Part shown: positions 1 to 64,000 of the stretch, one piece after another
How positions within the stretch are numbered: the stretch's first letter is position 1
How the letters are laid out: each line of letters starts with the position of its first letter
Translations under genes and position numbers: made by a program
Notes under the pieces: model-generated
What the model saw: the letters and a program-made list of their open reading frames with translations, nothing else
Told to the model about the DNA's origin: nothing
Databases searched by the model: none
Assembly: GCF_965221945.1 (NCBI RefSeq)
Contig: NZ_OZ244925.1
Span: 3,466,091 to 3,530,090, forward strand
DNA: 64,000 nt
DNA from: Candidatus Poriferisodalis sp.
GTDB taxonomy: Bacteria > Actinomycetota > Acidimicrobiia > Acidimicrobiales > Poriferisodalaceae
Reading direction: 5' to 3'

Positions 1-748
1 CTACACGGGGCCATGGCGTGACGAGGGGGACATCGAAGGGGGCATCGGAGTCGGCAGCGACCCGGGTGGGCGTCCGCAGCCAGGCCCGCCGGCGGTGCCG
101 AGACAGGCTCCCGCTACGACGCGACGGGGCGGGATGCTGCTGGCGGGCTCGGCCATGGGCGTCGTGCGTGCCATGACCGGCTTCACGCTGTTTCTTATTG
201 CGTTCTGGCTGCGCACCGACGATGCGGCGCCGTGGTGGTTCGGTTTCATGTTCACGGCGAGTGCTGTCGGCCAGCTGGTGGGCGCCGTGTCCGCGCCCTG
301 GTTGCGTCGCCGCATCCGTGAGGAGGCCCTGCTCGCCTGCACTCTTCTGCTGGCAGCCGTTGTGTCGTTCTATGTGGTGACGGCGCCCGATCGGGTATCG
401 GTGCTGGGGCTGGCCATGGTGATCGGACTCATGTCCGCTCTGGGGAAGCTGTGCTTCGACGCGATCGTGCAGCGCGACGAGCTGCCTGCGGATCATGGCC
501 GCACGTTTGCCCGCTTCGAGACCCGCTTCCAGGTGATGTGGGTGATCGGCGCGCTGGTGCCGGTGGTTACGCCGAACGGCATCCTGCCGCTGCGGGCCGG
601 GGTGATGCTGCTGGGCATCGCCGCCACCGTGGCGGTGGTTCTCTACCTCGGGGGGCTGTGGGCGCTGGCTCGGGGCCGGCGTCCTCCTTCGGAGATCATC
701 GCCACCCGTGTGCGGACCCGTATCCGCCGCAAGAATCAGACGTCGTGA
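1..748 (+). CDS. MFS-type permease, C-terminal six-TM half (5'-partial at window edge)
   Basis: Frame 2 is open from the window edge. The ORF from GTG 95 has six hydrophobic spans (GFTLFLIAFWL, WWFGFMFTASAVGQLVGAV, VMLLGIAATVAVVLYLGGLWAL and others). The family call rests on topology only. Confidence 0.5.
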   Translation, partial: YTGPWRDEGDIEGGIGVGSDPGGRPQPGPPAVPRQAPATTRRGGMLLAGSAMGVVRAMTGFTLFLIAFWLRTDDAAPWWFGFMFTASAVGQLVGAVSAPWLRRRIREEALLACTLLLAAVVSFYVVTAPDRVSVLGLAMVIGLMSALGKLCFDAIVQRDELPADHGRTFARFETRFQVMWVIGALVPVVTPNGILPLRAGVMLLGIAATVAVVLYLGGLWALARGRRPPSEIIATRVRTRIRRKNQTS

Positions 749-851
749 CTAGCCGTGGTAACTGGTCAAGTGGCAGGTTGAGGCGGGCTAGCCACAGGCC
801 GGCCAGCCAGAGGCCGGGCGCCGCAAGCAGGTCTGGCGCAAGAACGTCGGG

Positions 852-2177
852 CTAGAGCGGCAGGTCGAGGCGGGCTAGCCACAGGCCGGGCGCCGCAAGC
901 TCGTTGGGTGTCGGGAGCGCCCCTTGTTCCCACAGGCGGGCCAAGCCCTCCCGGCCGGCTCGCTCGATCACGCCGGCAACGAAGTTGTCGCCCCGGTAGC
1001 GGGCTTCGGCGCTCAGCCGCACTCCCAGCAGCCGATCTGCAAAGTCCGTTCCCTGCGCGGCAACCTGGCGTCGCCGCACGGCCTCGCTCAGTGCGCCGAA
1101 GCCACCGATGAGCCGGGGCCCCGCCTGGGCGACCACATCATCGACATAGGCGTGGACGACGCTCAGCAGCGTCTCGAGCCGTTGCACGGTGTCGTTTTGG
1201 CTGTCGTCTCGTGACACGCCCAACAGCAGCTCGGGGTTGCCGAAGATGCGCTGCAGCTGCGTGTTCATCTGCTGGGATGCGTCCGCGCTGTCGGCGAGCG
1301 CCGTGAGGTCGAGGTCCAGGTCGTCAAAGGTGGGCTCGCTGCGGCGGAAGCCGTCCACGTAGCGGTGCAGCAGCCTGTCGAGCTCGGCATGCACGTGTGT
1401 CACCGACAGCACCGAGTGCATGGCGTGCTCCCGGATGGCGACCCACAGCATCACGTCGTCGACGTCGAGGCTCCATTCGCCGGCGAAGTCGGTGATGTTG
1501 GCGGGCACGATGAGCACTCGGTCGTGCCGGCGGGGCACCCCGAGGTCCGAGTTGCCGAATGCCTTGGTGGCGAGGTGGCCGGCCATCATGCCGGCGGTCA
1601 TGGCCACGGTCATCGGGCTCATCATGCGGAGCAGGCCGGCGAAGGGGTCCATGCTGTGTTCTTGACCATGTTCTTGGTCGCTGGCCAGGCGTTCGGACAG
1701 GCGATCCATGAGGGGGCGGATGGTTTCGAGTGCGTCGCTGGCCCACCCCGAGCGGGTGACAGGATCGGTGCGTGGGGGACGGCCGCCGGATGTGGGATCG
1801 AGGTTGGTGACATGGGCCACATGCAGTTCTGCTACCCGGCTGATCTCGCTGAGGCGGTGCCGGACGACTGGGTCGACGTTGTGTTCGAGCTTGCCGCCGG
1901 TGGCGAGTTGGTTGGCGGCCTGCCGGGCGCCTTCCCAGAGGTTTGCGTCATTGCCGAGGAGCGCGGCGATGTCACCGAGAAACGGGATGCCCGAGAACGG
2001 GTTGTCTTCGTCGTCGGGAGGGGCCACAACGGCATGGTACGGCTGGGCGAACCGGCCGAGGGTGTCGCTGGGATGGGGTGTCGCTGGGATCGGGTGTCGC
2101 TGGGATCGGGTGTCGCTGGGATCGGGCATGGTAGGGCTGGGCGCACCGGCTGGGGCATCGTAGGGATATGACCCCAC
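852..2177 (-). CDS. DUF2342/zincin-like putative hydrolase (start uncertain, alternative GTG at 2027)
   Basis: 441-aa ORF. The body (NPFSGIPFLGDIAALLG..., LWVAIREHAMHSV) resembles the actinobacterial zinc-dependent metalloprotease-like family. The first ~50 codons run through a 16-bp tandem repeat, so the real start is probably downstream. Confidence 0.5.
   Translation of the reverse strand: MGSYPYDAPAGAPSPTMPDPSDTRSQRHPIPATPHPSDTLGRFAQPYHAVVAPPDDEDNPFSGIPFLGDIAALLGNDANLWEGARQAANQLATGGKLEHNVDPVVRHRLSEISRVAELHVAHVTNLDPTSGGRPPRTDPVTRSGWASDALETIRPLMDRLSERLASDQEHGQEHSMDPFAGLLRMMSPMTVAMTAGMMAGHLATKAFGNSDLGVPRRHDRVLIVPANITDFAGEWSLDVDDVMLWVAIREHAMHSVLSVTHVHAELDRLLHRYVDGFRRSEPTFDDLDLDLTALADSADASQQMNTQLQRIFGNPELLLGVSRDDSQNDTVQRLETLLSVVHAYVDDVVAQAGPRLIGGFGALSEAVRRRQVAAQGTDFADRLLGVRLSAEARYRGDNFVAGVIERAGREGLARLWEQGALPTPNELAAPGLWLARLDLPL
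2061..2124. repeat. 16-bp x4 tandem repeat GGTGTCGCTGGGAT(G/C)G
   Basis: Read directly: four head-to-tail units at 2061-2076, 2077-2092, 2093-2108 and 2109-2124. It lies in the divergent region between the hydrolase ORF and the epimerase gene. Confidence 0.9.
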
Positions 2178-3133
2178 GGATCGCGGTGACGGGCGCGGGC
2201 GGCGTGATCGGCGCCCGGGTGCTGCAGTGGCTGGCTGGGTCCTTCGACGAGGTCGTGGATATCGACGATGCTGGCGGGGCTGGCGGGGCTGGCGGGGCTG
2301 ACCTGTTCGGCGCCGAGGTACTGGTGCACTTGCGGTTGACCCGTGAGGTGACCACGGATCGTCTGCGCCGGGTACTCGCAGTTGCGGATGGGGTCAAACA
2401 TCTGACGCTGGTGTCGAGCGCCGCCGTCTATGGGGCGTGGCCGAACCATCCGACGCCCATCTCGGAGGACGTGCCGGTGCGGCCCAATCTCGAGTCGTCG
2501 TTCGCCGTGCACCAGGCTGATGCCGAACGCACGGTCCTGGACTGGCGTGATGCTGATCCAGCCCGCACGGTGGCGATTCTGCGGCCGGCGCCTGTGGTTT
2601 CGAGCGGCATCGGGGGGCCGATCGGCGAGGCGATGCTTGCCGCAGCGCCCATTCGCACTGGAAGCGACGATCCGCCCGTGCAGTTCCTGCACCTGGACGA
2701 CCTGGCGTCCGCCGTTGTGCTCGCCACGCAGCGCCGCCTGTCGGGCGTGTTCAACGTGGCCCCCGACGGCTGGCTGTCGCCTGGCGAGCTGCGGGCCCTG
2801 CTGGGGGCCCGGCCCAAGATCCGCCTGCCCATGCCGTTGCCCAAGCGGCTCGACCGCTACGTGGCCAGCCGGGTCGGCCATTCCGCCCCCGAGGGACTGC
2901 TGCCGTACACCCGCTATAGCTGGGTGGTGGCCAACGATCGGCTCCGTGCGGAGGGCTGGACGCCCCGCTACAGCAGTGCCCAGGCGTACGTGATTGCGGA
3001 CGTCGGAATGCCCTGGGACGACCTCAATGCGCGCCAACGCCAGCACGCGATGTTGGTCGGCGCAGGGGCTGCTTTGGTGGCCGGAGGGTGGGCTGCCGCG
3101 GCCTGGCTCCGGCGCTCCTACGCTTTGCGATGA
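2168..3133 (+). CDS. NAD-dependent epimerase/dehydratase family (SDR) protein
   Basis: N-terminal Rossmann motif IAVTGAGGVIGARV. Length 321 aa and an SDR-like core (SSAAVYG). Confidence 0.7.
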   Translation: MTPRIAVTGAGGVIGARVLQWLAGSFDEVVDIDDAGGAGGAGGADLFGAEVLVHLRLTREVTTDRLRRVLAVADGVKHLTLVSSAAVYGAWPNHPTPISEDVPVRPNLESSFAVHQADAERTVLDWRDADPARTVAILRPAPVVSSGIGGPIGEAMLAAAPIRTGSDDPPVQFLHLDDLASAVVLATQRRLSGVFNVAPDGWLSPGELRALLGARPKIRLPMPLPKRLDRYVASRVGHSAPEGLLPYTRYSWVVANDRLRAEGWTPRYSSAQAYVIADVGMPWDDLNARQRQHAMLVGAGAALVAGGWAAAAWLRRSYALR

Positions 3134-3600
3134 TGATGGTGCCGCCGCAGCACGACACTTGGGTGGAATTGACGCCCGAGGAGCTGCCGATCGCGGCCAT
3201 TTATGACTGGGCGCTCGACCCGGAGGCGGGGGCGGTGGTGCTGTTCTCGGGCACGGTCCGTGACCACGCCGAGCACCGCACGGGTGTTACGCAATTGGTC
3301 TATGAGGCGTACGAGTCGGAGGTTGGGCCGCGGCTTGCCGACATCGCTGCCGAGATGCGGCAGCGGTGGCCGAGCGTGCGCAAGGCGGCGCTGTTGCATC
3401 GGGTGGGGACACTGTGCCTGACCGAGAGCTCGGTGGTGGTGGCCGCTTCGGCTCCGCATCGTGATGCAGCATTCGAAGCCGCCCGGTTCGGTATCGATAC
3501 CTTGAAGGCCACGGTGCCGATCTGGAAGCAAGAGCATCACGACGGCGGAACCGACTGGGGTTTGCAGCCGCAGCCGATCGCGCAGGTGCCCGGGTCATGA
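3130..3600 (+). CDS. moaE: molybdopterin synthase catalytic subunit MoaE
   Basis: GAVVLFSGTVRDH..., VSSVVVAASAPHRDAAFEAARFGIDTLKATVPIWKQE is a typical MoaE core. ATG 3130 overlaps the upstream stop (ATGA). Confidence 0.85.
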   Translation: MMMVPPQHDTWVELTPEELPIAAIYDWALDPEAGAVVLFSGTVRDHAEHRTGVTQLVYEAYESEVGPRLADIAAEMRQRWPSVRKAALLHRVGTLCLTESSVVVAASAPHRDAAFEAARFGIDTLKATVPIWKQEHHDGGTDWGLQPQPIAQVPGS

Positions 3601-4820
3601 GCCCGCTGCTGTTTCTGGCTATCGCCATAGTGGTGCCGTTGTTGGGAATGGCTGTGCTGGGCGTGGGCGCCCGCTTGAAGAGCCAGCGTGTGACCGACGA
3701 CGAAACCGAGCCGTTCCGGCGGAGGTTGGCATCGATTGCTCCCCGATCGTCGGGTGGGCGATCGTTGGGCACACCGGGGCTGGTGCAGATGATGCGGCGG
3801 CTGAGGGGCGCACGAGGCGCTGACCCGGCTGACGCGAGCGATGCGGCTGTTGATGCGGCGGCAGCCAACGCGGGAACAAGAGGCTCAGCGGACAGCGCGG
3901 CGTCGAGAGGCGCTGCGGCGAGGGACGCGGCTGGCGGTGCGGCGGCGAGAAGCACGGCGGCGGGTGGCGCGGCTGACGGTGGGTTGGCGGGTGGCGCTGC
4001 GGCGGGTGGCGCGGCGTCTGACGCTGGGACGGCTGGGAACGATGGGGGCAGAAGGCAACGGCGCGGCCGGCGTCGGCAGCGCACCCAACGGCCCGAGACA
4101 ACAATCGGCGTAGTTCGCCCCAAGGCCACGACTGCCAGCGTCCGGCTGATCGAGCGCGAGTACTCGTTGCCGCTGCTGCCACCATTCAGCGCCGAGCATG
4201 ACGATCCCGCTTGGCAGCGACGGGATGCCCGCACGCATGCACCCGGCCGACGACCCGAAGCCCGGCAACCACCGGCCCGAAAGACGGAGCCATCGGCCAG
4301 TTCAACCCAGCCTCTGGCCAGTTCAACCCAGTCTCCGCCCAGTTCAACCCAGCCAGGGTTCGGTTCTGCACAGTCGCCGGCTCATTCAGCGCAACCAAGG
4401 GTCGGCTCTGCACGATCGCTGGCCGATACGACGCAGCCGTCGCCGCGCTCGATACGGCCGCCGGGTTCCAGCGTTCGCCTCCTACCCGCACAGGGGAGCG
4501 GCCGAGACCAAGATCAGCATCGACGGCCTGTCTCAAGCCCGGCATCCGATGGCCGTCCTGATGCCGACCGTCCTGATGCCAGCCGCCGCGGTGCCGTCCG
4601 TCGTGATGCCGACCGCCGCGGTGCCGTCCGTCGTGATGCCGACCGCCGCGTACACAGCACAGTCGGCACTCCTCTGACCGCCCCCACAGCTCCGGAGCCC
4701 CCGCAGGCTGCGCCCCAGTTCAAGGGCACAGTGCGGCTCGTGGAGGTCCAGACTCCAATCGTGCCTCCACGCAACGAACGGGTCACATCTCGCAACCAAA
4801 GGCGTCGTCCTGCCTCGTGA
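3597..4820 (+). CDS. membrane-anchored Ala/Arg/Pro-rich low-complexity repeat protein
   Basis: ATGA overlap with the moaE stop. N-terminal TM helix LLFLAIAIVVPLLGMAVLGV. The rest is low complexity with in-frame 21-nt (4297-4359) and 30-nt (4589-4648) tandem repeats. No recognisable domain. Confidence 0.4.
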   Translation: MSPLLFLAIAIVVPLLGMAVLGVGARLKSQRVTDDETEPFRRRLASIAPRSSGGRSLGTPGLVQMMRRLRGARGADPADASDAAVDAAAANAGTRGSADSAASRGAAARDAAGGAAARSTAAGGAADGGLAGGAAAGGAASDAGTAGNDGGRRQRRGRRRQRTQRPETTIGVVRPKATTASVRLIEREYSLPLLPPFSAEHDDPAWQRRDARTHAPGRRPEARQPPARKTEPSASSTQPLASSTQSPPSSTQPGFGSAQSPAHSAQPRVGSARSLADTTQPSPRSIRPPGSSVRLLPAQGSGRDQDQHRRPVSSPASDGRPDADRPDASRRGAVRRDADRRGAVRRDADRRVHSTVGTPLTAPTAPEPPQAAPQFKGTVRLVEVQTPIVPPRNERVTSRNQRRRPAS

Positions 4821-5814
4821 CCTGGCGATCGATCTCGGCACCGCGAACACGCTGGTGTACGAGCGGGGACGCGGCATCGTGTTCAACGAGCCGTCGGTCA
4901 TCGCTCTCAATGAGCGTTCGGGCGACGTGCTGTCGGTCGGGCGCGAAGCGTGGCAGATGATCGGGCGCACGCCCAGCTACATCATCGCTGCACGACCGCT
5001 GCGCCACGGTGCCATCACTGACTTCGACATCACCCAGCGGATGATCCGGCTCATCCTCCAGGGCGTCGGTGTCGGCCGCTTCGGCCGGACCCGTGTCGCT
5101 GTCTGCGTGCCGTCGCTCATCACGCCGGTGGAACGGCGTGCGGTGATCGAGGCTGCGCGTCGAGCTGGTGCGTCCGATGTCCGGCTCATCGAGCAGCCGA
5201 TCGCCGCGGCCATCGGCTCCGGCCTGCCGATCCACGAGCCCACCGGCTCGCTGGTGATCGACATCGGTGGCGGCACCGCCGAGATTGCGATGGTGTCGCT
5301 AGGCGGCATGGTGTCGCTGCGTGCGGTGCGGGTGGGGTCTTTCGACTTCGACACTGCACTGATGAACTACTCACGACGTGTGCACGGCATCGCCATCGGC
5401 GAGCGCACTGCCGAGGAACTGAAGATCAGTATCGGGTCGGCGTGGCCGATCGACGACAAGTTCGACGCCGAAGTGAAGGGGCGCGACCTGACAACGGGGC
5501 TGCCCCGCACGTTCCTCATCACACCGACCGAGGTGCGATCGGCGCTGGCAGACACGGTGGAGCTCATCGTGGAGGCCGTGCTGGAGTGCTTGGGCGAGGC
5601 ACCGCCGGAGCTGGCACAGGACCTTATTCACACCGGTGCCCTGATGGTCGGCGGCGGGTCTCTGCTGCGGGGGCTGGACCAGCGCATCGCATCTGAGGCT
5701 CGGGTGCCGGTGCTGCGGTCGGAGTCGCCGCTTGAGACGGTGGTGCTAGGTGCGGGCCGAGCGCTCGAGAACTTCGAAGCACTGCACGCCTCGCACACCA
5801 TTCCCGGCCGGTAG
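4810..5814 (+). CDS. mreB: rod shape-determining actin homologue MreB
   Basis: DLAIDLGTANTLVYERGRGIVFNEPSVIA..., DIGGGTAEIAMVSLGG, GGGSLLRGLD are canonical MreB motifs. The start is unresolved: no ATG/GTG/TTG lies upstream of the conserved N-terminus (see findings), so CTG 4810 is used provisionally. Confidence 0.88.
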   Translation: MPRDLAIDLGTANTLVYERGRGIVFNEPSVIALNERSGDVLSVGREAWQMIGRTPSYIIAARPLRHGAITDFDITQRMIRLILQGVGVGRFGRTRVAVCVPSLITPVERRAVIEAARRAGASDVRLIEQPIAAAIGSGLPIHEPTGSLVIDIGGGTAEIAMVSLGGMVSLRAVRVGSFDFDTALMNYSRRVHGIAIGERTAEELKISIGSAWPIDDKFDAEVKGRDLTTGLPRTFLITPTEVRSALADTVELIVEAVLECLGEAPPELAQDLIHTGALMVGGGSLLRGLDQRIASEARVPVLRSESPLETVVLGAGRALENFEALHASHTIPGR

Positions 5815-5829
5815 CGGACCGTCCGCAGC

Positions 5830-5889
5830 GGTGGCGTCCGCTGGGGTGGCGTCCGCTGGGGTGGCGTCCGCTGGGGTGGTGCGTCGGGC
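5830..5889. repeat. 15-bp tandem repeat GGTGGCGTCCGCTGG x3 plus a degenerate fourth unit
   Basis: Read directly at 5830-5844, 5845-5859 and 5860-5874, with a partial unit at 5875-5889. It sits between the mreB stop and the next gene's start. Confidence 0.9.
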
Positions 5890-7243
5890 TGTCTTCTGGG
5901 TGACCGCATTGATGTTGCTGGCGGTCGCGGGCTGCTCGGGATCGCCTTCTGAACCAGCGCCAACGTTCCCGCCGCAACCGGCTCCCGCCGATGGCTTCGA
6001 CGCAGGCACGTTGACCTTGGGTGTGTTGGTTGACCTATCGGGCCCAGGCGCCGGGGCGGATCGTGCGGCGCTCGCCGGCGTGCAGGCCTACTGGGCTGGG
6101 GTCAATGCTCGTGGCGGGGTGGCGCAGCTGTACTCGGTCGAGTTGTCGGTGAGGGACCTAGGCAATGTTGAAGCGGCCGCTGCCGCGCTCGAGGGGTGGG
6201 ACATAGCAGCGCTGGCCTACGTGAGCGCGGGCGTCGACACGGTCGAGCTCACCAGGCCTCGTCGCACCTCGTCCGGCACTCCCTCCGAAGTCCCGTCTGA
6301 CGTCTCGCTCACGAATTTGCCCCTTCCGGCCGTGCCCGCGGTGGCCACGCTCGGCGGTGAGGACCTGGCCTGGGTACTCACATCGACAACGCCGGTGGAG
6401 CTGACCACGGTGGCCCTGCTGGACCGATTCCGAGCGAGCGGTCCGGGGGCGACCTGGTGCGTCGTGCTGGACGGCTCACACCTCGGCCGTCAGGTTGCGG
6501 CAGCGGCCCATGTGGCGGGCGCGGCCCGTGAGACGGTGCCGGCGATGCTCGACCTCGACGTGGGCGAGATCGAGGTGCTCGACCTGTCTGCATCTGTGTT
6601 CGACATCGCCGACGCGGTCGCCGACCGACGTTGCCGCTACGTGCTGGTCGAGGTTGCCGAGCCGCGGGCGACCGGTGTGCTCGAACAACTGCCGCCGAAC
6701 CTGACCGTGGTGCGGCGCGCCACCCTGGCTGCCGAACTTGAACTGCCGACGCAGGTAGAGCTGTTCATCGACCCGGCGCCGCCGTGGACGGCCGGCCAGT
6801 CCGCTGTGATGGACGCTTTCGCCGCCGACTGGGCAAGCTTCGCCGCTGGCACGCAGCCTGTCTCGGGCTCGCAGCCTGTCTCGGGCACGCAGCCCGACTC
6901 GCGCACGCAGCCCGACTCGGGCACGCGGGCTGGATGGCTGTCGCAGTTGCGCCTGCACGCACTGCTGGAGGACGCAATCGCTGGCGGCGACGTGAGCCGT
7001 GAGCTACTGGTGGAGCTCTCTGGACTTATCGAGCCGGTCGATCCCGATCGCAACACGCTGCCCGGCGTGCCCCGCCTCGGCATGGACATCTCCGAACCAG
7101 TCGGCGGCGGTCCGTTGCGCACGCTCCGTCTCTACGGACGCAGCGACGTCGGCGCAGACGCCCGCGGACTGCGCCAAGTACTCCTCTACGACGCAACACG
7201 CTTCGTGGAAGAACTGCGAGACCGCCTCAGCACCCGTGGCTAG
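5876..7243 (+). CDS. lipoprotein, periplasmic-binding-protein-like (Leu/Ile/Val-binding type I fold suspected)
   Basis: Lipobox LLAVAGCSGS after a hydrophobic helix. GVLVDLSGPGAGADRAALAGVQAYWAGVNARGGV resembles Peripla_BP_6 N-termini. An 18-nt x4 repeat lies at 6854-6925 (QPVSG/QPDS). The start was chosen after the mreB stop. Confidence 0.5.
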   Translation: MVRRAVFWVTALMLLAVAGCSGSPSEPAPTFPPQPAPADGFDAGTLTLGVLVDLSGPGAGADRAALAGVQAYWAGVNARGGVAQLYSVELSVRDLGNVEAAAAALEGWDIAALAYVSAGVDTVELTRPRRTSSGTPSEVPSDVSLTNLPLPAVPAVATLGGEDLAWVLTSTTPVELTTVALLDRFRASGPGATWCVVLDGSHLGRQVAAAAHVAGAARETVPAMLDLDVGEIEVLDLSASVFDIADAVADRRCRYVLVEVAEPRATGVLEQLPPNLTVVRRATLAAELELPTQVELFIDPAPPWTAGQSAVMDAFAADWASFAAGTQPVSGSQPVSGTQPDSRTQPDSGTRAGWLSQLRLHALLEDAIAGGDVSRELLVELSGLIEPVDPDRNTLPGVPRLGMDISEPVGGGPLRTLRLYGRSDVGADARGLRQVLLYDATRFVEELRDRLSTRG

Positions 7244-7375
7244 ACGAGCTTGTGTCCCGTGTCTCGGTGCATGGGAGTGGGGGCATCCGTGCTTCAAACA
7301 GATGCAGCGCTTCGTGCGCTGGCGGGTCGGCGGGTCAGCGGTCAGGCAGGGCAGGACACGAATTCGGCAGCGCTG

Positions 7376-8041
7376 TCAGTGGACAGGCACGCCGAGCAAT
7401 TCGCCGGCGACGGCTCGCACCTGGCGGTCACGGTCCTCGAGCGCCGCTCGCACAGCGTCGGCGGCACGGTCATCGTCGAACTGGTGCAGGCCTAGCAGCG
7501 CCCGGCGCCGGATCTGAGGACGATCCTCCATGGCGGCCAACAGGACTTCGAGCGCCATCGCCTGAGCCGCATCAGGACCTGCGTCAGCGTCAGCATCAGC
7601 ATCCAAGCCCGCGGCAATCGCACCCAGCGCCGCGACAGCACTCTCACGGCACAGCGGATCATCGTGTCCACGGGCAACCTGGCACAGCTCCTCAACCGGC
7701 CCAGGATCCCGGTCACGCTCGCCGAGCGCAGCCGCCGCAGCCTCCACCACTGACACATCCGGATCGCTCAGCAGCCCCACAAGCTCGACCTCGACCGGTG
7801 CCAATTCCGCAGCACGGCACCGCACCGCCGCTGCCTCATCCCCCAGCGCCCGCCTGATCTGGGCGACCTGCAGCTCACCGCAGCGCGCCAGTGCCCCGAG
7901 CGCCGCCGCTCGCACGGCCGCCGCGCTATCAGAAAGCAGCCGCTCGGCGACCGCAGCCTCGCCCCGGTGCCCGGCCACTACCGCCTCGAGCCGGCGCGCA
8001 TAGGCGTCGTCCGCCGCCTCGCCGAGCCCACCGCCACTCAT
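7376..8041 (-). CDS. HEAT/PBS-lyase-like repeat protein
   Basis: Repeated D..VR.AA..ALG units (DSAAAVRAAALGALARCG, DPDVSVVEAAAAALGE, DRDRQVRAVAGELLG). ATG 8041 overlaps the upstream stop (ATGA). The longer 380-aa ORF extension has no coding features. Confidence 0.6.
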   Translation of the reverse strand: MSGGGLGEAADDAYARRLEAVVAGHRGEAAVAERLLSDSAAAVRAAALGALARCGELQVAQIRRALGDEAAAVRCRAAELAPVEVELVGLLSDPDVSVVEAAAAALGERDRDPGPVEELCQVARGHDDPLCRESAVAALGAIAAGLDADADADAGPDAAQAMALEVLLAAMEDRPQIRRRALLGLHQFDDDRAADAVRAALEDRDRQVRAVAGELLGVPVH

Positions 8042-8217
8042 CCGATGAGCGCTTCGAGCACGAGCGCCCCCACAGCCGCGCCAATGGCCACCAACGCCAC
8101 CAGCGCCATAGCGCACAGAGCGGTGAACGCCGCCAAGCCGACAACCGCAACCAACCTGCGCCAGATCGCTGTCGGCTTGTACGGCCAGCGCCCCGACTTC
8201 GTGGGCCCGAAATCCAT
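8038..8217 (-). CDS. small membrane protein
   Basis: 59-aa ORF (MDFGPTKSGRWPYKP...) with a C-terminal hydrophobic stretch LVAVVGLAAFTALCAMALVALVAIGAAVGALVL. It is coupled to the HEAT gene by ATGA. Confidence 0.35.
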   Translation of the reverse strand: MDFGPTKSGRWPYKPTAIWRRLVAVVGLAAFTALCAMALVALVAIGAAVGALVLEALIG

Positions 8218-8253
8218 GGGCCCAATATGCACCATTGACCGGCCGAACCGCGC

Positions 8254-9504
8254 ATGGCCCAACAAGGGCGCATGGCACGCTGTGCGCCTGTGACCGATGC
8301 GTCCGGCGGCAATCCGGCAGACGAACCTGGCGACGATCCCCAAGAGGACGACGCAGCCATCGGCTGGCGCGCTCTGGCCGGGTCGCTCGACGACCTGGGT
8401 TTCGCCTCGCCGCCACTGCCTGCGGCCCCTGACGCCGACCCCGAAACTCCCGACCCCGCCGACGAGCCCGAACCCACCCCGTCAGGCCACCCGCGCCCCA
8501 GGCAGTACTCACGCGCAAGCATCACCGTCGTCATCGTGCAGATCGTTCTCGCGCTGCTGATCATCGGCGGTTTCACCACCCGCCTGCTCAGCAAAGCAGT
8601 CATCGCCCCCGGCGGCACGTCCGATATCGAGGAGTTTGTCCAAGTCAACGACCACCCCGCCTACCCCTCCGACGCCTCCATCAGCCTCGTCAGCGTCCGC
8701 ACCAGCTTCGGCCCGTCGCTGTTCGAATTGATCGGCGGCTGGCTCGACGGGGCCCTCGAGGTCGTCGACATCGAGGACATCCTCGGCGAACGCACCATCG
8801 CCGAGAACCGGGAAGACGGCCGCCTCCAGATGGACCAGTCGACACAGGTCGCCGTGGCCATCGCGCTCGAGCACCTCGGCTACGAGATCATGACGCCGGT
8901 CGGCGCCCGAATCGAACGGGTCATGTCCGACTCCCCGGCCGAGGACGCCCTCCGCGCCGGCGACATCGTCCAATCCGTCGACGACACACCCATCATGACG
9001 GCGCAGCAGCTGTCCGAGACCATCAAGGCCAACGAACCCGGCGCAACAGCGGCACTCACCGCCCTCGACCCCGACGGCGAAACACGCACCGTCACCGTCA
9101 CCCTGGCCGATCGTGACGGCGTCGCACTCCTCGGCGTCATCGTCACCACCCATGTCGAGTTCGCCGAGTTCCCCATCGACGTCACTCTCAACGTGGAGAA
9201 CATCGGCGGCCCCTCAGCGGGCCTCGCCTTCACGCTGTCGGTCATCGACGCGCTCACAGCCGAACCGCTCACCGGCAACCTCGACGTGGCCGCCACCGGC
9301 ACCATCCACCACGACGGCACGATCGGGCCCATCGGCGGTGTGCCCCAGAAATCCCACGCCGTCGTACGAGCCGGCATAGACCTCTTCCTGGTACCCGCCT
9401 CCCAAGTCGAAGAAGCCGTCGCCGTTGCCGAGCCCTCAGTCACCGTCGTCGGTGTCGAATCCCTCGAAGACGCCCTCGCCGCCATCGAAGCCCACCGGTC
9501 CTGA
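8254..9504 (+). CDS. PDZ domain / Lon-type S16 peptidase (YlbL/SdrC-like)
   Basis: TM helix ITVVIVQIVLALLIIGGF. PDZ-like segment (SPAEDALRAGDIVQSVDD). Lon proteolytic core IGGPSAGLAFTLSVIDALT...ATGTIHHDGTIGPIGGVPQK. Confidence 0.8.
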   Translation: MAQQGRMARCAPVTDASGGNPADEPGDDPQEDDAAIGWRALAGSLDDLGFASPPLPAAPDADPETPDPADEPEPTPSGHPRPRQYSRASITVVIVQIVLALLIIGGFTTRLLSKAVIAPGGTSDIEEFVQVNDHPAYPSDASISLVSVRTSFGPSLFELIGGWLDGALEVVDIEDILGERTIAENREDGRLQMDQSTQVAVAIALEHLGYEIMTPVGARIERVMSDSPAEDALRAGDIVQSVDDTPIMTAQQLSETIKANEPGATAALTALDPDGETRTVTVTLADRDGVALLGVIVTTHVEFAEFPIDVTLNVENIGGPSAGLAFTLSVIDALTAEPLTGNLDVAATGTIHHDGTIGPIGGVPQKSHAVVRAGIDLFLVPASQVEEAVAVAEPSVTVVGVESLEDALAAIEAHRS

Positions 9505-9580
9505 CCGTGCCCGAGCCTGAGCAGGGTGGTCTACAGGATCGTCAGGTTCGCCACGAACAGCGCCACGTCAACCACCCCTA

Positions 9581-10912
9581 GTGGAGCCACAGGTATGCTG
9601 CCGCGGGCTGCATCTCCGGTCGCGCTGTCCAGATGGGGACCGCTTCGACTCGGCTCATCATGAGGCTTGGCTCATCGTGAAGACAGATCCCGACGAGCAT
9701 CCGCCCACAGGCGAGCAACCGCCCCCCGCCGAACCAGACCGAACAGCCGCACCCGCAGACCCGGTGGGCCCGGAACGACCAGACATCCCTCAAGCACCAC
9801 GCCGCGCCCGGTTCGCATCAGTCGACACCTTCCGAGGCCTCCTCCTCATAGGCATGGTCTTCACGCCCAGCACCGCCGTCGGCGATCACTTCGCCTTCCT
9901 GCGCCATACCGAGTGGGACGGCATCACGATGAACGACTGGATCTTCCCGGCGTTCCTCGTCACCAGCGGCCTGAGCCTGTCGTTCCTGCTGCGAAACCCA
10001 TCCAAACAAGCCACCTACCGCCGCCTGATCCGCCGCCTCATCCTCCTCGTTGTCCTCGGCATCGCCTACAACGCCTACGGCACCTCATGGTTCGACATCA
10101 CCGAACTGCGCTTCACCGGCGTGCTCCAGATGATCGGCATCGCCGGAGCGTGCGGCGCCGCCGTCGTCCTCGCAAGCCGAGCGATGTTCGGCGCAGACAA
10201 GATGTGGCTGCTCATCACGGTGGCAACCGCCGGGCTCATCCTCTACGGCCTCGGCCTCGACCTCATCTCCTGCGAGCCGATCGGTCGCTGCAGCCCCTAC
10301 CTCGAGTTCGACACAGCCATCCTGACCGACAGCCACGTCTACCGGGCCGGCCAAGCGGGATGGGACCCCGAAGGCCTGGTGCTCTCCATTGCATCGTCGG
10401 CGTTCGTCCTGTACGGCTATTCGGCCGGCATGGTCATCCGCCGCATCGGCCAGACCGACCGGCCGGGCACGGTGCTGCGAATCGGCGCCCTCACCTCGGC
10501 GTGCTTCCTCGCCGGACTCGCCGCATCGCTGTGGGCCCCGCCCAACAAGCGCCTGCTGACCCCGTCGTTCGCCCTGCTGGTGTCAGGCACGGCACTCGCC
10601 GTCGTCTGCCTGATCTACCTGCTGATCGACACCAGCAACAGCCCCACGGGCGACAAGGTCCGGCGCCGCATCACCTGGCCGATCATCGCGTTCGGCCGCA
10701 ACGCCATCATCGTGTACCTGTTCGAACGGGTCCTGCTGCACGCTGGCAAGTCCATCCACATCGGCGACCGCTCGATCGAAACCCGGCTGATGGAGGACAT
10801 CCTGCCCGTCGGGGCGCCCGCAGTGCATGAGGCGTATGCCGCCGTGATCGCGTGCGTCATCCTCCTGGTGGTCGGGACCCTGCATCGACGCCGGATGTAC
10901 CTGGCGCTCTAG
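9581..10912 (+). CDS. acyltransferase-3 / DUF5009 (heparan-alpha-glucosaminide N-acetyltransferase-like) membrane protein
   Basis: RFASVDTFRGLLLIGMVF followed by about 10 TM spans, as in this family. The start may be GTG 9677. Confidence 0.55.
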   Translation: MEPQVCCRGLHLRSRCPDGDRFDSAHHEAWLIVKTDPDEHPPTGEQPPPAEPDRTAAPADPVGPERPDIPQAPRRARFASVDTFRGLLLIGMVFTPSTAVGDHFAFLRHTEWDGITMNDWIFPAFLVTSGLSLSFLLRNPSKQATYRRLIRRLILLVVLGIAYNAYGTSWFDITELRFTGVLQMIGIAGACGAAVVLASRAMFGADKMWLLITVATAGLILYGLGLDLISCEPIGRCSPYLEFDTAILTDSHVYRAGQAGWDPEGLVLSIASSAFVLYGYSAGMVIRRIGQTDRPGTVLRIGALTSACFLAGLAASLWAPPNKRLLTPSFALLVSGTALAVVCLIYLLIDTSNSPTGDKVRRRITWPIIAFGRNAIIVYLFERVLLHAGKSIHIGDRSIETRLMEDILPVGAPAVHEAYAAVIACVILLVVGTLHRRRMYLAL

Positions 10913-10943
10913 CGGTGAAGCACCACGTGTCACACATCGGCTG

Positions 10944-12734
10944 ATGTCAACAACTCGTCCCCGTTCATCGGCCGCAACTGAACTCGACTCGAATAGGCGC
11001 CGCCGACGATGGCTCCGTCCGACGTGGCCGGCGGTGCTCGTTGTCCTGCCGCTCGCCGGACTCGCACTGCAATCAGCAGACCGGCTCAGCATCTACCTCA
11101 ATGCCGGCGCAACTGGCGCCAACCCGCTCGAGGCGGCACGGCGGGCCTGGCGCCTTACCGGGAACTACCTCGACGAGGGCAGCTTCGGCCCCATCGGCCG
11201 CTTCGTCGAGTTCCTCGTGCACGGCCTCGCCATCGAAGCGGGCGACGCCCTCAGCCTGGCACCGCACGCTGCTCTGGGCGCCGTGCGTCTGGCCATGGTG
11301 GGCCTCGTTGCCGTGCTCGCGTTCAAGCTGGTCGAATCGCTGCAGCGCTCTGCGCACACACACGCCGACCCATCGTTCATCGGGCTGTACCCGCTGGCGC
11401 TCGCAGCTGCGCTGGTGGCAAACGGCCTCGGCGGGGGCCTCGCACAAGTCCCCCACACGTCCATCGGCGCTGTGGCGGTCGTGTTGGCAGTGGCGCTGGC
11501 AACCAGTCGCGACCGGGACATGGCCCCTCGACCGGTCGCCCGGCATGAGTACGCCTCCATGGCGGCCATGGGCGCAGCGGCAGCCGCGTTCGACGAGCTC
11601 GCCTACCTGGCCCCCTTCGTCGCGGCTGCCTTGTTGGCCGCACGCAGCGTGGCCTCGGGGTTGCCACCGAGGAGAGCTCTGCGTATCGCAGCAGTTCGCC
11701 GGTGGGTTGCGCTGTGGGCCGGATTCGCTGTGGTCTTCGTCCCTGCCCGCTTTGCCATCGCACAGCGCTGCGCGGCGGACTACGCCTGCAGCGACGGCTG
11801 GATCCTCAGTTTCGGGCCCGACGCCATCGGAGCTGCCGCGGCACGGCTGGGGTCGGCGCTGCCACTGGCAGGTTGGATCGCCAACAACGACCGCACCGAG
11901 GCCGCCGGCCTGGACCTCGGGTTCGGGGAGGTGCTGGCCAACTCGATGCTCATCGTCGCGTTGCTGGTTCTGCTCTCACTGACGATCGCAGCAGTTCTGC
12001 AAGAGCGCCGCGAGACGCCCCCGGGCGACTCGACTGACGGCCCCTCGCCTCGTCAGCTCGTGCCCCGCCAACTCCGCCTCGCACTGGCTCTCGGCGGGTT
12101 CGGCGCGGCCATCACAGGCGCCGCCGCGCTGTACGCAGGTCTGTCGTGGAGGGTGCAGCAGCTCCCGTTCGGCCACGCCGTCAGGCAGGGATGGCGCGAC
12201 ACGCTGCTCGCCCAAGTCGGATGGTCGCTGATCGCAGCCGCAGTCCTCGCATGCCTCGACCTGTTTCTGCGCCGCCGCGCCGCACATGTACTGAAGCCAG
12301 TTGCGACGCTCGCACTCGCAGTAGCTGCGGGCTTCACGCTTGTCGCGAATTGGCAGCTCGCCCAGATCGACCGGTACGACGAGACCGCGTCGGTCACCAC
12401 CCTGATCTCAGCATCCACGGTGAACATGGGCCTCGCCGACAGCGCGGCCGGCATCGCAGAGCTGAACGATTGGCCCCTGCGCACCGACGGTGTCGACTAC
12501 CCAGCGTCGCCGAGTGCCGTCCGCTGCCTGCTGCTGGAGGTCTACGCCGACCGCGAGGCGTCCGCTCCCGAAAGCCAGTTCACCGCTGAACAGCTTCGAG
12601 CCGACCTCAACCGGCTCACGGCTGAACGCAACGGCGTGCCCTACTGCAACCAGGCGGCCGAACCCACAGCCGACCCGGCCGCCGCCCCCGCAGACGATCC
12701 ACCCAGCACCACCCCCGAAGCGAGCGCCTCATGA
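10944..12734 (+). CDS. polytopic membrane protein, paralogue 1 of 3 (possible GT-C-type glycosyltransferase)
   Basis: Shares with 12731-14407 and 15419-17059 the blocks VLVVLPLAGL..ADR.S.YL, G.F.PIGRF.E.LVHG, ATSRDRD, and paired Cys in the C-terminal extracytoplasmic part. The function is inferred only from topology and the first-loop acidic motif. Confidence 0.45.
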   Translation: MSTTRPRSSAATELDSNRRRRRWLRPTWPAVLVVLPLAGLALQSADRLSIYLNAGATGANPLEAARRAWRLTGNYLDEGSFGPIGRFVEFLVHGLAIEAGDALSLAPHAALGAVRLAMVGLVAVLAFKLVESLQRSAHTHADPSFIGLYPLALAAALVANGLGGGLAQVPHTSIGAVAVVLAVALATSRDRDMAPRPVARHEYASMAAMGAAAAAFDELAYLAPFVAAALLAARSVASGLPPRRALRIAAVRRWVALWAGFAVVFVPARFAIAQRCAADYACSDGWILSFGPDAIGAAAARLGSALPLAGWIANNDRTEAAGLDLGFGEVLANSMLIVALLVLLSLTIAAVLQERRETPPGDSTDGPSPRQLVPRQLRLALALGGFGAAITGAAALYAGLSWRVQQLPFGHAVRQGWRDTLLAQVGWSLIAAAVLACLDLFLRRRAAHVLKPVATLALAVAAGFTLVANWQLAQIDRYDETASVTTLISASTVNMGLADSAAGIAELNDWPLRTDGVDYPASPSAVRCLLLEVYADREASAPESQFTAEQLRADLNRLTAERNGVPYCNQAAEPTADPAAAPADDPPSTTPEASAS

Positions 12735-14407
12735 CGGCGTTCACGAAGACCCGCACCGCGCAGGCAAGGCGCAGCCGCATCTGGCTCGTCACCGCCGGTC
12801 CGGCCGTGTTGGTCGTGCTCCCCCTGATCGGCATGTCGCTCAAGTCCGACGAGCGCCTCCACCTCTTCCAACAGGTCTTCTACACCGACGTCAACCTGTT
12901 CGGCGTAGCGCAGTACGTCGAAGAACGCATCTTCAACTTCTTGAATATCGGCAACTTCCGGCCGATCGGGCGATTCACCGAAGTGCTGGTCCACGGACTC
13001 GTCTTCGAGTCCGCCGAAGCGACGGGCCTTACCCCGCACGTCGTCCTCGGCGTGGTCCGTGTGATCGTGGTCGCGCTGCTGGCGGTGCTCGCGGCGAAGA
13101 TGGTCGGTGCGCTGGTTCGCTCGGCTGGCGTCTCGGCCGACCGGTCACTCGTCAGTCTCTACCCGCTGGTGGTGGGCACCGTGGTGGTGGCGAACGGCAT
13201 CATCGGCGGACTCGCACAGTTCCCGCATACGTTCATCGGGTCGGTCGTGCTCATCCTGGTGGCGGCGCTTGCAACCGCTCGCGACCGCGATCTCGAACCG
13301 CGTCCGCTGCGCAAACGCGAATACGCCTCGATGGCAGCGTTCGGCGCCCTGCTCGTCCTGTACTACGACGTCGCCTACTTGGCGCCCATCGTCGCAGCCG
13401 GCTTTCTTGGCGCCCGAGTGGCTGTCGCGCGGCTGCCGCTCCGAGCGGCGCTCGCCACGGCGGCGATGCGCCGCTGGGCAGCACTGAGCGCCGGCTTTGC
13501 GGCCGTGTTCATTCCCGTCCGCATCGACATCGCCCGGCGCTGCGCACCGGGTGAGTGCTACTCCGCTTCGGACCTCAGCGTCTCGCCCGAGGTGTTCGAG
13601 ACGGCGCTGCCACGCTTGGCGACGGGGCTGCCGCCGGTCGGCTGGGACTACAACGCCGACCTCGCCCGCCTCTTCGGCGTCGATGCAGGAATCACCAGCC
13701 TCGCCACCAACGTGCTGCTGTTCCTCATGCTGGCCGCAATCGTGGGGTTCGCGGTCGCTGCTGTGGCCCGCGGCTGGCGCCCAAACCCCGAACCAGCCGT
13801 TGAGACATCCGCCGCCGACCAGCCCGTCGCCGACCAGCCCACTCCCGAACGACCCCGCGGCGCCCATGCGCGCCTCGCTGCTGCGCTCATCGGGCTCGGA
13901 GCCTTCATGGCGGTCCTGTCCGCAACGCTCGCGGGGCTGTCGGCCTCGATGCAACGGCGTGATCTCCCGATCGGCGAGGCATGGCGAGAGGCGCAGCTGG
14001 CCCAGGTGGCCTGGTCGCTGATCATTGTGGGTTGCCTCGCGGCGCTCGACCTCGCGACCCGGTCAGAACGCACGCGCCGGGCACTGCGAGCAGCCGTGGC
14101 CGCTGTGCTTGCCATCGGCGTGGCGTTCACGCTGCTGGCGAATTGGAGGTTCGCCGAAGTCGACCGTCGCGATCCCACAGCGGCACTCACCAGCCTGATC
14201 GCAACGTCGACGATCCATGTCGACACCACCGAAACGGGCGACCAGATCCGCTGTGCGCTCTCGGGCGGATACCGCGAGGTGACGCCCGAGAAGGTGTGGA
14301 TCACCGGCTGGCGGATGCGCAACGAACTCGATCGCTTCATGGGCGGGCGCCACGGCTTGGCGTACTGCTTCCCTCCGACGATTGAAATTCCCGAGCCCGG
14401 CTCCTAG
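12731..14407 (+). CDS. polytopic membrane protein, paralogue 2 of 3
   Basis: ATGA overlap with paralogue 1 and the same conserved blocks (GNFRPIGRFTEVLVHG, ATARDRD, IRCALSGGY...LAYCF). Confidence 0.45.
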   Translation: MTAFTKTRTAQARRSRIWLVTAGPAVLVVLPLIGMSLKSDERLHLFQQVFYTDVNLFGVAQYVEERIFNFLNIGNFRPIGRFTEVLVHGLVFESAEATGLTPHVVLGVVRVIVVALLAVLAAKMVGALVRSAGVSADRSLVSLYPLVVGTVVVANGIIGGLAQFPHTFIGSVVLILVAALATARDRDLEPRPLRKREYASMAAFGALLVLYYDVAYLAPIVAAGFLGARVAVARLPLRAALATAAMRRWAALSAGFAAVFIPVRIDIARRCAPGECYSASDLSVSPEVFETALPRLATGLPPVGWDYNADLARLFGVDAGITSLATNVLLFLMLAAIVGFAVAAVARGWRPNPEPAVETSAADQPVADQPTPERPRGAHARLAAALIGLGAFMAVLSATLAGLSASMQRRDLPIGEAWREAQLAQVAWSLIIVGCLAALDLATRSERTRRALRAAVAAVLAIGVAFTLLANWRFAEVDRRDPTAALTSLIATSTIHVDTTETGDQIRCALSGGYREVTPEKVWITGWRMRNELDRFMGGRHGLAYCFPPTIEIPEPGS

Positions 14408-15357
14408 CGGAACCGGATCCAGAAGTGCTGAATGCGATGAAACTCGATGTCTTGGCTCTCGTAGTCGCCGGGCCAGTAACCCGGATCGCCGCTCAGCAGC
14501 CATCCGTAGTGGACGGGGTGCCAGCCGACACGCGTGTTTCCCGAGATCTCGAACGCATCATGGAAGTGGTCGTAGGTCACCTCTTCGATGCGAGTCACGT
14601 TCGGGTCGTGCTTGCATGTCGGAGCGGCCTGATATCCGACGTCGAAGTCGGTGTTCCACAGCGCTTCGTGCATGGCGCCATGGTCGGCATGGGCGTAGTC
14701 GGAACAGCCGGGATAGGCGCCGTTCCAGTAGCCAGCGCCGATCAGGTTGTGGTTTCGCAACGTGTCGTTGATGCCCAGGGCGGTCCGGTTGTCACGGACC
14801 GTCGTGATCGCCCACTTCACCTCGTCGGCGGTCACATCGCCGTCGCCAAGGTTGAACCACACCACAGCAGCGATGTGCGACGTCCAGACCTCGACAGTGA
14901 GATCGCTGACGCAGTCACCGTCGTCGAAGCGGCATACCTCGGTTCCCAAGGAGTCGAAGGGGCCCTTCACCCCTGCGTAGGTGAAGGAAGCCGGAAGCGC
15001 GCTGTCGGTGCGTGCCATTGCTTCCATGAAGCCGAAGAACGAGTTCGTGCGAGCGGACTCGCACGACGGTGTCCACTTGCCCTGCGGCCATGGATCCGGC
15101 GGTATCTCGCCAGTGCCTTCGTCGTATCCCGGCGAGCCACAATAGAACGTCTGCTCACCCCTGTTCAGGACAATGAAGACCTTGTAGTTGCCAGTGGAGT
15201 TCTCGATGAGCGACCACGCTTGGATTTCGTCATCGGGGTGGGGCACCACCACATAGCTCATCTTGTTCGGACCGTTCGCGCCTGCCTGAAACGTGCAGGC
15301 TGCAAGAGCAACGGCGACGGCGAGCACCATGATCAGCGTCGCTCGTGGTCGCTTCAT
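14404..15357 (-). CDS. PIG-L/LmbE-family deacetylase with lipoprotein signal
   Basis: MKRPRATLIMVLAVAVALAAC lipobox. VVPHPDDE and HADHGAMH zinc motifs of the PIG-L family. Start ATG 15357 is preferred over the 420-aa extension. Confidence 0.75.
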   Translation of the reverse strand: MKRPRATLIMVLAVAVALAACTFQAGANGPNKMSYVVVPHPDDEIQAWSLIENSTGNYKVFIVLNRGEQTFYCGSPGYDEGTGEIPPDPWPQGKWTPSCESARTNSFFGFMEAMARTDSALPASFTYAGVKGPFDSLGTEVCRFDDGDCVSDLTVEVWTSHIAAVVWFNLGDGDVTADEVKWAITTVRDNRTALGINDTLRNHNLIGAGYWNGAYPGCSDYAHADHGAMHEALWNTDFDVGYQAAPTCKHDPNVTRIEEVTYDHFHDAFEISGNTRVGWHPVHYGWLLSGDPGYWPGDYESQDIEFHRIQHFWIRFR

Positions 15358-15418
15358 CGCTGCTCCCAGCCTGGCCAGCACGCGGGCACACCCACGGTAG
15401 GCCCGGCATTCTGCTGAC

Positions 15419-17059
15419 ATGAGCTCGCTGATGCGGACCATCCGCCGCTGCTGTCGCTGGGTCCCGAGTGTGCTCGTGGTGCTTCCGCTCGCAGGGCTCG
15501 CATTCGTCGCGGATGAGCGTCGCAGCGTGTACTTGAGGGCGCTCACCAATGACGCGAACCCCTTCAGGGCGGCGATGGATGCCGCCCGCGGCACCGACAA
15601 CTTCTTCTCGGGGGGGAACTTCCGGCCGGTCGGGCGATTCTGGGAGATGCTCGTCCACGGCTTCATCTACGAAGCCGGGGAGGCCACCGCCGTAGCGCCT
15701 CACATAGTCCTGGGCGCGCTGCGCCTCACCTTGGTGGCGGTGATGGCTCTCGGTGCCACAGCGATGGTCTCGGCACTGGCGCGATCTGCCGGCGTGCAGC
15801 AGCACGCCTCGCTGGTGGGGCTGTACCCGCTGGCGCTTGGCGCCGTGCTGATCGCCAACGGCACCTCGGGGGCGCTCGCACAGTTTCCGCACACGTTGAT
15901 CGGTTCGGCCGTGCTCATTGTGTGGATCGCCGTGGCGACGAGTCGCGACCGCGATCTACGAGCGAGATCGCTTCGCTGGCACGAGTACACCGCCATGGTC
16001 AGCGCGGGAGCGCTCGCCGCGATGTTCTACGACCTGGCCTATCTGGCACCGCTCATCGCTGCGGTGTTCTTGGCGGCGCGCTGTTTCGCGTCGCGAATGA
16101 CACTTCGGGCAGCGCTTGCCACGGCAGCAACCAGGCGATGGATCGCTCAGGCGGCGGGCTTCGCGGCGGTGTTCGTTCCGATCCGCATCGCCATCGCATT
16201 CCAGTATTCCGATGGCGGCTGCTATGAGGGCTCGGACCTCAGCCTGTCTGCGGACGCTTTCAGCACTGCTTGGCCGCGGCTGTTGACCGGTTTCCCGGCG
16301 ATCGGCTGGGACTTCAACGCGGATCTCGCCCGTGATGCCGGGGTGGAACTCGGGTTGGCCGATCTGGCCGCCAATGCCCTGATGGCGCTCGTGGTTGTCG
16401 GGATTGTCGTTCTGGCGGCGGCAGCAGCGTGGCAGCGTCCGGTCCCGGACACCTTGGGCACGTTGCACAGCAGTGAGGCGGCAGGGGGTGGAGCTGGCAG
16501 TTCGGGACGGCTTGCTGGTGTCTTGCTGCTGCTCGGCGGATCGCTGGCGGTGCTCTCAGCGTCGGTCGCCGGCCTGACGGCGTGGGCGCAGCAGCGTCAG
16601 CCTCCCGTCGGTCAGGCTTGGCGGGAAACGCTGCTCACCCAGGTTGCGTGGTCGCTGATCATTGCGGCCGGCCTGGCCGTGCTCGACCTTGCCCTGCGTG
16701 GCCGCGCCACCAACCGGATCGTGCGCGGCCTCGTTGCGGCCGCCCTGGCCCTCGCCATGTCGCTGACACTTCTTGCGAACTGGCGCTTCGCCGAAGTCAG
16801 CCGCCGCGATCCCGTTGCTGTGCTCACCAGCCTCGTCTCGCTCAGCGCGGTCAACCTGGACGACACCCCGGGCGGCAACGCAGTGCGCTGCGCTCTTATC
16901 GATGCCTACGCCGAAGCGACCATCGGCCAGCCGACGTGGACAGCCGGGCAGGCCATCGGCGAGAACCTCAACGATCTGACGCTCGAGCGCCTAGGCATTC
17001 CCTTCTGCGACCCCAATCGGCCACCGCCCGCGCCGCAATCCGTGCAAGACCCAGGCTGA
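15419..17059 (+). CDS. polytopic membrane protein, paralogue 3 of 3
   Basis: Same conserved blocks (GGNFRPVGRFWEMLVHG, ATSRDRD, VRCALIDAY...IPFCD). Divergent from the PIG-L gene with a 61-bp spacer. Confidence 0.45.
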   Translation: MSSLMRTIRRCCRWVPSVLVVLPLAGLAFVADERRSVYLRALTNDANPFRAAMDAARGTDNFFSGGNFRPVGRFWEMLVHGFIYEAGEATAVAPHIVLGALRLTLVAVMALGATAMVSALARSAGVQQHASLVGLYPLALGAVLIANGTSGALAQFPHTLIGSAVLIVWIAVATSRDRDLRARSLRWHEYTAMVSAGALAAMFYDLAYLAPLIAAVFLAARCFASRMTLRAALATAATRRWIAQAAGFAAVFVPIRIAIAFQYSDGGCYEGSDLSLSADAFSTAWPRLLTGFPAIGWDFNADLARDAGVELGLADLAANALMALVVVGIVVLAAAAAWQRPVPDTLGTLHSSEAAGGGAGSSGRLAGVLLLLGGSLAVLSASVAGLTAWAQQRQPPVGQAWRETLLTQVAWSLIIAAGLAVLDLALRGRATNRIVRGLVAAALALAMSLTLLANWRFAEVSRRDPVAVLTSLVSLSAVNLDDTPGGNAVRCALIDAYAEATIGQPTWTAGQAIGENLNDLTLERLGIPFCDPNRPPPAPQSVQDPG

Positions 17060-17070
17060 ATCACCGGGGT

Positions 17071-17086
17071 AGAGCACCGGTGCTCT
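17071..17086. terminator. 16-nt perfect palindrome AGAGCACCGGTGCTCT just after the stop at 17059
   Basis: Read directly. Position and symmetry fit a short intrinsic terminator, but there is no U-tract. Confidence 0.35.
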
Positions 17087-17287
17087 CTTGCGGGCGCCGC
17101 CACGGTCGCGTTCCTGACAATCGTCATCACCGTCGCAGCCCTCGGCGCTTGATGGTGTGACAGCTCAGCGTCCTACGCGACGACATCAACGCGCTGCGTT
17201 CTGAGTTACTGGCTGAATTCAGGGCCCTGCGTGAGGAGACACGTGCGGGCTTCAGCGAGATCAACGCGACGCCGCTCGAGGTGATGA

Positions 17288-17584
17288 ATGACTGTGATGA
17301 AGCAATGCACGGTGGCTTTCTCGAGCGTGCTCATCTGGGCAGCGCTGCTCGCATTGCCAGCTTCGGCGCAGTCCCTCGATCCGGCGTTGCCGCCACAGGC
17401 CTCGACCGATTGCACTGGCGACGTATCGGTGTCGGTCGCCAGCGATGCCCGGGCCCAGTCGGACATCTACGCCGCGGCACTACTGGCGGCTGCGATCGGC
17501 ACGTACTGCATCGTCCTGACAGGCCCCCGCGACGCGCCTTGCAGAACGCGCCTATCTCTACGGCAACACACACTCAAGAGCTGA
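17288..17584 (+). CDS. small secreted protein (hypothetical)
   Basis: Signal-peptide-like N-terminus VAFSSVLIWAALLALPASAQS. No domain recognised. Confidence 0.3.
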   Translation: MTVMKQCTVAFSSVLIWAALLALPASAQSLDPALPPQASTDCTGDVSVSVASDARAQSDIYAAALLAAAIGTYCIVLTGPRDAPCRTRLSLRQHTLKS

Positions 17585-17663
17585 ATCGGGCTACTTCCGC
17601 CGCTACCAGGGTTCGGCAGCCTTCCCATTTCTAGGTGAAGCGATCCCACGACCTCGGGGCCGC

Positions 17664-18317
17664 ATGGGCGATGCGCTCCGCTCGGAATTCTTGTCTGCAA
17701 CTTGCGAGACCCTCGGAGAGGTGCTGGACAACATCTCCACCCATGCCTTCAACCTCCGTGATCCTGCGTTCTCCGCCGATTGGCTCGGGCCCGAGATTGT
17801 TGACCGAGCGCGATCCTGCTTGCTTGTCAGCCTCACAACGGGCCGTACGGACAGCTGTGATCGGCTTCATTTCCTCGCGTTCGACAATGGGTTCGGAATC
17901 CCGCGAACAATGCGTTGGCAACATTCAGAGTCCTGGCACCAGGTTGATGCCGCCGACGTCATGGAATGTGTTCTTCGAAATCGGCTGACCGACAGGGCGG
18001 TCGACGGCCACAACGGAGCCGGGCTCTGGTGCCTCTACGGTCTTGCCCGATTTGCGGGCGGAACCATCACCGTGACCTCTGAAGATGACCGCAGTAACGG
18101 ACAAACTGCGACGCAAATCGCAATCCGTGTGCCCGCTGTTGGCCTTAGCGGGCCGCTACCGGAGGTTCAAGCACGTTCTATCGCGGTGCCGTGGCGCGGT
18201 ACGACGGTTGAGCTCCAAGTCCGTGTCCCGCGTTTGGATGACGTCGATCAAGAACAGGTCGCTGAAGTCAGGGACAACCTCCACCGGTACCGGGCCGCCT
18301 GGCCCCAAATGGCATAA
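17664..18317 (+). CDS. GHKL (HATPase_c-like) ATP-binding protein, RsbW/SpoIIAB-like size
   Basis: N-box EVLDNISTHA, G1 box FDNGFGIP and G2 box GHNGAGLW appear in the correct order. Confidence 0.5.
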   Translation: MGDALRSEFLSATCETLGEVLDNISTHAFNLRDPAFSADWLGPEIVDRARSCLLVSLTTGRTDSCDRLHFLAFDNGFGIPRTMRWQHSESWHQVDAADVMECVLRNRLTDRAVDGHNGAGLWCLYGLARFAGGTITVTSEDDRSNGQTATQIAIRVPAVGLSGPLPEVQARSIAVPWRGTTVELQVRVPRLDDVDQEQVAEVRDNLHRYRAAWPQMA

Positions 18318-18319
18318 AT

Positions 18320-18590
18320 CCCGAGCAGTCAGATGGTGGGCGGCTTGGACACCAGTAGCTATGTGCGCGTCGACCCACAGCGCGCTGCTCCGCTCATCGA
18401 GACGGTGGATGTTCCCGGTGGCCTGCCTTGCGACGGGGCAGGCCGCTGATGTGCTGCTCGCGCATCACCGCGCGCAGCAGCTTCTTGTTCGCCACATGGT
18501 CGTGGACCTCGGCATGTGATCGAAGATGCGCTCGAGTATCTCGACGCCATTGTCGCCACATGGCATGAGGGCGTCAGAGGTTGGCTGCCG
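18320..18590 (-). pseudogene. IS3-family transposase OrfB N-terminal remnant, multiply frameshifted
   Basis: Minus-strand frames read VEILERIFDH..., HAEVHDHVANKKLLRAVMREQHISGLPRRK, then in another frame NIHRLDERSSALWVDAHSY. This mirrors the IS3 OrfB pattern (RIHAEL..VNRKRVARLMRE.GL.G; LWV.DITY). Confidence 0.45.
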
Positions 18591-18622
18591 TGAGCTGTCT
18601 TCCCACCGTGAAGCTCCTGTTG

Positions 18623-19522
18623 CTAGATCACGGTTTCTCGAGCGAGTGTTGAGAGATTGCTGATTACTGCGTCGAGATAGCCAGGGTCTTTCCGCTGCGG
18701 GTCGTGCACCGTGCCCAACTGGAGAGTCAGAGCCGCGCCAGCGTGGGTGATGAGGGGGACTGCGCCCAGGTCCATGCCACGGAGACCGACAGATGACGGG
18801 AGAATCGCCAATCCTTCGCCGGCGGCGGCCATGGCGAGCGCAGCGTCTGGAGCTGAGGTCTCGAAGGCGATTTCGGGGGTGAGATTCTCGATGCGACAGG
18901 CTGAATCGAAGAGAACTCTGCTCCCAAACGTCTCGTTGAGAGCCAGAATAGGGAAGGTACACGCTTGTTGTATTGTCATTGCTTTTGGCCCCGAAGAAGG
19001 CGAAGACCTCGATTGAGGTCTGATGGCCATGAGGGTGAGATCGACGAGAGGATGCTGCACAAGTCGCGGTGACGGCCCTATGAATGCGACGCCGAGTCGG
19101 ATCTCATGCGCCTCAATAAGCTCGACGACTTTCGCTCCTCCGGCCTCGACCACTTTGCACTCCACGTTCGGAAAGTCCTTGCGGAAGGTCTGCAAGAACG
19201 GAGCGATGAGCCGTTCGATCGTCCACGGGGTTGCACCGATACTGAAGTTCCCGAGTCGCCCCCCACGCAGTTGCCTGGCGGTTTCAAACAATGAACTCTC
19301 GCTCTGCACAAAATCCGTACAGTGTCCCCGCAGAGCTTCACCAGCCTCAGAGAGCCTGACCCCACGACCGACCCGGTCAAACAGAGCGATTCCAAGTTCG
19401 GTCTCGATCCGTTGGACCTGGCGAGACAACGCGGATTGGGAGATGTTGAGATGTGTGGCCGCAACGGTCATGTTCCCAGTTCTGGCAATCTCGAGGATGG
19501 CTTCGACGTACCGTGCATCCAT
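18623..19522 (-). CDS. LysR-family transcriptional regulator
   Basis: N-terminal HTH MDARYVEAILEIARTGNMTVAATHLNISQSALSRQVQRIETELGIALFDR plus a LysR substrate-binding length. Confidence 0.9.
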   Translation of the reverse strand: MDARYVEAILEIARTGNMTVAATHLNISQSALSRQVQRIETELGIALFDRVGRGVRLSEAGEALRGHCTDFVQSESSLFETARQLRGGRLGNFSIGATPWTIERLIAPFLQTFRKDFPNVECKVVEAGGAKVVELIEAHEIRLGVAFIGPSPRLVQHPLVDLTLMAIRPQSRSSPSSGPKAMTIQQACTFPILALNETFGSRVLFDSACRIENLTPEIAFETSAPDAALAMAAAGEGLAILPSSVGLRGMDLGAVPLITHAGAALTLQLGTVHDPQRKDPGYLDAVISNLSTLARETVI

Positions 19523-19613
19523 CTATGCATTATACGCAAGTACAAGGACGACTCGCGTGCGTGCGGTGCATCCACCTATGCATTATACGCAAATATAACG
19601 ACGACTCCCGTGC
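19513..19613. promoter_or_regulatory. imperfect 48-bp tandem duplication carrying two T-N11-A (TGCATTATACGCA) LysR-type boxes
   Basis: GTGCATCCA.CTATGCATTATACGCAA occurs at 19513-19560 and 19566-19613. The first copy overlaps the lysR ATG, and the region lies between lysR and the divergent operon. Confidence 0.45.
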
Positions 19614-19850
19614 TAATGTTGCATGATCAGTAGTTTGGGCCCGTGGGAAGAGAGCGCGATGGCACCACCAGGGGGGGTACCGGCAGTCTCCGGGTCGGTA
19701 GGAGCTTGGCTAGGCCCTCAAGCCCAAGGATCTGCTCGGGCCACCGTCTTGGTGCGAGGTGCCGCGTCACCAAGCAGCTCGAGAACCATACGCGGGACCG
19801 CCGATCGCGTGCCGAACATGGACCAATAGAGAGATGGTGGGTACAAACAG

Positions 19851-20450
19851 ATGAAGAAGGATGAGATTGCTCTCGTACTGATGGATCTCCAGAACGACGT
19901 TATTCATCCCGAAGGTCTCTTCGGAAAGTCGGGGCTTGCAGATGTCGTCAGAGAGAGGGGCGTCCTCGAGAACTCCCAGGCGGTTCTCGAGCGAGCCCGG
20001 CAGCTTCGGATGCTAGTGGTCCATGTAGCTCACCAGTATCGAGCAGGTCACCCCGAGGTAGGCCAGGGAATGGCAATCTTCGACTCAATCAAGACAGCAG
20101 ACGCAATGACCGAAGGCAGTTGGGGTGCCGAAATTCACGAAATGGTTGCACCGATCGAGAACGAAATCGTTATACCCAAGCGTCGAGTCAGTTCCTTCTA
20201 TCAGTCAGACCTTGACCTTGTTCTTCGACTTGCCGGAATCAAGACAATTGTCTCGGCCGGTGTTGCCACGAACATGGTGGTCGAGGCGACAGTGCGAGAT
20301 GCCGCCGACAGGGGTTTCGCAAATATCGTAGTTGAGGACTGCTGCGCGAGTTTCGATGCTGAGGAAAACGAGTTCTCGCTCAAAAATATTGTCCCCAAAT
20401 TCGGACGAGTGATAACAACACCAGAGTTTCTCGATGAGTTCACAGTTTGA
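19851..20450 (+). CDS. isochorismatase-family cysteine hydrolase
   Basis: ALVLMDLQNDV..., K at RRVSSFY, VSAGVATNMVVEATVRDAADRGF (the catalytic Cys position carries M/V here and needs checking). Confidence 0.8.
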   Translation: MKKDEIALVLMDLQNDVIHPEGLFGKSGLADVVRERGVLENSQAVLERARQLRMLVVHVAHQYRAGHPEVGQGMAIFDSIKTADAMTEGSWGAEIHEMVAPIENEIVIPKRRVSSFYQSDLDLVLRLAGIKTIVSAGVATNMVVEATVRDAADRGFANIVVEDCCASFDAEENEFSLKNIVPKFGRVITTPEFLDEFTV

Positions 20451-20519
20451 CGTCCCGGAATCTAGGATCCCGGATTAGTAAATGAAAGAAAAAGAGATAT
20501 CAGAAAGAGGTTAGAGCAG

Positions 20520-21935
20520 ATGCCAAACCGGCCCAGAATCAACATACCCGATTTCAGTGACAAGAGGGTTGCTGACCCCATCCTCGAACAGCTAGATGCG
20601 CGTCATATGTCTCGGCGCGATCTACTGAAGCTTGCATCCGCAGGTGTAGTTGCTGCGGCTAGTTGGCCGCTACTCAGTGCCTGCACTGGGGCGAGCACTG
20701 GAGGGAGCGCAACTACAACGGCTACACCGGCGGCTGGCAGCCCGACTACCACAGCAATCGTTGCGCCGAAGAGTGGGCAAGTCGCCAACATCATTCGGGT
20801 TGAGCAGGCCTACTTCCTCGATCAGGACGATGGGGCCAAAAAGGCTGCCAAGATCCTCGGCCTCGACTACGCCGCAACTTCATCAAATCAGGATGTGCTT
20901 CAGCACATCAGCCTGGTGGAGCAGTTTGTGACGGGCGGTGCAAAGATGATTATCCAAGGCAATGTTGATGGTTCAGACCTTCGGCCAATCGTCGAAGCAT
21001 GTACCGCGAACGAGGCGTACCTTGCAAACATGTTCGTTACTGATCCGTGGTTCACGCCATTTGACGCAGGCGAGTACTATGTGTGGTATCTCGACTTGTT
21101 CGAGTCGGAAAATCTTGCACGGACCACCAGGATAGTGCTTGATGCGATTGGCGGAGAGGGTACGGCAATATACGTTGAGGGCCTTACCGGCGCCTCAGTG
21201 GCAACCACGCGGAAAGCCACGACCCTGAACGTCCTGGAGAATGAGTTCCCCAACGTTGAACTCTTGGCCATCCAGGACGGAAAGTGGAATCCGGTCGATG
21301 CGCAGAAGGCCGTAGAGGACATGGTCGCTGCGGTCGGCATGCCTGACGTTATCCTGTGCGACAACGACGGCGAGGCAGCAGGCGCAGTCGCAGCGGTCGA
21401 AGGCCTCGGAATGACGCCCGGCGTTGACGTCCTTATCTCTGGGCAAGACGGCAATCGAGACGTCCTTGACATGATAGAAGACGGGCGTGTCTATGTGACT
21501 GGATTCCACTCACCAGCCTATTTCGGAGTGGCACCGGTTGTGAGATGCTTCGACGCTCTCAACGGGGTGAAGCTTTCAGCACCCGAAAGGCAGATGGGAG
21601 TAGCCGGGGCCATCCCCGTACTTCAGGACAATGTAGCGCAGGTCAAGCGGCGTTTCATTGAAACGGACAACTTCCCATTCGACCCAGTATTGATGTCGAA
21701 GGTTCACCACCCTGACGATTGGGACCCGATGCACGAACTCCGCGCTCTCGTCCTCGAGGAGCACTGGGCACCGTTTGGCGAGGCAATCTTTGAAAAGCCC
21801 GACGGTTGGGGCCCGCCTGAGTACGTACGTGCTTTGGAGGCTGGCGAGATGGAACAAGTAACCCAGATGTATGCCGATCACTACCACATCAAGATGGATG
21901 ACTTCGACTACAAAGGTGTCCCGGTTCCAGAATAA
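20520..21935 (+). CDS. ABC transporter substrate-binding protein (sugar/Peripla_BP_4-like) with Tat/lipoprotein signal
   Basis: SRRDLLKLASAGVVAAASWPLLSAC signal. It is followed by ABC ATPase and permease genes. Confidence 0.75.
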   Translation: MPNRPRINIPDFSDKRVADPILEQLDARHMSRRDLLKLASAGVVAAASWPLLSACTGASTGGSATTTATPAAGSPTTTAIVAPKSGQVANIIRVEQAYFLDQDDGAKKAAKILGLDYAATSSNQDVLQHISLVEQFVTGGAKMIIQGNVDGSDLRPIVEACTANEAYLANMFVTDPWFTPFDAGEYYVWYLDLFESENLARTTRIVLDAIGGEGTAIYVEGLTGASVATTRKATTLNVLENEFPNVELLAIQDGKWNPVDAQKAVEDMVAAVGMPDVILCDNDGEAAGAVAAVEGLGMTPGVDVLISGQDGNRDVLDMIEDGRVYVTGFHSPAYFGVAPVVRCFDALNGVKLSAPERQMGVAGAIPVLQDNVAQVKRRFIETDNFPFDPVLMSKVHHPDDWDPMHELRALVLEEHWAPFGEAIFEKPDGWGPPEYVRALEAGEMEQVTQMYADHYHIKMDDFDYKGVPVPE

Positions 21936-22009
21936 CTTCTCCCGAGGAGAGGACACCGGTCAATTCTCATCTTGCCGCAAGGCAGAGCACAGAAGGGTGG
22001 GACATCTGA

Positions 22010-23596
22010 GTGCCAGTGCTAGAAGCGCCAGTCCTAGAGGTCCGCGAACTCTGTAAGTCCTTTCGTGCAGTAGTCGCGTTGGATCATGTTTCGTTGCAAA
22101 TCAACCGAGGCGAGATCGTAGGTATCGTCGGTGAGAATGGTGCCGGAAAGAGCACCTTACTCAACATACTGTCGGGGACAGAACGTCGGGACTCGGGCAA
22201 GATCCTGCTCAACGGCGACGGCGAGATAGCTCCGAGGAACTATCTAGAGGCCAACCGCTTAGGAATCTGGCGAGTCTTTCAAGAGCCCGCAGTTATTCCA
22301 GGGATACCTGTCTATGAGAACCTCTTCTTAGGTCACGCAGACAAGTTCGCCCGACTTGGCTCTGTCCTGGACAAGCGAGCGATGATTCGCGAGGCGAAAC
22401 GCATTGTGCATGAGATGCGGCTCGAGATTGATGTCACTCAACCCACATACCGGTACAACTTCGCAGTTCGGCAAGCCCTAGAGGTCGCCAAAGCATCGAT
22501 GCTTTCCGAAGTCTTAGGCTTCGAGTCGAGCGTCGTCCTGTTTGACGAGCCCACCACAAGCCTGTCTCACGTTGAGGTCGAGGCCCTCTTGGCTCTTATG
22601 CGCGAACTACAGCGGCGCGGATCATCTGTCGTCTTCATATCGCATCGGCTGAGCGAGATTTTCCTGGTATGCAGTCGCCTATATGTAATGAAGGATGGAG
22701 TCCTAGCTGCCGAAGTCATGGCGGATGAGACGGAGCCAACTGAACTTCACGAGCTGATGGTCGGCAGAGTCAGAGAGAAGGACTATTACCTGGAAGGTGA
22801 GCAGGTCGAGGTGACCGGAAATCCGGTCAGCGTCAGAGTCGCTGACCTGAATCTGGCCGGTGAGTTGTCGGACATCAGTTTCGAGGTCAGGCAGGGCGAG
22901 GTATTGGGCCTTGGTGGAGTGATTGGCTCCGGGAAATCTGAACTTGGACGAGTACTGGCCGGACTGTCGAAGCCGGATAGCGGGACAATCGAGATCAACG
23001 GCACTGGAATAGTAAACAGACTGACGCCTCCGAAGGCTAAGGCTGCCGGAATTGGCTATGTACCACCAGATCGCTCATTCGAGGGGATTATCGCGAATTT
23101 CTCCGTCGCATCGAATATTTCCCTGCCGAGCGGCGAAAGCGATCGATTGGGCTTTACCAACAGGCTCGGTGTATGGAACCTCGGCAGAGAACGACAAGTG
23201 GCGCGAGACTCTGTCGAGAAATTCAGCATAAGGGGTACGCCTGGCGCCCTCGCGGCTACTATGAGCGGCGGGAATCAGCAGAAAATAGCTGTAGCGAAAT
23301 GGGTGCGTCGAGAACCCGTGGTCCTCATCCTCGACAATCCAACTCGTGGGGTCGATGTAGGCGCAAGGGCCGAGATCTACCGGATCATTCGAGATCTCGC
23401 CAGAAATGGTGTGGCGATAATTCTGATTAGCGACGACTTGGTTGAGCTCGTAGGATTGAGCAACCGGATACTTGTGCTGAACTCGGGGAATATCGCCACA
23501 ACGGTCGACGCACCACCGGATCAAAAACCAAGTGAACAAGAAATCGTTCGCCACATGATTGGTGCGCTCCAGCTCGCTGAAATGGGCAACTCTTGA
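22010..23596 (+). CDS. sugar-type ABC transporter ATP-binding protein (duplicated NBD)
   Basis: Walker A GENGAGKST. Second NBD with GVIGSGKSE, signature MSGGNQQK and Walker B VLILDNPTRGVD. Confidence 0.9.
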   Translation: MPVLEAPVLEVRELCKSFRAVVALDHVSLQINRGEIVGIVGENGAGKSTLLNILSGTERRDSGKILLNGDGEIAPRNYLEANRLGIWRVFQEPAVIPGIPVYENLFLGHADKFARLGSVLDKRAMIREAKRIVHEMRLEIDVTQPTYRYNFAVRQALEVAKASMLSEVLGFESSVVLFDEPTTSLSHVEVEALLALMRELQRRGSSVVFISHRLSEIFLVCSRLYVMKDGVLAAEVMADETEPTELHELMVGRVREKDYYLEGEQVEVTGNPVSVRVADLNLAGELSDISFEVRQGEVLGLGGVIGSGKSELGRVLAGLSKPDSGTIEINGTGIVNRLTPPKAKAAGIGYVPPDRSFEGIIANFSVASNISLPSGESDRLGFTNRLGVWNLGRERQVARDSVEKFSIRGTPGALAATMSGGNQQKIAVAKWVRREPVVLILDNPTRGVDVGARAEIYRIIRDLARNGVAIILISDDLVELVGLSNRILVLNSGNIATTVDAPPDQKPSEQEIVRHMIGALQLAEMGNS

Positions 23597-24621
23597 GCAC
23601 AGACGGCGGTCATTCGACACAGACGGATTCAGAGTCGCGCCGCGAACCAGCTGCTCGTGGCGGGCCATCCTTCCAGTTACCGTCCGGTTTTAGGAATAAG
23701 ATACTGCCATTTGTGTCAGTAGTTGTCCTCGTCATATTCTTCGGCGTACTCGAACCCCGATTCTTTACTATCTCGAATTTCACGATTGTTACGTCCCAAG
23801 CGGCTCCATTATTGTTCATCACGTTGGGAGCCACGTTCGTTGTACTCATGGGCGGGATTGACCTGTCAGTTGGATCGGCTGCAACGTTAGCGTCGGCGCT
23901 CGCCGCGGTTTTGGTGCGTGACTACGATATTGGGTATTTGGCTATGCCTGTCGCGATCGCCGTCGGCATCGCGGCAGGTCTCGTCAACGGCCTGATAACG
24001 ACCTATTTTCGGCTTCCATCCTTTCTGGTGACGCTGGGTACTCTTTCGATCTTTGGCGGGCTTTCTTTGCACCTGCTCCAAGGCCGCTCGGTTCCCGTTG
24101 GAAATCCACCATTTCGGCAACTAGCTATCGGCCAACTCATCCCGAATCTTCCAAATGCGATGCTGTTCGCTCTATCGTCATCGGCCGTACTGATCTTCGT
24201 TGGAAGCTGGACCAGATTTGGCCGGTACATAGCGGCTATAGGCGCGGGCGAGGCCGTGGCGACCGTAGCCGGAATTCGTGTTCGACGATACAAGATCTAC
24301 GCGTTTACGGTCTCAGGTGCGTTTGCCGGCGTGGGTGGTGCATTCATCTTGGCGCGTCTTGGCTCAGGCTCACCTCAGGTTGGTGCAAACTTTCTCCTAG
24401 ACAGCATTGCTGCAATCGTCGTTGGCGGAACAGCGCTAAGCGGAGGAGTCGGTGGGGTCCACAGGACGCTTCTGGGTGTCGCGATAATCAGTATTCTAAG
24501 CAACGGCCTGGGTATCATGGGCGTCGGTTCGTTTACTCGAATGATGATCATCGGATGTGTGGTGATTTTGGCGGTCGCTACGACGATCGACCGCGAGCGG
24601 ATGATGAATGTTGTCAAGTAG
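23593..24621 (+). CDS. ABC transporter permease (RbsC/BPD_transp_2-like)
   Basis: TTGA overlap with the ATPase gene. About 9 TM spans, and the LDSIAAIVVGGTALSGGVGGV motif typical of ribose-type permeases. Confidence 0.85.
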   Translation: MSTDGGHSTQTDSESRREPAARGGPSFQLPSGFRNKILPFVSVVVLVIFFGVLEPRFFTISNFTIVTSQAAPLLFITLGATFVVLMGGIDLSVGSAATLASALAAVLVRDYDIGYLAMPVAIAVGIAAGLVNGLITTYFRLPSFLVTLGTLSIFGGLSLHLLQGRSVPVGNPPFRQLAIGQLIPNLPNAMLFALSSSAVLIFVGSWTRFGRYIAAIGAGEAVATVAGIRVRRYKIYAFTVSGAFAGVGGAFILARLGSGSPQVGANFLLDSIAAIVVGGTALSGGVGGVHRTLLGVAIISILSNGLGIMGVGSFTRMMIIGCVVILAVATTIDRERMMNVVK

Positions 24622-24697
24622 ATTTGGCCAGTTATTGCGCCCTGACCGCGTAGTGGGAGCGAGATAGACGGCGCAAGATTGTAACTGGCAGTGGTAG

Positions 24698-25924
24698 GTG
24701 TGCGAGAAGATCATGGCAAAACGAGTAGAACAAATTAGGGGTCCTTTTGATCCGCAGGGGCAGCCTAACTTCGACAGTCAGAATTCTGTCTACCTAGGAG
24801 TTTTTGCATGGAACCTTGCGGGCGGCGGAGCCCCGACGATCGCTGTGATGGAAGATCCAGAGAGGCGCCGTGATTATTGGCAATGGCCTGCCGCATCCCA
24901 TTTGATCAAAGAGGCGGACCGAATCGGCTGTGAGTTCCAGGTGCCGTTCGGGCGTTGGCTCGGTCATGGCGGTATCACCGAGTACAACGAGAACACTCTC
25001 GACTTCCTCACCGTGGCGGCTGGACTCGCCCCGCTGACCTCGCACATCCTCCTGCCGTCGACAGCGCACATCGGGTATCAGCATCACCCGGTGCAGTTCG
25101 CCAAGTGGGGAGCGGCCATCGATCACATGTCCGATGGTCGATGGGGTCTCAACATCGTCGCCGGCTGGATTCGTGACGAAGTCGAGATGTTCGGCGAGAC
25201 GTTCATGGACCACGATCTCCGGTACGACGTGTGCGACGAATTCGTCACGTTCATGAAGCACTGTTGGTACGCGGACGAGCCGTTCGACTTCGAGGGCGAC
25301 TACTTCACCGGCAAGGACATCTGGGTCACGCCAAAGCCCAGCCGTAAGCCCCGGCCGGTCCTCGTCAACGCCGGCTACTCGCCGGCCGGCATGGATTTCG
25401 CTACGAAACACTGCGATTGGCTCTTCGCAGCCAACCCGAGCGGGGATCCGCAAGACCTCGGTGACGTGGCCAACCGGGCCAAGGAGCAAGCGGAGAAGTA
25501 CAACCGCCAGGTCCGAGTGATGAGCTTCTGCTACTGCATCTGGGAGGAGACCGACGAGAAGGCCGAGACCCTTCTCGCCGAGCAGCAGGGAATGATGGAC
25601 GAGCTGGCGACGAGCTGGCACCTGTACCGCGGGCTCGACCAGCCGGGCACCAAGACAGGCGCATCGTTCTCACTGCCACTCGGCGGCGAGACGGCGACGC
25701 TCAAGCAGGCCGTCGGCGCCGAGAACTTCGTCCGCTACGGACTCGGCATCGCCGGCCGTCAAATCGTCGGCGGCTACGACTCGGTCGCGGAGCACATCCG
25801 GATGCTCCACACCGACTACGGACAGGAGGGTCAGCTCTTCTGCTGGCTCGATCCACTGCGAGGGATCCATCAGCTGGAGGACCACATCATCCCCCGGCTT
25901 CGCAAGATGGGGCTACGCAAGTGA
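24698..25924 (+). CDS. luciferase-like (LLM class) flavin-dependent monooxygenase, paralogue 1
   Basis: VYLGVFAWN..., DHMSDGRWGLNIVAGW match the SfnG/NtaA-type LLM pattern. The alternative start is ATG 24714. Confidence 0.8.
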   Translation: MCEKIMAKRVEQIRGPFDPQGQPNFDSQNSVYLGVFAWNLAGGGAPTIAVMEDPERRRDYWQWPAASHLIKEADRIGCEFQVPFGRWLGHGGITEYNENTLDFLTVAAGLAPLTSHILLPSTAHIGYQHHPVQFAKWGAAIDHMSDGRWGLNIVAGWIRDEVEMFGETFMDHDLRYDVCDEFVTFMKHCWYADEPFDFEGDYFTGKDIWVTPKPSRKPRPVLVNAGYSPAGMDFATKHCDWLFAANPSGDPQDLGDVANRAKEQAEKYNRQVRVMSFCYCIWEETDEKAETLLAEQQGMMDELATSWHLYRGLDQPGTKTGASFSLPLGGETATLKQAVGAENFVRYGLGIAGRQIVGGYDSVAEHIRMLHTDYGQEGQLFCWLDPLRGIHQLEDHIIPRLRKMGLRK

Positions 25925-27243
25925 CATCGGAAACGACAGAGACGCATTCGCCCGAGGGCGCGGAGCAACCGGAAGAGGAGATCACCCAGACCGTCGCGCT
26001 CCAGACGCTGCAGCCGCAGCGAAAATTCCATCAGAAAGTGGCTATCACCCGAGGCCCCTTCGATCCAGGCGGTCAGCCCGACGTCGAGAGCCCCCATCGC
26101 CTCTTGGTGGGTCTCTGGGGCTGGAACGCGTCCTGCGGAACCGTGGCGTCGAAGGCGGTCCTCGAGGACCGCGACCGCTTCCGGGACTACTGGCAATGGC
26201 CCCGGGCCTCGGCGCTGGTGGAGTCGGCGGACCGCGCCGGTTTCGATTTCGAGCTCCCATTCGAGCGGCGCTTCGGATACGCCGGCGAGATCGGCTTCCA
26301 CGAGGACAGCCTCGACTCATTGACGACCGCCCCGGCACTGGCCCAGGTGACCGAGAACCTGACGCTCTTCTCGTCGATCCACATGAACGAGCATGCCCAT
26401 CCGCTGCACATCGCCAGGTTCGGCGGCAACTTCGACCACGTGTCGAACGGACGCTGGGGCCTGAACATCGTTCCCGGTTGGAGTCGTCGTGATGCCGAGG
26501 TGATCGGCCTGGACAACGACTACAGCCTCCGGTACGAGATCGCCGACGAGTTCGTCACCTTGATGAAGCACTGGTGGTCCCTGACGACGCCGTTCGAGTT
26601 CGAAGGCGAATACTTCAAGTCCACCCGTGTCGGAATGGTCGGCCCCAGGCCGACGCGTCAACCGCGACCGATCCTGATCTGTGGCGATGCATCCGAAGGC
26701 GCCGTGGACTTCGCAGCGAAGCACTGCGATTGGCTCCTCTGCAACGCCCCCGAAGACGACTTGAGTCTGCTGGCCCCCCACGTCGAACGCACGAGGGTCT
26801 ACGCCGCGCACAACTACGGCCGGCGACTCAAGATGCTCGTCCAGGTGTTCGTGACGATGGCAGAGACCGCGGAGTCAGCACAGGCGGAATACGACGAGCT
26901 CGTCGCGGCAATCGACTCGACTGCGGCAGACAACATCGTCACCGAGGCGTTGGAGCAGCCCGCAGAGGCGGAAGGACTTCTGGACACCGCCATCGCCGAT
27001 CGGCTCGGCGACGGTTCGCTCGAGGAGCTCGTCGGTACGGCGAACTACCGAAAGCTGGCCATCGGGTTCGGCGGGATCCACCTCATGGGCAGCTTCGACG
27101 ACGTCGCCGAGCAGTTGCGAGACCTCGCCGACGACCACATGCAGGACGCGGTTGCGTTGTCGTTCCTCGACCCCATGAAGGGAGTCCACGAGGTCGAAGA
27201 CGAGCTCATGCCGCGGCTCAAGAAGATGGGCCTTCGCGCCTAG
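25921..27243 (+). CDS. LLM class flavin-dependent monooxygenase, paralogue 2
   Basis: GTGA overlap with paralogue 1. DHVSNGRWGLNIVPGW and the same architecture. Confidence 0.8.
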   Translation: MTSETTETHSPEGAEQPEEEITQTVALQTLQPQRKFHQKVAITRGPFDPGGQPDVESPHRLLVGLWGWNASCGTVASKAVLEDRDRFRDYWQWPRASALVESADRAGFDFELPFERRFGYAGEIGFHEDSLDSLTTAPALAQVTENLTLFSSIHMNEHAHPLHIARFGGNFDHVSNGRWGLNIVPGWSRRDAEVIGLDNDYSLRYEIADEFVTLMKHWWSLTTPFEFEGEYFKSTRVGMVGPRPTRQPRPILICGDASEGAVDFAAKHCDWLLCNAPEDDLSLLAPHVERTRVYAAHNYGRRLKMLVQVFVTMAETAESAQAEYDELVAAIDSTAADNIVTEALEQPAEAEGLLDTAIADRLGDGSLEELVGTANYRKLAIGFGGIHLMGSFDDVAEQLRDLADDHMQDAVALSFLDPMKGVHEVEDELMPRLKKMGLRA

Positions 27244-27278
27244 ACCGTTCCGAACGCAGACCGAAAGGAAAGACAACC

Positions 27279-28484
27279 ATGAGTCGAGAATCAACATTGA
27301 CCAAGACGGCAGTGAGAAAGAGGAACAAGTTCGTCGAGTCGATGCGCCTCGGGTTCTTCCATCCGACCGGGTGCCTCCACACCACGTCCAAACGTGTCGC
27401 CGACGCGAACCCCGACTGGCTCGACGTCGAGATGCACAAGCAACTCGCGAGCCTCGTCGAGGAAGTTGGATTCGACTACATCTTCATGCTCGACTTCCCG
27501 ATCCCGTACGGGCCCGAGAGCACGCGGGCCAAACACATGGATCCGCTGCTGCAGCCGATAATGCTCGCCCCGTACCTGTTCGCCGCGACGAAGCGCATCG
27601 GCGTGGTGACGACCCTCTACACCACGACGTACCTACCGGCGGCGATCGCCCGTTTCGGAGCAAATCTGGACGTGCTCAGCGGTGGGCGCTGGGGGTGGAA
27701 CGTCGTCACCGGTATCCCACCCAGAGGCGAGTACACCGGTGAGGTCTTCGGCGTGGACTTCCCGTCTCACCAGGACCGCTATGACGCAGCCGATGAGCTG
27801 ATCACGATCGTCAAGGCGCTATGGACCTCCGATGAGCCGATCGAATTCGAGGGGGAGTTCCATCGATCGAAGGGCAAGATCGTCGGTCCGAAGCCCTTGC
27901 AGGAGCCGTGGCCCCTGATCGTCCAGGCCGGCGGGTCACCGCGCGGTCGGGAGTTCGCGGCGAAACACACGGACTACAACTTCATGATCGCGATGGAGCC
28001 GGAGACGGGCGCCGAGCTCCTCGCAGATACGCGGGCGCGGGCCGTGCAGCACGGACGGCAGGAGGACGACGTCGTCTCGCAGTTCGCCATCCTGATCTTC
28101 ATGCGAGACACCGACGAAGAGGCGAGGGAGTTCTATCGGTCGGTCGTCGACTCACTCGATTGGGGCGCGGTCGCGGAGTACTACGACGCCGCGGCCGACC
28201 CGGGAGGCGTGAAGGAGACCGCCGACATGTATGCCGGACTCACCAGGAGGGAGATCCTCGAGCACTGGGGAATCGGTCAGGGCTTGTTCCGTCTCGTCGG
28301 GAGCCCGGAGACCATCGCCGAGGGCCTGCTGAAGATGTATCAGGTCGGCTGTCTTAATGGTTTCGCGCTGTCCTTTCCGATTTGGTCAGAACACGCGATT
28401 CGCGACTTTGCGGAGAAAGTACTGCCGATCCTCCAGGCGGAGGGCGTTTGGATTCCGCCTTGGGAAAGAGACTGGTGTTGGTGA
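27279..28484 (+). CDS. LLM class flavin-dependent monooxygenase, paralogue 3
   Basis: ATG 27279 is preceded by GAAAGGAAAG. LDVLSGGRWGWNVVTG. The upstream part of the 636-aa ORF is a non-coding read-through. Confidence 0.8.
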   Translation: MSRESTLTKTAVRKRNKFVESMRLGFFHPTGCLHTTSKRVADANPDWLDVEMHKQLASLVEEVGFDYIFMLDFPIPYGPESTRAKHMDPLLQPIMLAPYLFAATKRIGVVTTLYTTTYLPAAIARFGANLDVLSGGRWGWNVVTGIPPRGEYTGEVFGVDFPSHQDRYDAADELITIVKALWTSDEPIEFEGEFHRSKGKIVGPKPLQEPWPLIVQAGGSPRGREFAAKHTDYNFMIAMEPETGAELLADTRARAVQHGRQEDDVVSQFAILIFMRDTDEEAREFYRSVVDSLDWGAVAEYYDAAADPGGVKETADMYAGLTRREILEHWGIGQGLFRLVGSPETIAEGLLKMYQVGCLNGFALSFPIWSEHAIRDFAEKVLPILQAEGVWIPPWERDWCW

Positions 28485-28572
28485 AGGTTGTCTAGGTTGC
28501 AGGTGGAGCCGGGTCTGGTAATGGTTGCGGTCCACTTTATTCCATATGTAGATCGAGTGGAGGAGCGAGGAT

Positions 28573-28743
28573 TTGGAGCAGAAGTCACATACCCATGGAT
28601 GTCCTTCGTGTGAGAAGGTGTACGAGTGCACGGAAGGTGGTTGGCACGCAATCGATTATCGCTGGTTCATTCGTTGTGAGGAGTGTCTGGCGAAGGAAGA
28701 AGGTCGAATTGCGGCATCGACTTCCCAGGGAGACGACGCCTAG
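28573..28743 (+). CDS. possible 56-aa zinc-ribbon protein (not in ORF track)
   Basis: Hand translation from TTG 28573: ...HTHGCPSCEKVYECTEGGWHAIDYRWFIRCEECLAKEEGR...*. This gives a CxxC...CxxC pair. It lies in an AT-rich spacer. Confidence 0.2.
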   Translation: MEQKSHTHGCPSCEKVYECTEGGWHAIDYRWFIRCEECLAKEEGRIAASTSQGDDA

Positions 28744-28766
28744 CATGAACCACGCATAGGAACCCG

Positions 28767-29582
28767 ATGAAGTTGGATAACGTATTGGCCAGCGTCGATG
28801 ATCACGTTGCCTCGATAACGCTGAACCGTCCCGACAAGCGTAACTCGATCCGCCCCGAGATGGTGGCCGATCTCTTCACAGCGCTCGACTGGCTCGAAAG
28901 CCAGGTGGAGGTTCGCTGCCTCGTGATAGATGCTGTAGGCCCGGCGTTCTGCGCTGGTGCCGATTTGAAGGATTTCTCGGAGGAGTGGGTCGAGCGAGCG
29001 GCCCGACCTTCTGGCGAAGCGATTCAGGGTCTGTTGGAAATGATGACAGCCCTTTCGGACCTCGTATTCAGGCTGCGCGGGATCTCTTACCCAGTAATAG
29101 CAGCTGTGAACGGGCCAGCAATGGGTGGAGGATGCAATCTAGCGCTAGCATGCGACATCCGCCTAGCAACACCGAGCGCGCTCTTCGCCTCGAGCTTCGT
29201 GAAGATCGGGCTGAGTTCTGCCGCAATGGGTGGCACATACCTGTTACCGAGGGCGATCGGTGAAGGTCGGGCTCTTGAGCTGCTTCTGACCGGGCGCGGC
29301 GTCACCGCTGAGGAGGCCGACCGCATCGGCCTCGTCAACAGGGTCGTGCCGGACGAGGATCTCGCGGACGAGGTGCGCAGCCTGGCAGCCGAGTGTGCCG
29401 CTCTGCCGCCGCTTGCCCTTGCTGCAACGAAGAGGGCCACAAGACTGAACGCGACTGCCACGTTGGAGCAGACGCTCGCGTTGGAAGCGCAGTTGCAAGC
29501 CCCCTTGTTTCTCTCGTCGGATCACCAAGAGGGAATGCTCGCGTTCCTTGAAAAGCGTCGGCCAGCATTCGAAGGTCGATAG
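28767..29582 (+). CDS. enoyl-CoA hydratase/isomerase (crotonase) family protein
   Basis: ITLNRPDKRNS, AFCAGADLK, AAVNGPAMGGGCNLALACDIR are the classic crotonase motifs. Confidence 0.85.
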   Translation: MKLDNVLASVDDHVASITLNRPDKRNSIRPEMVADLFTALDWLESQVEVRCLVIDAVGPAFCAGADLKDFSEEWVERAARPSGEAIQGLLEMMTALSDLVFRLRGISYPVIAAVNGPAMGGGCNLALACDIRLATPSALFASSFVKIGLSSAAMGGTYLLPRAIGEGRALELLLTGRGVTAEEADRIGLVNRVVPDEDLADEVRSLAAECAALPPLALAATKRATRLNATATLEQTLALEAQLQAPLFLSSDHQEGMLAFLEKRRPAFEGR

Positions 29583-29608
29583 CCGGACAGGACGTCGGGA
29601 GGCTACAC

Positions 29609-30814
29609 ATGCAGGAAGACCGGCGGCTGCCATTGGAGGGTATTCGCGTCTTGGAGGTCGGTGAACTGATTGCGGGTCCTTTCACATGTACTCTCCTGGG
29701 AGAATTTGGTGCGGACGTGATAAAGATCGAGCGGCCGAAGAGGGGCGATCTTATTCGCCTTTTTGGACCCCAGACTGACGGAGAGTTCGTCTACTGGTCA
29801 ATGCTTGCACGAAACAAGAAGTCGGTTGTGGTCGATCTGAATAGCACGGCAGGACGCGCGATTCTCGGAGATCTGATCAGGCAATCAGACGTTCTGATGG
29901 ATAGTCTGCGCCCGGGGTTGTTCGATACTTGGGGCTTCGACGATGAGACGCTTCAATCTATGAACCAGCGCTTGATTACTCTGCATGTATCGGGGTTCGG
30001 AAGAACCGGTCCGTATAGTTCGCGTCCGGGTTATGACCCGGTTGCCCAAGCGATCAGCGGTCTCAGTTACATGACGGGAGATCCAAGTGGGCCGCCAATG
30101 CGCGCGGGAGGCAGCATTCCGGTATGTGATTTTACTACGAGTTTCCTGGGCGCTCTTGGCATATGCCTTGCCATCATAGAGCGCTTTTCCTCGGAGCAAG
30201 GACAGGTCATTGACGTCGCACTCTACGACCTTGCATTCCGCGTACTAGCACCGCTGCTCACCCTGTACGACAGATCTGGAGAAGTATACGGACGTCACGG
30301 GAATCGCAGCCTTGGAGGTGGACCCACCGGCCATTTTCGCACCAAGGATGACACGTGGTTGGCAATTTCAATACAGGGCGATGACCAGTTCGACCGATGC
30401 GCTCGAGCAATCGGTCGTGAGGATTGGACTGAGAAACCGGAGTACCAGACGATCGACTCGCGCACCATTCATCGAGAAGTCATTGATGGCGCGATGGCTG
30501 ATTGGGTTGCTGTTCGGACGGCAGAAGATGTGGTGGATAAGTTGGAATCGAATGGACTAGTTTGCGGCGTAATATTGACGCCCGCCGATGCGGCTCAGGA
30601 CCCGCATCTGAAGAGTCGCAGCCTCCACCGCAGCGGCACGGACGGCTCACTTCTTCCGTGGCCGGTTCCGATGCTCTCCTGCACGCCTGGCCAGTCTGAG
30701 GGCCGAGCGCCCGATCTTGGGGAACAGACTGCAGAGGTGCTGAAGCAGGTCCTCGGGTACACCGACGATCGTGTCGAGTCCCTCAGATCAGCAGGGATCA
30801 TTGAGACACTCTAG
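29609..30814 (+). CDS. family III CoA-transferase (CaiB/BaiF)
   Basis: PLEGIRVLEVGELIAGPFTCTLLGEFGADVIKIERP and the GYDPVAQAISGL motif. Confidence 0.85.
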   Translation: MQEDRRLPLEGIRVLEVGELIAGPFTCTLLGEFGADVIKIERPKRGDLIRLFGPQTDGEFVYWSMLARNKKSVVVDLNSTAGRAILGDLIRQSDVLMDSLRPGLFDTWGFDDETLQSMNQRLITLHVSGFGRTGPYSSRPGYDPVAQAISGLSYMTGDPSGPPMRAGGSIPVCDFTTSFLGALGICLAIIERFSSEQGQVIDVALYDLAFRVLAPLLTLYDRSGEVYGRHGNRSLGGGPTGHFRTKDDTWLAISIQGDDQFDRCARAIGREDWTEKPEYQTIDSRTIHREVIDGAMADWVAVRTAEDVVDKLESNGLVCGVILTPADAAQDPHLKSRSLHRSGTDGSLLPWPVPMLSCTPGQSEGRAPDLGEQTAEVLKQVLGYTDDRVESLRSAGIIETL

Positions 30815-31089
30815 AAGCTGAGGTTGACCGTATGTGGCTGCGGTCATGTTGAAAAGCACGAGATTCTGTTTTTGTGAGTACTGGCGTGTACCGCAAAGAT
30901 GACCAAATCCTCGCTATCAGCGAATTTGACGGGTTTCATAAGGGGCACCATAGGTTGGTCGCGTCGTGTGTGACTGCGGCGCGTCGGATCAACCGACCGG
31001 CTGGTGGTGTTGTCCTCGACCGCGCAAAACCCTCGGCTGGCGCACACCCGCCGCAGCCTTCAACGAACACCTACGCTCCCTCCAACAAC

Positions 31090-31190
31090 CCCGTGTTGCG
31101 ACAAGCGGTTGAATCCGCTCAGTTCACCAGCATCCGCTACAGCGAACGCCTCGACGAGATCGGCGCCACCCCCTCGATCGGGTCGGCGAT
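31090..31190 (+). pseudogene. IS3-family transposase (rve core) internal remnant
   Basis: Frame reads AVESAQFTSIRYSERLDEIGATPSIGS, matching the (Q)YTSIRYTERL.E.GI.PSVGS block of IS3 OrfB. There is no start and no continuation. Confidence 0.4.
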
Positions 31191-31685
31191 GAATTCCCGT
31201 GCCGCTCCAGCAAGCGCATCCCGGCTGAGCGCATGAAGTCCGGCGTCGAGCACCGTGTCCCGCTGAGCCGGAAGTTCGATGACAGTGATTTCGATCTCGA
31301 ACTCGTCGATACCGCTCTCGCTCAACACAAATGTCCGCCTGTCGCCGAGGCAGACATCGGAAAGGCACTCTTAGATCTGCACCTTGCCGAGGGCGCCCCT
31401 GGGGCCACTTCGAGCCGTGATCTTGTGGTGATGACCGCAGCGGCAATTCTCTTCGCGAACGACCCGCGACGCCTCGTCCCTGGCGCCGCTGCACACCTTG
31501 TTCGACGTCCAGGGACCGGTTCGGCTTCCGACGTCACCGCGCACCGTATGTACCGCGAGGTTGAGCAGCAACCCGGTTCGCTGCCAGCACAGCAGCCAAC
31601 CGAGGGAACAGGCTCAGGCGAATAGGCGGCGGCTCCGCGGTTGCGACAGCAGCGTCATGGTGCCCCTAACTCCTGTCCCCAGCGG

Positions 31686-31793
31686 CTAGGTGTTAGCTGC
31701 ACAGTTGAACTGAACGGTCGGGTGGCCTGCCCGCCCGATCGGGACAGCCAAGACTGAGAAGGAGCCCCGGGGTTTCGGCCCGGGGCCCCTCGC
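31686..31793 (+). repeat. two-hairpin 3' element, copy 1 (only copy in + orientation)
   Basis: CTAGGTGTTAGCTGCACAGTTGAACTGAACGGTCGGGTGGCCTGCCCGCCCGATCGGG...GGAGCCCCGGGGTTTCGGCCCGGGGCCCC. It is preceded at 31628-31689 by a degenerate S-layer gene tail. Confidence 0.9.
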
Positions 31794-31927
31794 GTACATG
31801 GTCTTCGCTGCCTGTCGCTTCATCTGGCACGTCGAGCTTCTGTTCGCCGTACAGCTTGAACCACGCTTCGCTCGGGGCTTGAACAAAGTAGCTACATGTA
31901 GCTTCATCGGCTGCTACGCTTGTCGTC

Positions 31928-32218
31928 ATGCGGTCAGTCGGCATCAAGGTGCTCAACAGCCGACTCAGCGAGTACGTACGGCTGGCGGCCAGCGGCGAGA
32001 CCATCCTGGTGACCGACCGCGACCGCGTCGTCGCCGAGATGGGGCCGCCGCAGCCGACCCGCAGCCCGCTGGTAGCAGATGCTTTCCTGGCAGATCTCGT
32101 CCGCAGCGGCGTGCTGAGGCCAGGCCTGGTGGCGGCGACAGAGCCTCCGCCTTCGCAGCCGACCGCACCGCTGAGCGAGATCCTCACGGACCTCGACTCG
32201 GCCAGAGCTGACCGGTGA
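31928..32218 (+). CDS. Phd/YefM-type antitoxin
   Basis: VGIKVLNSRLSEYVRLAASGETILVTDRDRVVAEM is a typical Phd/YefM N-terminus. GTGA overlap with the PIN gene. Confidence 0.75.
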   Translation: MRSVGIKVLNSRLSEYVRLAASGETILVTDRDRVVAEMGPPQPTRSPLVADAFLADLVRSGVLRPGLVAATEPPPSQPTAPLSEILTDLDSARADR

Positions 32219-32616
32219 TCTACCTTGACACCTCTGTTGTGCTCGCCCATCTGCTCAGCGAGGACCGTGTGCCGCCCGAATCGCTGTGGGGCCACACGCT
32301 CGTGTCCAGCCGGCTGACCGAGTACGAGACCTGGACCCAGCTGCACGGGCGCGGACTGGCCGAATCCCACGGCGAGGCCGCTCGGGCGCTGCTGGGCCGG
32401 CTGGGACTCGTCGAGCTCGTGCCTGCGGTGCTCGCACGAGCGCTGGAGGCATTCCCGGGTCCGTCGAGCGTGCCCACGCTCGACGCCTTGCACCTGGCAA
32501 CATGCGAGTTCTTGCGCGACGCAGGCCAAACCGTGGAACTCGCCAGCTACGACCGCCGAATGAACGACACAGCCAGCGCCATGGGCGTCCCCCTCTTCCC
32601 CGACGCCGACGGCTGA
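32215..32616 (+). CDS. vapC: VapC-type PIN-domain toxin
   Basis: MIYLDTSVVLAHL..., SRLTEYE, LDALHLATCEF, ASYDRRM give the four acidic PIN positions. Confidence 0.8.
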   Translation: MIYLDTSVVLAHLLSEDRVPPESLWGHTLVSSRLTEYETWTQLHGRGLAESHGEAARALLGRLGLVELVPAVLARALEAFPGPSSVPTLDALHLATCEFLRDAGQTVELASYDRRMNDTASAMGVPLFPDADG

Positions 32617-33199
32617 CACGCCGCGGCGCGGTTCAGCAGCTCGAATCCGCCGAGCTCGATCTCGGCCCCGGGGCCACAACAGCGCCCAAGACAGCGCCAC
32701 GTCGGTGTGAGCCATCCCCGCCGGCGCTGCCACCCCAAGAACATGGCACGCACGTTGGTCCTTGCCGGCTGGGGACGGTCCTTGCGTTCGGTTGCACGCG
32801 GGAGGGCTGTAAACGATCGGTGGAATTTCGAGATTTGTATGCGAACGGTGACAAGCCGGTCGACTGCGCCCATGGCGGCTCGGGCAGCGTTGGCAGTGCG
32901 CTCGGCAGGGTCCTGGCCAGCGTGATCGCAGCGAGGACTGGCGCAGCTTCGCCCGCGACATCGGCGTGGACGCCCGCTGGGCCGCCGAACAGATACAGCG
33001 CATCGCAGCAAACACCCCCGCTTGCCTACAAGCCGAGATCGACGCGCTGTCCACCGACGACAGGTCCAGTGGCATCACCACCCGCCTGCTGGTAGCGATC
33101 ACTCAACGCTGCGACTCCATCACCGCCTGAACGGCCGAACACACGCCCGACCGCGGCAAAAGTCAGCGCCGCCCGCCTCGATCTGTAACGCGACTTCGG

Positions 33200-34501
33200 T
33201 CACGCCGCCACGAGCTCGGCGATGCCGTGGTTCTCGATCTGGTGTCCGATCACGTAGGAGGACACGCCGAACTCGTCAGCAAGATCGGCGATGAGGTCCT
33301 GATCGACGAACTGAACGGTAATCCTCTCCGCCAAGCTCGCGGATGGGGCCAGGAACTCAGCTGCAAAGGCTCGGTTCCGCTGCTGCCGCTCAGTGTTGGC
33401 TCTCGTGAGCAGAGCGTCGTTGCTGGTTGTCAGCGCCTCGGCCAATGCACGGCAAAACAGAAATCGTTGACTGGTCTCCCCGGCCGCCCTCAACCCGAAT
33501 GACACCGTCTGCGAGTCTCGGGGCCTCACCACTCCATCGATCGACGTCAGCGCACCCAGAGATTGGACGGGCCGGGTGGCCCGGTTCAGCGTCGCGACAT
33601 CGTGGCCAATTGCCTCCGCTAGCCCTGCTGTCGTGGTGATGAGCTCACCGTTGAGGCCGAACACCTGACGGGCCCGCCGCGCCAGCTCATATCCCGCCTG
33701 CCACGGACGGCTCGCATGGTGAGGCAGGTCGCCCGAATGCAGCAGACTTGCCCCAAGCCGAACCTCATTGGGCACCGCCTGCTCCATGGCCTTGTGGATC
33801 GCGGTGCACGCCGCCAGCGGCTCGTCGGGACCCAACGCGGGCAGAGCTTCCTCTCGCAGATCGCCCAGCAACTCTCCGACCTGCAGCACGAGGCTCTTCT
33901 GCGGCTCGTCAAGGTCGTAGGGATCCCTGCCGAGTCCTGCCGCGGTCGCGCAGAACGCCAGCTCGTCGGCATCAGTGGCCTCGATGGCCGCCCACTCTGA
34001 CTGCAGATGCGTGGCGGTGATGCCGCATGCCGCGAGTCGACTCACCACCATGTCAACGAAATCAGAACAGTCCTGCACGAACTGGTCACGATCAACCGTT
34101 ATCGAGCCGCGACTTCGAAACTCGAGCTCGTTCCACTCCGACATCCGGTCGCTCCATACGATGTGCGTCAGTCGGCCAGCCGAGCTGAATCGCACATCGG
34201 GGAAGGCGTAGCCCTCTGCACCGGTCACCAGACTGTGGCGCTGAGCGAACGCCGGATCAGTTCGGTTGAGGAGATTCTCTGCCTCATAGGCGAGGAACCA
34301 CCAATTCGACACCAGCCATTCGGCCATGGGATAGAGAGGGACATAGACAGCGTCACGCAGTGTCCGCGCTCGCTTGTCGTCAACCCGGGTCAGCACCGCA
34401 TTGTCGGCTTGAATGCGTAATGAAGCGAACGTTGCTGCCAGTTCCGGACCCTTGATGCCGGTGCCATCAAGCCATTCGACATCGAAGCGCAGTGCGTTCA
34501 T
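33200..34501 (-). CDS. uncharacterised 433-aa protein with ImmA/IrrE (DUF955)-like C-terminal region lacking HExxH
   Basis: ATG 34501 overlaps the upstream stop (ATGA). The C-terminus RNRAFAAEFLAPSASL...LADEFGVSSYVIGHQIENHG resembles the ImmA/IrrE tail. FCRALAEAL stands where HExxH is expected. The N-terminal ~300 aa are unrecognised. Confidence 0.55.
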   Translation of the reverse strand: MNALRFDVEWLDGTGIKGPELAATFASLRIQADNAVLTRVDDKRARTLRDAVYVPLYPMAEWLVSNWWFLAYEAENLLNRTDPAFAQRHSLVTGAEGYAFPDVRFSSAGRLTHIVWSDRMSEWNELEFRSRGSITVDRDQFVQDCSDFVDMVVSRLAACGITATHLQSEWAAIEATDADELAFCATAAGLGRDPYDLDEPQKSLVLQVGELLGDLREEALPALGPDEPLAACTAIHKAMEQAVPNEVRLGASLLHSGDLPHHASRPWQAGYELARRARQVFGLNGELITTTAGLAEAIGHDVATLNRATRPVQSLGALTSIDGVVRPRDSQTVSFGLRAAGETSQRFLFCRALAEALTTSNDALLTRANTERQQRNRAFAAEFLAPSASLAERITVQFVDQDLIADLADEFGVSSYVIGHQIENHGIAELVAA

Positions 34502-34890
34502 CGGGGCCTCTCCATGTGCAGGGGCCACTCGTCTGGCCTGAGCGGGTAGCCCTTGTACGAACCGTCGCCCTTGTTGACGAGCCGCGCTTCGAAAACCGTG
34601 TCGTCCAGTCGGTGCCACGCATAGCGCGGGTAGCCGTCTTCCCATGGCCCACCGGTCGAGCCAGCGCGCACGGCGGAACGAAGCCAATCCGCGACCACTT
34701 CGGCGTCGTTGTGCTCCCGGGGGCAGATGGACGCGTCGCTGCGAGGACGGGGGTGGCCCGCGAATGTCGGCATGTCCTTGTGCTCAGGGCTGCCGACGTA
34801 GCGAACACGGTCTGCCAATGCGTCCAGATCGGTGCCTGGCGGGACGATTCGAGTGCGTTGCCGGGGACGTTGTCGATTCGGTGACCGCAT
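34498..34890 (-). CDS. uncharacterised 130-aa basic protein (partner of 33200-34501)
   Basis: ATG 34890 (MRSPNRQRPRQRTR...). Conserved-looking RYVGSPEHKD...ASICP...GSYKGYPL. No family recognised. The 181-aa ORF extension is less likely. Confidence 0.45.
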   Translation of the reverse strand: MRSPNRQRPRQRTRIVPPGTDLDALADRVRYVGSPEHKDMPTFAGHPRPRSDASICPREHNDAEVVADWLRSAVRAGSTGGPWEDGYPRYAWHRLDDTVFEARLVNKGDGSYKGYPLRPDEWPLHMERPR

Positions 34891-35057
34891 GGTCAAAATG
34901 CTACGAGACCGCTGTCCAGGCCGCGCTTTGCGAACCCCATCGGCACCGAGCACAACGGTGGTTGAGAGAGTCAGCCAGCGGTTCAGTGCTTGTGTCGGCG
35001 TTCCTAGCTGATGGGCTTCAACTTCCACAGGGTCAAGTGCCAACAGCGACGATGGCA

Positions 35058-35170
35058 GAGACGCGAGGAGCCCCGGGGCCGAAACCCCGGGGCTCCTTCT
35101 CAGTTCTGGCTGACCCGATCGGGCGGGCAGGCCACCCGACCGTTCAGTTCAACTCTGCAGCTAGCTCCTA
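35058..35170 (-). repeat. two-hairpin 3' element, copy 2
   Basis: GGAGCCCCGGGGCCGAAACCCCGGGGCTCC (35067-35096) plus CGATCGGGCGG/CCACCCGACCG (35116-35142) plus CAGTTCAACTC. It abuts the stop codon at 35168-35170. Confidence 0.9.
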
Positions 35171-36470
35171 CTGGGGAGCCTTCACGCTGCTGCTGCGCCC
35201 GATACGGACCTGCGAGCGAGTGTTCATGCTCTCATCAACCTTGATGGTTGTGGTCGCGTCGTCTGCGTAGCCAAGGGCGACCGGCGCAACTGCCGCACGA
35301 GCGTCAGTCTCGACCTCCGTCGTGTTCGGGTCGTCGGTGACTTCCGAAGCGCCCGCCGCTGTGGTCACGAGGTCACGCAACGCCGGCAGCATGATCGCCG
35401 AACTCGTCGTCGCCTCATAGCGGACAGTCGTCCCAGGGTCCGAGAACACATAGTTGTTGTCGGCACTCTCGTCCGTGTCCGCCGTACTCGGGTTATCGGG
35501 CGAGTTATCCAGCACTGCCAAATTGAGACCAGCTCGCACCTCGTCGGTCAGGCCATGGTCCGGGGACGCGGCGTCAGATGCTTGAGCGTCGACGACTCCA
35601 GCCTCCCCGGCGCGTTCAGCCGTTGCAGCCAGAATGTCTTCGAGCAGCGCAATGTTCTCGCTGCCACTCAAGCCGGTGGCTTCGATGTAGGCGTTAAACG
35701 TCACCTGGATCGCAACCTTGGTCTCGCCGCCAGCCAACGCACTGATCGACCAGGTATCCACCTCGAATTCCGTGGGCGTGATTGTGCCGTCGTTGTTGGC
35801 ATCGGCCATGCCGCCGCCACGCTCAAGAGTCGCTATATCCAGCTCCTTCTTGGTCGCAGCCGAACCGCACTTGCCAACGTTGCCGCCGGTGATGGTGTCA
35901 GGGTCAGTGTCGACCTTCACCTCGAACATCGCCGCGAAAGCGCTGTTGGCCTCAAGTTCAGCCGCCAGATCGCCGAATGTGGCCTTGCCGTTGATGAACC
36001 GCACGAACACGGTCCTGTCACGGCTGTTGACCCGAACATCGATGTCGAGGTCCTTCTCGGCGTCGTAGCTGCTGGTCTTGTCGAACACGACCGACCACAG
36101 GTTGCCGACTGCACCAGCAGCGGCACCGTCAGCCTTGGCAGCGATCCAGATGTCCGGAGCGTCGATCGAGCTGTCCTCGGTAGTGGTTGCATCGCCGTCG
36201 TCGGGCGCTGTGCCAGCACCATCAGTCAGGCTGTGAGGCACCGCAGCCACAGCTTGCTTGCTGTGGTTCAGGTTGCTCATCAGCACCGATGTGATGCGCG
36301 GGCTCGCCTGCGCCTTGATGGCCGTGAACGAGCGCTGCAGGTTCTTGTTCTTGTTCGGGGATGTGTCCACGATCGCACCAGCAGCAATGGTCACACGGTC
36401 ACCAGGAGCCAGATCGGCCTTTGTGCCGGTGGCGACGCCGTTCGCATCGGTGGTCTGGAAGCCCAGGCTC
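35168..36470 (-). pseudogene. promoterless 3' portion (~430 codons, frame intact) of a CWB2 S-layer-family gene
   Basis: Near-identical blocks to gene 44496-47489 (DRVTIAAGAIVDTSPN.NKNLQRSFTAIKAQASPRITSVLMS; DLDIDVRVNSRDRTVFVRFINGKATFGDLAAELEANSAF) alternate with divergent blocks. It ends SQVRIGRSSSVKAPQ. The 5' side is joined to a hepT fragment. Confidence 0.75.
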
Positions 36471-36653
36471 TCTGAGGACGCGAAGTCCCGTTGGGCGCAC
36501 ATTCCGTGGGCAGAGATGCGGGGCTTTCGGAATTTCGTGGTGCACGAGTACCACAAGGTCGACCATGAACTTCTGTGGGAAGCCATGTGTCGGGACATCC
36601 CTCAGCTCATCGAGGACCTCACCGCCCACCTGCATTGCCCGCAAGATTCGTAG
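36470..36653 (+). pseudogene. HepT/DUF86 (HEPN toxin) C-terminal fragment
   Basis: HIPWAEMRGFRNFVVHEYHKVDHELLWEAMCRDIPQL carries the R-x4-H-x-Y HEPN motif of HepT. There is no N-terminal part and no MntA partner. Confidence 0.55.
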
Positions 36654-36758
36654 GCCTTATGGTGTGCATGTCTCGCAGTGTTGCTCTGCGGGGAAGACGC
36701 AAGCCCCGGAGGGCCAGTCCGAGACTCCGCAAGGAGTGCCTAGGACGGGAGCCGGGGC

Positions 36759-37268
36759 TTACGCATTGGTCTGCTCCGCTGCGATCCATTCCACTCTTGG
36801 TGAGATGTGATCGGACTGGACTCCTGCAATGCGCGCACACGTGCCGTCGCCAACCGCGTCGCGTGATGCGCCAGCCAGGGCATCGGCGTACCACAGCAGA
36901 GGCTCTCTCTTCGAACTCCATCTGTACGAGAACTCGCAAGAGGGAAGACCACGGAGCCGGTCAAGGATCACGGCACGATCGCGCTCGTCGCTCTTGGTGC
37001 CCCGGGACTCGATAATCAGATCATCGATGCCGTCATTCACGAGCCTGGCGACGAGCTCAGTCATCAGAGCAGCGCGTGCGTGCTCCATGCCGCTGCGGCT
37101 CGTCGCCTGCGCCAGGACGTGGGTGCCAACGGCGTGTTGTCGGATGAGCTGTCGTGCCCCAGCTTGATTTTGGGATCCCTCGTTCTTCCAGTGGAACGGC
37201 CGCGACCGGCCCGGCGCAGTCACCAACTCGCGCATCGAGCGAGCCGCCGGCTCGCTCCCCGGCAGCAC
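36759..37268 (-). CDS. hypothetical protein (tentatively DUF3800-like), probably 5'-truncated
   Basis: DGIDDLIIESRGTKSDERDRAVILDRL...KREPLLWYADALAGA. A 3' fragment of a paralogue lies at 40681-40850, upstream of the AlkB-like gene. Confidence 0.3.
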   Translation of the reverse strand: MLPGSEPAARSMRELVTAPGRSRPFHWKNEGSQNQAGARQLIRQHAVGTHVLAQATSRSGMEHARAALMTELVARLVNDGIDDLIIESRGTKSDERDRAVILDRLRGLPSCEFSYRWSSKREPLLWYADALAGASRDAVGDGTCARIAGVQSDHISPRVEWIAAEQTNA

Positions 37269-37342
37269 AGCGGCGGCGAGGACGCGATCGGAAACCCACG
37301 CGATTCACAACCTGAAGCGAATCCGCTTGTCCCCGGGGTCGG

Positions 37343-37879
37343 TCAGCTGCGACCGGAGCGCACCATGAGGTCGAGGGTGCGCTGGATCTGGGCCATGCGG
37401 CGGGCCTCGTCTGTAGCGCCGAGGTCGGTGAGCAGCATCTGCATCTCGCGGACGTCTTGGCTGGCTTGGGTGGCATCGATCGTGTCGAAGTGGGCCCAGC
37501 GGTTGCGTGCATCACGCAGATGCTCGAGCGTCGGTTGAGTCGTCACCGTGAAGACCTTTTCGAAGGTCGCCGCTTCCTCTCGCCTCAGGAGCACTTGGAG
37601 GTACACGTAGGGGTCGTGCAGCGGAACACGTTCCGCGGAAGCAAAGATCCCGTGCTTCTGGCGCAGCTCGTGGTGCCAGTCGCCGCCGTAGTGGAGTTCG
37701 TAGACGGCCTGCATTCGCGGCATCATCCCGCTCCCGAGCAGCTCAAGCGCCTTCCCGACGAGATCTCGGGCGCTGTCGATGGGCGATGTTGGCCAGAAGG
37801 CGACAATGGTGTCCCGCATCGAGACAGGAACCCGCTTGCCGGCTTGGCCGATCCAGGCCTCCTCGACGTAGTTCGGCAC
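37343..37879 (-). pseudogene. 5'-truncated exact duplicate of the Swt1-like HEPN gene
   Basis: 37331-37898 is identical by eye to 43380-43947. It retains the HEPN half (LRDARNRWAH) and could still be translated from GTG 37879. Confidence 0.6.
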
Positions 37880-37896
37880 ATTCGCCGCTCTTGACG

Positions 37897-38178
37897 ACGC
37901 CCGCCAACGAACCGCCCGGGTTCGTGCCGAGGCTGCGCTGGCAGACCCTGCTGAAGCTGCTGCGCACCAACGGGCTCGAGTGCACCGTCCACGGATTCCG
38001 CTCGTCGTTCAAGACGTGGGTCATCGAGACCACCTCCACGCCATGGGCCGTCGGCGAGGCGGCTCTGGCCCACGTCGTGGCAACACCACCGAGGCCGCCT
38101 ACGTCCGCATCGACCTGTTCGAGCATCGCTGAGAGCTCATGGCCGCCTGGACCGACTTCATTGCACCGAGACGCCGAT
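37897..38178 (+). pseudogene. P4-type tyrosine integrase remnant (C-terminal ~75 codons, frameshifted)
   Basis: ECTVHGFRSSFKTWVIETTSTPWAVGEAALAH..., then shifted ...AAYVRIDLFE. Homologous to 63240-63477. Confidence 0.6.
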
Positions 38179-38341
38179 GAACTCGTGCGCAGAAACAACA
38201 CGAGGGCCCTCGCAGGCGTCTCAATGGAGACGCCATCAGAATGACCGCACCCTAACTGGCACCGCTCCAGCCGTCAACGCGGGGTCACAGAGTGGGCGCC
38301 TGAGCTCGGCAAGGTCAATACGATGCCGGCGCACATTCCTC

Positions 38342-39157
38342 TCAGGATTGACGAATGCGTCGCCAGAAGGCACTGCGAGCGGCGCGTCTCTCCGACTCGT
38401 GAGTACGGATGCTCGCTCCGATGTGATTCTCAACGGCGGCAAGCAATTCGGCATCGAGCGGTGTTGGGATTCGCGGTTGGTCCCGGATCAGAGCCGTCGC
38501 CTCTGATTGGGTGACCCGTCCGAGCCAGGCTTCCGCAAAGCGTCGCGCGCCTTCGCCCACGCCGTCAGGCGTCACGGAATGCAACTCTGTATCTTCGCCT
38601 CCCGAATTCTCGATTGCCGTGGCGCGCCTTGAGATGTAGGCCGCGAGATCTGTTCGGCGGAATTCGACGACGCGGTCAGCTTCGTTGGCCAACGTCGGTG
38701 AGTAATTTCGGGAACCGTCGCGGGTAGCGATGACGGCGAGGGTCACTCTGACCCCCATGTCCTGAGCCGACTTGACGCCCTCTCGTAGGTCCTCATCCCC
38801 TGAGAGCAGAAACGCCTCGCAAATGGCGCGTTCGCGCGCCAGCGTCATGAGATCGTGGTAGATCAGCGCGTCAACTCCCTTCTGCGCGTTTCTCGTGAGC
38901 CGGCCGAGTCGCAGCTTGACGTCGGAAAGGTTGGCAATCTTCTGTTGGTCGCTATTGGGGGTGGCGTTCTTCGCGGCGTCATACCAGTACAAACGAAGCA
39001 TCGGCAGACCACAAGCCTCTGCCGCAACGTCGACAAAGTGGTCTTTGAAGCCCTCCGCGTCTAGCGAAGAATGTTGTCGTCTGGGACTTCGGGCGCAGAG
39101 CTTCCCGCCCTCTGCATAGAGATACCCAGCGTCAACGAACAGGGCGCACCGATCCAT
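38342..39157 (-). CDS. NYN (LabA/DUF88-like) domain protein
   Basis: ATG 39157 is preceded by AGGAGGA. CALFVDAGYLY, LRLYWYDA, QKGVDALIYHDL, LLSGDEDLREGV are the NYN acidic motifs. The C-terminal ~110 aa are unrecognised. Confidence 0.7.
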   Translation of the reverse strand: MDRCALFVDAGYLYAEGGKLCARSPRRQHSSLDAEGFKDHFVDVAAEACGLPMLRLYWYDAAKNATPNSDQQKIANLSDVKLRLGRLTRNAQKGVDALIYHDLMTLARERAICEAFLLSGDEDLREGVKSAQDMGVRVTLAVIATRDGSRNYSPTLANEADRVVEFRRTDLAAYISRRATAIENSGGEDTELHSVTPDGVGEGARRFAEAWLGRVTQSEATALIRDQPRIPTPLDAELLAAVENHIGASIRTHESERRAARSAFWRRIRQS

Positions 39158-39183
39158 CAGATCCGTTCCTCCTGAGAAAACAA

Positions 39184-39207
39184 ACGAGGGCCCTCGCGGG
39201 CCCTCGT
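39184..39207 (-). terminator. hairpin ACGAGGGCCC-TCGC-GGGCCCTCGT followed by CTCCCC-AACC-GGGGAG (39211-39226)
   Basis: Read directly. A collapsed copy of the first hairpin and its 5' flank recurs at 38191-38213, on the other side of the NYN gene. Confidence 0.4.
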
Positions 39208-39662
39208 AACTCCCCAACCGGGGAGCCATCAAACCAGCGCGACCCTAGCTGCATGGTTTCATGAGTCGAACTGATATTGCAGTGCTCGCCTTGAATACGC
39301 TGCGGTGCGTCAATCTCCGGCAGCAGTTCGGCATCATGCGGGAAGCCACCACAGCACATTGATGAGAACGCATCGCTGAGTTGCTCTCAGAGTTCATCCG
39401 AACACCTGGAGAGATCGGCGTCGTCGACTCTCAGGAGAATCTTGTGGCTGAAGCAGAGCGCTCCCGTCTCTGCGATCGGCTGTGTAAGCAGACCGACGAG
39501 CCGCTGGTGGAGTACCTCATCTCGTGCTTGAGCCCGGTGCCGCTACCCGAACTGGAACGCCTAGCGGCTTTGGGGAAACCCGTGCCCGGGCCAGCTTCAA
39601 GAAGCCGCACAGCCCCGCGGTCCCGCTCTGTCAGCTGAGTGTCGGCGCGCTCGTTGCGCGGT

Positions 39663-40034
39663 TCAGGTGAACAGGTCGGTGAGCCGGCTCAGCCAGCCCG
39701 CCTCGACGGCTGCGACCTCCACAGCGATGAACACAGCCGCTGCGGTCACCCAGCTGCGGTCCGCCTTGCGCTGCCGGGCGGCGTGCGCACGGTCGGCCTC
39801 GCGCTGGGCAGCCAGCTTGTCGAAGCCGGCTTGCATCTCTTCTTTGGCGGCAAAACGCGACAACTCAGCCGACAGCACTGCGGAGAGATGTTCCTTGGTC
39901 ACCAAGTCCGACAGCGGCGCGGGCGCCAAGCACGACATCAGGTACTCCGCCAACGGCTCGTCGGTCTGTTTACGCAGCCAAGCGTAGAGGCGGGACCGGT
40001 CTCTTGAGACAAGGCTGACTCCTGTTTCCGTCAA
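39663..40034 (-). CDS. small coiled-coil protein with C-terminal TM helix (hypothetical)
   Basis: TTG 40034. LYAWLRKQTDEPLAEYLMSCLAP..., charged coiled-coil, then WVTAAAVFIAVEVAAV. Its 5' third is duplicated in inverted orientation at 39455-39545. Confidence 0.35.
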   Translation of the reverse strand: MTETGVSLVSRDRSRLYAWLRKQTDEPLAEYLMSCLAPAPLSDLVTKEHLSAVLSAELSRFAAKEEMQAGFDKLAAQREADRAHAARQRKADRSWVTAAAVFIAVEVAAVEAGWLSRLTDLFT

Positions 40035-40037
40035 GAT

Positions 40038-40146
40038 GCGAAGAGCTCCGGGCCGAGACCCCGGGGCTCCTCGTTGTTGGTCTTTACCGACCCGGTGGGC
40101 AGGCCGCCGATCGGTTGAGTTCAACTGTGCAGCCAGCTACTGGGAC
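40038..40146 (-). repeat. two-hairpin 3' element, copy 3 (after the AlkB-like gene)
   Basis: GAGCTCCGGGCCGAGACCCCGGGGCTC ... CCGGTGGGCAGGCCGCCGATCGG ... GAGTTCAACTGTGCAGCCAGCTACTGGGA. It retains a CCCAGTAG S-layer-type stop context although the gene upstream is unrelated. Confidence 0.9.
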
Positions 40147-40172
40147 GGAGCCGACGGGTCGGGCCGATCGGA

Positions 40173-40655
40173 TCAGGTTTGTGCCGGCTCGGGGCGTGCG
40201 ATGGTGCGAAAGGTGATCGAGACGCGTCGCTGGCGTGCGATCTTGCGTCCGTTGCAGGTGTCTGTGCGCCGTTTGGCGATGCCGTGACGCCATTGCCAGC
40301 GTGCGTCGCCGTGGAGCAGGACGAGGCTGCGGGGCTCGAGCCGCTGCACGTGCTCGTCGCCGGTCGCGTCGCAGCAGAAGTCCATGTTGACCGCCGACCC
40401 CAGGCTCACGGTCACGACGACCGGTCCGAAGCAGTCCCTGTCGATGTGGGGCGCTATGCCTTGGCCGGGCTCGTATTCGTTGACGATGGCTTGCTCGAAA
40501 GGTCGTTGCGCGTCCACCAAGTGCACAGCTTCTTTGGTCGCAGCTGTACGTACCTTGTAGGTGAGCTGCGTCAACCACTCCGGCAATGGCCCGATGCGGG
40601 CTGACTCGTCGAGCCTGCGGTTCGAGTAGTCGTACTTGTACCCGTAGTGCTGCAC
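40173..40655 (-). CDS. AlkB-like 2OG-Fe(II) dioxygenase
   Basis: QHYGYKYDY, NEYEPGQGIAPHIDRD (HxD), LLHGD, RRVSITFR (RxSxTxR). Confidence 0.7.
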   Translation of the reverse strand: MQHYGYKYDYSNRRLDESARIGPLPEWLTQLTYKVRTAATKEAVHLVDAQRPFEQAIVNEYEPGQGIAPHIDRDCFGPVVVTVSLGSAVNMDFCCDATGDEHVQRLEPRSLVLLHGDARWQWRHGIAKRRTDTCNGRKIARQRRVSITFRTIARPEPAQT

Positions 40656-40680
40656 GCGCCGAGAGAGGTCCGACAGCCAC

Positions 40681-40850
40681 TCAGAACCGTCGATCCACTC
40701 TTGGTGTGATGTGATCGGACTGGCGTTCTGCTATCGGCGCACGAGCGCCGTTGCCTAGCGCGTTGCATGCTGCGCCAGCAAGAGCATCGGCGTACCACAG
40801 CAGAGGTTCTTTCTTCGAGCCCCACGCGAATCGCAACCGGGCGGGGATCC
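40681..40850 (-). pseudogene. 3' fragment of a paralogue of 36759-37268
   Basis: Hand translation ...RFAWGSKKEPLLWYADALAGAACNALGNG...QSDHITPRVDRRF* with its stop 26 nt upstream of the AlkB-like GTG. Confidence 0.5.
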
Positions 40851-40856
40851 GCTAGG

Positions 40857-40930
40857 CCCCGAGATCGGCGAGCAGCATCTGCATCTGGCGGACGTCTTGG
40901 CTGGCTTGGGTGGCATCGGTCGTGTGATCC
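40857..40930 (-). pseudogene. short fragment of the Swt1-like HEPN gene
   Basis: CCCGAGATCGGCGAGCAGCATCTGCATCTGGCGGACGTCTTGGCTGGCTTGGGTGGCATCG matches roughly 43464-43530 with a few mismatches. Confidence 0.6.
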
Positions 40931-41008
40931 AACTTCGCCGAAGAGATGGCACCAGCTGTCGTAGCGAGCTTGACGGCAGCAGGTCGCTTGGCGTCAGCCA
41001 TGTTGGGA

Positions 41009-41707
41009 CTAGCTTGCAACATCGGCTGTCGAGGACGAGGGTTCGAACAATCGTGAGAACCAGGAGATGAACGGCCGCGATTGCGGATGCTGCGGGTCGA
41101 GCAGTCTTCGCATGACGGCCTGGTGCAACTGGGGCCCAGGATCCTCCTGCCATGCGAGCCAGGTATGGACCACAGACTTCGTGACGTCAACGTCCCGCAG
41201 GGACGCTCCCAGTTCGCGCGCCCCGTCAACACTGTGTCTGGCGTACTCCAAGAGTTCGGCGGCCGCGTCGGGGACGAGGCCGAGCAGGAATTCTTCTAAG
41301 GCGCCTCGGTGGCGATTGTCAGGCATGATCCAGACGCCGAACCACGAACCGTCTTGTCGCTGTCGAACGAAGCCGCTTTCAGGCATTTGCTCAGGCAGAT
41401 CAGCCATATCGGGTAGTTCGGACCCGCATCGTTGCCGGATTGCATCCCAGCGCCCAGAGGCGTTGCCGTTGGCGTCGACGACCACACCGAGCCGCTCAAG
41501 GCCGCTGGCCTTGAATTCAGCCGAGATCGTGCCCGCCTTAAGGATGTTCGTGACGCCACCGAAGTCGTCAATGTACGGCACCCGCCTTCCGACATCGGCA
41601 TCGTTCCATGAGATTCCCTGCGCCTCGACGAGCTTTGGGATCAGCCGTAGTTCGGTTGATCCCTCCACGAGCAGCTTCATTGCCGGTGTTCGCGTCTGAA
41701 CTGCCAC
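41009..41707 (-). CDS. DUF4276/DUF3226-like (TOPRIM-like?) partner of the ATPase
   Basis: It begins immediately after the ATPase stop. MKLLVEGSTELRLIPKLV resembles the LVEG.tE N-terminus of these families. The assignment is from memory of that motif only. Confidence 0.4.
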   Translation of the reverse strand: MAVQTRTPAMKLLVEGSTELRLIPKLVEAQGISWNDADVGRRVPYIDDFGGVTNILKAGTISAEFKASGLERLGVVVDANGNASGRWDAIRQRCGSELPDMADLPEQMPESGFVRQRQDGSWFGVWIMPDNRHRGALEEFLLGLVPDAAAELLEYARHSVDGARELGASLRDVDVTKSVVHTWLAWQEDPGPQLHQAVMRRLLDPQHPQSRPFISWFSRLFEPSSSTADVAS

Positions 41708-42811
41708 CTAGCGGACCTCGAGGCCGCGCTCTGCGACCGCCGCAACCTCATGCTCGCTGAAACGGACATTGCTCTTGCCGCTGCCGGGTTCGATTCGGTG
41801 AATCGTCAGATCACCGGGCGGGACGGCGTCGGGGTCAGCGACCGAAGCGAGGCTCTCGTAGCAGTCACGGCTGTGGGTGGTGGCGAATACCTGCACGTCC
41901 AACGATCTTGAGCGCTCGGCGATCATCGTCCACATCTTCTGCATCACCGTGTAGTGCAGGCCCGTGTCGATCTCGTCCACCAGTAGCACTCCGCCTCGCG
42001 CACGCGCCAAGGCCAGTGCCAAGCCAAGCATTCGCCACATTCCGTCGCCGACACTCCCAATGGGAACGCGACCGTCAACGCCTTGCATCCGCAGGAGTAT
42101 CCCGCCCCGCGCACTGCTGCCGAGCGGCGTACGTTTCGATGCGAGTACCGCAAGCCGCTCCACACGAGGCTCGATGAGCCGCATGGCCTCCACCGCCCTG
42201 TCTTCGGCGTCGGTCAGCACCACATCGTCGAAGATGTCGCCGACATCACCGGGAACCAAGCCGCCTGTGCCCACGAACTGGACCCGTGGGATGTCGTCGT
42301 CGGTACCCCAACCGTGCCGGGCCGGCTGCCGAACCGGCAGCATCCCGTCAGCCGTCAAAGCCGCCCGAAATTCGCCCTTTCGTTCGCTGGACGCCCAAAC
42401 AAGTCGCCCTGGCGATTCGTCCGCAGCCTCTCTGGCGTCGTCATGTAGCGGCAACCCCATCTGCACTTGTTCCATTTGCACCGATAGTTCTGTCTTGACT
42501 GCCTCAAGCTGCGAGCTGGGGCCGGACCGTTGCCCCGACACGCAGATGCGCGCTGACATATCTCGGTGCGAGAACAACTGGGCGATGTCGTATACGCGGC
42601 CTTGATCCTCGTCCGGCAGCCACTCGCCGCGCAATTCGAGCAACGAGCGCAACACCCGGTAGTCACTCGCCGAGTGCAGAAGCCCGACGCACTCGAGCAC
42701 CGAGGTCTTGCCCGAATTGTTCGATCCCACCAGCAGGTTCACGCGGCTCAATCCTTCGAGCCGCACCTGTTCGAGGCTTCGGAAGCCGCTGATCTCAATT
42801 GACGAGTACAC
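41708..42811 (-). CDS. ABC/SMC-type AAA ATPase (AAA_15/AAA_21-like)
   Basis: IEISGFRSLEQV, Walker A GSNNSGKTS, signature-like SVGDGMWRML, Walker B VLLVDEIDTGLH, H-loop ATTHS. Confidence 0.8.
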   Translation of the reverse strand: MYSSIEISGFRSLEQVRLEGLSRVNLLVGSNNSGKTSVLECVGLLHSASDYRVLRSLLELRGEWLPDEDQGRVYDIAQLFSHRDMSARICVSGQRSGPSSQLEAVKTELSVQMEQVQMGLPLHDDAREAADESPGRLVWASSERKGEFRAALTADGMLPVRQPARHGWGTDDDIPRVQFVGTGGLVPGDVGDIFDDVVLTDAEDRAVEAMRLIEPRVERLAVLASKRTPLGSSARGGILLRMQGVDGRVPIGSVGDGMWRMLGLALALARARGGVLLVDEIDTGLHYTVMQKMWTMIAERSRSLDVQVFATTHSRDCYESLASVADPDAVPPGDLTIHRIEPGSGKSNVRFSEHEVAAVAERGLEVR

Positions 42812-42884
42812 GGCACTGCCCCCGGGGCCGAGGCCATTCTGGTGGCCGCGATCCTACCGCCCTGCCTCCGCGCGGGTCTCCGTC

Positions 42885-43119
42885 GCAGGCCGCCGATCGG
42901 TTGAGTTCAACTGTGCAGCCAGCTACTGGGACGGAGCCGACGGGTCGGGCCGATCGGATCAGGTTTGTGCCGGCTCGGGGCGTGCGATGGTGCGAAAGGT
43001 GATCGAGACGCGTCGCTGGCGTGTGATCTTGCGCCCGTTGCAGGTGTCTGTGCGCCGCTTGGCGATGCCATGGCGCCATTGCCAGCGTGCGTCGCCGTGG
43101 AGCAGGACGAGGCTGCGGG
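42885..43119 (-). repeat. 235-bp duplicate of 40099-40333 (partial 3' element copy 4 plus AlkB-like gene 3' end)
   Basis: Aligned by eye with about 5 mismatches. It ends abruptly at ...GCTGCGGGG. Confidence 0.85.
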
Positions 43120-43391
43120 GCGGGCTTCGTCGACGACTACCTCCTCGAGGTCGCCGCCCTCGGCCTCGTCAGAGGCAAGTCCGCCCGCGTCAGCGACAAC
43201 GTTCTCGTCACGTTCGTTTGCGTCGCTCACGCTGTTTCGATCAGCGCTTCTCGGTCAAGTGTCTTCAGCGCGCCGAGCAGGCACGCCTCGACAAAGTCCC
43301 AATCACCGGCCAGGTCTCGTTCGGTCAGCAGCCAGACATCCTCGGGAGTCTCCCAATCCTCCAGGCACTCCGCGATGCGCCCCGGGGTCGG

Positions 43392-44324
43392 TCAGCTGCG
43401 ACCGGAGCGCACCATGAGGTCGAGGGTGCGCTGGATCTGGGCCATGCGGCGGGCCTCGTCTGTAGCGCCGAGGTCGGTGAGCAGCATCTGCATCTCGCGG
43501 ACGTCTTGGCTGGCTTGGGTGGCATCGATCGTGTCGAAGTGGGCCCAGCGGTTGCGTGCATCACGCAGATGCTCGAGCGTCGGTTGAGTCGTCACCGTGA
43601 AGACCTTTTCGAAGGTCGCCGCTTCCTCTCGCCTCAGGAGCACTTGGAGGTACACGTAGGGGTCGTGCAGCGGAACACGTTCCGCGGAAGCAAAGATCCC
43701 GTGCTTCTGGCGCAGCTCGTGGTGCCAGTCGCCGCCGTAGTGGAGTTCGTAGACGGCCTGCATTCGCGGCATCATCCCGCTCCCGAGCAGCTCAAGCGCC
43801 TTCCCGACGAGATCTCGGGCGCTGTCGATGGGCGATGTTGGCCAGAAGGCGACAATGGTGTCCCGCATCGAGACAGGAACCCGCTTGCCGGCTTGGCCGA
43901 TCCAGGCCTCCTCGACGTAGTTCGGCACATTCGCCGCTCTTGACGACTTCGTCGTACGTGGAGTGAAGCACCAACGCACATCGTCTCGGCCCCGCCAGCG
44001 GTCGTCGTGGTAGGGGTAGCCGTCCGCGTCAGCGTCGAACACGTTGTGATCGCTGCCTGGTACGTCCTGCCACTTCCAACCGTCGATCTCGACCACAGCA
44101 CGCGTCACACCACGATGGAATGCGACCGCGTACTTGATGTTGAGGCTCTTGACCTCATCGGGGTCCAGCTCCCACCAGCCGCGCATCGACGCGACGATGC
44201 GCTCCCTGCCGTCACCGGGTCGGTATCCGCTGCGGTGGTTCACGTCCGCTCGGTAGCTGAGACGGAACAGGATCGCCGGCGGTGCGTCGTCGGGCACCGA
44301 TGGCAAGTTGTCGAGGTCCGACAT
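43392..44324 (-). CDS. 310-aa protein: unknown N-terminal domain + Swt1-like HEPN domain
   Basis: The C-terminal half (DPYVYLQVLLRRE...LEHLRDARNRWAHFD...) has the R-x4-6-H HEPN motif in a Swt1-like context. The N-terminal 130 aa (YAVAFHRGVTRAVVEIDGWKW) are unrecognised. Confidence 0.55.
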   Translation of the reverse strand: MSDLDNLPSVPDDAPPAILFRLSYRADVNHRSGYRPGDGRERIVASMRGWWELDPDEVKSLNIKYAVAFHRGVTRAVVEIDGWKWQDVPGSDHNVFDADADGYPYHDDRWRGRDDVRWCFTPRTTKSSRAANVPNYVEEAWIGQAGKRVPVSMRDTIVAFWPTSPIDSARDLVGKALELLGSGMMPRMQAVYELHYGGDWHHELRQKHGIFASAERVPLHDPYVYLQVLLRREEAATFEKVFTVTTQPTLEHLRDARNRWAHFDTIDATQASQDVREMQMLLTDLGATDEARRMAQIQRTLDLMVRSGRS

Positions 44325-44392
44325 CGTTGCTCCAGGTTCTTAAGCGTCGACCCGGCGAGTGTAGCCACGGGCGCCCGAATGGGCAGGGAAAT

Positions 44393-44498
44393 GCAAGGAG
44401 CCCCGGGGCCGAAACCCCGGGACTCCAAGTTGTTGGTCCTTACCGATGGGGTGGGCAGGCCACCAATCGGTTCAGTTCAACTGTGCAGCTAACTCCTA
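44393..44498 (-). repeat. two-hairpin 3' element, copy 5
   Basis: GGAGCCCCGGGGCCGAAACCCCGGGACTCC (44397-44426), CCGATGGGGTGGGCAGGCCACCAATCGG, CAGTTCAACTG. It abuts the stop at 44496-44498. Confidence 0.9.
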
Positions 44499-47489
44499 CT
44501 CAGGAGCCTTCACGCTGCTGCTGCGCCCGATACGGATCTGCGAGCGAGCGTTCTGGTCTTCCCGCACCTTTTCCGTGGACTCCGCATCATCCGCGTAGCC
44601 GAGCGCAACCGGTGCGTCCGGTGCGTCCACGCCATTGACCTGCGGAACCTCGAAATCGGTGGTCTCCGGGTCGTTGGTGCTACCGGCAACAGTCGTGACA
44701 AGATCCCGCACCTGCGGCAGCAAGCCAGCGCTTGAAGTGGTCACGGTGTAGGTGACCTTGGTGGCCGGGTAACTGGCCGCAACCGTTGGTGCAACTGCAT
44801 CGCCCAGGTCGGAATCTGCCAAGTCCAAACCCTCCCGCACCTCATCGAGGATTGAGCCGGAGCTGTCGGCATCTTCGACTCCGGCCTTTTCGGCACGGTC
44901 GACTGTGGAGTTCAGCACGTCAGCCAGCAGTTCGGCGTCGGTGTGATCTTTGATGTAGGCGTTGAACGTGACCTGGATCGCAACCTTGCTTATGCCGCCA
45001 TTCAGCGAACTGGTTGACCACTCGTCGCTGCCCGCGTCCCTGTCGGCCTGCGGACCGCCGCCACGCACAAGAGTCGCAATAGCGAGTTCCATCTTGGTCG
45101 CAGCCGAACCGCACTTGCCTTCGTTGTCGCCGGTGATGGTGTCAGGGTCAGTGTCGACCTTCACCTCGAACATCGCATCGAAAGCGCTGTTGGCCTCAAG
45201 TTCAGCCGCCAGATCGCCGAATGTGGCCTTGCCGTTGATGAACCGCACGAACACGGTCCTGTCACGGCTGTTGACCCGAACATCGATGTCGAGATCCTTC
45301 TCGGCGTCGTAGGTGCTGGTCTTGTCGAACACAACCGACCACAGGTTGCCGACAGCACCTGCTGCGGCGCCGTCGGCCTTCGCAAGGATCCAGATGTCTG
45401 GTGCGTCGGTCGAGAGGTCACCGGTGGTTTCGGGATCGCCGTCGTCAGGCGGCGTTCCTGCGCCACCAGTCAGGCTGTGAGGCACCGCAGCCGCAGCTTG
45501 CTTGCTGTGGTTCAGGGTGCTCATCAGCACCGATGTGATGCGCGGGCTCGCCTGCGCCTTGATGGCCGTGAACGAGCGCTGCAGGTTCTTGTTCTCGTTC
45601 GGGGATGTGTCCACGATCGCACCAGCAGCAATGGTCACACGGTCACCGGCATCCAAGAACGCTGGTGTAGTGGTCGGGTCGCCGTCGTCGTCAACCGTTA
45701 CGAAGTTCAGGTCGCCGGCATCGTCGACGCCTGTGCCAACCACCGCTGCTTTGACGTTGGTTGACTTCGCGTTCCGGATCGTGATCTTGGCATTCGCGGC
45801 AAGCCTTGGGTCGTCCTTAGAGACGGTGACCTCTGCCGTCGAGCGGCCAGCAATCATGATGACGCTGATCGTCGGACGTGTCCGGTCAGCCGGCGGCGCA
45901 GCGATCGTCACCGATGTCGCACCGACCTTGCGCTGGTCAGCATCGGAACCGAGCTTCGCTCCGCTCACGATCGAGACGGTGTCGCCAGCCTTCAGCTTGC
46001 TCGACAGCTTCACCGTCACCGTGTCCGGGTCGCATGCGGTTCTGGCACCCGAGCCGTGGTAGACCGCGTCCAGTCGCGCTGGAGCGCCGTTGATCTCGAG
46101 AATGTCGCGAATCGCATCCTCCAAGTCGTCCTCGATGACGTTGTCGCTGAAGTACAAGACGATCTTGTCGTTTCCGACCTGAGGCGCGTCGTTCGCGTTC
46201 TTCTTCTTGTCCTCGTTGACATCCATGCGGTTGTCAGGCGTAATGGCATCGCTGGTGTCGGTATCGGTGTCGACGCCGCCATTGCCAATGCTGGCCGACA
46301 GGGCATCAGCCGAAGCTGCCGCTGCAAGCGCAGCGTCCATAACGCTCGAGCTCACCGCAGCGGTGCCGCCGATCGCCACGATGCTCAGGTTCAGCTTGTC
46401 GTCGCCGACTGTCTCGGGCGTGGCAGCCAGGTAGTCGCGCACCGCTGCGGGCAGTGTGTCGCCCACAATCAGCATCGGAACCAGGTCGCCGTCGTCATAA
46501 CCGGCGGAGGTGCTCGAAAGCACCGGTGCAGCTGCGACGCCGTCGGGCAGGCCGTCCTGGCTCACCAGCGCAACCGTGTCAGCTGACGTCGGCGCAAGGT
46601 CGTCCTTGCAGTCGCCGGTCAGCAGTCCGGCCAACTCGACCGAGGTGCCTGCTGGTGTGTCGCCAGCGATGCGGTCCACAGTGTCAACGCCAGCGTCGCT
46701 GAGCGCGTTGGCGATGTCGTCGGAGACGGCATCGGTGCCGCCCACGATCACGACGTGCTCGATGTCCTCAGCCTCAATGAAGTCCGCCGTCGCCATCGGC
46801 AGCTCTTCGGCTGCGGTCAGCAGCAACGGCAGCTGGAGACGGTGAGCGATCGGGCCGACCATCATGGCATCGACCAGCGACACGTCGCCGCCGTTCGTCA
46901 GCAATGCCGCCGGATCCTCGCCGCCGCACCATGCGGCGCCGCCGCCCAGCTCCGACGCTGCAGCAGCAGCGGTCGCGTAGCGGTCAGCGCCCTCGATGCG
47001 GGACACCGTGGGCTCATTGGCAAGGGCTTCGATGTCCTCTGCGACCTCGTCGGACACCGCTCCGGCGCCACCGAGGATGTAGACGGTTTGGACGCCGTAC
47101 TCCTCGATGAAGTCAGCCACGCCGCCGTGCAGGCTGTCGCCTGACGTCAGCAGAACCGGCGCATCCAAGAAGCCGGCAAGACCGGCAACCGACACGGCAT
47201 CGACCAGAGCAAGGCCCGACGCCACGAAGGCGGTCGGCACATTGCCGAGACCCTTGGCCTTGCCGAAGTTGTTGGCAAGGCGAAGCGCAGTGTCGTAACG
47301 ATCACGGCCGCCAAACTCACGGACAGCGTCCGTGGAGGCGTCGTCGTCGTGATCGACGAGCGCTTCGCCAGATGTGTTTGCGGCCTGTGCAGGAGAGCCC
47401 GCCACGACCGCGAGCACCGATGCCATGAGCATCGCCGCCAGGATCGCCGCCAGGGAACGCCTGCCGCGCCGCCTCTGAGTGGTAGTCAA
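44496..47489 (-). CDS. secreted cell-wall-binding (CWB2 x3) S-layer-type protein A
   Basis: TTG 47489 with GGGAG upstream. Signal peptide RRGRRSLAAILAAMLMASVLAVVAGSPAQA. Three GxDRYxTA...DA.S...LA....PVLLT...GG..AVS repeats. Ends SQIRIGRSSSVKAPE. Confidence 0.85.
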   Translation of the reverse strand: MTTTQRRRGRRSLAAILAAMLMASVLAVVAGSPAQAANTSGEALVDHDDDASTDAVREFGGRDRYDTALRLANNFGKAKGLGNVPTAFVASGLALVDAVSVAGLAGFLDAPVLLTSGDSLHGGVADFIEEYGVQTVYILGGAGAVSDEVAEDIEALANEPTVSRIEGADRYATAAAAASELGGGAAWCGGEDPAALLTNGGDVSLVDAMMVGPIAHRLQLPLLLTAAEELPMATADFIEAEDIEHVVIVGGTDAVSDDIANALSDAGVDTVDRIAGDTPAGTSVELAGLLTGDCKDDLAPTSADTVALVSQDGLPDGVAAAPVLSSTSAGYDDGDLVPMLIVGDTLPAAVRDYLAATPETVGDDKLNLSIVAIGGTAAVSSSVMDAALAAAASADALSASIGNGGVDTDTDTSDAITPDNRMDVNEDKKKNANDAPQVGNDKIVLYFSDNVIEDDLEDAIRDILEINGAPARLDAVYHGSGARTACDPDTVTVKLSSKLKAGDTVSIVSGAKLGSDADQRKVGATSVTIAAPPADRTRPTISVIMIAGRSTAEVTVSKDDPRLAANAKITIRNAKSTNVKAAVVGTGVDDAGDLNFVTVDDDGDPTTTPAFLDAGDRVTIAAGAIVDTSPNENKNLQRSFTAIKAQASPRITSVLMSTLNHSKQAAAAVPHSLTGGAGTPPDDGDPETTGDLSTDAPDIWILAKADGAAAGAVGNLWSVVFDKTSTYDAEKDLDIDVRVNSRDRTVFVRFINGKATFGDLAAELEANSAFDAMFEVKVDTDPDTITGDNEGKCGSAATKMELAIATLVRGGGPQADRDAGSDEWSTSSLNGGISKVAIQVTFNAYIKDHTDAELLADVLNSTVDRAEKAGVEDADSSGSILDEVREGLDLADSDLGDAVAPTVAASYPATKVTYTVTTSSAGLLPQVRDLVTTVAGSTNDPETTDFEVPQVNGVDAPDAPVALGYADDAESTEKVREDQNARSQIRIGRSSSVKAPE

Positions 47490-47565
47490 GGTTCTGTTTC
47501 TCCCTGTTCCACTCCAGAAGCGCCAAAACGGACCACGAAACGGCTCCAAAACACACGTGCAGGAC
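47490..47565 (-). promoter_or_regulatory. conserved 5' leader of S-layer gene A
   Basis: About 75 nt upstream of the TTG align with 54294-54370 (GGTTCTGTT.CTCCCTGTTC..CTCC...AAACGG.CCACGA.ACGG). Confidence 0.5.
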
Positions 47566-47782
47566 CCGGATTTGCGAAGCGGATCGAGGTTGTTCGCCGG
47601 GTAGTTGGGTGGGTTCTTTGGGACATGCCGGGGAACGCTGCGGGGAACCGTGCTGCTCGGGATCTGGGCGCGGCGGTCCCGTGCTGTTTTGGCCGGTTCG
47701 ATGTTCGGGGGTGTCCCGCCGGTCTGGCTTGTTTGACGGTTTAGGTTGCGTTTGGGGGTTGGGGCACGGGTAGTGTGCTGTC

Positions 47783-48439
47783 ATGGCTCGGAGGCGGTCG
47801 CTGGCACGCGAATGGATCGAGGCGCTGCCTGCGGGCGCGTTCTTCTTTGCGTCCGAGGTGCCCGGCGAGCCGGCTGCGGTCAAGCCCTTGCTGTCGCGTC
47901 TCGCGTCGGACCCAGGCCATGCGGTGCAGCGCCAGATGCGCGGCTTTTATTGCAAGCGGTGGGGCGACGAGCGGAAGGCTCCGTTCGTCGACAGGTCTCG
48001 CGGCGCGTTGAAGCTTGCCGGGCCCGGCGGGGGCGCGGCGGGTCTGTTCGCGGTGAACCGTGCCGGCTGGTCGTATCAGCATCCGTGCCGTTACGACTTC
48101 GCCGTGGTGGGACGCCCGCCGGTGTCGCCGTGGCCGACAGTCCGTTTCCGGCGCCGCAGCAACGTCCGCCGTGACGCGTTGTGCGCGTCGGAGGTGACGC
48201 TGCTCGAAGCCGTCCGGTATTTCGACCGCAGCGCCCCGATCCCGTGGGACGAAGCGGTGGCCGCAGTACGCGACGGGACGGTCGCACAGAGCCTGGCGCG
48301 CAGCGGCCCGCTGCGCCCGGAGGCGGTCTTGTGGGTCGCGCAGAGCGAGAACGGGATGCCGGCGCGGTTCCACGAACGCCTCGGCGAGGTCTGCGGCGCC
48401 TTGGCGGTCTCGGGCGGCGGCCGAGCGGACGTGCTTTGA
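47783..48439 (+). CDS. abiEi: AbiEi-type (type IV TA) antitoxin
   Basis: Size and position directly upstream of an AbiEii gene with TTGA overlap. N-terminal wHTH-like LAREWIEALPAGAFFFASEV. Confidence 0.65.
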   Translation: MARRRSLAREWIEALPAGAFFFASEVPGEPAAVKPLLSRLASDPGHAVQRQMRGFYCKRWGDERKAPFVDRSRGALKLAGPGGGAAGLFAVNRAGWSYQHPCRYDFAVVGRPPVSPWPTVRFRRRSNVRRDALCASEVTLLEAVRYFDRSAPIPWDEAVAAVRDGTVAQSLARSGPLRPEAVLWVAQSENGMPARFHERLGEVCGALAVSGGGRADVL

Positions 48440-49500
48440 GCGACGGCTCCGATCGTTCCGACGCGGCGCGCCGAGCTGCACTGCAGGCTCAGATCTCATC
48501 GAGCGAGCCAGACGGCGCAGCCTTCGGCGATGCACCGATGCCTCGGGCCGGCACCGGCTTCGCCGCCGATGTCGACGCGCTGCTCGGCGCAGCCAACGAA
48601 GCGCAGGACAAGACCGGGCTCGACACATCCCAGATCATCCATGACTACTGGCTCGTGCGGTCATTGCACGGCGTTGCCGCCAAGCTCGGCAGCGCCGGGG
48701 AGATGGCCCGCCGCAGCAACGACGGCCGGCGAACGCCCGTGGGCCGATGGGCGTTCGGCGGCGGGACCTCGCTGACCGCCGCCTGGCAGATCGGCGACCG
48801 CTACTCCCAGGACATCGACGGAAGCCTGTTCGTCGAGCACGACGGGATCAGCAAGAGCGTCAGGCACAGAACCTGCAAAGAGGTCCTCGACGCTGCCCTC
48901 GCAGCGATCGGCCCGTCCCAGCACATCACCAACGGCGCCCAGATCCGCACAACGCGCGTCTCGCTCGACGGCGTCGCCAACTACCTGAAGTTCGAGACCT
49001 CCATCCAGGACGTCGACAGCGAACTCGTGGCCAGCATCGTCGAGCCCAGACCGATCGCCTCGATCATCGCTCAGCACTGCGACAGCATCGACCCAGAGAG
49101 ATTCCCCGAGCTCGGAGGATTCGTGCTGCTGTGCGTCCGGCCCGCATGGACTGCGGCGAACAAGTTCGACGCATTGCACCGACGAGCCGCTCAGGGGAAC
49201 CTGAGCGGCATTCGGGACCGGGGCCGCGATCTGTACGACCTGTGGGCAATAGCGAGCTCGGAGCACGCGGACCATGTACGGAGCGAGGTGCGCTCATTGT
49301 GGGAGCGCGCCGCCTCAGCGATACGCGCGGCCGTACCGCGCCCCGACAGCGGCTACGGCAGCACCGAAGTGTTCACCAACGGGACCAGCGCCAACGAAGC
49401 GCTGCGAGCCGGCTACACCGACGCAGTGAACGACACCGTATGGGGCGACGCCCCCTCGTTCGCCGAAGCCCTCACCGCCGCCCGGCACCTCGACACATAG
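48436..49500 (+). CDS. abiEii: AbiEii/AbiGii nucleotidyltransferase toxin
   Basis: FGGGTSLTAAWQIGDRYSQDIDG is the family NTase motif. RDLYDLW near the C-terminus. The start is TTG 48436 or ATG 48538. Confidence 0.8.
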   Translation: MSDGSDRSDAARRAALQAQISSSEPDGAAFGDAPMPRAGTGFAADVDALLGAANEAQDKTGLDTSQIIHDYWLVRSLHGVAAKLGSAGEMARRSNDGRRTPVGRWAFGGGTSLTAAWQIGDRYSQDIDGSLFVEHDGISKSVRHRTCKEVLDAALAAIGPSQHITNGAQIRTTRVSLDGVANYLKFETSIQDVDSELVASIVEPRPIASIIAQHCDSIDPERFPELGGFVLLCVRPAWTAANKFDALHRRAAQGNLSGIRDRGRDLYDLWAIASSEHADHVRSEVRSLWERAASAIRAAVPRPDSGYGSTEVFTNGTSANEALRAGYTDAVNDTVWGDAPSFAEALTAARHLDT

Positions 49501-49561
49501 CCGCCGGGCGAGACAAGTCAGCAAGTGACGGGGGCTGTGGTGGTACGGCGGGCGAGGACGC

Positions 49562-49595
49562 GAAGAGCCCCGGGGCCGAAACCCCGGGGCTCTGG
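49562..49595 (-). repeat. 3' element copy 6, hairpin 2 only
   Basis: AGAGCCCCGGGGCCGAAACCCCGGGGCTCT joined directly to a truncated S-layer fragment. Confidence 0.85.
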
Positions 49596-49600
49596 TCTCA

Positions 49601-50055
49601 CTGACCGACTCCGTCTCGGGATCGTCGAGCACCCGGTTCGTGCCGCCGGCGACGTTCACGACATCGCGTGACTTGGGCAGCAGCGCTGCGTCCGTCACAC
49701 CGAGGTTGAACCCAAGCGTCCTCGAAGGCGTCTCGACGGTCACTTCCTCACCAGTGTTGGTGAATCTGTCTGCGCCGTCGCCAACGGGGGTCAAGGTCGT
49801 GCCCTCCTTACCGGTGTATGCCACACGGGCCGCAAGGCGCTCCGCAGCTGTCTCGGCGTCCGCCTCGTTGGTGTCGATCACGATGTCATTGCGTGCGAGC
49901 GTGTCGGCAAACACATCAGCGAACAAGCCAGAGTAGGCATCGTCCTCGCGGATCGTATCGACGAAGCCGTTGAAGTTGACCTCGAGCGCCACCTGTGTCA
50001 GTCCGGTGAACTCGCCGTCGGTCAACGCCGCGAACGGCGCGGGGTCTGCCGAGCC
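49601..50055 (-). pseudogene. promoterless internal/3' fragment of S-layer family (gene B type), C-terminal tail deleted
   Basis: GEFTGLTQVALEVNFNGFVDTIRED...LLPKSRDVVNVAGGTNRVLDDPETE parallels GEVTGRSTVGIETNFNGYVDMIHE...LPNERDVVTTAGGKDQIFKDDPDT of gene B. Confidence 0.7.
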
Positions 50056-50217
50056 GGTGTGCGTTGGGCCGACTGGTTGGCGTTCACCGCAGTCGGGCGC
50101 TATTGTTCGGACCACGAAGACCCACCGGCTAGCCGCCCTGTTCATCTGGGAGGCACGGCGGCCGGTTCTTTTGATCCCAGGGGCGCCTTGTGCGCCCCTG
50201 AATCTTTTGGCGGCCCA

Positions 50218-50835
50218 ATGTCGGTAGGTCCAGCTGCTCAGCGCTACCGGGTCCGCGTCTTTGTCGACTTCTGGAATTACGTGCTGGCGATGCGAGACAC
50301 CGAGCGCCTCTTCAGGACCGATTGGTCCAAGTTCGGGCCGCAAATGGCGCACGCAGCGATGCAGGCCTACGACCCAACGTCCGCGCATTCGTTTCAGGGA
50401 ATGGGCGTTCACGGCTCCTACAACCCTTCCACCGACCACAAGCTGCACCATTGGGCGACGACGGTGCTGGCTGGATTCCCAGGGGTCAGCGTGTCGTTCC
50501 TGAAACGGCACCGGCAGCACAACCCTCCGTCATGCCCTCGCTGCCACTCGCGTGTTGCTCAGTGTCCGGCCTGCAGCAGCGACATGCGCGGCACCGAGGA
50601 AAAGGGCGTCGATGTGCACATGGCGATCGAGATGATCAGCCTGGCGATGCAGGGGAGCTACGACATCGCCGTGCTGGTCTCGTCAGATCGCGACTTCATA
50701 CCAGTCGCGGAATTCCTCGACGCGAGGGGCATCGTGGTCGTTCACGCAGCGTTCGGCAGCCGCAGCGCGCAACTCACGCAGAGCTGCTGGACCAGTGTCG
50801 ACATCCCCCGGATACGCAACGGCTTCAAGCGCTAG
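50218..50835 (+). CDS. NYN domain protein with inserted zinc ribbon
   Basis: RVRVFVDFWNY, CPRCHSRVAQCPACSSDMRGTEEKGVDVHMAIEM, VLVSSDRDFIPV. Confidence 0.7.
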   Translation: MSVGPAAQRYRVRVFVDFWNYVLAMRDTERLFRTDWSKFGPQMAHAAMQAYDPTSAHSFQGMGVHGSYNPSTDHKLHHWATTVLAGFPGVSVSFLKRHRQHNPPSCPRCHSRVAQCPACSSDMRGTEEKGVDVHMAIEMISLAMQGSYDIAVLVSSDRDFIPVAEFLDARGIVVVHAAFGSRSAQLTQSCWTSVDIPRIRNGFKR

Positions 50836-51110
50836 CAAGCCCGACGAGACACAGCGCCGATGTTCAACTACTCGTGACCGAAGACACCGACCTGCTCCCG
50901 GCGGTCCGCGCACTTCGATCCTGCGTCCGACCAGCAGCGGTGTCATGTACCCGTTGCGGCCACCGGACCGCTGGAACCCACCGAGCGACGCCTAACCAGG
51001 GAGCGCCCGTCCGCCGACGCACCCACAGTTGCGCGACGGGCCAGTCAGCACCGCAACCGCACACCTCAGACTCGAACGTGCAGCCGAGCCCAGGCCCAGC
51101 CAGTGCCCTT

Positions 51111-51221
51111 GAGACGCGAGGAGCCCCGGGGCGCAAACCCCGGGGCTCCAAGTTGTTGGTCCTTACCGACCCGGTGGGCAGGCCACCAACCGGTTCAGGT
51201 CAACTGTGCGGCGAACTCCTA
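51111..51221 (-). repeat. two-hairpin 3' element, copy 7
   Basis: GGAGCCCCGGGGCGCAAACCCCGGGGCTCC (51120-51149), CCGGTGGGCAGGCCACCAACCGG, CAGGTCAACTG. It abuts the stop at 51219-51221. Confidence 0.9.
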
Positions 51222-54200
51222 GCTCTCCACTCCAGGTGCCGCGACTGAACTCGACTCGAAGATCCGCACCTGCGACGAAGCGTTGAGCTTCTCGTCCCGG
51301 CCGATAGCCGAATCAGCCTCAGCGGTGCCTGCCGCAGGCGATGGCGTGTCGGGATCGTCGATGAAGCCGGTCGCCACATCAACTACCCCGGCTGTCGCCA
51401 CCTCAGTCCTGTCGGTGTCGGGATCGTCCTTGAAGATCTGATCCTTGCCTCCAGCAGTGGTGACGACATCGCGTTCGTTGGGCAGCTGATCCACATCCGT
51501 CACCCACAGCCCATACCGCAACTGCGTCGTCGGCGTCGCAACGACGGGAGTAGACCCACCCGTGTCGGCGCCGCCACCGCTAGTCGTGAGCATCGTGCCG
51601 GTGACTTCCTCATAGGCAGTACGAGCTGCTGCCAACTCGGTAGCACTGGATGCACCGTCGTCGTCGGCGTCGAGGCTGACGTTGGTCCGATCGAGCGTTG
51701 CCGCGAACACATCGAAGAACAGGGCCGTCTCGTGGATCATGTCGACATAGCCGTTGAAGTTCGTCTCGATGCCTACCGTTGACCGACCTGTCACTTCGCC
51801 GTCCACGCGAGCCGACGTGACTACGTCTGCGGAGAAGTCGTCAACCTCACGGTCAACTTGGTGCTCGACCTGCCTGGTCAGATCAACGATCGACATCTTG
51901 TTGTTGACGCTCTTGCCGCATGGCTTGCTGGCGGTCACCTCAGTGGTGTTATTGAACGCCTCGAACATGCTGCTGAAGCCGCTGTGGTCGTTCAGTGCGG
52001 CGACGAAATCGTCGTAGTAGACGGTGCCGTCGTTGATCCGCGCGCTTACGACCTTGTCGCGGCTGTTGACTCGCACGTCGATGTCGATCTCGTTGTCCTT
52101 GTCCCAGGTGCTGGCCTTGTCGACGACGAAGCTCCAGTCGTTGCCGGCCGCGCCCGCCGCCGCGCCCTCGGGCAGCGCCGTGATCCACAGGTTCGAGCCT
52201 GCACCGGCAACCTCGTCCTTGATCTTGACTTCCATGTGACGGACGTGATGGACGTTGCTCATCCGCACCGAAGTGATCCTCGGATTCACGGGCGGCAGCA
52301 CTGCGGTTACCGAAACCGAACGGTTGCGGTTGCCCGCAGCGTCTTCGAACACGGCGTTCTTGACAGTGATGCGGTCCCGCCGCTCCAAGAGCATCTGCTC
52401 GCTGTCTTCATTTTCGCCGAGCAGCGCGGTGAAGCCAGTACTGATACTGCCCTCGATGCTCGCGATCTCGTTGTCGCCGCTGGCGTCGAGCACGATGTCG
52501 ATGATGGACTTGTCGTCGTCGCTGTCCGCGAACTCGAACATCCTGTTGCCTTTGCCGTCACGGGTGTTTTGCACGAAGTGACTTGGGTAGTAGTTCAGGT
52601 AGGCCGGGTCCGGCCTGTCGCTGACGTGCACCCTGAATCCCGGCTGTCCGACGAGCGCTTCGATGCTCACTGCGGGCCGTGTCGTGTCCGCCTCAGCCTG
52701 AACTGTCTCCGACGTCGGCACAACAGTCCGCTGATCCTCGGAATCACCGAGCTTGATGTTGGACGCAACGATGGAAACGGTGTCGCCGACCTTCAGCGAC
52801 GCACCCGCGAGCAATGTCACCTCGATCACGTCCAAAGCGCACCGGTCATCGCCGCCGCCCGCATGCCGGATCGGCTTGTGAGGCGTGGCGAAACCCGTCA
52901 CGTCGACATCGAGTTGGCCCAGTCGTGCCGGCACGCCGTTGATCTCGAGCAGGTCTCGGATCTTGGTCTCGACGTCATTCGTCGCGATGTCGTCGCTGAA
53001 GTGCAGCCAGAACTGCTGCCCCGGATCATCGGGAGCGACCTTTGCGGGGTTGCGCGCCGACAGCGGGTGCACCTCACTTTCGGAGCCGCTGATCTGGACT
53101 GTCAACTGGTCATCGGACTCAGCGATAGCCGTCGCGGCGTCCATCACGCTGTCACTCACCGCTGCGGTGCCGCCGATGGCGACAATGCTCAGGTTGATCT
53201 TGTTGCCGTTTTCGTACTCCGAAGGAGTGGTTGCAAGGTAATCCCGCACCGACGCTGGCAGCGTGTCTCCGACGACCAGGATCGGGACTAGGTCGCCGCT
53301 GTTGGCATACGTGCTCGACAGCACCGGCGCAGCGGTGATGCCGTCAGGCAGTGCGTCTCGGTGCACCAGCGCAACGGTGTCCTCGGATACCGGAGCGAGG
53401 TCGTCGCTGCAGTCGCCGGTCATCAGCTCAGCGAGGGCAACAGAGGTGGCCGCCGGAGTGTCGCCGGCAATGCGCGTCACTATGTCGACACCGCTGTCAG
53501 TGAGCGCTGCCTCGACGTCTTCGGAGACGCTGCCGGTGCCGCCCACGATCACGACCTGCTCGACATCCTCGGATTCGATGAAGTCTGTCGTGGCTGTCGG
53601 CATTTCGTCGGCTGCGGTCATCAGCACCGGCAGCTGCAGTCGGTGAGCGATCGGGCCGGCAATGACGGCATTGATCAACTCTTCGCTCTCGCCGCTCACC
53701 AGCAGCGCCGCGACCTCGTCGCCGCCGCACCAAGAAGCCGAACCTCCCAGCTGCGAGGCGATCGCAGCGGCGGTGGCATACCGGTCGGCGCCCTCGATGC
53801 GAGACACGTCGGGCTCGTTGGCAAGAGCCTCCATGTCCTCAAGGACCGAGTCGGCGACAGCTGCGCTGCCGCCCAGGACGTGGATTCTCTCCACGCCGTA
53901 GTCCTCGATGAAGTCGGCTACGCCGCCGTGCAGGCTGTCGGCCGGTGTCAACAGCACGGGGGCGTCCATGAAGCTCGCAAGGCCCGACACCGAAACGGCA
54001 TCGACCAGCGAGGAGCCCGAAGCGACGAATGCGGTCGAGATGCCGCCCAGGCCGCCGCGGCCCGTCGCGAAATTCTCTGCGAGGCGAAGTGCTGTGTCGT
54101 AACGATCACGGCCGCCGAACTCACGCACCATCGGCGTATCGGCGTCGTCGTCGTGATCTACGAGCGCTTCGCTAGATGTGTTTGCGGCTTGTGCAGGAGA

Positions 54201-54293
54201 GCCCGCCACGACCGCAAGCACCGATGCCATGAGCATCGCCGCCAGGATCGCCGCCAGGGAACGCCTGCCCCGCCGCTTATGAGTAGTGTTCAA
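51219..54293 (-). CDS. secreted cell-wall-binding (CWB2 x3) S-layer-type protein B
   Basis: TTG start. Signal peptide identical to protein A from RRGRRSLAAIL. Three CWB2 repeats. Divergent central and C-terminal regions. Ends SQVRIFESSSVAAPGVES. Confidence 0.85.
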   Translation of the reverse strand: MNTTHKRRGRRSLAAILAAMLMASVLAVVAGSPAQAANTSSEALVDHDDDADTPMVREFGGRDRYDTALRLAENFATGRGGLGGISTAFVASGSSLVDAVSVSGLASFMDAPVLLTPADSLHGGVADFIEDYGVERIHVLGGSAAVADSVLEDMEALANEPDVSRIEGADRYATAAAIASQLGGSASWCGGDEVAALLVSGESEELINAVIAGPIAHRLQLPVLMTAADEMPTATTDFIESEDVEQVVIVGGTGSVSEDVEAALTDSGVDIVTRIAGDTPAATSVALAELMTGDCSDDLAPVSEDTVALVHRDALPDGITAAPVLSSTYANSGDLVPILVVGDTLPASVRDYLATTPSEYENGNKINLSIVAIGGTAAVSDSVMDAATAIAESDDQLTVQISGSESEVHPLSARNPAKVAPDDPGQQFWLHFSDDIATNDVETKIRDLLEINGVPARLGQLDVDVTGFATPHKPIRHAGGGDDRCALDVIEVTLLAGASLKVGDTVSIVASNIKLGDSEDQRTVVPTSETVQAEADTTRPAVSIEALVGQPGFRVHVSDRPDPAYLNYYPSHFVQNTRDGKGNRMFEFADSDDDKSIIDIVLDASGDNEIASIEGSISTGFTALLGENEDSEQMLLERRDRITVKNAVFEDAAGNRNRSVSVTAVLPPVNPRITSVRMSNVHHVRHMEVKIKDEVAGAGSNLWITALPEGAAAGAAGNDWSFVVDKASTWDKDNEIDIDVRVNSRDKVVSARINDGTVYYDDFVAALNDHSGFSSMFEAFNNTTEVTASKPCGKSVNNKMSIVDLTRQVEHQVDREVDDFSADVVTSARVDGEVTGRSTVGIETNFNGYVDMIHETALFFDVFAATLDRTNVSLDADDDGASSATELAAARTAYEEVTGTMLTTSGGGADTGGSTPVVATPTTQLRYGLWVTDVDQLPNERDVVTTAGGKDQIFKDDPDTDRTEVATAGVVDVATGFIDDPDTPSPAAGTAEADSAIGRDEKLNASSQVRIFESSSVAAPGVES

Positions 54294-54370
54294 GGTTCTG
54301 TTGCTCCCTGTTCAGCTCCGACGGCCCGCAAACGGGCCACGAGACGGGTGCAAAGCACAGGTCTAGGACT
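54294..54370 (-). promoter_or_regulatory. conserved 5' leader of S-layer gene B
   Basis: Aligns with 47490-47565. GGGAGC SD upstream of the TTG. Confidence 0.5.
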
Positions 54371-54517
54371 CACAAACGCGAAGGCATTCGCGGGCGTTCC
54401 CCGACAAATGACCCGGGCCTTTTGAGGTCGGCTGGGGCACACTGCGGGGAACGGCGCAGCGCCGTGTTGCGACAGTCGGAGTCCGGTCGGCTCAGCGCGT
54501 GCTGTGCGTGGCTGCGG

Positions 54518-55744
54518 CTATGGGTGCAGGGCGAACGGGTTGAGGAATTGGCGGCCCCACAAGCGTTCGCGGTCGGCCTGGGACAGTTGCGCGGCGTCGC
54601 AGACGTCTTGCCAGTGCTCGGTGATCGTGTCGATGTGGCTGTCGATGATGGCTTGGGCTTCGTGGCTGTCGAGGTGATAGATGTGGGCGTGCTCGGCGCA
54701 GCGGGCGGCTTGGCTGAGGCGTTCGCCGTTGGGGCCATAGGCCATTGCCTGGTGGGCCTCGCCTCCTGTGCGTTGTTGGGGGCAGATGTCGTATGCGGGT
54801 GTGAGGGTGAGCTCGCGGCCGTTCCAGAAGGCGGAGTGGTTCTTGGCGTGGTCGTCGGTGTTGCTGACGAAGATGTTGAACACGATCCGGGAGAACAGCT
54901 CCCGCAGGGTCGCGTCGGGGGAACCGAACCGGGCTCGGATCGAGTCGGCGAGTGCGGCATATGTCGCGTAGCGGCCGGCGATTCCGTGGGCGTCGTGGAG
55001 GTCCAAGATGGTCAGCGCAGAGATCATCATCCGGCGTTTGCGCGGCGGTGAGCGGTCGAAGCGGCGCACGAGCAGCACGTCACGGCCGGCGGCGGCGGCG
55101 AACTCGACCCGGGCGGTGTCGATCCCCGCGCGGCGGGCGAGTTCCATCGCGATGTACTCGGCCTTCACGACGGGGTAGGTGTCGCGAGAAGACGTGAACT
55201 TGGCGATCACGCCTGTGCGTTGGTCGCGCAGTGCGACCTTGGGACGCGCACCGCCGATCGAGGTGCCGTCCAGCAGCGCCCGCTCCAGTGCGGGCGGCAG
55301 CGGCTGGCCGTCTTCGACGCGCTGTGCGGCCTCGGCGAGCTGGCCGAGATCGGCGCCTTCGCCGCTTCGAGGGGTGTACTCGGTCGCGCTCGCCTGGAAG
55401 TCGAGCGCGCCAGCTCGGTCCGAGCCTGATTCGAGCAGGTACGCGAGCTCGGACAGATCGGTGTCCGACGCCCGCAGCCGGTACTCGATCACTCGACGTC
55501 CCCATGCGTCGGGCGCGGCATCGGCGATGCACCCCGGCAGCGTTCCCGAGGTGGGCGCGATCTCGCCGCTGCGCAAGGGCAGATCCGGCAGGTACAGCGC
55601 GATCGCGTCGGGATTGGCCAGGTAGCTGCGCCCGTAGGTGAAGGTCACCGCGCCGCTGCCGTGATCGTCGAGACGCCCGGCGACGACGGCCTCGTCTGCG
55701 TCCGGAAGCCATACCCAGACATACACCGTTGCGGGGTGCTGCAT
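54518..55744 (-). CDS. hipA: HipA-family Ser/Thr kinase toxin
   Basis: SIGGARPKVALRD, NTDDHAKNHSAFW, LTPAYDICP are HipA signatures. Confidence 0.85.
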   Translation of the reverse strand: MQHPATVYVWVWLPDADEAVVAGRLDDHGSGAVTFTYGRSYLANPDAIALYLPDLPLRSGEIAPTSGTLPGCIADAAPDAWGRRVIEYRLRASDTDLSELAYLLESGSDRAGALDFQASATEYTPRSGEGADLGQLAEAAQRVEDGQPLPPALERALLDGTSIGGARPKVALRDQRTGVIAKFTSSRDTYPVVKAEYIAMELARRAGIDTARVEFAAAAGRDVLLVRRFDRSPPRKRRMMISALTILDLHDAHGIAGRYATYAALADSIRARFGSPDATLRELFSRIVFNIFVSNTDDHAKNHSAFWNGRELTLTPAYDICPQQRTGGEAHQAMAYGPNGERLSQAARCAEHAHIYHLDSHEAQAIIDSHIDTITEHWQDVCDAAQLSQADRERLWGRQFLNPFALHP

Positions 55745-55748
55745 CGGT

Positions 55749-56075
55749 TCAGAAGTCGTCGTCGACTGCACGGCGGCGCGTTCGGGCGGGCAGCACAGCG
55801 AGACGCGCGTCGACCAGCTCTGCCTCCCGGGCACGCACCGACGCGTCATGGCTGAACAGACGCACGCCGACTAGCGCGGCCGCTTCGAACGCTGTCCCCA
55901 GCGCTACGGTTGGGTCGCCTCGCTCGACCTTTCGCATCGTGACCTCACTGGTGCCGACGCGCTCAGCGAGATCCGCGAGAGTCCACCTGCGCTCCCGCCG
56001 ACCGAGCGCCACGCGGCGCCCGAGCAGTCGGGCAGCTTCCAACGTGACCTTGCTCCGCGGCCCCTTCGCTTCCAT
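55749..56075 (-). CDS. hipB: HipB-like XRE-family HTH antitoxin
   Basis: WTLADLAERVGTSEVTMRKVERGDP. It ends 4 nt before the hipA ATG. Confidence 0.75.
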   Translation of the reverse strand: MEAKGPRSKVTLEAARLLGRRVALGRRERRWTLADLAERVGTSEVTMRKVERGDPTVALGTAFEAAALVGVRLFSHDASVRAREAELVDARLAVLPARTRRRAVDDDF

Positions 56076-56119
56076 GGTCGATATTATAATATGGTTTACA
56101 GGTATTGACCATCGGTAAA

Positions 56120-56560
56120 TTACGTATTCTGCCAGCGACGGCCGACGTTCCCCGCCGGATCGGGGCTCAGCAGGTCCTGCGGGCTGATGGCGGGGATCGG
56201 CGATCGCTCGTAGTCCCTCAGGTTCCGTGTGACGATGCATCGGGCGCCGCACGCACGAGCGGCTGCCACCTGCAGAGCGTCCTCGAAGTCGTCCATCGGG
56301 AGCCCGGCGGCGTACCGAACCGAATCGGTGTCTGTAGTGGCGACGCTGACGAACGCAACGAGCTCAGTCACGAAGTCGCGCGTCCGGATATCTCCCTGCA
56401 CGGGCGCGACGAGGTAGTACAGGTTCGATACCGAATGCCACGCGATGGCGGCCCGTTCGAAGCCCAGCTCGATCCGCTCGAGCACCTCGACTGCGGCCGC
56501 CGCGTGCGGATCGCGGTCGAGAGCGACATCGATGAGCACATCGGTGTCCAGCAGGATCAT
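56120..56560 (-). CDS. vapC: VapC-type PIN-domain toxin
   Basis: MILLDTDVLIDVAL..., DFEDALQVAAA, IVTRNLRDY. Confidence 0.8.
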   Translation of the reverse strand: MILLDTDVLIDVALDRDPHAAAAVEVLERIELGFERAAIAWHSVSNLYYLVAPVQGDIRTRDFVTELVAFVSVATTDTDSVRYAAGLPMDDFEDALQVAAARACGARCIVTRNLRDYERSPIPAISPQDLLSPDPAGNVGRRWQNT

Positions 56561-56781
56561 CGAAGGTACTTGCCGGCCAAAGCCGCATATCGGGCATCAT
56601 CCCGCTCCGCTGGACTGAACCGGCCACGCCAACGCGACGCAAACGACGGCTCGCCTTCGTCAATGACCTCGCGCAAGGACATCTCGATCAGCGACGACAA
56701 CGACACGCCCTGCGCACGCGCGTGGCGCTTCGCCGCGGGAACGAGGTTCGAATCGACAGTGATGGTGAGCTTCTGCTTCAT
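56557..56781 (-). CDS. small antitoxin (DUF6364/RHH-like) of the PIN toxin
   Basis: MKQKLTITVDSNLVPAAKRHARAQGVSLSSLIEMSLRE. 4-nt overlap with vapC. Confidence 0.6.
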   Translation of the reverse strand: MKQKLTITVDSNLVPAAKRHARAQGVSLSSLIEMSLREVIDEGEPSFASRWRGRFSPAERDDARYAALAGKYLR

Positions 56782-56935
56782 TGCTGACCGCGCCTTGCCT
56801 GGATGTCGGCACAGCATATACGGCATCGTTGACTACGTACACGTATATCGCTCCTCGGCACATGATGCCGTGGCTTGCGCTGGAGTAGGTAACCGCCGTG
56901 CAGCGGACGTGGGATTGCAGCCCACAAGTGAGCAC

Positions 56936-57047
56936 AGACGCGAGGAGCCCCGGGGCCGAAACCCCGGGGCTCCCTCTCAGTTTTGGCTGTCCCGATCGGG
57001 CGGGCAGGCCACCCGACCGTTCAGTTCAACTGTGCAGCTAGCTCCTA
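56936..57047 (-). repeat. two-hairpin 3' element, copy 8
   Basis: Same subtype as copy 2. GGAGCCCCGGGGCCGAAACCCCGGGGCTCC (56944-56973). It abuts the stop at 57045-57047. Confidence 0.9.
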
Positions 57048-57495
57048 CTCGGGAGCGTCGACGGCGCTGCTGCGTCCGATGCGGACTTGCGACGCAGCGT
57101 TCTTCTCGTCGTTGTCAGCGACGGGTGCGTAGCCAGTAGCGATCGCCGCAACAGCGGCCGCTTGCTCATCGGTATCCGTATTCGGGTCGTCCGAAACAGC
57201 GTCGGCACCAGCCGCCGTGGTCACGAGGTCACGCACCTGCGGCAGCGCTGCTGCGTTGTTGGTGATCGCCTCGTCGCGCACGGTGGTCTTCGGGCCAACG
57301 AACGTCTCCGGGCTGCCCAAGGTAAGGGCGGTGGTCACCGCAGCGGTGTCAGCCAGGCCGTTGTCACGGTCGACGACGTCCTTGACGATGTCCTCAAGCA
57401 GCCCAGTGTCGGTAACAGTCTGCACGTAGCCGTTGACTTCGGCTGTGTCACGGCCAGCAATCATGATGGCGCTGATCGTCGAACGGGCGGCGGCA
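57045..57495 (-). pseudogene. promoterless, internally deleted 3' fragment of S-layer family
   Basis: STISAIMIAGRDTAEV (compare PTISVIMIAGRSTAEV of protein A) is fused to a variable C-terminal block. Ends SQVRIGRSSAVDAPE. Confidence 0.7.
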
Positions 57496-57595
57496 CGCAA
57501 CATGCTGAACGAGCTCGCCGCTGCCGGGGTGGTACGTCCGGTCGGAAACACACGCGCGCGCCGCTACCACTGGGTCGAGGACCGTGCCGAGAGCT

Positions 57596-57710
57596 GACCA
57601 ATGCTGAGCAGTTGAGCAGCAACCCGGTTCCCGCTTCGATGCGGGACACGATCGTGGCTTTCTGGCCGACATCGCCTATTGACAGCCCTCGTGATCTGGT
57701 CGGCAAAGCG
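57596..57710 (+). pseudogene. fragment of the Swt1-like HEPN gene, inverted orientation
   Basis: PVPASMRDTIVAFWPTSPIDSPRDLVGKAL, compare PVSMRDTIVAFWPTSPIDSARDLVGKAL. It is cut by the IS1182 end. Confidence 0.65.
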
Positions 57711-57905
57711 CTAGGAGGGTGGTCGGCAATTGGGGTGTGTTGTGCGTGCGCGGTTGTGTGACCGGTGGTGGTGGTCGGGTTGCCCCGGGTTGTGGGTTCG
57801 GGCCGGGGTGAGGCGTATCTGACTCTTCGCGACGGATCGAGTTGGGATTCAGGCCGTATCCGATGGTCGCTGGCGGGTTGTGGTTGGTGAGGGTAGTCGG
57901 CGGGT

Positions 57906-58958
57906 TCATCGCTGGCTCCGGTGCCAGGCTCGGCGTTGTTCGTCGGCGATTCGCATGCCGTGGGTGCGGGCTGCGCGGATGGTGTCGCCGCGGCCGTCGT
58001 GTTCGTCGTTGGGGGTGACGTAGCCGATCGCTTCGTGCAGCCGGACGCTGTTGTGGTGGACCCGGACGCGTTCGAGTTCGGCGGCGAGCACGGCCGGGTC
58101 GGTGATCGTGGTCAGGTGTGGGTGCTCGCGTTTGACGTGGCCCCACAGCGACTCGATCCACGCCTGGTCGGTCGGGGTCGACGGGCGACCGAAGTGTTGG
58201 GCGATCGAGCACAGCGCCATGAACCGGCGGGTCTCGTTGGCGTGCATCTCGGTCCCGTTGTCCGAGACCGCCAGCAGCAACGGCGCCTGGTCGCCGTCGG
58301 GGAGCGCGGTGTCGGGGTCGGTGAGGCGGGCTCGGAGCTCGTCGGTGAGCAGTCCCTCGTTGTCGAGCCCGCGGCTGAACAGGACCCGGGCGGCGACCGA
58401 GTCCGGGTTGGCGGTGAGGCGGGTCGAGATCCACTTGCGGGACACGAGGTCGACAATCGCGTACGCGTGCTTGGCGGCGACGCAGCGTTCGAACTGGGAG
58501 CCGTCCCAGCACCACAGCTGGTTCGGGTGCCACTCACACCAGTGCGGCCACGGCGTCTTCACGGTCCGTGCCGGTCGTGGAGCTCCTTGCAGGGCAAGGC
58601 CGTGACGGGCCAGCACCCGATCGACGGTCGACGGCGACGCCCACACCCGTTGCTCGTAGGAGCCGCGGTGAGCGAGCTTGCGATGCGACCGGTCCACGTC
58701 GCCCCACTCGTCGAACAACGCCAAGATCTCAGCCTCCTCCCACTCCAAGAGCCCGTGGATCGGGTTCCCGCCCGGGCGGGCGTCATCGAGCCCGCCCCCG
58801 GCTCGGCGCTGCTGCCACCGCCACGCCCGACCCCGGTCCAGCTCGACCACCGCGCACGCCCGGTTCAGCGTCCAGCCGGCATCGACCGCATCGTCGATCA
58901 AGGACAGCAACGCCGCCTTGGCGGTCCCATCGACACGGGCGGGAACCGGACCGCTCAT
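57906..58958 (-). CDS. transposase OrfB (rve integrase core, DDE)
   Basis: HPNQLWCWDGSQF, VSDNGTEM, QAWIESLWG give D-D-35-E spacing. ATG 58958 overlaps the OrfA stop (ATGA). Confidence 0.8.
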   Translation of the reverse strand: MSGPVPARVDGTAKAALLSLIDDAVDAGWTLNRACAVVELDRGRAWRWQQRRAGGGLDDARPGGNPIHGLLEWEEAEILALFDEWGDVDRSHRKLAHRGSYEQRVWASPSTVDRVLARHGLALQGAPRPARTVKTPWPHWCEWHPNQLWCWDGSQFERCVAAKHAYAIVDLVSRKWISTRLTANPDSVAARVLFSRGLDNEGLLTDELRARLTDPDTALPDGDQAPLLLAVSDNGTEMHANETRRFMALCSIAQHFGRPSTPTDQAWIESLWGHVKREHPHLTTITDPAVLAAELERVRVHHNSVRLHEAIGYVTPNDEHDGRGDTIRAARTHGMRIADEQRRAWHRSQR

Positions 58959-59302
58959 CCCGGGCGCGATTTTCCCCGCAGCACCGCCAACTCGACGGCC
59001 TGCTCGACCACCGTCGCCTGGAGCCGGTCGACCTCGGCCCCCAACGCCGCGGCCTCCGACGCCTCCTGGCGAGACTGACGCGGCCGGCCCGGCCTCGACG
59101 CCCCCAGCGCCGCGATCGCTCCATCGCGGGCAACCGCTCGCAGCCGGGTGATCACCGACCGATCCACCCCAGCCTCGGCTGCCGCGTCGGCCTGGGAGAT
59201 CTGCCCCGTCAGCATCCCCAGCCACAAGTCGTACTTCTGCTCTGCTGTCAGCATCCGCTTCGGCTTCCGCGGTGTCGATGTCATCGTTGACGGCCTCCAC
59301 AA
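58955..59302 (-). CDS. transposase OrfA (HTH)
   Basis: RMLTAEQKYDLWLGMLTGQISQADAAAEAGVDRSVITRL plus a coiled-coil tail. Confidence 0.7.
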   Translation of the reverse strand: MWRPSTMTSTPRKPKRMLTAEQKYDLWLGMLTGQISQADAAAEAGVDRSVITRLRAVARDGAIAALGASRPGRPRQSRQEASEAAALGAEVDRLQATVVEQAVELAVLRGKSRPG

Positions 59303-59394
59303 TCAAGGCCAGCAACCATCTCAGATGCAGTCTGAAAGAACCAGGATCCCGTCGCGCGAAGTCAGACGCACCACAGGGGGTGGGCGCGGGTGTG

Positions 59395-60969
59395 TTACCC
59401 GATGATGCCCAGGCGGCCGGCTCGGTCGAGGTTGAGGGCGGCGATTCGCAGGTCGAGCCACAGGTTGGCTTTGTCGAGGCCGCGCCAGGGGACGCGTTTG
59501 GTGCGGGACTTGATCTGGGCGATCTTGCGTTCGGCCTGGGATCGCAGTCGGTATCTGGCGAGGAATTCGGGTTCGTGGCGTTGTGCTCTTGCGGGGGCGA
59601 GGAGTTCTTCGTATGGGTTGATCTCGATGATGCGGCCGCCGTCGCGTGTGGTGCATCGGGGCTTGAGCTCGCACGCTGAGCAGTCCGTTGCTGCGAACCG
59701 CGCCTGGCGCCGTTTGTCGCCGTTCGGCGGCGGGATGGGTGCGGTGTTGCCTTGCGGGCAGGTGATCGTGGCGGTTTCGATGTCGATGTCGAAGTCGGCT
59801 TTGGTGAGCATGCCTTCGCGGGCCGGGATCGGCGCGGCGGGCGCGACCAGGTCGATGCCTCGGTCGGCCATCGCCTGACGGGTGAGCCCCGATCCGTAGT
59901 GGGTGTCGGCGATGATCTCGGCGACCGGGACCGGGTCGGCGTCGATGAGGTCACCGATCACCGCGGCGTCGTGGGCGGTCGCGAGCGTCGCGGTCGCTGA
60001 GGTGATCAGGTCCGAGTCCACATCCGCGGACACGTGCAGCTTGTAGCCGTCGTAGCGGTCGGTGCGCGAACGGTGCCCGTGCCGGGCGTCGGGATCGACT
60101 GTGGAGATGACCCGGCCCGGGGCCACCCGCTGAGCTATCCGTGCCGTTTCGACACCGTCACCATCGGCGACCAACTCGATGTCCTGGCCCGCCACGACCC
60201 CCAACAGCTCGACTGCCGCTGCCAGGCCGGGATCGTCGAAACCGGCACAGAACCCCACCACGGTCTCGGCGTCGCCGAACAGCTCCGCGACCAAAGCAGC
60301 CCGCGCGCACGGATCAGCCCACATGATCTGCGGCTTGGCCCCCCGGCCGTAGTCGTCGCGCGACAACAGCCCCACCAACTCCGCTGCGGCATCGGCGTCG
60401 ACCGCTGCCAGCGCCCCGAGGCAGCTGCGGACCCCGCAGCGGATCAAGGTGATCGTGTCCTGGGTCAGCACGCAGTCCGCCACACCGGTCGAGTCCATCG
60501 TGCGACGATGGCCGATCACCCCGGCGCGTCTGGCAGCGATCTTGACCCGATCCCCCAAGAAAGACTCCATCCCGGCGCGCACCAGCCGCGCCCGGAACTC
60601 CACCAGCACCACATGCGCGATCCCGCGATGCTCCAACGGCAAACCCAACGCCGCTTTCCACGACATATCGAACCGCGAACGCCGCTCAGCCTCACGATCG
60701 GACACGCCATAGAACAACTGCAACAACAACAACGCCGCCACCACCGACGGCGGATGCGACGGCCGGCCCCGGCCCGACGCATACAACGCATCAAAATCCG
60801 CGTCGCAGAACAGCTCCCCCCGAGCCTGCCCCAACGACACCAAGAATCCCTCAGAGTCGAGCAGATCGCCCACCATCACCCCGACATCAAAAATCGAACC
60901 CTGACCATCAGCCGAAACACGCACCCCACCATCATCCGCGATCACAACCCCCAACACGAGGACCCACAC
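59395..60969 (-). CDS. IS1182-family transposase (DUF772 + DDE_Tnp_1_6)
   Basis: GRPSHPPSVVAALLLLQLFYGVSDREAERRSRFDMSWKAALGL is a typical N-terminus. The DDE region is present (ISTVDPDARHG, ADTHYG). Confidence 0.8.
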   Translation of the reverse strand: MWVLVLGVVIADDGGVRVSADGQGSIFDVGVMVGDLLDSEGFLVSLGQARGELFCDADFDALYASGRGRPSHPPSVVAALLLLQLFYGVSDREAERRSRFDMSWKAALGLPLEHRGIAHVVLVEFRARLVRAGMESFLGDRVKIAARRAGVIGHRRTMDSTGVADCVLTQDTITLIRCGVRSCLGALAAVDADAAAELVGLLSRDDYGRGAKPQIMWADPCARAALVAELFGDAETVVGFCAGFDDPGLAAAVELLGVVAGQDIELVADGDGVETARIAQRVAPGRVISTVDPDARHGHRSRTDRYDGYKLHVSADVDSDLITSATATLATAHDAAVIGDLIDADPVPVAEIIADTHYGSGLTRQAMADRGIDLVAPAAPIPAREGMLTKADFDIDIETATITCPQGNTAPIPPPNGDKRRQARFAATDCSACELKPRCTTRDGGRIIEINPYEELLAPARAQRHEPEFLARYRLRSQAERKIAQIKSRTKRVPWRGLDKANLWLDLRIAALNLDRAGRLGIIG

Positions 60970-61013
60970 CCAGACTTTCCGACCACCCTCCTAGGGCTTA
61001 TCGACTCAATTGC

Positions 61014-61698
61014 TTGATGGGAAGACGCCGGCACCCCAGACGTGACGGTCTCAGGCGACGCGTCGGCACCCGGGAGCCAAAGCGCACGTTCCTCGTATTG
61101 TGTGAGGGCGAGAAGACAGAGCCGGGTTACCTAGCGGCCCTGCGAAGACTCCCAGATGTCAAGGATGTCGCAGAAGTCGAAATCCGGGTGGACACATCTC
61201 ACGCCGGAGATGCGCCGCTGACCCTCGTTCAGGCCGCGATCGATCTCAAGAACCGCAACGACGAGATTGACGAAGTGTGGTGTCTGTATCGACGTCGAGG
61301 CCCCGGACCCTCACCCGAATCTAGTTCAAGCACGGGCTCTGGCGCAGACGAACAACGTGCGCGTTGCAATCTCAAACCCTTGCTTCGAAATCTGGCTTGT
61401 TATGCACTTCAAGCCCCATACGAGGTGGCTGAGCACGGCCGAAGCCGTCCGGCGTCGTCGCGAATGCGATGGCAGCACCGGGAAAGAAGTCGACGGAACT
61501 CTCTACATGGCAGACCGATGGGTGGCGGCAGCGCATGCTCGTCGTCTGCGAGACAAGCATGTCGACGAGGCAACTCTATTTCCTGACGACAACCCGTCTT
61601 CGGGCATGTTCGAGCTATTGGAAGCCATCGAGCAGCGCAGCGCCACCCATAGCGCTTCCTCGATGCCCGGCAGGACGGGAAGTTCGATGGGTCCTTGA
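61014..61698 (+). pseudogene. RloB-like (AbiLii-type) gene with a +1 frameshift near 61284-61288
   Basis: Frame 1 reads RTFLVLCEGEKTEPGYL...DEIDEVWCL. Frame 2 reads IDVEAPDPHPNL...ISNPCFEIWLVMHF. Together these give the RloB pattern. Confidence 0.6.
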
Positions 61699-61717
61699 CC
61701 GAGGACGTTGCGGTCGT

Positions 61718-62383
61718 TCACGCTCTGGCCAGCAGCTCACGCGCAGCGCGCTGCGAGCGTTCGTCTTCTGACTCCAACAGGTCGACTGCGACGACCGGGG
61801 CGGGTGCGACTCGCTGGCCGGCCTCGAAAGGCCAGTCATCGTCGTTGACCACCCGCAGGCGGACATTGGGCCTGTCTGAATCCGCATCAAGAGCGAAGCG
61901 ATCGGCCAGTTCGGCGACTCGTGATTCCGGCACATATGCCTCGGACTGGTCGCTGACCACGAGGTCGACGTGGTGGTCGCTCACAGCGCTGACCCCGCTC
62001 GCGACCAAGCTGGGGTGCGAGAGCATCTCTGAGCGAACGCCTGGATGGGCATAGAACCATCGGCTCTGGGCTCGGCTCGACAGGCGTTTGGCGAGTGGTT
62101 CGAGCCCGATCTGCAGCCGCTTCTTGGCCCGTGACCGGTCGACTGGCGATCCTCGCACAGCGTCCCGGTTGGCCAGCGCCAACACGTTCCAGGCTGACGA
62201 TGGGCTCCACGGTCGGCCGGACTCGGGCCGAGCGCGTGCAAATCGCTGGATCTCAGCACGGTCAAGCACCCATGATCGTCCGATGCGGTGACCGCCCAGC
62301 TGACCTGCGGCCACCATCTGGTGGACGCGACGAGGACTGACCCCCAACTGTGCCGCAGTTTCGGCTACGCCCACAGGTTCCAT
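61718..62383 (-). CDS. excisionase/MerR-type HTH protein with uncharacterised C-terminal domain
   Basis: VAETAAQLGVSPRRVHQMVAAGQLGGHRIGRSWVLDRAEIQRF (HTH_17-like). Confidence 0.5.
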   Translation of the reverse strand: MEPVGVAETAAQLGVSPRRVHQMVAAGQLGGHRIGRSWVLDRAEIQRFARARPESGRPWSPSSAWNVLALANRDAVRGSPVDRSRAKKRLQIGLEPLAKRLSSRAQSRWFYAHPGVRSEMLSHPSLVASGVSAVSDHHVDLVVSDQSEAYVPESRVAELADRFALDADSDRPNVRLRVVNDDDWPFEAGQRVAPAPVVAVDLLESEDERSQRAARELLARA

Positions 62384-62450
62384 ATCATAAATATACGTAT
62401 ATCAGCAGTGTTTTGCAATCAGGGCTTGTCAGCCCTCGAACTCAGTAACG

Positions 62451-62506
62451 CAAGAAGCCCCGGGGCTCCTCGTTGTTGGTCTTTGCCGACCCGGTGGGCA
62501 GGCCAC
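62451..62506 (-). repeat. 3' element copy 9, collapsed hairpin 2 and truncated hairpin 1
   Basis: GAAGCCCCGGGGCTCCTCGTTGTTGGTCTTTGCCGACCCGGTGGGCAGGCCAC, then unrelated sequence. Confidence 0.8.
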
Positions 62507-62734
62507 TGGCTGCAATCTCGGCATCAACGCCCTTCTCTGGAGATCGCCGAAAACGAAATACGGGGAGCGGCTTCCGCCGCCCCCCGGGTGTTTCATACAG
62601 GCAGTCCAGCGATAGCCGACCGCCTGGGGACCTGATGGCTGCTGTCCCCACTATCGCCTGCCACTAGGACGGAAGTCGCTTTGCCCTTGTTGGCGGGCTC
62701 GGCCCGAGGCCGGCGCAGGGTGCGGCGCTTGACA

Positions 62735-63008
62735 GGGGTCGGTCAGCTGCGACCGGAGCGCACCATGAGGTCGAGGGTGCGCTGGATCTGGGCCATGCGA
62801 CGGGCCTCGTCCGCAGCGCCGAGATCGGCCAGAAGGCGACGATGGTGTCGCGCATCGAGACAGGAACCCGCTTGCCGGCTTGGCCGATCCAGGCCTCCTC
62901 GACGTACTTCGGCACGTTCGCCGCCTCGACCACAGCACGCGTCACACCACGATGGAATGCGACCGCGTACTTGATGTTGAGGCTCTTGACCTCATCGGGG
63001 TCCAGCTG
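62735..63008 (-). pseudogene. Swt1-like HEPN gene copy with two internal deletions
   Basis: Three blocks match 43382-43474, 43840-43936 and 44089-44171 in order. Confidence 0.7.
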
Positions 63009-63477
63009 ACGCTGGTCAAGAAGCCGTCAGGCAGCCGCTCGTGGGTCGCTCGGGTCTACGTCGACGGCAAGCGTCGCGAGATCGGAATCGGCGCCTACCC
63101 CGCGGTCAGCCTCGATGACGCCGGCCAACGAACCGCCCGGATTCGTGCCGAGGCTGCTGCGGTCGACCGTTCCGAACTGGCGCTGCACGAGCACATTGCC
63201 TCCAACGCGGCAGGCGAGGGCATCGAGGCTGTGCTGCCGCCGATGCCTCGCATCCGCAACCACCAACGGGCTCGACTGCACCGTCCACGGCTTCCGCTCG
63301 TCGTTCAAGACGTGGGTCATCGAGACCACCTCCACGCCATGGGCTGTCGGCGAAGCGGCTCTGGCTCACGTCGTGGGCAACATCACCGAGGCCGCTTACG
63401 TCCGCAGCGACCTGTTCGAGCAGCGCCGAGAGCTTATGGCCGCCGGGGTCGACTTCAGTGCACCGAGACGCCGATGA
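63009..63477 (+). pseudogene. P4-type tyrosine integrase with large internal deletion
   Basis: N-terminal arm-type block SGSRSWVARVYVDGKRREIGIGAYPAVSLDDAGQRTARIRAEA, then in another frame CTVHGFRSSFKTWVIETT...EAAYVRSDLFEQRRELM. Most of the catalytic core is absent. Confidence 0.65.
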
Positions 63478-63501
63478 TCAGCGTGAGGCACCCGGCGGAG
63501 G

Positions 63502-63580
63502 GAAGATTGTTGAATCTTCTCTCAGAATCCGGCGATTTCCGTTCGGGCAGCCGAAGATTGCACAATCTTCTCTCTGAATC
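63502..63580. repeat. two 28-bp direct repeats, each containing dyad AAGATT-N4-AATCTT
   Basis: GAAGATTGTTGAATCTTCTCTCAGAATC (63502-63529) and GAAGATTGCACAATCTTCTCTCTGAATC (63553-63580). Confidence 0.85.
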
Positions 63581-63656
63581 TCGGATCACTAGCTCAGTTC
63601 GGCCGAGGAGCACCGAGATGGTCGCTGGGGAAGGTGCACACGCCCGTGCCGCAACG

Positions 63657-63692
63657 CAGAACTGCCCTCCGATGAGACGGAGGGCAGTTCTC
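63657..63692. terminator. perfect 14-bp-stem hairpin AGAACTGCCCTCCG-N8-CGGAGGGCAGTTCT
   Basis: Read directly. It lies 18 nt downstream of the minus-strand stop at 63710. Confidence 0.6.
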
Positions 63693-63709
63693 ACTCTTGG
63701 CGGTCCGCG

Positions 63710-64000
63710 TCAGCGACGCCTCGGGACGGCGGCACCGGCGAGCAAAGCGTCTTGGTCCTCTTCGTTGATCTCCCCCAGGTTGAAGAGATGCCTGACGAGC
63801 GCTGACCGGCTGACGTCAAGATCGTCCGCGACTGCGCTGATGCCTTCGTGCGTGTTGATCGCGCCATGAGCCCAGGCGATAGCGGGCTTCAGCCGGCCCG
63901 GCGGCATCAGCAACCACGCTGCGAAAGCGTTGGCGCGCCTCTCAATTTGAATTGGCGCCCATGGGCCGCTGGCGATTGCCAAGCGGGCGCCGTACGAGCG
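63710..64000 (-). CDS. ImmA/IrrE-family metallopeptidase, C-terminal part (5' end beyond window)
   Basis: ERRANAFAAWLLMPPG...VSRSALVRHLFNLGEI is a typical ImmA/IrrE tail. The ORF is open to the window edge. Confidence 0.55.
   Translation of the reverse strand, partial: RSYGARLAIASGPWAPIQIERRANAFAAWLLMPPGRLKPAIAWAHGAINTHEGISAVADDLDVSRSALVRHLFNLGEINEEDQDALLAGAAVPRRR

Follow-up and report, generated by a model that had tools for sequence, protein, structure and literature searches.

A two-hairpin element at the 3' ends of S-layer-like genes in Candidatus Poriferisodalis and its possible role as a downstream homology block

The window analyzed here is a 64,000-nucleotide stretch of the genome of Candidatus Poriferisodalis sp., and its relevant features are listed in Table 1. 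It contains two full-length S-layer-like genes with similar 5' leaders, and relatives have several full-length genes; the host of this S-layer subfamily is a Candidatus Poriferisodalis-type member of the Acidimicrobiia, a sponge symbiont. Residues 76-392 of SL1 match the CWB2 triads of SlpA, Cwp6, and Cwp8 of C. difficile. The limits given for this gene are those of the listed open reading frame (ORF), which begins at a TTG; translation probably starts farther downstream. The 5'-truncated paralogue at 35168-36441 stands in a mosaic relationship to SL1. An integrase gene or its fragments adjoin S-layer genes at many loci. Both copies in the window are degenerate fragments of the P4 type, and intact forms were found at the related loci L012 (7423-8622, between divergent S-layer genes) and L003 (an ORF of 421 aa). 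NYN, HEPN, and AlkB-like proteins recur in these islands.

Table 1. S-layer-like genes, the AlkB-like gene, and element copies in the window
Feature	Position	Strand	Description
SL1	44496-47549	-	Full-length S-layer-like gene; signal peptide, three CWB2 repeats, variable C-terminal half; PF04122, 3.3e-34
SL2	51219-54293	-	Second full-length CWB2 S-layer-like gene; PF04122, 1e-36
S-layer paralogue fragment	35168-36441	-	5'-truncated; corresponds to SL1 aa ~610-1017; frame open; carries c2 at its 3' end
AlkB-like 2OG-Fe(II) oxygenase gene	40173-40655	-	PF13532, 4.7e-22; profile matched to its C-terminal end
c1	31687-31797	+	Full, subtype A; orphan, inverted relative to the other copies
c2	35057-35170	-	Full, subtype A; directly 3' of the TAG stop of the 5'-truncated S-layer fragment
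c3	40032-40139	-	Full, subtype B; fused downstream of the AlkB-like gene
c4	42885-42925	-	5' part of the element only; ends within the hairpin-1 loop
c5	44388-44498	-	Full, subtype B; after the TAG stop of SL1
c6	49556-49593	-	Hairpin 2 plus tail only
c7	51110-51221	-	Full, subtype B; after the TAG stop of SL2
c8	56934-57047	-	Full, subtype A; follows the TAG stop of an S-layer 3' fragment of ~390 nt (57045-57436)
c9	62451-62507	-	Partial, subtype B; begins in the hairpin-1 5' arm

An earlier note on this DNA had described nine copies of a two-hairpin element of about 110 nt, in two sequence subtypes. All of them are present: nhmmer and a covariance model retrieved exactly these nine copies in the window (six full and three partial, c1 to c9) and none within positions 1-31,600, and the division into subtypes A and B was recovered as well. 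The 11-mer CAGTTGAACTG, with at most one mismatch, occurs at seven sites (10 strand matches vs 0.71 expected), and the hairpin-2 pattern occurs five times vs zero expected. The full element is made up of a stop codon and a 3' untranslated stretch of ~110 nt with two GC-rich hairpins. The palindrome, previously placed at the stop codon itself, actually begins 12 nt past it, in the arrangement TAG-GAGCTAGCTGCA-CAGTTGAACTG, and the 3' edge is sharp, directly past hairpin 2 plus TCGCGTC. Proteins of the element-bearing subfamily end in ...SQVRIGRSSSVKAP*, and in every intact gene of this subfamily the element lies directly past the stop codon. The element is the discrete, conserved, and structured unit tied to S-layer paralogues that had been proposed.

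S-layer coding sequence or its relics lie 5' of every copy, with unrelated sequence on the 3' side. Upstream of c1 there are ~45 nt of degenerate S-layer 3' coding sequence. Copy c3 had been described as following an unrelated AlkB-like gene while keeping an S-layer-type stop context. It does adjoin this gene, but the AlkB-like ORF has its own stop codon at 40173-40175, 34 nt upstream of the element TAG (40137-40139), and this TAG is a relic of S-layer coding sequence (GGCTCCGTCCCAGTAG). A relic of ~20 nt, GCGTCAAGGCTCCCGAATAG, is also kept in the orthologue of c3 at L008:3136-3256. Copy c4 belongs to a duplicate (42885-43121) that is 98% identical to the AlkB 3' end plus c3. Copy c6 is joined directly to an S-layer coding fragment (49596-50019), itself without its last ~190 nt, and hairpin 2 of c9 has collapsed to the single palindrome GGAGCCCCGGGGCTTC, as has that at L013:7898-8005; the breakpoints of the partial copies are spread along the element. 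The counterpart of c8 in the relative NZ_OZ240249 has the same 3' end and downstream flank on an intact 919-aa gene (L003, 3101-5860). Because the AlkB-associated and orphan copies keep 16-45 nt of S-layer coding sequence, they represent fusion joints and not clean insertions. The element appears to be non-autonomous and to travel with gene fragments, and the AlkB-associated copy, the orphan c1, and the partial copies c4, c6, and c9 are best viewed as relics moved with 3' gene fragments during rearrangement of the island.

The predicted folding energy of the element is -57 to -64 kcal/mol; when full copies were compared with dinucleotide shuffles, none of 200 shuffles folded as well (z = -3.7 and -3.0). 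Hairpin 1 is conserved in structure, forming in 32 of 34 copies from differing sequences with some covariation (for example, pair 57-77 is UA in 13, CG in 11, and UG in 8), and has no consistent strand bias, with 34 G.U vs 23 A.C cells in a strand-neutral count. In distant copies, the fold of the antisense strand is more stable than that of the sense strand. Hairpin 2, with 12-13 perfect pairs and a loop of 4-6 nt, forms in all copies except the collapsed variants and is conserved by sequence, not by covariation: its arms are invariant even where the proteins are only ~35% identical, while hairpin 1 drifts. Its 6-nt spacers are variable (TTTCGG, TTTGCG, TCTCGG, CACCCG, and CATCGG), its sense strand has 27 G.U vs 6 A.C cells, and its basal pair forms a G-C / G-U / A-U series. 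The hairpin-1 counts, the antisense folding of distant copies, and the sequence conservation of hairpin 2 speak against the earlier proposal that the structure is selected specifically at the RNA level. The A-U to G-C swap cited between c5 and c7 is absent, the changes being A-U to G.U, and the restriction of G-U pairs to the transcript strand holds for subtype A but not in general. As for termination, hairpin 2 is a GC-rich stem-loop of the canonical kind, but the U-tract 3' of the stem is missing from eight of the nine copies, as had been noted for all of them; c5 alone, with the tail TTGCATTTCC, passes the rule of at least five T in eight, and the other copies have TCGCGTCT.

When 185,579 species genomes were scanned for the strict core of the element, two genomes of Candidatus Poriferisodalis were the only ones to match, and all matches lay in S-layer/defence islands; a complete 4.39-Mb chromosome contains the strict core three times, each time at an S-layer gene. 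These genome-wide counts rest on the strict core pattern, with the covariance model applied to the window and related loci. All 37 full copies found in the window and 14 related loci are located at S-layer 3' ends or carry relics thereof; among these copies, the distribution is confined to S-layer islands. Full-length as well as partial genes carry the element on their 3' side (c2, c5, c7, and c8 in the window; L015; L010, L012, L013, L016, and L017), and CWB2 paralogues with other C-termini in the same tandem array at L010 carry none. A looser pattern found no match in JGI metagenomes and viral contigs. No Rfam 15 family matched at gathering thresholds when the whole window was searched, and a permissive search around c5 returned only sub-threshold chance matches (best 21.7 bits vs a gathering score of 42).

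In the S-layer genes, the first 1.2 kb are conserved and the 3' half is hypervariable; at the end comes a conserved block formed by the final ~45-70 nt of coding sequence plus the element (80-96% identity vs ~60% in the flanks). Across paralogue pairs, including SL1 vs SL2, identity is <0.5 upstream, 0.70-0.93 over nt 1-1200, 0.35-0.8 over nt 1200-2950, 0.80-0.85 over the last ~70 nt plus the element, and about 0.3 downstream. Within the window, the element reaches 0.82-0.96 vs 0.60-0.66 for adjacent coding sequence and 0.59-0.63 downstream. No other sequence on the 3' side of the variable region is conserved. At L012, the element arms are 95% complementary vs 71-88% in the gene bodies. The truncated copies are 3'-anchored: the 5' 1.1 kb is missing, and they hence have no leader or signal peptide. 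In the relative L015, seven copies lie on one strand, each behind a 5'-truncated S-layer fragment (70-610 aa), and this series adjoins a full-length-type CWB2 gene. Copies in such arrays are on a single strand, with toxin-antitoxin (TA)/defence genes between them.

Exchange between truncated and full-length copies has left traces. At aa 631-675, the fragment carrying c2 is identical to SL1 at all fourfold sites (15/15, 17/17, and 16/16), and at aa 736-825 the fourfold sites are ~97% identical, vs 5/13, 6/15, and 2/11 in neighboring saturated blocks. Judging from these blocks of zero synonymous divergence beside saturated ones, gene conversion has occurred between the truncated copy and the full-length gene. 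The conversion tracts are internal and stop short of the element, and the elements of c2 and SL1 belong to different subtypes (82% identical). In the orthologous c2-type fragments of two close strains, including L018, a segment of ~400 nt is replaced. L018 is missing the stretch from the 5' region of SL2 to that of SL1 and also the interval between the HEPN repeats; close strains differ by such deletions between repeated modules and by a replaced segment. The orphan c1 forms the right edge of a 14.6-kb segment missing from close relatives, with homology to L018 resuming at 31803, ~5 nt past the c1 tail, and that to L005 at 31833. The element is found at rearrangement joints, as had been suspected. 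The resolved junctions are 5 and 34 nt away from c1 on its downstream side and ~70 nt past a c8-type copy, and none of them maps a crossover inside the element.

The element is the conserved 3'-terminal block of one CWB2-anchored S-layer-like subfamily. We consider that it probably acts as a downstream homology block similar to the downstream homology sequence (DHS) of Borrelia hermsii and probably also forms the mRNA 3' end, a reading that we hold with moderate confidence. The recombination by which the surface genes are reshuffled most likely has its downstream limit at the element. The last ~45 nt of coding sequence and the element would together constitute the downstream homology sequence, with exchange between full-length genes and 5'-truncated archival copies, by homologous recombination or gene conversion, starting or resolving there. 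The hairpins would serve as recombinogenic inverted repeats, as in the B. hermsii DHS, and on expressed genes they would probably also generate or shield the 3' end of the mRNA. The element itself may be the crossover or initiation site, and transcripts may end at hairpin 2. Among the roles offered in the earlier note, the recombination joint resembling the Neisseria Sma/Cla repeat is the best backed, by the conserved 3' block, the 3'-anchored truncated copies, the conversion tracts, and the strain rearrangements. The positions of the junctions and of the c2/SL1 tracts outside the element count against a DHS-like role. In addition, at least two full-length genes with conserved leaders coexist, which speaks against a single expression site, and since the c8 fragment of the window corresponds to an intact gene in a relative, some truncated copies are recent debris rather than cassettes under maintenance. 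Selection against expressed anchor-only proteins could also explain why 3' fragments are in excess, and an RNA 3'-end function alone could account for the conservation of the element.

In B. hermsii, the DHS is an extragenic repeat of 214 bp whose 31-bp inverted repeat is required for switching (PMC6011951). The element resembles it as an extragenic repeat of 100-200 nt located 3' of expressed and archived variable surface-protein genes, with an inverted repeat able to form a stem-loop, and with a conserved 5' homology region as its counterpart on the other side of the variable part. Archived and full-length copies have exchanged sequence here, as seen in the c2/SL1 blocks and in the segment replaced in close strains. 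The two repeats are, however, unrelated in sequence and come from Actinomycetota and Spirochaetota, respectively. The element has two hairpins and abuts the stop codon, whereas the DHS lies at variable distance; at least two full-length genes are present instead of one telomeric expression site; and the archived copies, complete in B. hermsii, are 5'-truncated here, where the function is inferred only. The sap locus of Campylobacter fetus is a cluster of about eight S-layer homologues with conserved 5' regions and variable remainders that undergoes recombinational rearrangement (PMC4943207). Its invertible promoter segment is brought to mind by L012 and L003, where divergent S-layer genes flank a central segment, but the sap homologues are full-length with one shared promoter moved by inversion, their anchoring is via LPS binding and not CWB2, and a structured 110-nt element and truncated-copy arrays are not part of the sap description. 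A short conserved stretch may also follow the stop codon in sap. In Neisseria, the short conserved Sma/Cla repeat lies 3' of the expressed pilE and the silent 5'-truncated pilS copies and is implicated in their recombination. The shared feature is a short conserved repeat at the 3' end of full-length and 5'-truncated surface-protein genes; sequence and organism differ, and the likeness is one of analogy only. Variation of pilin depends, in addition, on a G4-forming sequence and an sRNA upstream of pilE, no counterpart of which was found at the element loci.

A less probable but quite possible explanation is that the element works purely as RNA, forming the 3' UTR of an S-layer mRNA with high expression. 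Hairpin 2 would be an 'I-shaped' terminator without a U-tract and/or a block to 3' exonucleases, hairpin 1 an accessory stabilizer, and the fragment copies undecayed neutral debris, with recombination merely resulting from a repeat-rich island. The constant position behind the stop codon of intact subfamily genes, the very stable fold, the structural conservation of hairpin 1, the G.U excess and basal-pair series on the sense strand of hairpin 2, and the sharp 3' edge are all consistent with it. U-tract-less intrinsic terminators have been proposed for Actinobacteria, although their activity is disputed, and the element shares with them a GC-rich perfect hairpin just past the stop codon with no U-run following. 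However, such terminators are generic, variable hairpins, whereas the stem sequence here is invariant across distant relatives, which is unexpected for a simple terminator stem, and the element has a second hairpin and conserved unpaired motifs and is found in one gene subfamily only. The lack of a U-tract in eight of the nine copies, the absence of a consistent strand bias in hairpin 1, and the near-intact elements behind promoterless L015 fragments down to 70 aa also argue against a role in RNA alone. Neither are strong hairpins the usual gene ends in the window: among its 11 perfect stems of at least 9 bp, four are hairpin 2, and only one lies in the first 31 kb.

Hairpin 2 could instead be a site-specific recombination site of dif/lox-like geometry for the P4-type tyrosine integrase beside the S-layer genes, with the units between elements exchanged as cassettes, which we regard as unlikely. 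Its invariant 12-bp inverted arms around a variable 6-nt spacer fit such a site, as do the integrase genes or fragments at many loci and the one-strand arrays with TA/defence genes in between. On the other hand, the genome junctions fall outside the spacer, the copies keep hairpin 1 and S-layer relics on their 5' side, which simple exchange at hairpin 2 would not produce, the partial-copy breakpoints are scattered, and the integrases of the window are degenerate. Another option of the earlier note, a miniature mobile element, taken here as MITE- or REP-like and inserting after stop codons, is very improbable: many sharp-edged, hairpin-bearing copies exist, one of them behind the AlkB-like gene, and metagenome assemblies break within the element, but there are no terminal inverted repeats or target-site duplications, no copy was seen outside S-layer islands in the strict-core genome scan or with the window models, and no RAYT or transposase is specifically associated, the nearby IS elements being from unrelated families.

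Two further candidates were rejected. Integron attC sites and Vibrio VCRs are likewise dyad repeats of ~60-130 nt behind ORFs, in one orientation and in arrays holding toxin-antitoxin genes, and GTTGAAC in the element fits the core-site consensus GTTRRRY; however, the element has no inverse core site at its other end and two independent hairpins instead of one R''/R'-closed stem, S-layer sequence accompanies all copies, the units do not consist of single promoterless ORFs, and no IntI is present, only P4-type integrase fragments. As for the target of a diversity-generating retroelement (VR/IMH plus hairpin), no reverse transcriptase was found among the scanned island ORFs, and the paralogues differ by indels and all substitution types.

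Returning to the DHS-like downstream homology block, S-layer variation may even be programmed or adaptive. In this more tentative extension, which we consider rather doubtful at present, arrays of 5'-truncated cassettes would donate to a few expressed CWB2 genes, and the element would be a dedicated cis switch signal, with hairpin 1 recombinogenic and the 12-6-12 palindrome of hairpin 2 a putative site at which a specific protein binds or cuts. Candidates for this protein are the adjoining tyrosine integrase and the NYN, HEPN, or AlkB-like proteins of the islands. If true, it would be the first case of cassette-type surface variation for Actinomycetota and for a non-pathogenic symbiont, with recognition by phages or the host as the presumed driving force.

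To our knowledge, almost all known cases of cassette-type variation of surface proteins with guiding flanking repeats come from pathogens such as Borrelia, Neisseria, Anaplasma, and Campylobacter fetus. In the window, this architecture surrounds S-layer-like genes of an uncultured sponge symbiont from another phylum, in a defence/toxin-antitoxin island. The repeated element explains why short-read assemblies break at S-layer loci. If the system is active, the element would provide, through its covariance model, a precise sequence handle with which to locate loci of this kind and to follow switch events in long-read metagenomes, and varying the surface would be a general response to pressure from phages or hosts where symbionts live in dense communities.

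All nine copies of the two-hairpin element described in the earlier note (c1 to c9, c1 being inverted) proved to be real. The 11-mer CAGTTGAACTG occurs with at most one mismatch at seven sites in the window versus 0.71 matches expected, the hairpin-2 pattern occurs five times versus none expected, and a profile HMM and a covariance model recovered exactly c1 to c9, with no copy in positions 1-31,600 of the window. Six copies (c1, c2, c3, c5, c7, and c8) are full length, while c4 comprises the 5' part alone, up to the hairpin-1 loop, c6 comprises hairpin 2 and the tail alone, and c9, in which hairpin 2 is collapsed, begins within hairpin 1. Alignment of 18, and then 34-37, copies including their flanks gave the following order on the gene strand: a stop codon, nearly always TAG; GAGYTAGCTGCA, CAGTTGAACTG, and AAC; hairpin 1, with 11-14 bp and the loop CCTGC; a CA-rich spacer; hairpin 2, i.e. 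GGAGCCCCGGGG-N6-CCCCGGGGCTCC; and a TCGCGTC tail, directly past which the similarity between copies ends sharply. This order places the start of the palindrome 12 nt past the stop codon and not at it, where the earlier note had put it. The two sequence subtypes are borne out by the spacer, which comes as form A (ACAGCCAAAACTGAGAA) or form B (AAAGACCAACAACGA), and hairpin 2 indeed lacks a U-tract, a T-rich tail being present in c5 only. A four-gamete comparison, made to look for crossovers within the element, revealed hairpin 1 of type B combined with the type A spacer (in the related loci L009 and L016), and the reciprocal combination was absent. The Rfam check proposed in the earlier note was run and gave zero family matches for the element, and the window contains no tRNA genes.

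Two individual variants were also observed. The collapse of hairpin 2 (GGAGCCCCGGGGCTCT), common to c9 and a copy in L013, arose in two lineages, and its likely cause is a deletion between two direct CCCCGGGG repeats within the stem. The hairpin-1 5' arm in a copy of L009 has the sequence GCTGGTGG, which is the E. coli Chi octamer; other copies have GNTGGTGG-like arms (GTTGGTGG in c7). Since Chi is not known for Acidimicrobiia, this match may be coincidence.

The genes before c5 and c7 (SL1 and SL2, respectively) have products of ~1,020 aa, each containing three CWB2 repeats (PF04122) besides a signal peptide, and the stretch of residues 76-392 corresponds to the CWB2 triads found in SlpA, Cwp6, and Cwp8 of C. 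difficile. Fragments of S-layer genes truncated at the 5' end precede c2, c6, and c8; the fragment before c8 corresponds to the 3' end of a gene that is intact in NZ_OZ240249 (919 aa). c1 retains ~45 nt of degenerate S-layer coding sequence. From the position of c3 behind an unrelated AlkB-like gene (PF13532), it had been argued that the element either moves or is used as a recombination joint. That gene ends 34 nt upstream of c3, and the interval is a 16-20-nt relic of an S-layer coding end (clearer in the orthologue of locus L008), which marks a fusion joint and not a clean insertion. Every related contig retrieved has the element at S-layer 3' ends. In L010, where at least seven CWB2 genes stand in tandem, it is present only on the two with the C-terminus ...RSS.VEAPK (stop).

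The window is DNA from a relative of Candidatus Poriferisodalis, a sponge-associated group of Acidimicrobiia, and among 185,579 species representatives the strict core pattern matched two genomes of this group only. The protein family is small as well, with 19 members among 5.8 billion proteins. A looser core pattern had zero matches in JGI metagenomes and viral contigs, BLAST found nothing in plasmids and only short chance matches in phages, and an exact look-up of SL2 in public assemblies gave no match. The CoA-transferase look-up retrieved two Logan contigs only, both terminating within c1, which is a break point of short-read assemblies.

Further observations concern the neighbors of these S-layer genes. 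Distant relatives (L017, L004, and L008) likewise have, in their S-layer islands, an AlkB-like 2OG-Fe(II) oxygenase gene fused to a relic element, the protein of L017 sharing 79% aa identity with that of the window, and NYN and HEPN RNase-type genes are also recurrent there. The possibility of an IS inside the element in L011 was ruled out: an IS630-family insertion is located at the stop-codon CTAG, with the element intact beyond.

Comparison of paralogue pairs demonstrates an uneven distribution of identity, which is <0.5 upstream, 0.70-0.93 in the first ~1.2 kb, 0.35-0.8 in the 3' half, 0.80-0.85 in the last ~70 nt plus the element, and about 0.3 downstream. Between copies within the window, the element shows 0.82-0.96 identity and the adjoining coding sequence 0.60-0.66, barely over unrelated downstream DNA (0.59-0.63). 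In L012, where two divergent S-layer genes constitute a large inverted repeat, the element arms are best conserved (95% versus 71-88%). The most telling locus is L015, which contains seven element copies on one strand within 17 kb. Directly before each copy lies a 5'-truncated S-layer fragment, each of a different length (range about 70 to 610 aa); the copies are separated by small genes of TA-like or defence type, and a full-length-type CWB2 gene adjoins the array end. The pattern of truncated fragments with the element is repeated in L013 and L017. We conclude that the element is a conserved 3' block of an S-layer subfamily, passively carried with 3' gene fragments. The excess of 3' fragments could alternatively result from selection against expressed anchor-only proteins.

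The earlier note had also considered the element as a recombination joint. Segmental conversion between the c2 fragment and SL1 and rearrangements between strains favor this claim, precise junctions at hairpin 2 were not found in the genome comparisons, and the element as a guiding site is putative. At fourfold-degenerate sites, the c2 fragment and SL1 are identical (15/15, 17/17, and 16/16) at SL1 aa 631-675 and about 97% identical at aa 736-825, and the stretches beside the identical blocks are saturated (5/13 and 6/15; later 2/11 to 5/13), even where the aa identity remains 0.77-0.93. Judged from the sequences, identical blocks beside saturated ones are the pattern that recent segmental gene conversion leaves behind. 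The window and the close strain L018 have orthologous c2-type fragments, which are 93-100% identical in their flanks, with ~400 nt wholly different. Moreover, the L018 island is far more compact, missing the sequence that separates the conserved 5' region of SL2 from that of SL1, the 5.4 kb between two 98%-identical HEPN repeats, and the 14.6-kb segment ending at c1. Absence of the 5.4 kb is as expected from recombination between the HEPN repeats. Homology with the window restarts about 5 nt past the c1 tail in L018 and 34 nt past c1 in L005, another close relative. Clustering of partial-copy breakpoints in hairpin 1 was not significant (4 of about 10, hairpin 1 being 26% of the element). In addition, the VapC module downstream of c8 is missing from L018, with a junction ~70 nt 3' of the element, and hence TA/defence modules seem to be accepted immediately behind the element.

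Coordinates and properties of features in the window and in related loci
Locus	Positions	Feature	Observation
Window	10944-17059	Three tandem paralogous genes	~60-63% nt identity
Window	17185-31802	14.6-kb segment	G+C 0.55-0.60 versus 0.65-0.69; c1 = right edge; ABC transporter, three luciferase-like monooxygenases, enoyl-CoA hydratase, CoA-transferase; missing in both close relatives (L005, L018)
Window	24698-27243	Paralogous luciferase-like genes	
Window	37305-37898, 43351-43947	HEPN_Swt1 segment, duplicated	98% identity; the 5.4 kb between copies holds NYN, AlkB-like gene with c3, DUF3226/AAA_21 pair, c4
Window	57619-57712, 62726-62940	HEPN_Swt1 fragments	
Window	37786-38244, 62880-63869	Integrase	Degenerate fragments only
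Window	39432-40024	~590 nt aligning with own reverse complement	59%; both strands carry overlapping ORFs; adjoins c3 on its downstream side
Window	40173-40655, 42926-43121	AlkB-like gene with relic element	
Window	56189-56863	VapC (PIN_3) module	
Window	57906-60969	Two IS elements	Adjoin split RloB-like gene
Window	61014-61698	RloB-like gene	Frameshift giving two ORFs (Pfam profile positions 1-72, 74-195)
Window	62451-62507	c9	
L003	1778-5974	Divergent S-layer genes with integrase	Intact 421-aa integrase ORF (1778-3043)
L009	2179-2301	Copy with GCTGGTGG	
L010	5096-9958	Three tandem DDE_Tnp_1 IS copies	Directly upstream of 5'-truncated S-layer copy, within CWB2 array
L011	11300-12470	IS630-family element	DDE_3 transposase; TIRs TGGTGTGTCG / CGACACACCA; splits S-layer gene from element
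L012	4368-11929	Divergent S-layer genes with integrase	Integrase intact (7423-8622)
L013	7898-8005	Copy with collapsed hairpin 2	
L017	1758-2384	AlkB-like gene with relic element	

The folding energy of full copies is -57 to -64 kcal/mol (z -3.0 to -3.7 versus dinucleotide shuffles). Of 34 copies, 32 form hairpin 1 despite clearly differing sequences, and L010 has a perfect 14-bp variant of it. In the model-based alignment, 89.8% of cells are paired, versus 34-60% with partners slid, and six pairs are altered on both sides. The best of these are pair 57-77 (UA 13, CG 11, UG 8) and, in hairpin 2, the basal pair (GC 23, GU 9, AU 4). The covariation score is 0.122 versus 0.106 in shuffles, with 5 of 500 shuffles reaching it; as the alignment was fitted to the model, covariation supports the structure moderately. 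The view that G-U pairs show selection on the RNA strand does not hold generally, the strand test being inconsistent across lineages: a strand-neutral count in hairpin 1 gave 34 G.U versus 23 A.C cells, with a lean to G.U in the close group and to A.C in the distant one, and the mean folding energies are -17.3 (sense) and -16.6 kcal/mol (antisense). The exchange between c5 and c7, previously given as A-U to G-C, is A-U to G.U.

Even at a protein identity of ~35%, the arms of hairpin 2 stay essentially invariant, and its 6-nt loop is variable, which speaks for a constraint on the sequence as such and not on pairing alone, arising from either protein recognition or a need for maximal stability. 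Strong hairpins are not a usual gene-end feature in the window, since four of the 11 perfect stems of ≥9 bp in 64 kb are hairpin 2 and one is in the first 31 kb. An extended stem, in which the 5' motif CAGUUGAACUG is pairable with the spacer in both subtypes, has a mean z of only -1.1; it shows a U-A / U-G / C-G series in subtype A and L016, and cross-type pairings score alike (-5.5 versus -5.85). Stop-codon read-through or a small ORF was rejected: the in-frame TGA past the stop is not kept in distant copies, and any frame on the opposite strand is broken by subtype indels.

A purely RNA role as terminator or stabiliser is plausible, if less probable than the reading given below; it leaves unexplained the invariant hairpin-2 arms, the missing U-tract, and the retention of the element behind promoterless fragments. 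It is improbable that hairpin 2 is a site-specific recombination site: its 12-6-12 geometry and an integrase recurrently neighboring S-layer genes are in favor, but the resolved junctions are outside the hairpin-2 spacer and the integrase copies in the window are fragments. A P4-type tyrosine integrase is located between divergent S-layer genes forming a large inverted repeat in L012 and L003, and also in L006 and L009, and may vary the S-layer further, by inversion or in a shufflon-like manner. The miniature mobile element offered in the earlier note, i.e. a MITE or REP-like element, is very hard to credit, as terminal inverted repeats, target duplication, and clean insertion are absent at every copy, and DGR, retroelement, and integron readings were rejected for want of their defining features.

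The closest known system is the downstream homology sequence of Borrelia hermsii, an extragenic repeat of 214 bp that lies downstream of both the expressed and the silent vmp genes, in which a 31-bp inverted repeat is needed for switching (PMC6011951). The Neisseria Sma/Cla repeat and the C. fetus sap family (PMC4943207) are further analogues, and the element has no sequence relationship to any of these. Our literature search found no paper on Poriferisodalis or on sponge Acidimicrobiia S-layers.

Most probably, the last coding codons and the element constitute a putative downstream homology sequence. The conserved 5' 1.2 kb and this downstream block would bracket the variable region and would make replacement or conversion possible between a full-length gene and a truncated archival copy, a process in which the inverted repeats may serve as recombinogenic structures. 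Where the gene is expressed, these hairpins probably also form the 3' end of the transcript or protect it; the two roles are compatible and not mutually exclusive. The kind of system is already known, the phylum and lifestyle in which it occurs here are new, and the function proposed for the element is inferred.

Follow-up and report, generated by a model that had tools for sequence, protein, structure and literature searches.

Truncated copies within a probable recombining surface-protein gene family of Candidatus Poriferisodalis

The locus described here lies in a stretch of 64,000 nucleotides (the window, taken at its full length) from a metagenome-assembled genome of Candidatus Poriferisodalis, a sponge symbiont of the Acidimicrobiia. 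Taken as a whole, it probably represents a recombining surface-protein family that evolves by birth and death: hyperdiverse secreted surface proteins with three CWB2 repeats, a variable C-terminal region of ~600 amino acids and a conserved C-terminal peptide, whose genes end in a structured 3' UTR with a strong terminator, and whose fragments would be young relics that decay and still take part in ordinary homologous recombination or gene conversion with full-length genes while similar enough. This reading builds on the anatomy of the locus, on recombination mosaics, on the relic origin of the fragments F1 and F3, on crossovers in the 5' region and on one tract common to a truncated and a full-length copy in a relative.

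Anatomy of the locus

The full-length genes, their leaders and the fragments that accompany them are the following.

44496..47489, minus strand: gene A, full-length, surface protein of 997 aa; TTG start, RRxGRRS signal peptide, three CWB2 repeats, variable C-terminal region of ~600 aa
47490..47580, minus strand: conserved leader and ribosome-binding site of gene A (GGGAG, ~12 nt, TTG), from the A/B upstream alignment
51219..54293, minus strand: gene B, full-length paralog (1024 aa) sharing its leader and signal peptide with A; three CWB2 repeats, divergent body and tail
54294..54384, minus strand: conserved leader of gene B, from the A/B upstream alignment and the leader motif occurrence in the window
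35168..36466, minus strand: F1, headless 3' relic of 432 codons, mosaic against A, corresponding to the 3' end of a full-length gene in the sister genome L005
49609..50031, minus strand: F2, B-like internal relic of ~142 codons without head or tail, identified by homology to B and directly abutting a terminator hairpin at 49565-49592
57045..57500, minus strand: F3, relic with 5' truncation and internal deletion, derived from an allele whose full-length form is seen in L005 gene 1 and protein P0008
31628..31795, plus strand: inverted, decayed relic of tail and 3' UTR at the edge of a 14.6-kb strain-specific island

Pfam assigns three CWB2 repeats (PF04122) to each of A and B, whose proteins are 46-47% identical and whose DNA is 76% identical over the first 1.2 kb; in the alignment, near-identity spans from ~90 nt upstream of the shared TTG through the signal peptide. 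An in-frame stop upstream fixes the start of B at its TTG, and the start of A was placed by alignment to B. The window has exactly two copies of the leader DNA and two of the signal-peptide DNA, those of A and B, which bears out the initial annotation of two full-length genes with promoter and leader accompanied by headless 3' copies with a common conserved tail and 3' flank. Both genes are presumably expressed. The CWB2 part of A is homologous to Cwp6, Cwp8 and SlpA of Clostridioides difficile, and the variable part returned neither a Pfam family nor a PDB fold match. The label 'S-layer' is owed to the CWB2 triad: proteins of this family may build such a layer, lattice formation being putative. 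More than 90 homologs were found, 35-56% identical to A, and nearly all are singletons at 90% clustering; the F1 reading frame is itself annotated in Candidatus Poriferisodalis sp. as protein P0001.

The fragments differ in how much they retain (residue and nucleotide numbers of A in matches to F1 and F3 are counted from an upstream TTG at 47549, with 20 to be subtracted for the 47489 start). F1 (35171-36466) matches A residues 614-1017 with 66% protein identity and 87% DNA identity over 733 nt, F2 (49609-50031) matches B residues 827-961 with 45% identity, and F3 (57048-57437) matches A residues 862-1017 with 36% identity; a 58-nt piece inside F3 corresponds to nt 1672-1729 of the A reading frame, which makes F3 an internally deleted relic. 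Open frames of up to ~430 codons had been ascribed to the fragments; that of F1 has 432 codons, and the 401-codon ORF around F2 is mostly an unrelated GC-rich open frame with only ~142 homologous codons. The remnant at 31628-31689 is a relic of the tail, as previously proposed, but it lies on the plus strand and is thus inverted, and its coding tail is decayed. Altogether the relics of the window form a graded decay series from intact copies down to UTR-only stubs.

At least seven occurrences of the structured 3' UTR with terminator were found in the window.

44385..44495, minus strand: 3' UTR and intrinsic terminator of gene A, subtype I
51108..51218, minus strand: 3' UTR and terminator of gene B, subtype I
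35055..35167, minus strand: 3' UTR and terminator of F1, subtype II
56932..57044, minus strand: 3' UTR and terminator of F3, subtype II
40028..40141, minus strand: UTR-only relic, subtype I, after an AlkB-like gene fragment; coding tail gone
42885..42919, minus strand: UTR relic cut inside hairpin 1, within a 237-bp duplicate of 40099-40335
62455..62506, minus strand: partial 3' UTR relic, from self-BLAST of the window

The 3' element thus also stands without a coding tail, at 40114-40133, 42900-42919 (cut short) and 62455-62506 (partial). Across 26 copies from the genus, compensatory changes occur in hairpin 1 and the stem of the terminator does not vary, so that conservation of the element has an explanation at the RNA level.

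Relic origin and exchange between copies

All comparisons between strains and genomes set metagenome-assembled genomes against one another, with strain-chimeric assembly as a possible residual source of error. The flanks of the locus in the sister genome L005 match the window at 97-99% identity; the L001 assembly has a coverage of 3x, which makes its frameshifts unreliable. In L005, a full-length gene (8288-11272) has F1 as its 3' end, with 97% identity starting exactly at the F1 junction, and an F3-type tail closes an open frame of 914 codons. The F1 junction is the same in the window and in L001. The 5' ends of F1 and F3 adjoin toxin-antitoxin, defence and IS DNA, and the junction neighbours comprise a HepT remnant, HEPN_Swt1, NYN, AbiEii, HipA, PIN, PDC-M38, and rve and IS1182-like transposases; PDC-M38 is a candidate defence system. 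The module formed by HipA, PIN and F3 is inverted in L005 relative to the window. As judged from these alignments, F1 and F3 are positional, in-situ relics of genes that L005 has in full-length form. In F1, a stop would arise from only 2.1% of single substitutions, and the probability of finding no stop at its observed age is 0.67-0.82 (about 0.7); with a truncation this young, surviving open frames are expected by chance.

The mosaic relationship of A and F1 claimed at the outset is confirmed at synonymous sites: 30-codon windows with a divergence of 0.00-0.02 alternate with others at 0.44-0.78. Perfect nucleotide identity extends over at most 115 nt, and up to 61 successive third codon positions are identical, a length reached in none of 10,000 permutations (p<1e-4). 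By this measure the mosaic reflects true recombination and not constraint alone. Since the split from L001, 217 sites of A and F1 follow orthology, 2 are concerted and 1 is crossed, which indicates no exchange between A and F1 over that period.

Both F1 orthologs gained in-frame, strain-specific replaced tracts after the truncation: that of the window is short (codons 211-227), that of L001 spans ~600 nt (window coordinates 35317-35900). Identity in replaced tracts is 64-77%, inside flanks that are 98-100% identical. Between these close strains the replaced tracts lie in the silent F1, whereas the variable body of gene A, the predicted expressed gene, is unchanged. The mosaicism between strains that had been anticipated at full-length loci is present: one gene of L001 is a hybrid of a B 5' end, a segment from a third source and an A body, and positions 47266-46971 of A share ~96% identity with the 5' region of L005 gene 1, in a stretch where L001 and L005 gene 2 match each other, which marks this part of A as a conversion tract.

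Copies across the genus and competing explanations

Genomes of Candidatus Poriferisodalis carry many full-length paralogs (2 to at least 7 copies per relative, often with no fragments), with crossovers in the 5' CWB2 region and one inversion. Same-strand tandem arrays dominate in L002 and NZ_OZ242363.1, two full-length genes of L005 are divergently oriented, and inverted pairs also occur in L013, L015, L018 and L019. Several partial copies in relatives have frame changes, stops or lost tails, in keeping with a decay series. A phage-type integrase adjoins family copies in L003. Throughout the genus, headless copies that keep their native 3' end outnumber tail-less ones by about 16 to 3, a ratio that purely random truncation would not yield; possible reasons are selection against expressed stubs of signal peptide and CWB2, or 5'-anchored displacement of alleles.

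We propose that the family changes inside an island of defence and toxin-antitoxin genes, where paralogs would duplicate, recombine through conserved sequences on their 5' side (leader, signal peptide, CWB2) and 3' side (tail, UTR), and be truncated by the insertion of toxin-antitoxin, defence and IS DNA as well as by deletions. F1, F2, F3 and the UTR-only stubs would then be once full-length paralogs at differing stages of decay. As relics still recombine while similar, they would act as a passive sequence reservoir and not as a dedicated donor archive. We speculate that phage or host pressure drives the diversity of the family.

The initial annotation raised the possibility of surface variation by gene conversion from silent partial cassettes, in the manner of pilE/pilS. 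A programmed system of this kind, most like vlhA, would be a maintained silent archive that feeds an expression site, with headless 3' cassettes kept as donors, CWB2 and the tail with 3' UTR as anchors, and copying at high frequency into promoter-bearing genes. The confinement of leader and signal peptide to A and B in the window, the native tail and 3' UTR of the cassettes, the reality of the synonymous mosaic, the bias towards 5' truncation and the hyperdiversity of the family all speak for such programmed conversion, and the in-frame tracts in both F1 orthologs would agree with maintenance of the fragment. NZ_OZ242363.1 adds about 9 headless copies without internal stops on one strand within 120 kb, an array that looks archive-like, and its truncated copy c10 differs from the full-length c1 over 180 diverged codons that are followed by 480 identical ones, the zero-difference tract of 1.44 kb ending just past the conserved 3' terminator. 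However, the truncated copies of that genome are 88-99.6% identical to its full-length ones and therefore add little diversity, and many relatives have full-length copies only. Further points against the archive are the relic position of F1 and F3 in L005, the 217 orthologous against 2 concerted sites, the decay series, and close strains that differ in the silent copy while the expressed variable body stays constant. A G4 motif upstream of A is no family feature (3 of 52 upstream regions), and no recombinase linked to the locus was found in the window. We therefore consider programmed conversion unlikely.

Inversion among full-length paralogs, by which 5' crossovers between oppositely oriented copies would place different bodies behind an active promoter and leave fragments as by-products, as in Campylobacter fetus sap and Lactobacillus slpA/slpB, finds points of contact in L005 (divergent genes, inverted HipA-PIN-F3 module), in the inverted pairs of the four other relatives and in the architecture of A itself, which has ~300 nt of the L005 gene 1 5' CWB2 region followed by L005 gene 2-like sequence, as expected from a 5'-region crossover; the L001 hybrid likewise crosses over in the 5' region. 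Yet A and B each have their own leader, all window copies of the family genes lie on one strand, tandem arrays predominate in L002 and NZ_OZ242363.1, a single-promoter layout is not evident, and the observed events separate genomes, none being a switch inside one, which leaves this scheme rather improbable. Plain neutral decay of duplicates without exchange, with the blocks produced by uneven protein constraint, would fit the decay series and the recurrence of conserved A/F1 blocks in B and the family (e.g., DIDVRVNSRD, PRITSV). Decay of the relics stands; its no-exchange component is contradicted by the synonymous-site analysis, by the replaced tracts within near-identical flanks and by the hybrid genes of L001 and L005, and decay alone is very improbable.

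Relation to known surface-variation systems

The recombining family proposed here resembles Mycoplasma synoviae vlhA, Neisseria pilE/pilS, Borrelia vlsE and Treponema tprK in that promoter-bearing genes stand with clusters of same-strand copies that are truncated at the 5' end and retain the 3' end, with conserved segments able to anchor conversion and with recombination mosaics. It differs in that several copies are full-length and have leaders of their own, in fragments that appear to be young in-situ relics beside toxin-antitoxin and IS insertions, in an expressed gene whose variable body shows no visible incoming transfer between close strains, and in having no conserved cis element such as G4. 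With C. fetus sapA and Lactobacillus acidophilus slpA/slpB it shares a surface-layer type of family, here putative, with a conserved 5' region, here with 5' crossovers and inversion among relatives; in those systems a single promoter lies on an invertible segment and the silent genes are complete, in contrast to the separate leaders and many truncated copies described above. The orphan 3' modules of rhs and cdiA are likewise displaced, homologous 3' fragments downstream of a full-length gene that recombination can re-fuse, much as L005 joins F1 sequence to a full-length 5' part, but the present proteins are no toxins and have no immunity genes, and the intervening DNA consists of toxin-antitoxin and defence modules.

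The Cwp/SlpA proteins of C. difficile, a family with S-layer cassette switching that includes CwpV, belong to the Bacillota and not the Actinomycetota; the family described here is set apart from them by a variable region without Pfam or PDB counterpart, by tandem arrays with headless relics, by the structured conserved 3' UTR and by a lattice that is only putative. Both nevertheless have triple tandem CWB2 repeats (matches to Cwp6, Cwp8 and SlpA-HMW with E-values of 1e-22 to 3e-10) and form clustered families of multiple paralogs with a variable exposed part, which in C. difficile is known to be replaced by recombination between strains.

Two putative wall-anchored surface proteins

The window holds two leader-bearing genes whose products carry the three tandem CWB2 repeats of the Cwp-like family (PF04122), and their wall-binding part is homologous to the C. 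difficile Cwp6, Cwp8 and SlpA high-molecular-weight subunit chains.

Full-length surface-protein genes
44496-47489, minus strand: gene A, three CWB2 repeats (PF04122, 117.7 bits, three matched stretches)
51219-54293, minus strand: gene B, three CWB2 repeats (PF04122, 125.8 bits, three matched stretches)

Alignment and the PF04122 matches bear out the proposal of the initial annotation that A and B have a TTG start, leader, putative signal peptide and three CWB2 repeats in common. The two are almost identical from ~90 nt upstream of the common TTG, which in B is set by an in-frame stop just upstream, to the end of the signal peptide; DNA identity is 76% across the first 1.2 kb, and protein identity is 46-47%. 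By sequence inspection, the putative secretion signal (RRRGRRSLAAILAAMLMASVLAVVAGSPAQA, followed by ANTS) has a basic n-region, a hydrophobic core and an AQA cleavage motif. The variable part, modeled by AF2 with moderate confidence (pLDDT 67.6), matched no PDB fold (E<=0.001) and no Pfam family. On this sequence basis the CWB2 anchor places both predicted proteins in the CWB2/Cwp family, and their S-layer identity is putative, the anchor domain being the sole part that they have in common with SlpA. Both are missing from a collection of 5.8 billion proteins in which the open frame of fragment F1 from the same genome is present (P0001, hypothetical protein, Candidatus Poriferisodalis sp., 3.9-Mb contig); the two full-length genes, with their TTG starts, have probably gone uncalled in the public annotation.

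Partial copies and 3' elements
35171-36466: F1, 66% protein identity to the last 404 residues of A
49609-50031: F2, 45% protein identity to B residues 827-961
57048-57437: F3, 36% identity to the last ~155 residues of A
31628-31795: inverted relic, surface-protein tail and 3' UTR
44385-44495; 51108-51218; 35055-35167; 56932-57044: 3' UTR copies
40028-40141; 42885-42919; 62455-62506: UTR-only copies

F1, F2 and F3 had been described as lacking promoter, start and wall-binding domain; leader DNA and signal-peptide DNA each occur in two copies in the window, at A and B only, and the three fragments have neither. The claim that the fragments keep open frames stands for F1, whereas the long frame around F2 is mostly unrelated sequence. 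F3 also holds a 58-nt piece from farther upstream in the gene and is internally deleted. A tail remnant had been noted at 31628-31689; the relic is present but is inverted and extends to 31795 with a 3' UTR. This inversion, the UTR-only copies, the deletion in F3 and the unrelated frame at F2 had been overlooked.

The four complete tails are each followed by one shared ~110-nt element, which runs from the stop codon to a terminal 13-bp GC hairpin. It is found genus-wide (copies in loci L001-L029 of related genomes), and its conservation exceeds that of the coding sequence. Among 26 distinct copies, hairpin 1 shows compensatory changes (GGTGG/CCACC, GGCGG/CCGCC, GGCAG/CTGCC), and the 13-bp GC terminator stem is invariant with a variable loop. 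Two subtypes occur in the window, one at A, B and the UTR-only stub at 40114, the other at F1, F3 and the inverted relic. An Rfam search of the window matched no known RNA family. In the simplest reading, the element would be a structured 3' UTR with the intrinsic terminator of a highly expressed gene; it also provides ~100 nt of shared homology. An integron attC-like reading, for which the core GTTGAAC fits GTTRRRY, was dropped: a 100-nt element can be expected to contain such a degenerate 7-nt motif by chance, and no integrase lies nearby.

Family copies in the window alternate with toxin-antitoxin genes, defence genes and IS elements.

Neighboring features
41009-42811, minus strand: candidate defence system PDC-M38 A+B, AAA_21/AAA_15 ATPase and DUF3226 (PADLOC E=3e-71, 7e-53)
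48181-49500: AbiEii
54518-55849: HipA
56120-56560: PIN
57803-59382 and 59376-60995: two abutting IS elements adjoining F3, one with an rve-type integrase, the other IS1182-like (DDE_Tnp_1)
Further neighbors: two NYN genes, HEPN_Swt1, an AlkB-like fragment

PDC-M38 A+B, AbiEii, HipA and PIN mark the surroundings of the surface-protein genes as a defence and toxin-antitoxin island. In the related locus L002, a paralog is truncated by three tandem copies with 81% identity to the IS1182-like element. Self-comparison of the window reveals many segmental duplications. A direct repeat of 568 bp, 100% identical (37331-37898 and 43380-43947), lies inside HEPN_Swt1 genes and flanks ~5.5 kb with NYN, the AlkB-like fragment and PDC-M38 A+B; this segment is missing in the close relative L001, a difference that may reflect either a recent duplication-insertion in the window or a repeat-mediated deletion in L001. 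Separately, a 14.6-kb island of lower GC (55-60%, against ~64% for the window) at 17184-31803 encodes luciferase-like monooxygenases, an enoyl-CoA hydratase and a CoA-transferase, is missing from both close relatives, L001 and L005, and has the inverted relic as its right edge.

Rearrangement among close relatives and across the genus

All compared sequences were assembled from long-read metagenomes. Strain-chimeric assembly could mimic some junctions, and frames are unreliable in L001 (3x coverage) and L003 (1x). The L001 flanks are 98-100% identical to those of the window, and those of the sister genome (L005/L008, NZ_OZ240249.1) are 97-99% identical. L001 shares the truncated F1, including its 5' junction. 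In L005 the F1 sequence forms the 3' end of a full-length gene (L005 8288-11272), in which 8765-9264 matches the CWB2 region of A at 95-100% identity (100-nt windows) and 9265-10000 resembles nothing in the window; from the exact F1 junction on, the gene is 97% identical to F1 and continues into the same downstream flank. A 914-codon open frame in L005 likewise ends in an F3-type tail, and there the HipA-PIN-F3 module is inverted relative to the window. Since F1 and F3 sequences end full-length genes in L005, both fragments are positional relics of full-length paralogs. The loss of the F1 head dates from after the split from L005 and before that from L001.

The strain comparison suggested by the initial annotation revealed inter-strain mosaicism at the full-length genes. 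L001 has one full-length gene only, a hybrid whose upstream region and 5' end are those of B and whose body is that of A, with ~300 nt of DNA of a third origin between them. In A itself, 47266-46971 is ~96% identical to the 5' region of gene 1 of L005, while L001 and gene 2 of L005 agree mutually there; from 46970 onward A, L001 and L005 gene 2 are all 98-100% identical. On these alignments, the leader-bearing gene A carries one foreign tract, in its CWB2 part. Over its body, A is 95-100% identical between window and L001 in 150-nt windows, like the flanking DNA. F1 of L001 holds a replaced tract of ~600 nt, 64-77% identical within flanks of 98-100% and including in-frame indels, and window F1 holds a short strain-specific one at codons 211-227 (~35747-35854 corresponds to codons 205-240) with an eight-codon insertion. 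Between the window and L001, it is the silent copy F1 that has changed, and not the A body. Donors of the two F1 tracts were not found in the window or the fetched loci (35 when searched, 40 finally), the source genome being covered only by its 64-kb window. The eight-codon insertion creates an EF-hand/dockerin-like calcium-loop motif (DANNDGTITPTEFEVD), to which Pfam Dockerin_1 and EF-hand_5 match weakly.

A scan of the genome collection returned 31 loci. Genomes carry from two to at least seven full-length copies, tandem or inverted; the partial copies comprise ~16 headless ones with a native 3' end, ~3 tail-less ones and ~5 with both ends missing. The decay of fragments that had been named as a possible outcome in relatives is seen in several partial copies with frame changes, stops or lost tails. 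The contig NZ_OZ242363.1 holds at least 17 family copies on one strand within 120 kb (2.215-2.335 Mb; L009, L010, L011, L023, L025), of which at least four are full-length and ~9 headless, with no internal stops, some headless ones beginning ~45 nt past the terminator of the preceding copy. Two tandem full-length genes in this array are 100% identical. Every truncated copy has 88-99.6% identity to a full-length copy of the same genome, which makes them young duplicates and no diverse archive. One of these, c10, differs from the full-length c1 by 7-17 changes per 30 codons over 180 codons and then by none over 480, and the identical tract stops just past the terminator; the pattern points to a truncated and a full-length copy having recently exchanged sequence, or one having overwritten the other through duplication, in either direction.

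At 90% clustering, almost all database homologs form clusters of one. As A and B are missing from the protein collection, and the best A-type variable region apart from that of L001 reaches 56% identity, no strain series is available for A. Metagenome scans gave no match with the A variable region and, with 20 nt of the 3' element, four contigs, none truly similar to the window. Many database proteins of 540-630 aa that lack CWB2 were not counted as silent cassettes, because several come from 1-3x contigs where frameshifts split full-length genes.

Exchange, relics and competing readings

In the comparison of A with F1, 30-codon windows switch abruptly from synonymous divergence of 0.00-0.02 to 0.44-0.78 and back. 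Identical third codon positions extend for up to 61 in a row and perfect nucleotide matches for up to 115 nt; neither length was reached in 10,000 permutations (0/10,000). The mosaic of near-identical and divergent blocks reported initially is thus real, and it is the product of recombination, beyond what constraint alone explains. Pure decay of duplicates with no exchange, the alternative offered at the outset, is contradicted by this synonymous-site mosaic and retains hardly any credibility.

Silent cassettes of the pilE/pilS kind were the original proposal. Leader-bearing genes together with headless promoterless partial copies are present, as in systems of the pilE/pilS, vlsE and vlhA type. 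A more specific version holds that the headless Poriferisodalis copies and the conserved 3' UTR/terminator would form a working cassette system, in which silent and expressed genes trade variable C-terminal sequence through conversion tracts anchored at the 3' element and at CWB2 or internal blocks; we regard it as improbable. A maintained cassette-donor system is, equally, an unlikely account. It would be favored by the 5'-truncation bias, the open frames of the fragments, the archive-like array of NZ_OZ242363.1 and the c10/c1 tract that ends at the 3' element, whereas the relic origin of F1 and F3, the truncated copies near-identical to resident genes, the decay series of relics and the existence of genomes without fragments speak against it. 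In a four-way alignment of A and F1 from window and L001, 217 sites follow orthology, two are concerted and one crossed, so A and F1 have exchanged nothing since the two strains split; no transfer from the silent copy into A was seen in this between-strain comparison, and the change lies in the wrong partner, F1. Nor is an archive maintained by selection supported, F1 and F3 being full-length in L005. In F1, 2.1% of single substitutions create a stop, and the probability that the frame is still open at the observed age is 0.67-0.82; openness is therefore expected by chance and gives no evidence of selection. On the F1 branch, 14 synonymous and 17 non-synonymous changes were counted, the majority inside the replaced tract, and these are too few for dN/dS to discriminate. 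A G4 motif (GGGTAGTTGGGTGGGTTCTTTGGG, 47599-47622, plus strand), ~110 nt upstream of the A start and similar in composition to the pilE G4, was considered as a recombination initiator and rejected for want of conservation across the family (3 of 52 upstream regions, none at B; ~1.3 expected from a background of 0.058 per kb).

A sap-like inversion system that swaps a promoter between genes would account for the crossovers in the 5' region and for the inversion, but the genes each come with a leader of their own and arrays on a single strand predominate, and we consider it unlikely. No single promoter on an invertible segment was found in the window, which has two leader-bearing genes on the same strand. 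Body exchange through recombination in the conserved 5' region, as in C. fetus sap, is apparent in the hybrid 5' ends of L001 and A and in the module inversion of L005; these are evolutionary events between genomes, with no switching observed.

We consider it fairly probable that the locus represents a family of CWB2-anchored surface proteins that evolves by birth and death and by recombination within a defence island, the fragments being relics that can still exchange sequence passively with family genes.

Parallels with known systems

Sponge symbionts face constant phage pressure and the phagocytic surveillance of their host. To our knowledge, surface variation in sponge symbionts is essentially unstudied, and a literature search found nothing on the genus Candidatus Poriferisodalis. 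Its main wall-anchored surface-protein family is hyperdiverse and lies inside defence and toxin-antitoxin islands, and homologous recombination, inversion and truncation give it different arrangements in near-identical genomes. If a cassette system did operate, it would make the cell surface more diverse in the face of recognition by phage or host, and would have no precedent among Actinomycetota, CWB2 proteins or sponge symbionts. If relics give no sequence to expressed genes within the population, the locus would be an ordinary but clear example of birth and death in a surface-protein family.

Unlike systems of the pilE/pilS type, the locus displayed no transfer into a leader-bearing gene, no maintained diverse archive and no cis initiator. 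In mechanism, it resembles the cassette recombination of the C. difficile S-layer, the 5'-region recombination of C. fetus sap, and the orphan 3' modules that lie displaced at rhs and cdiA loci.
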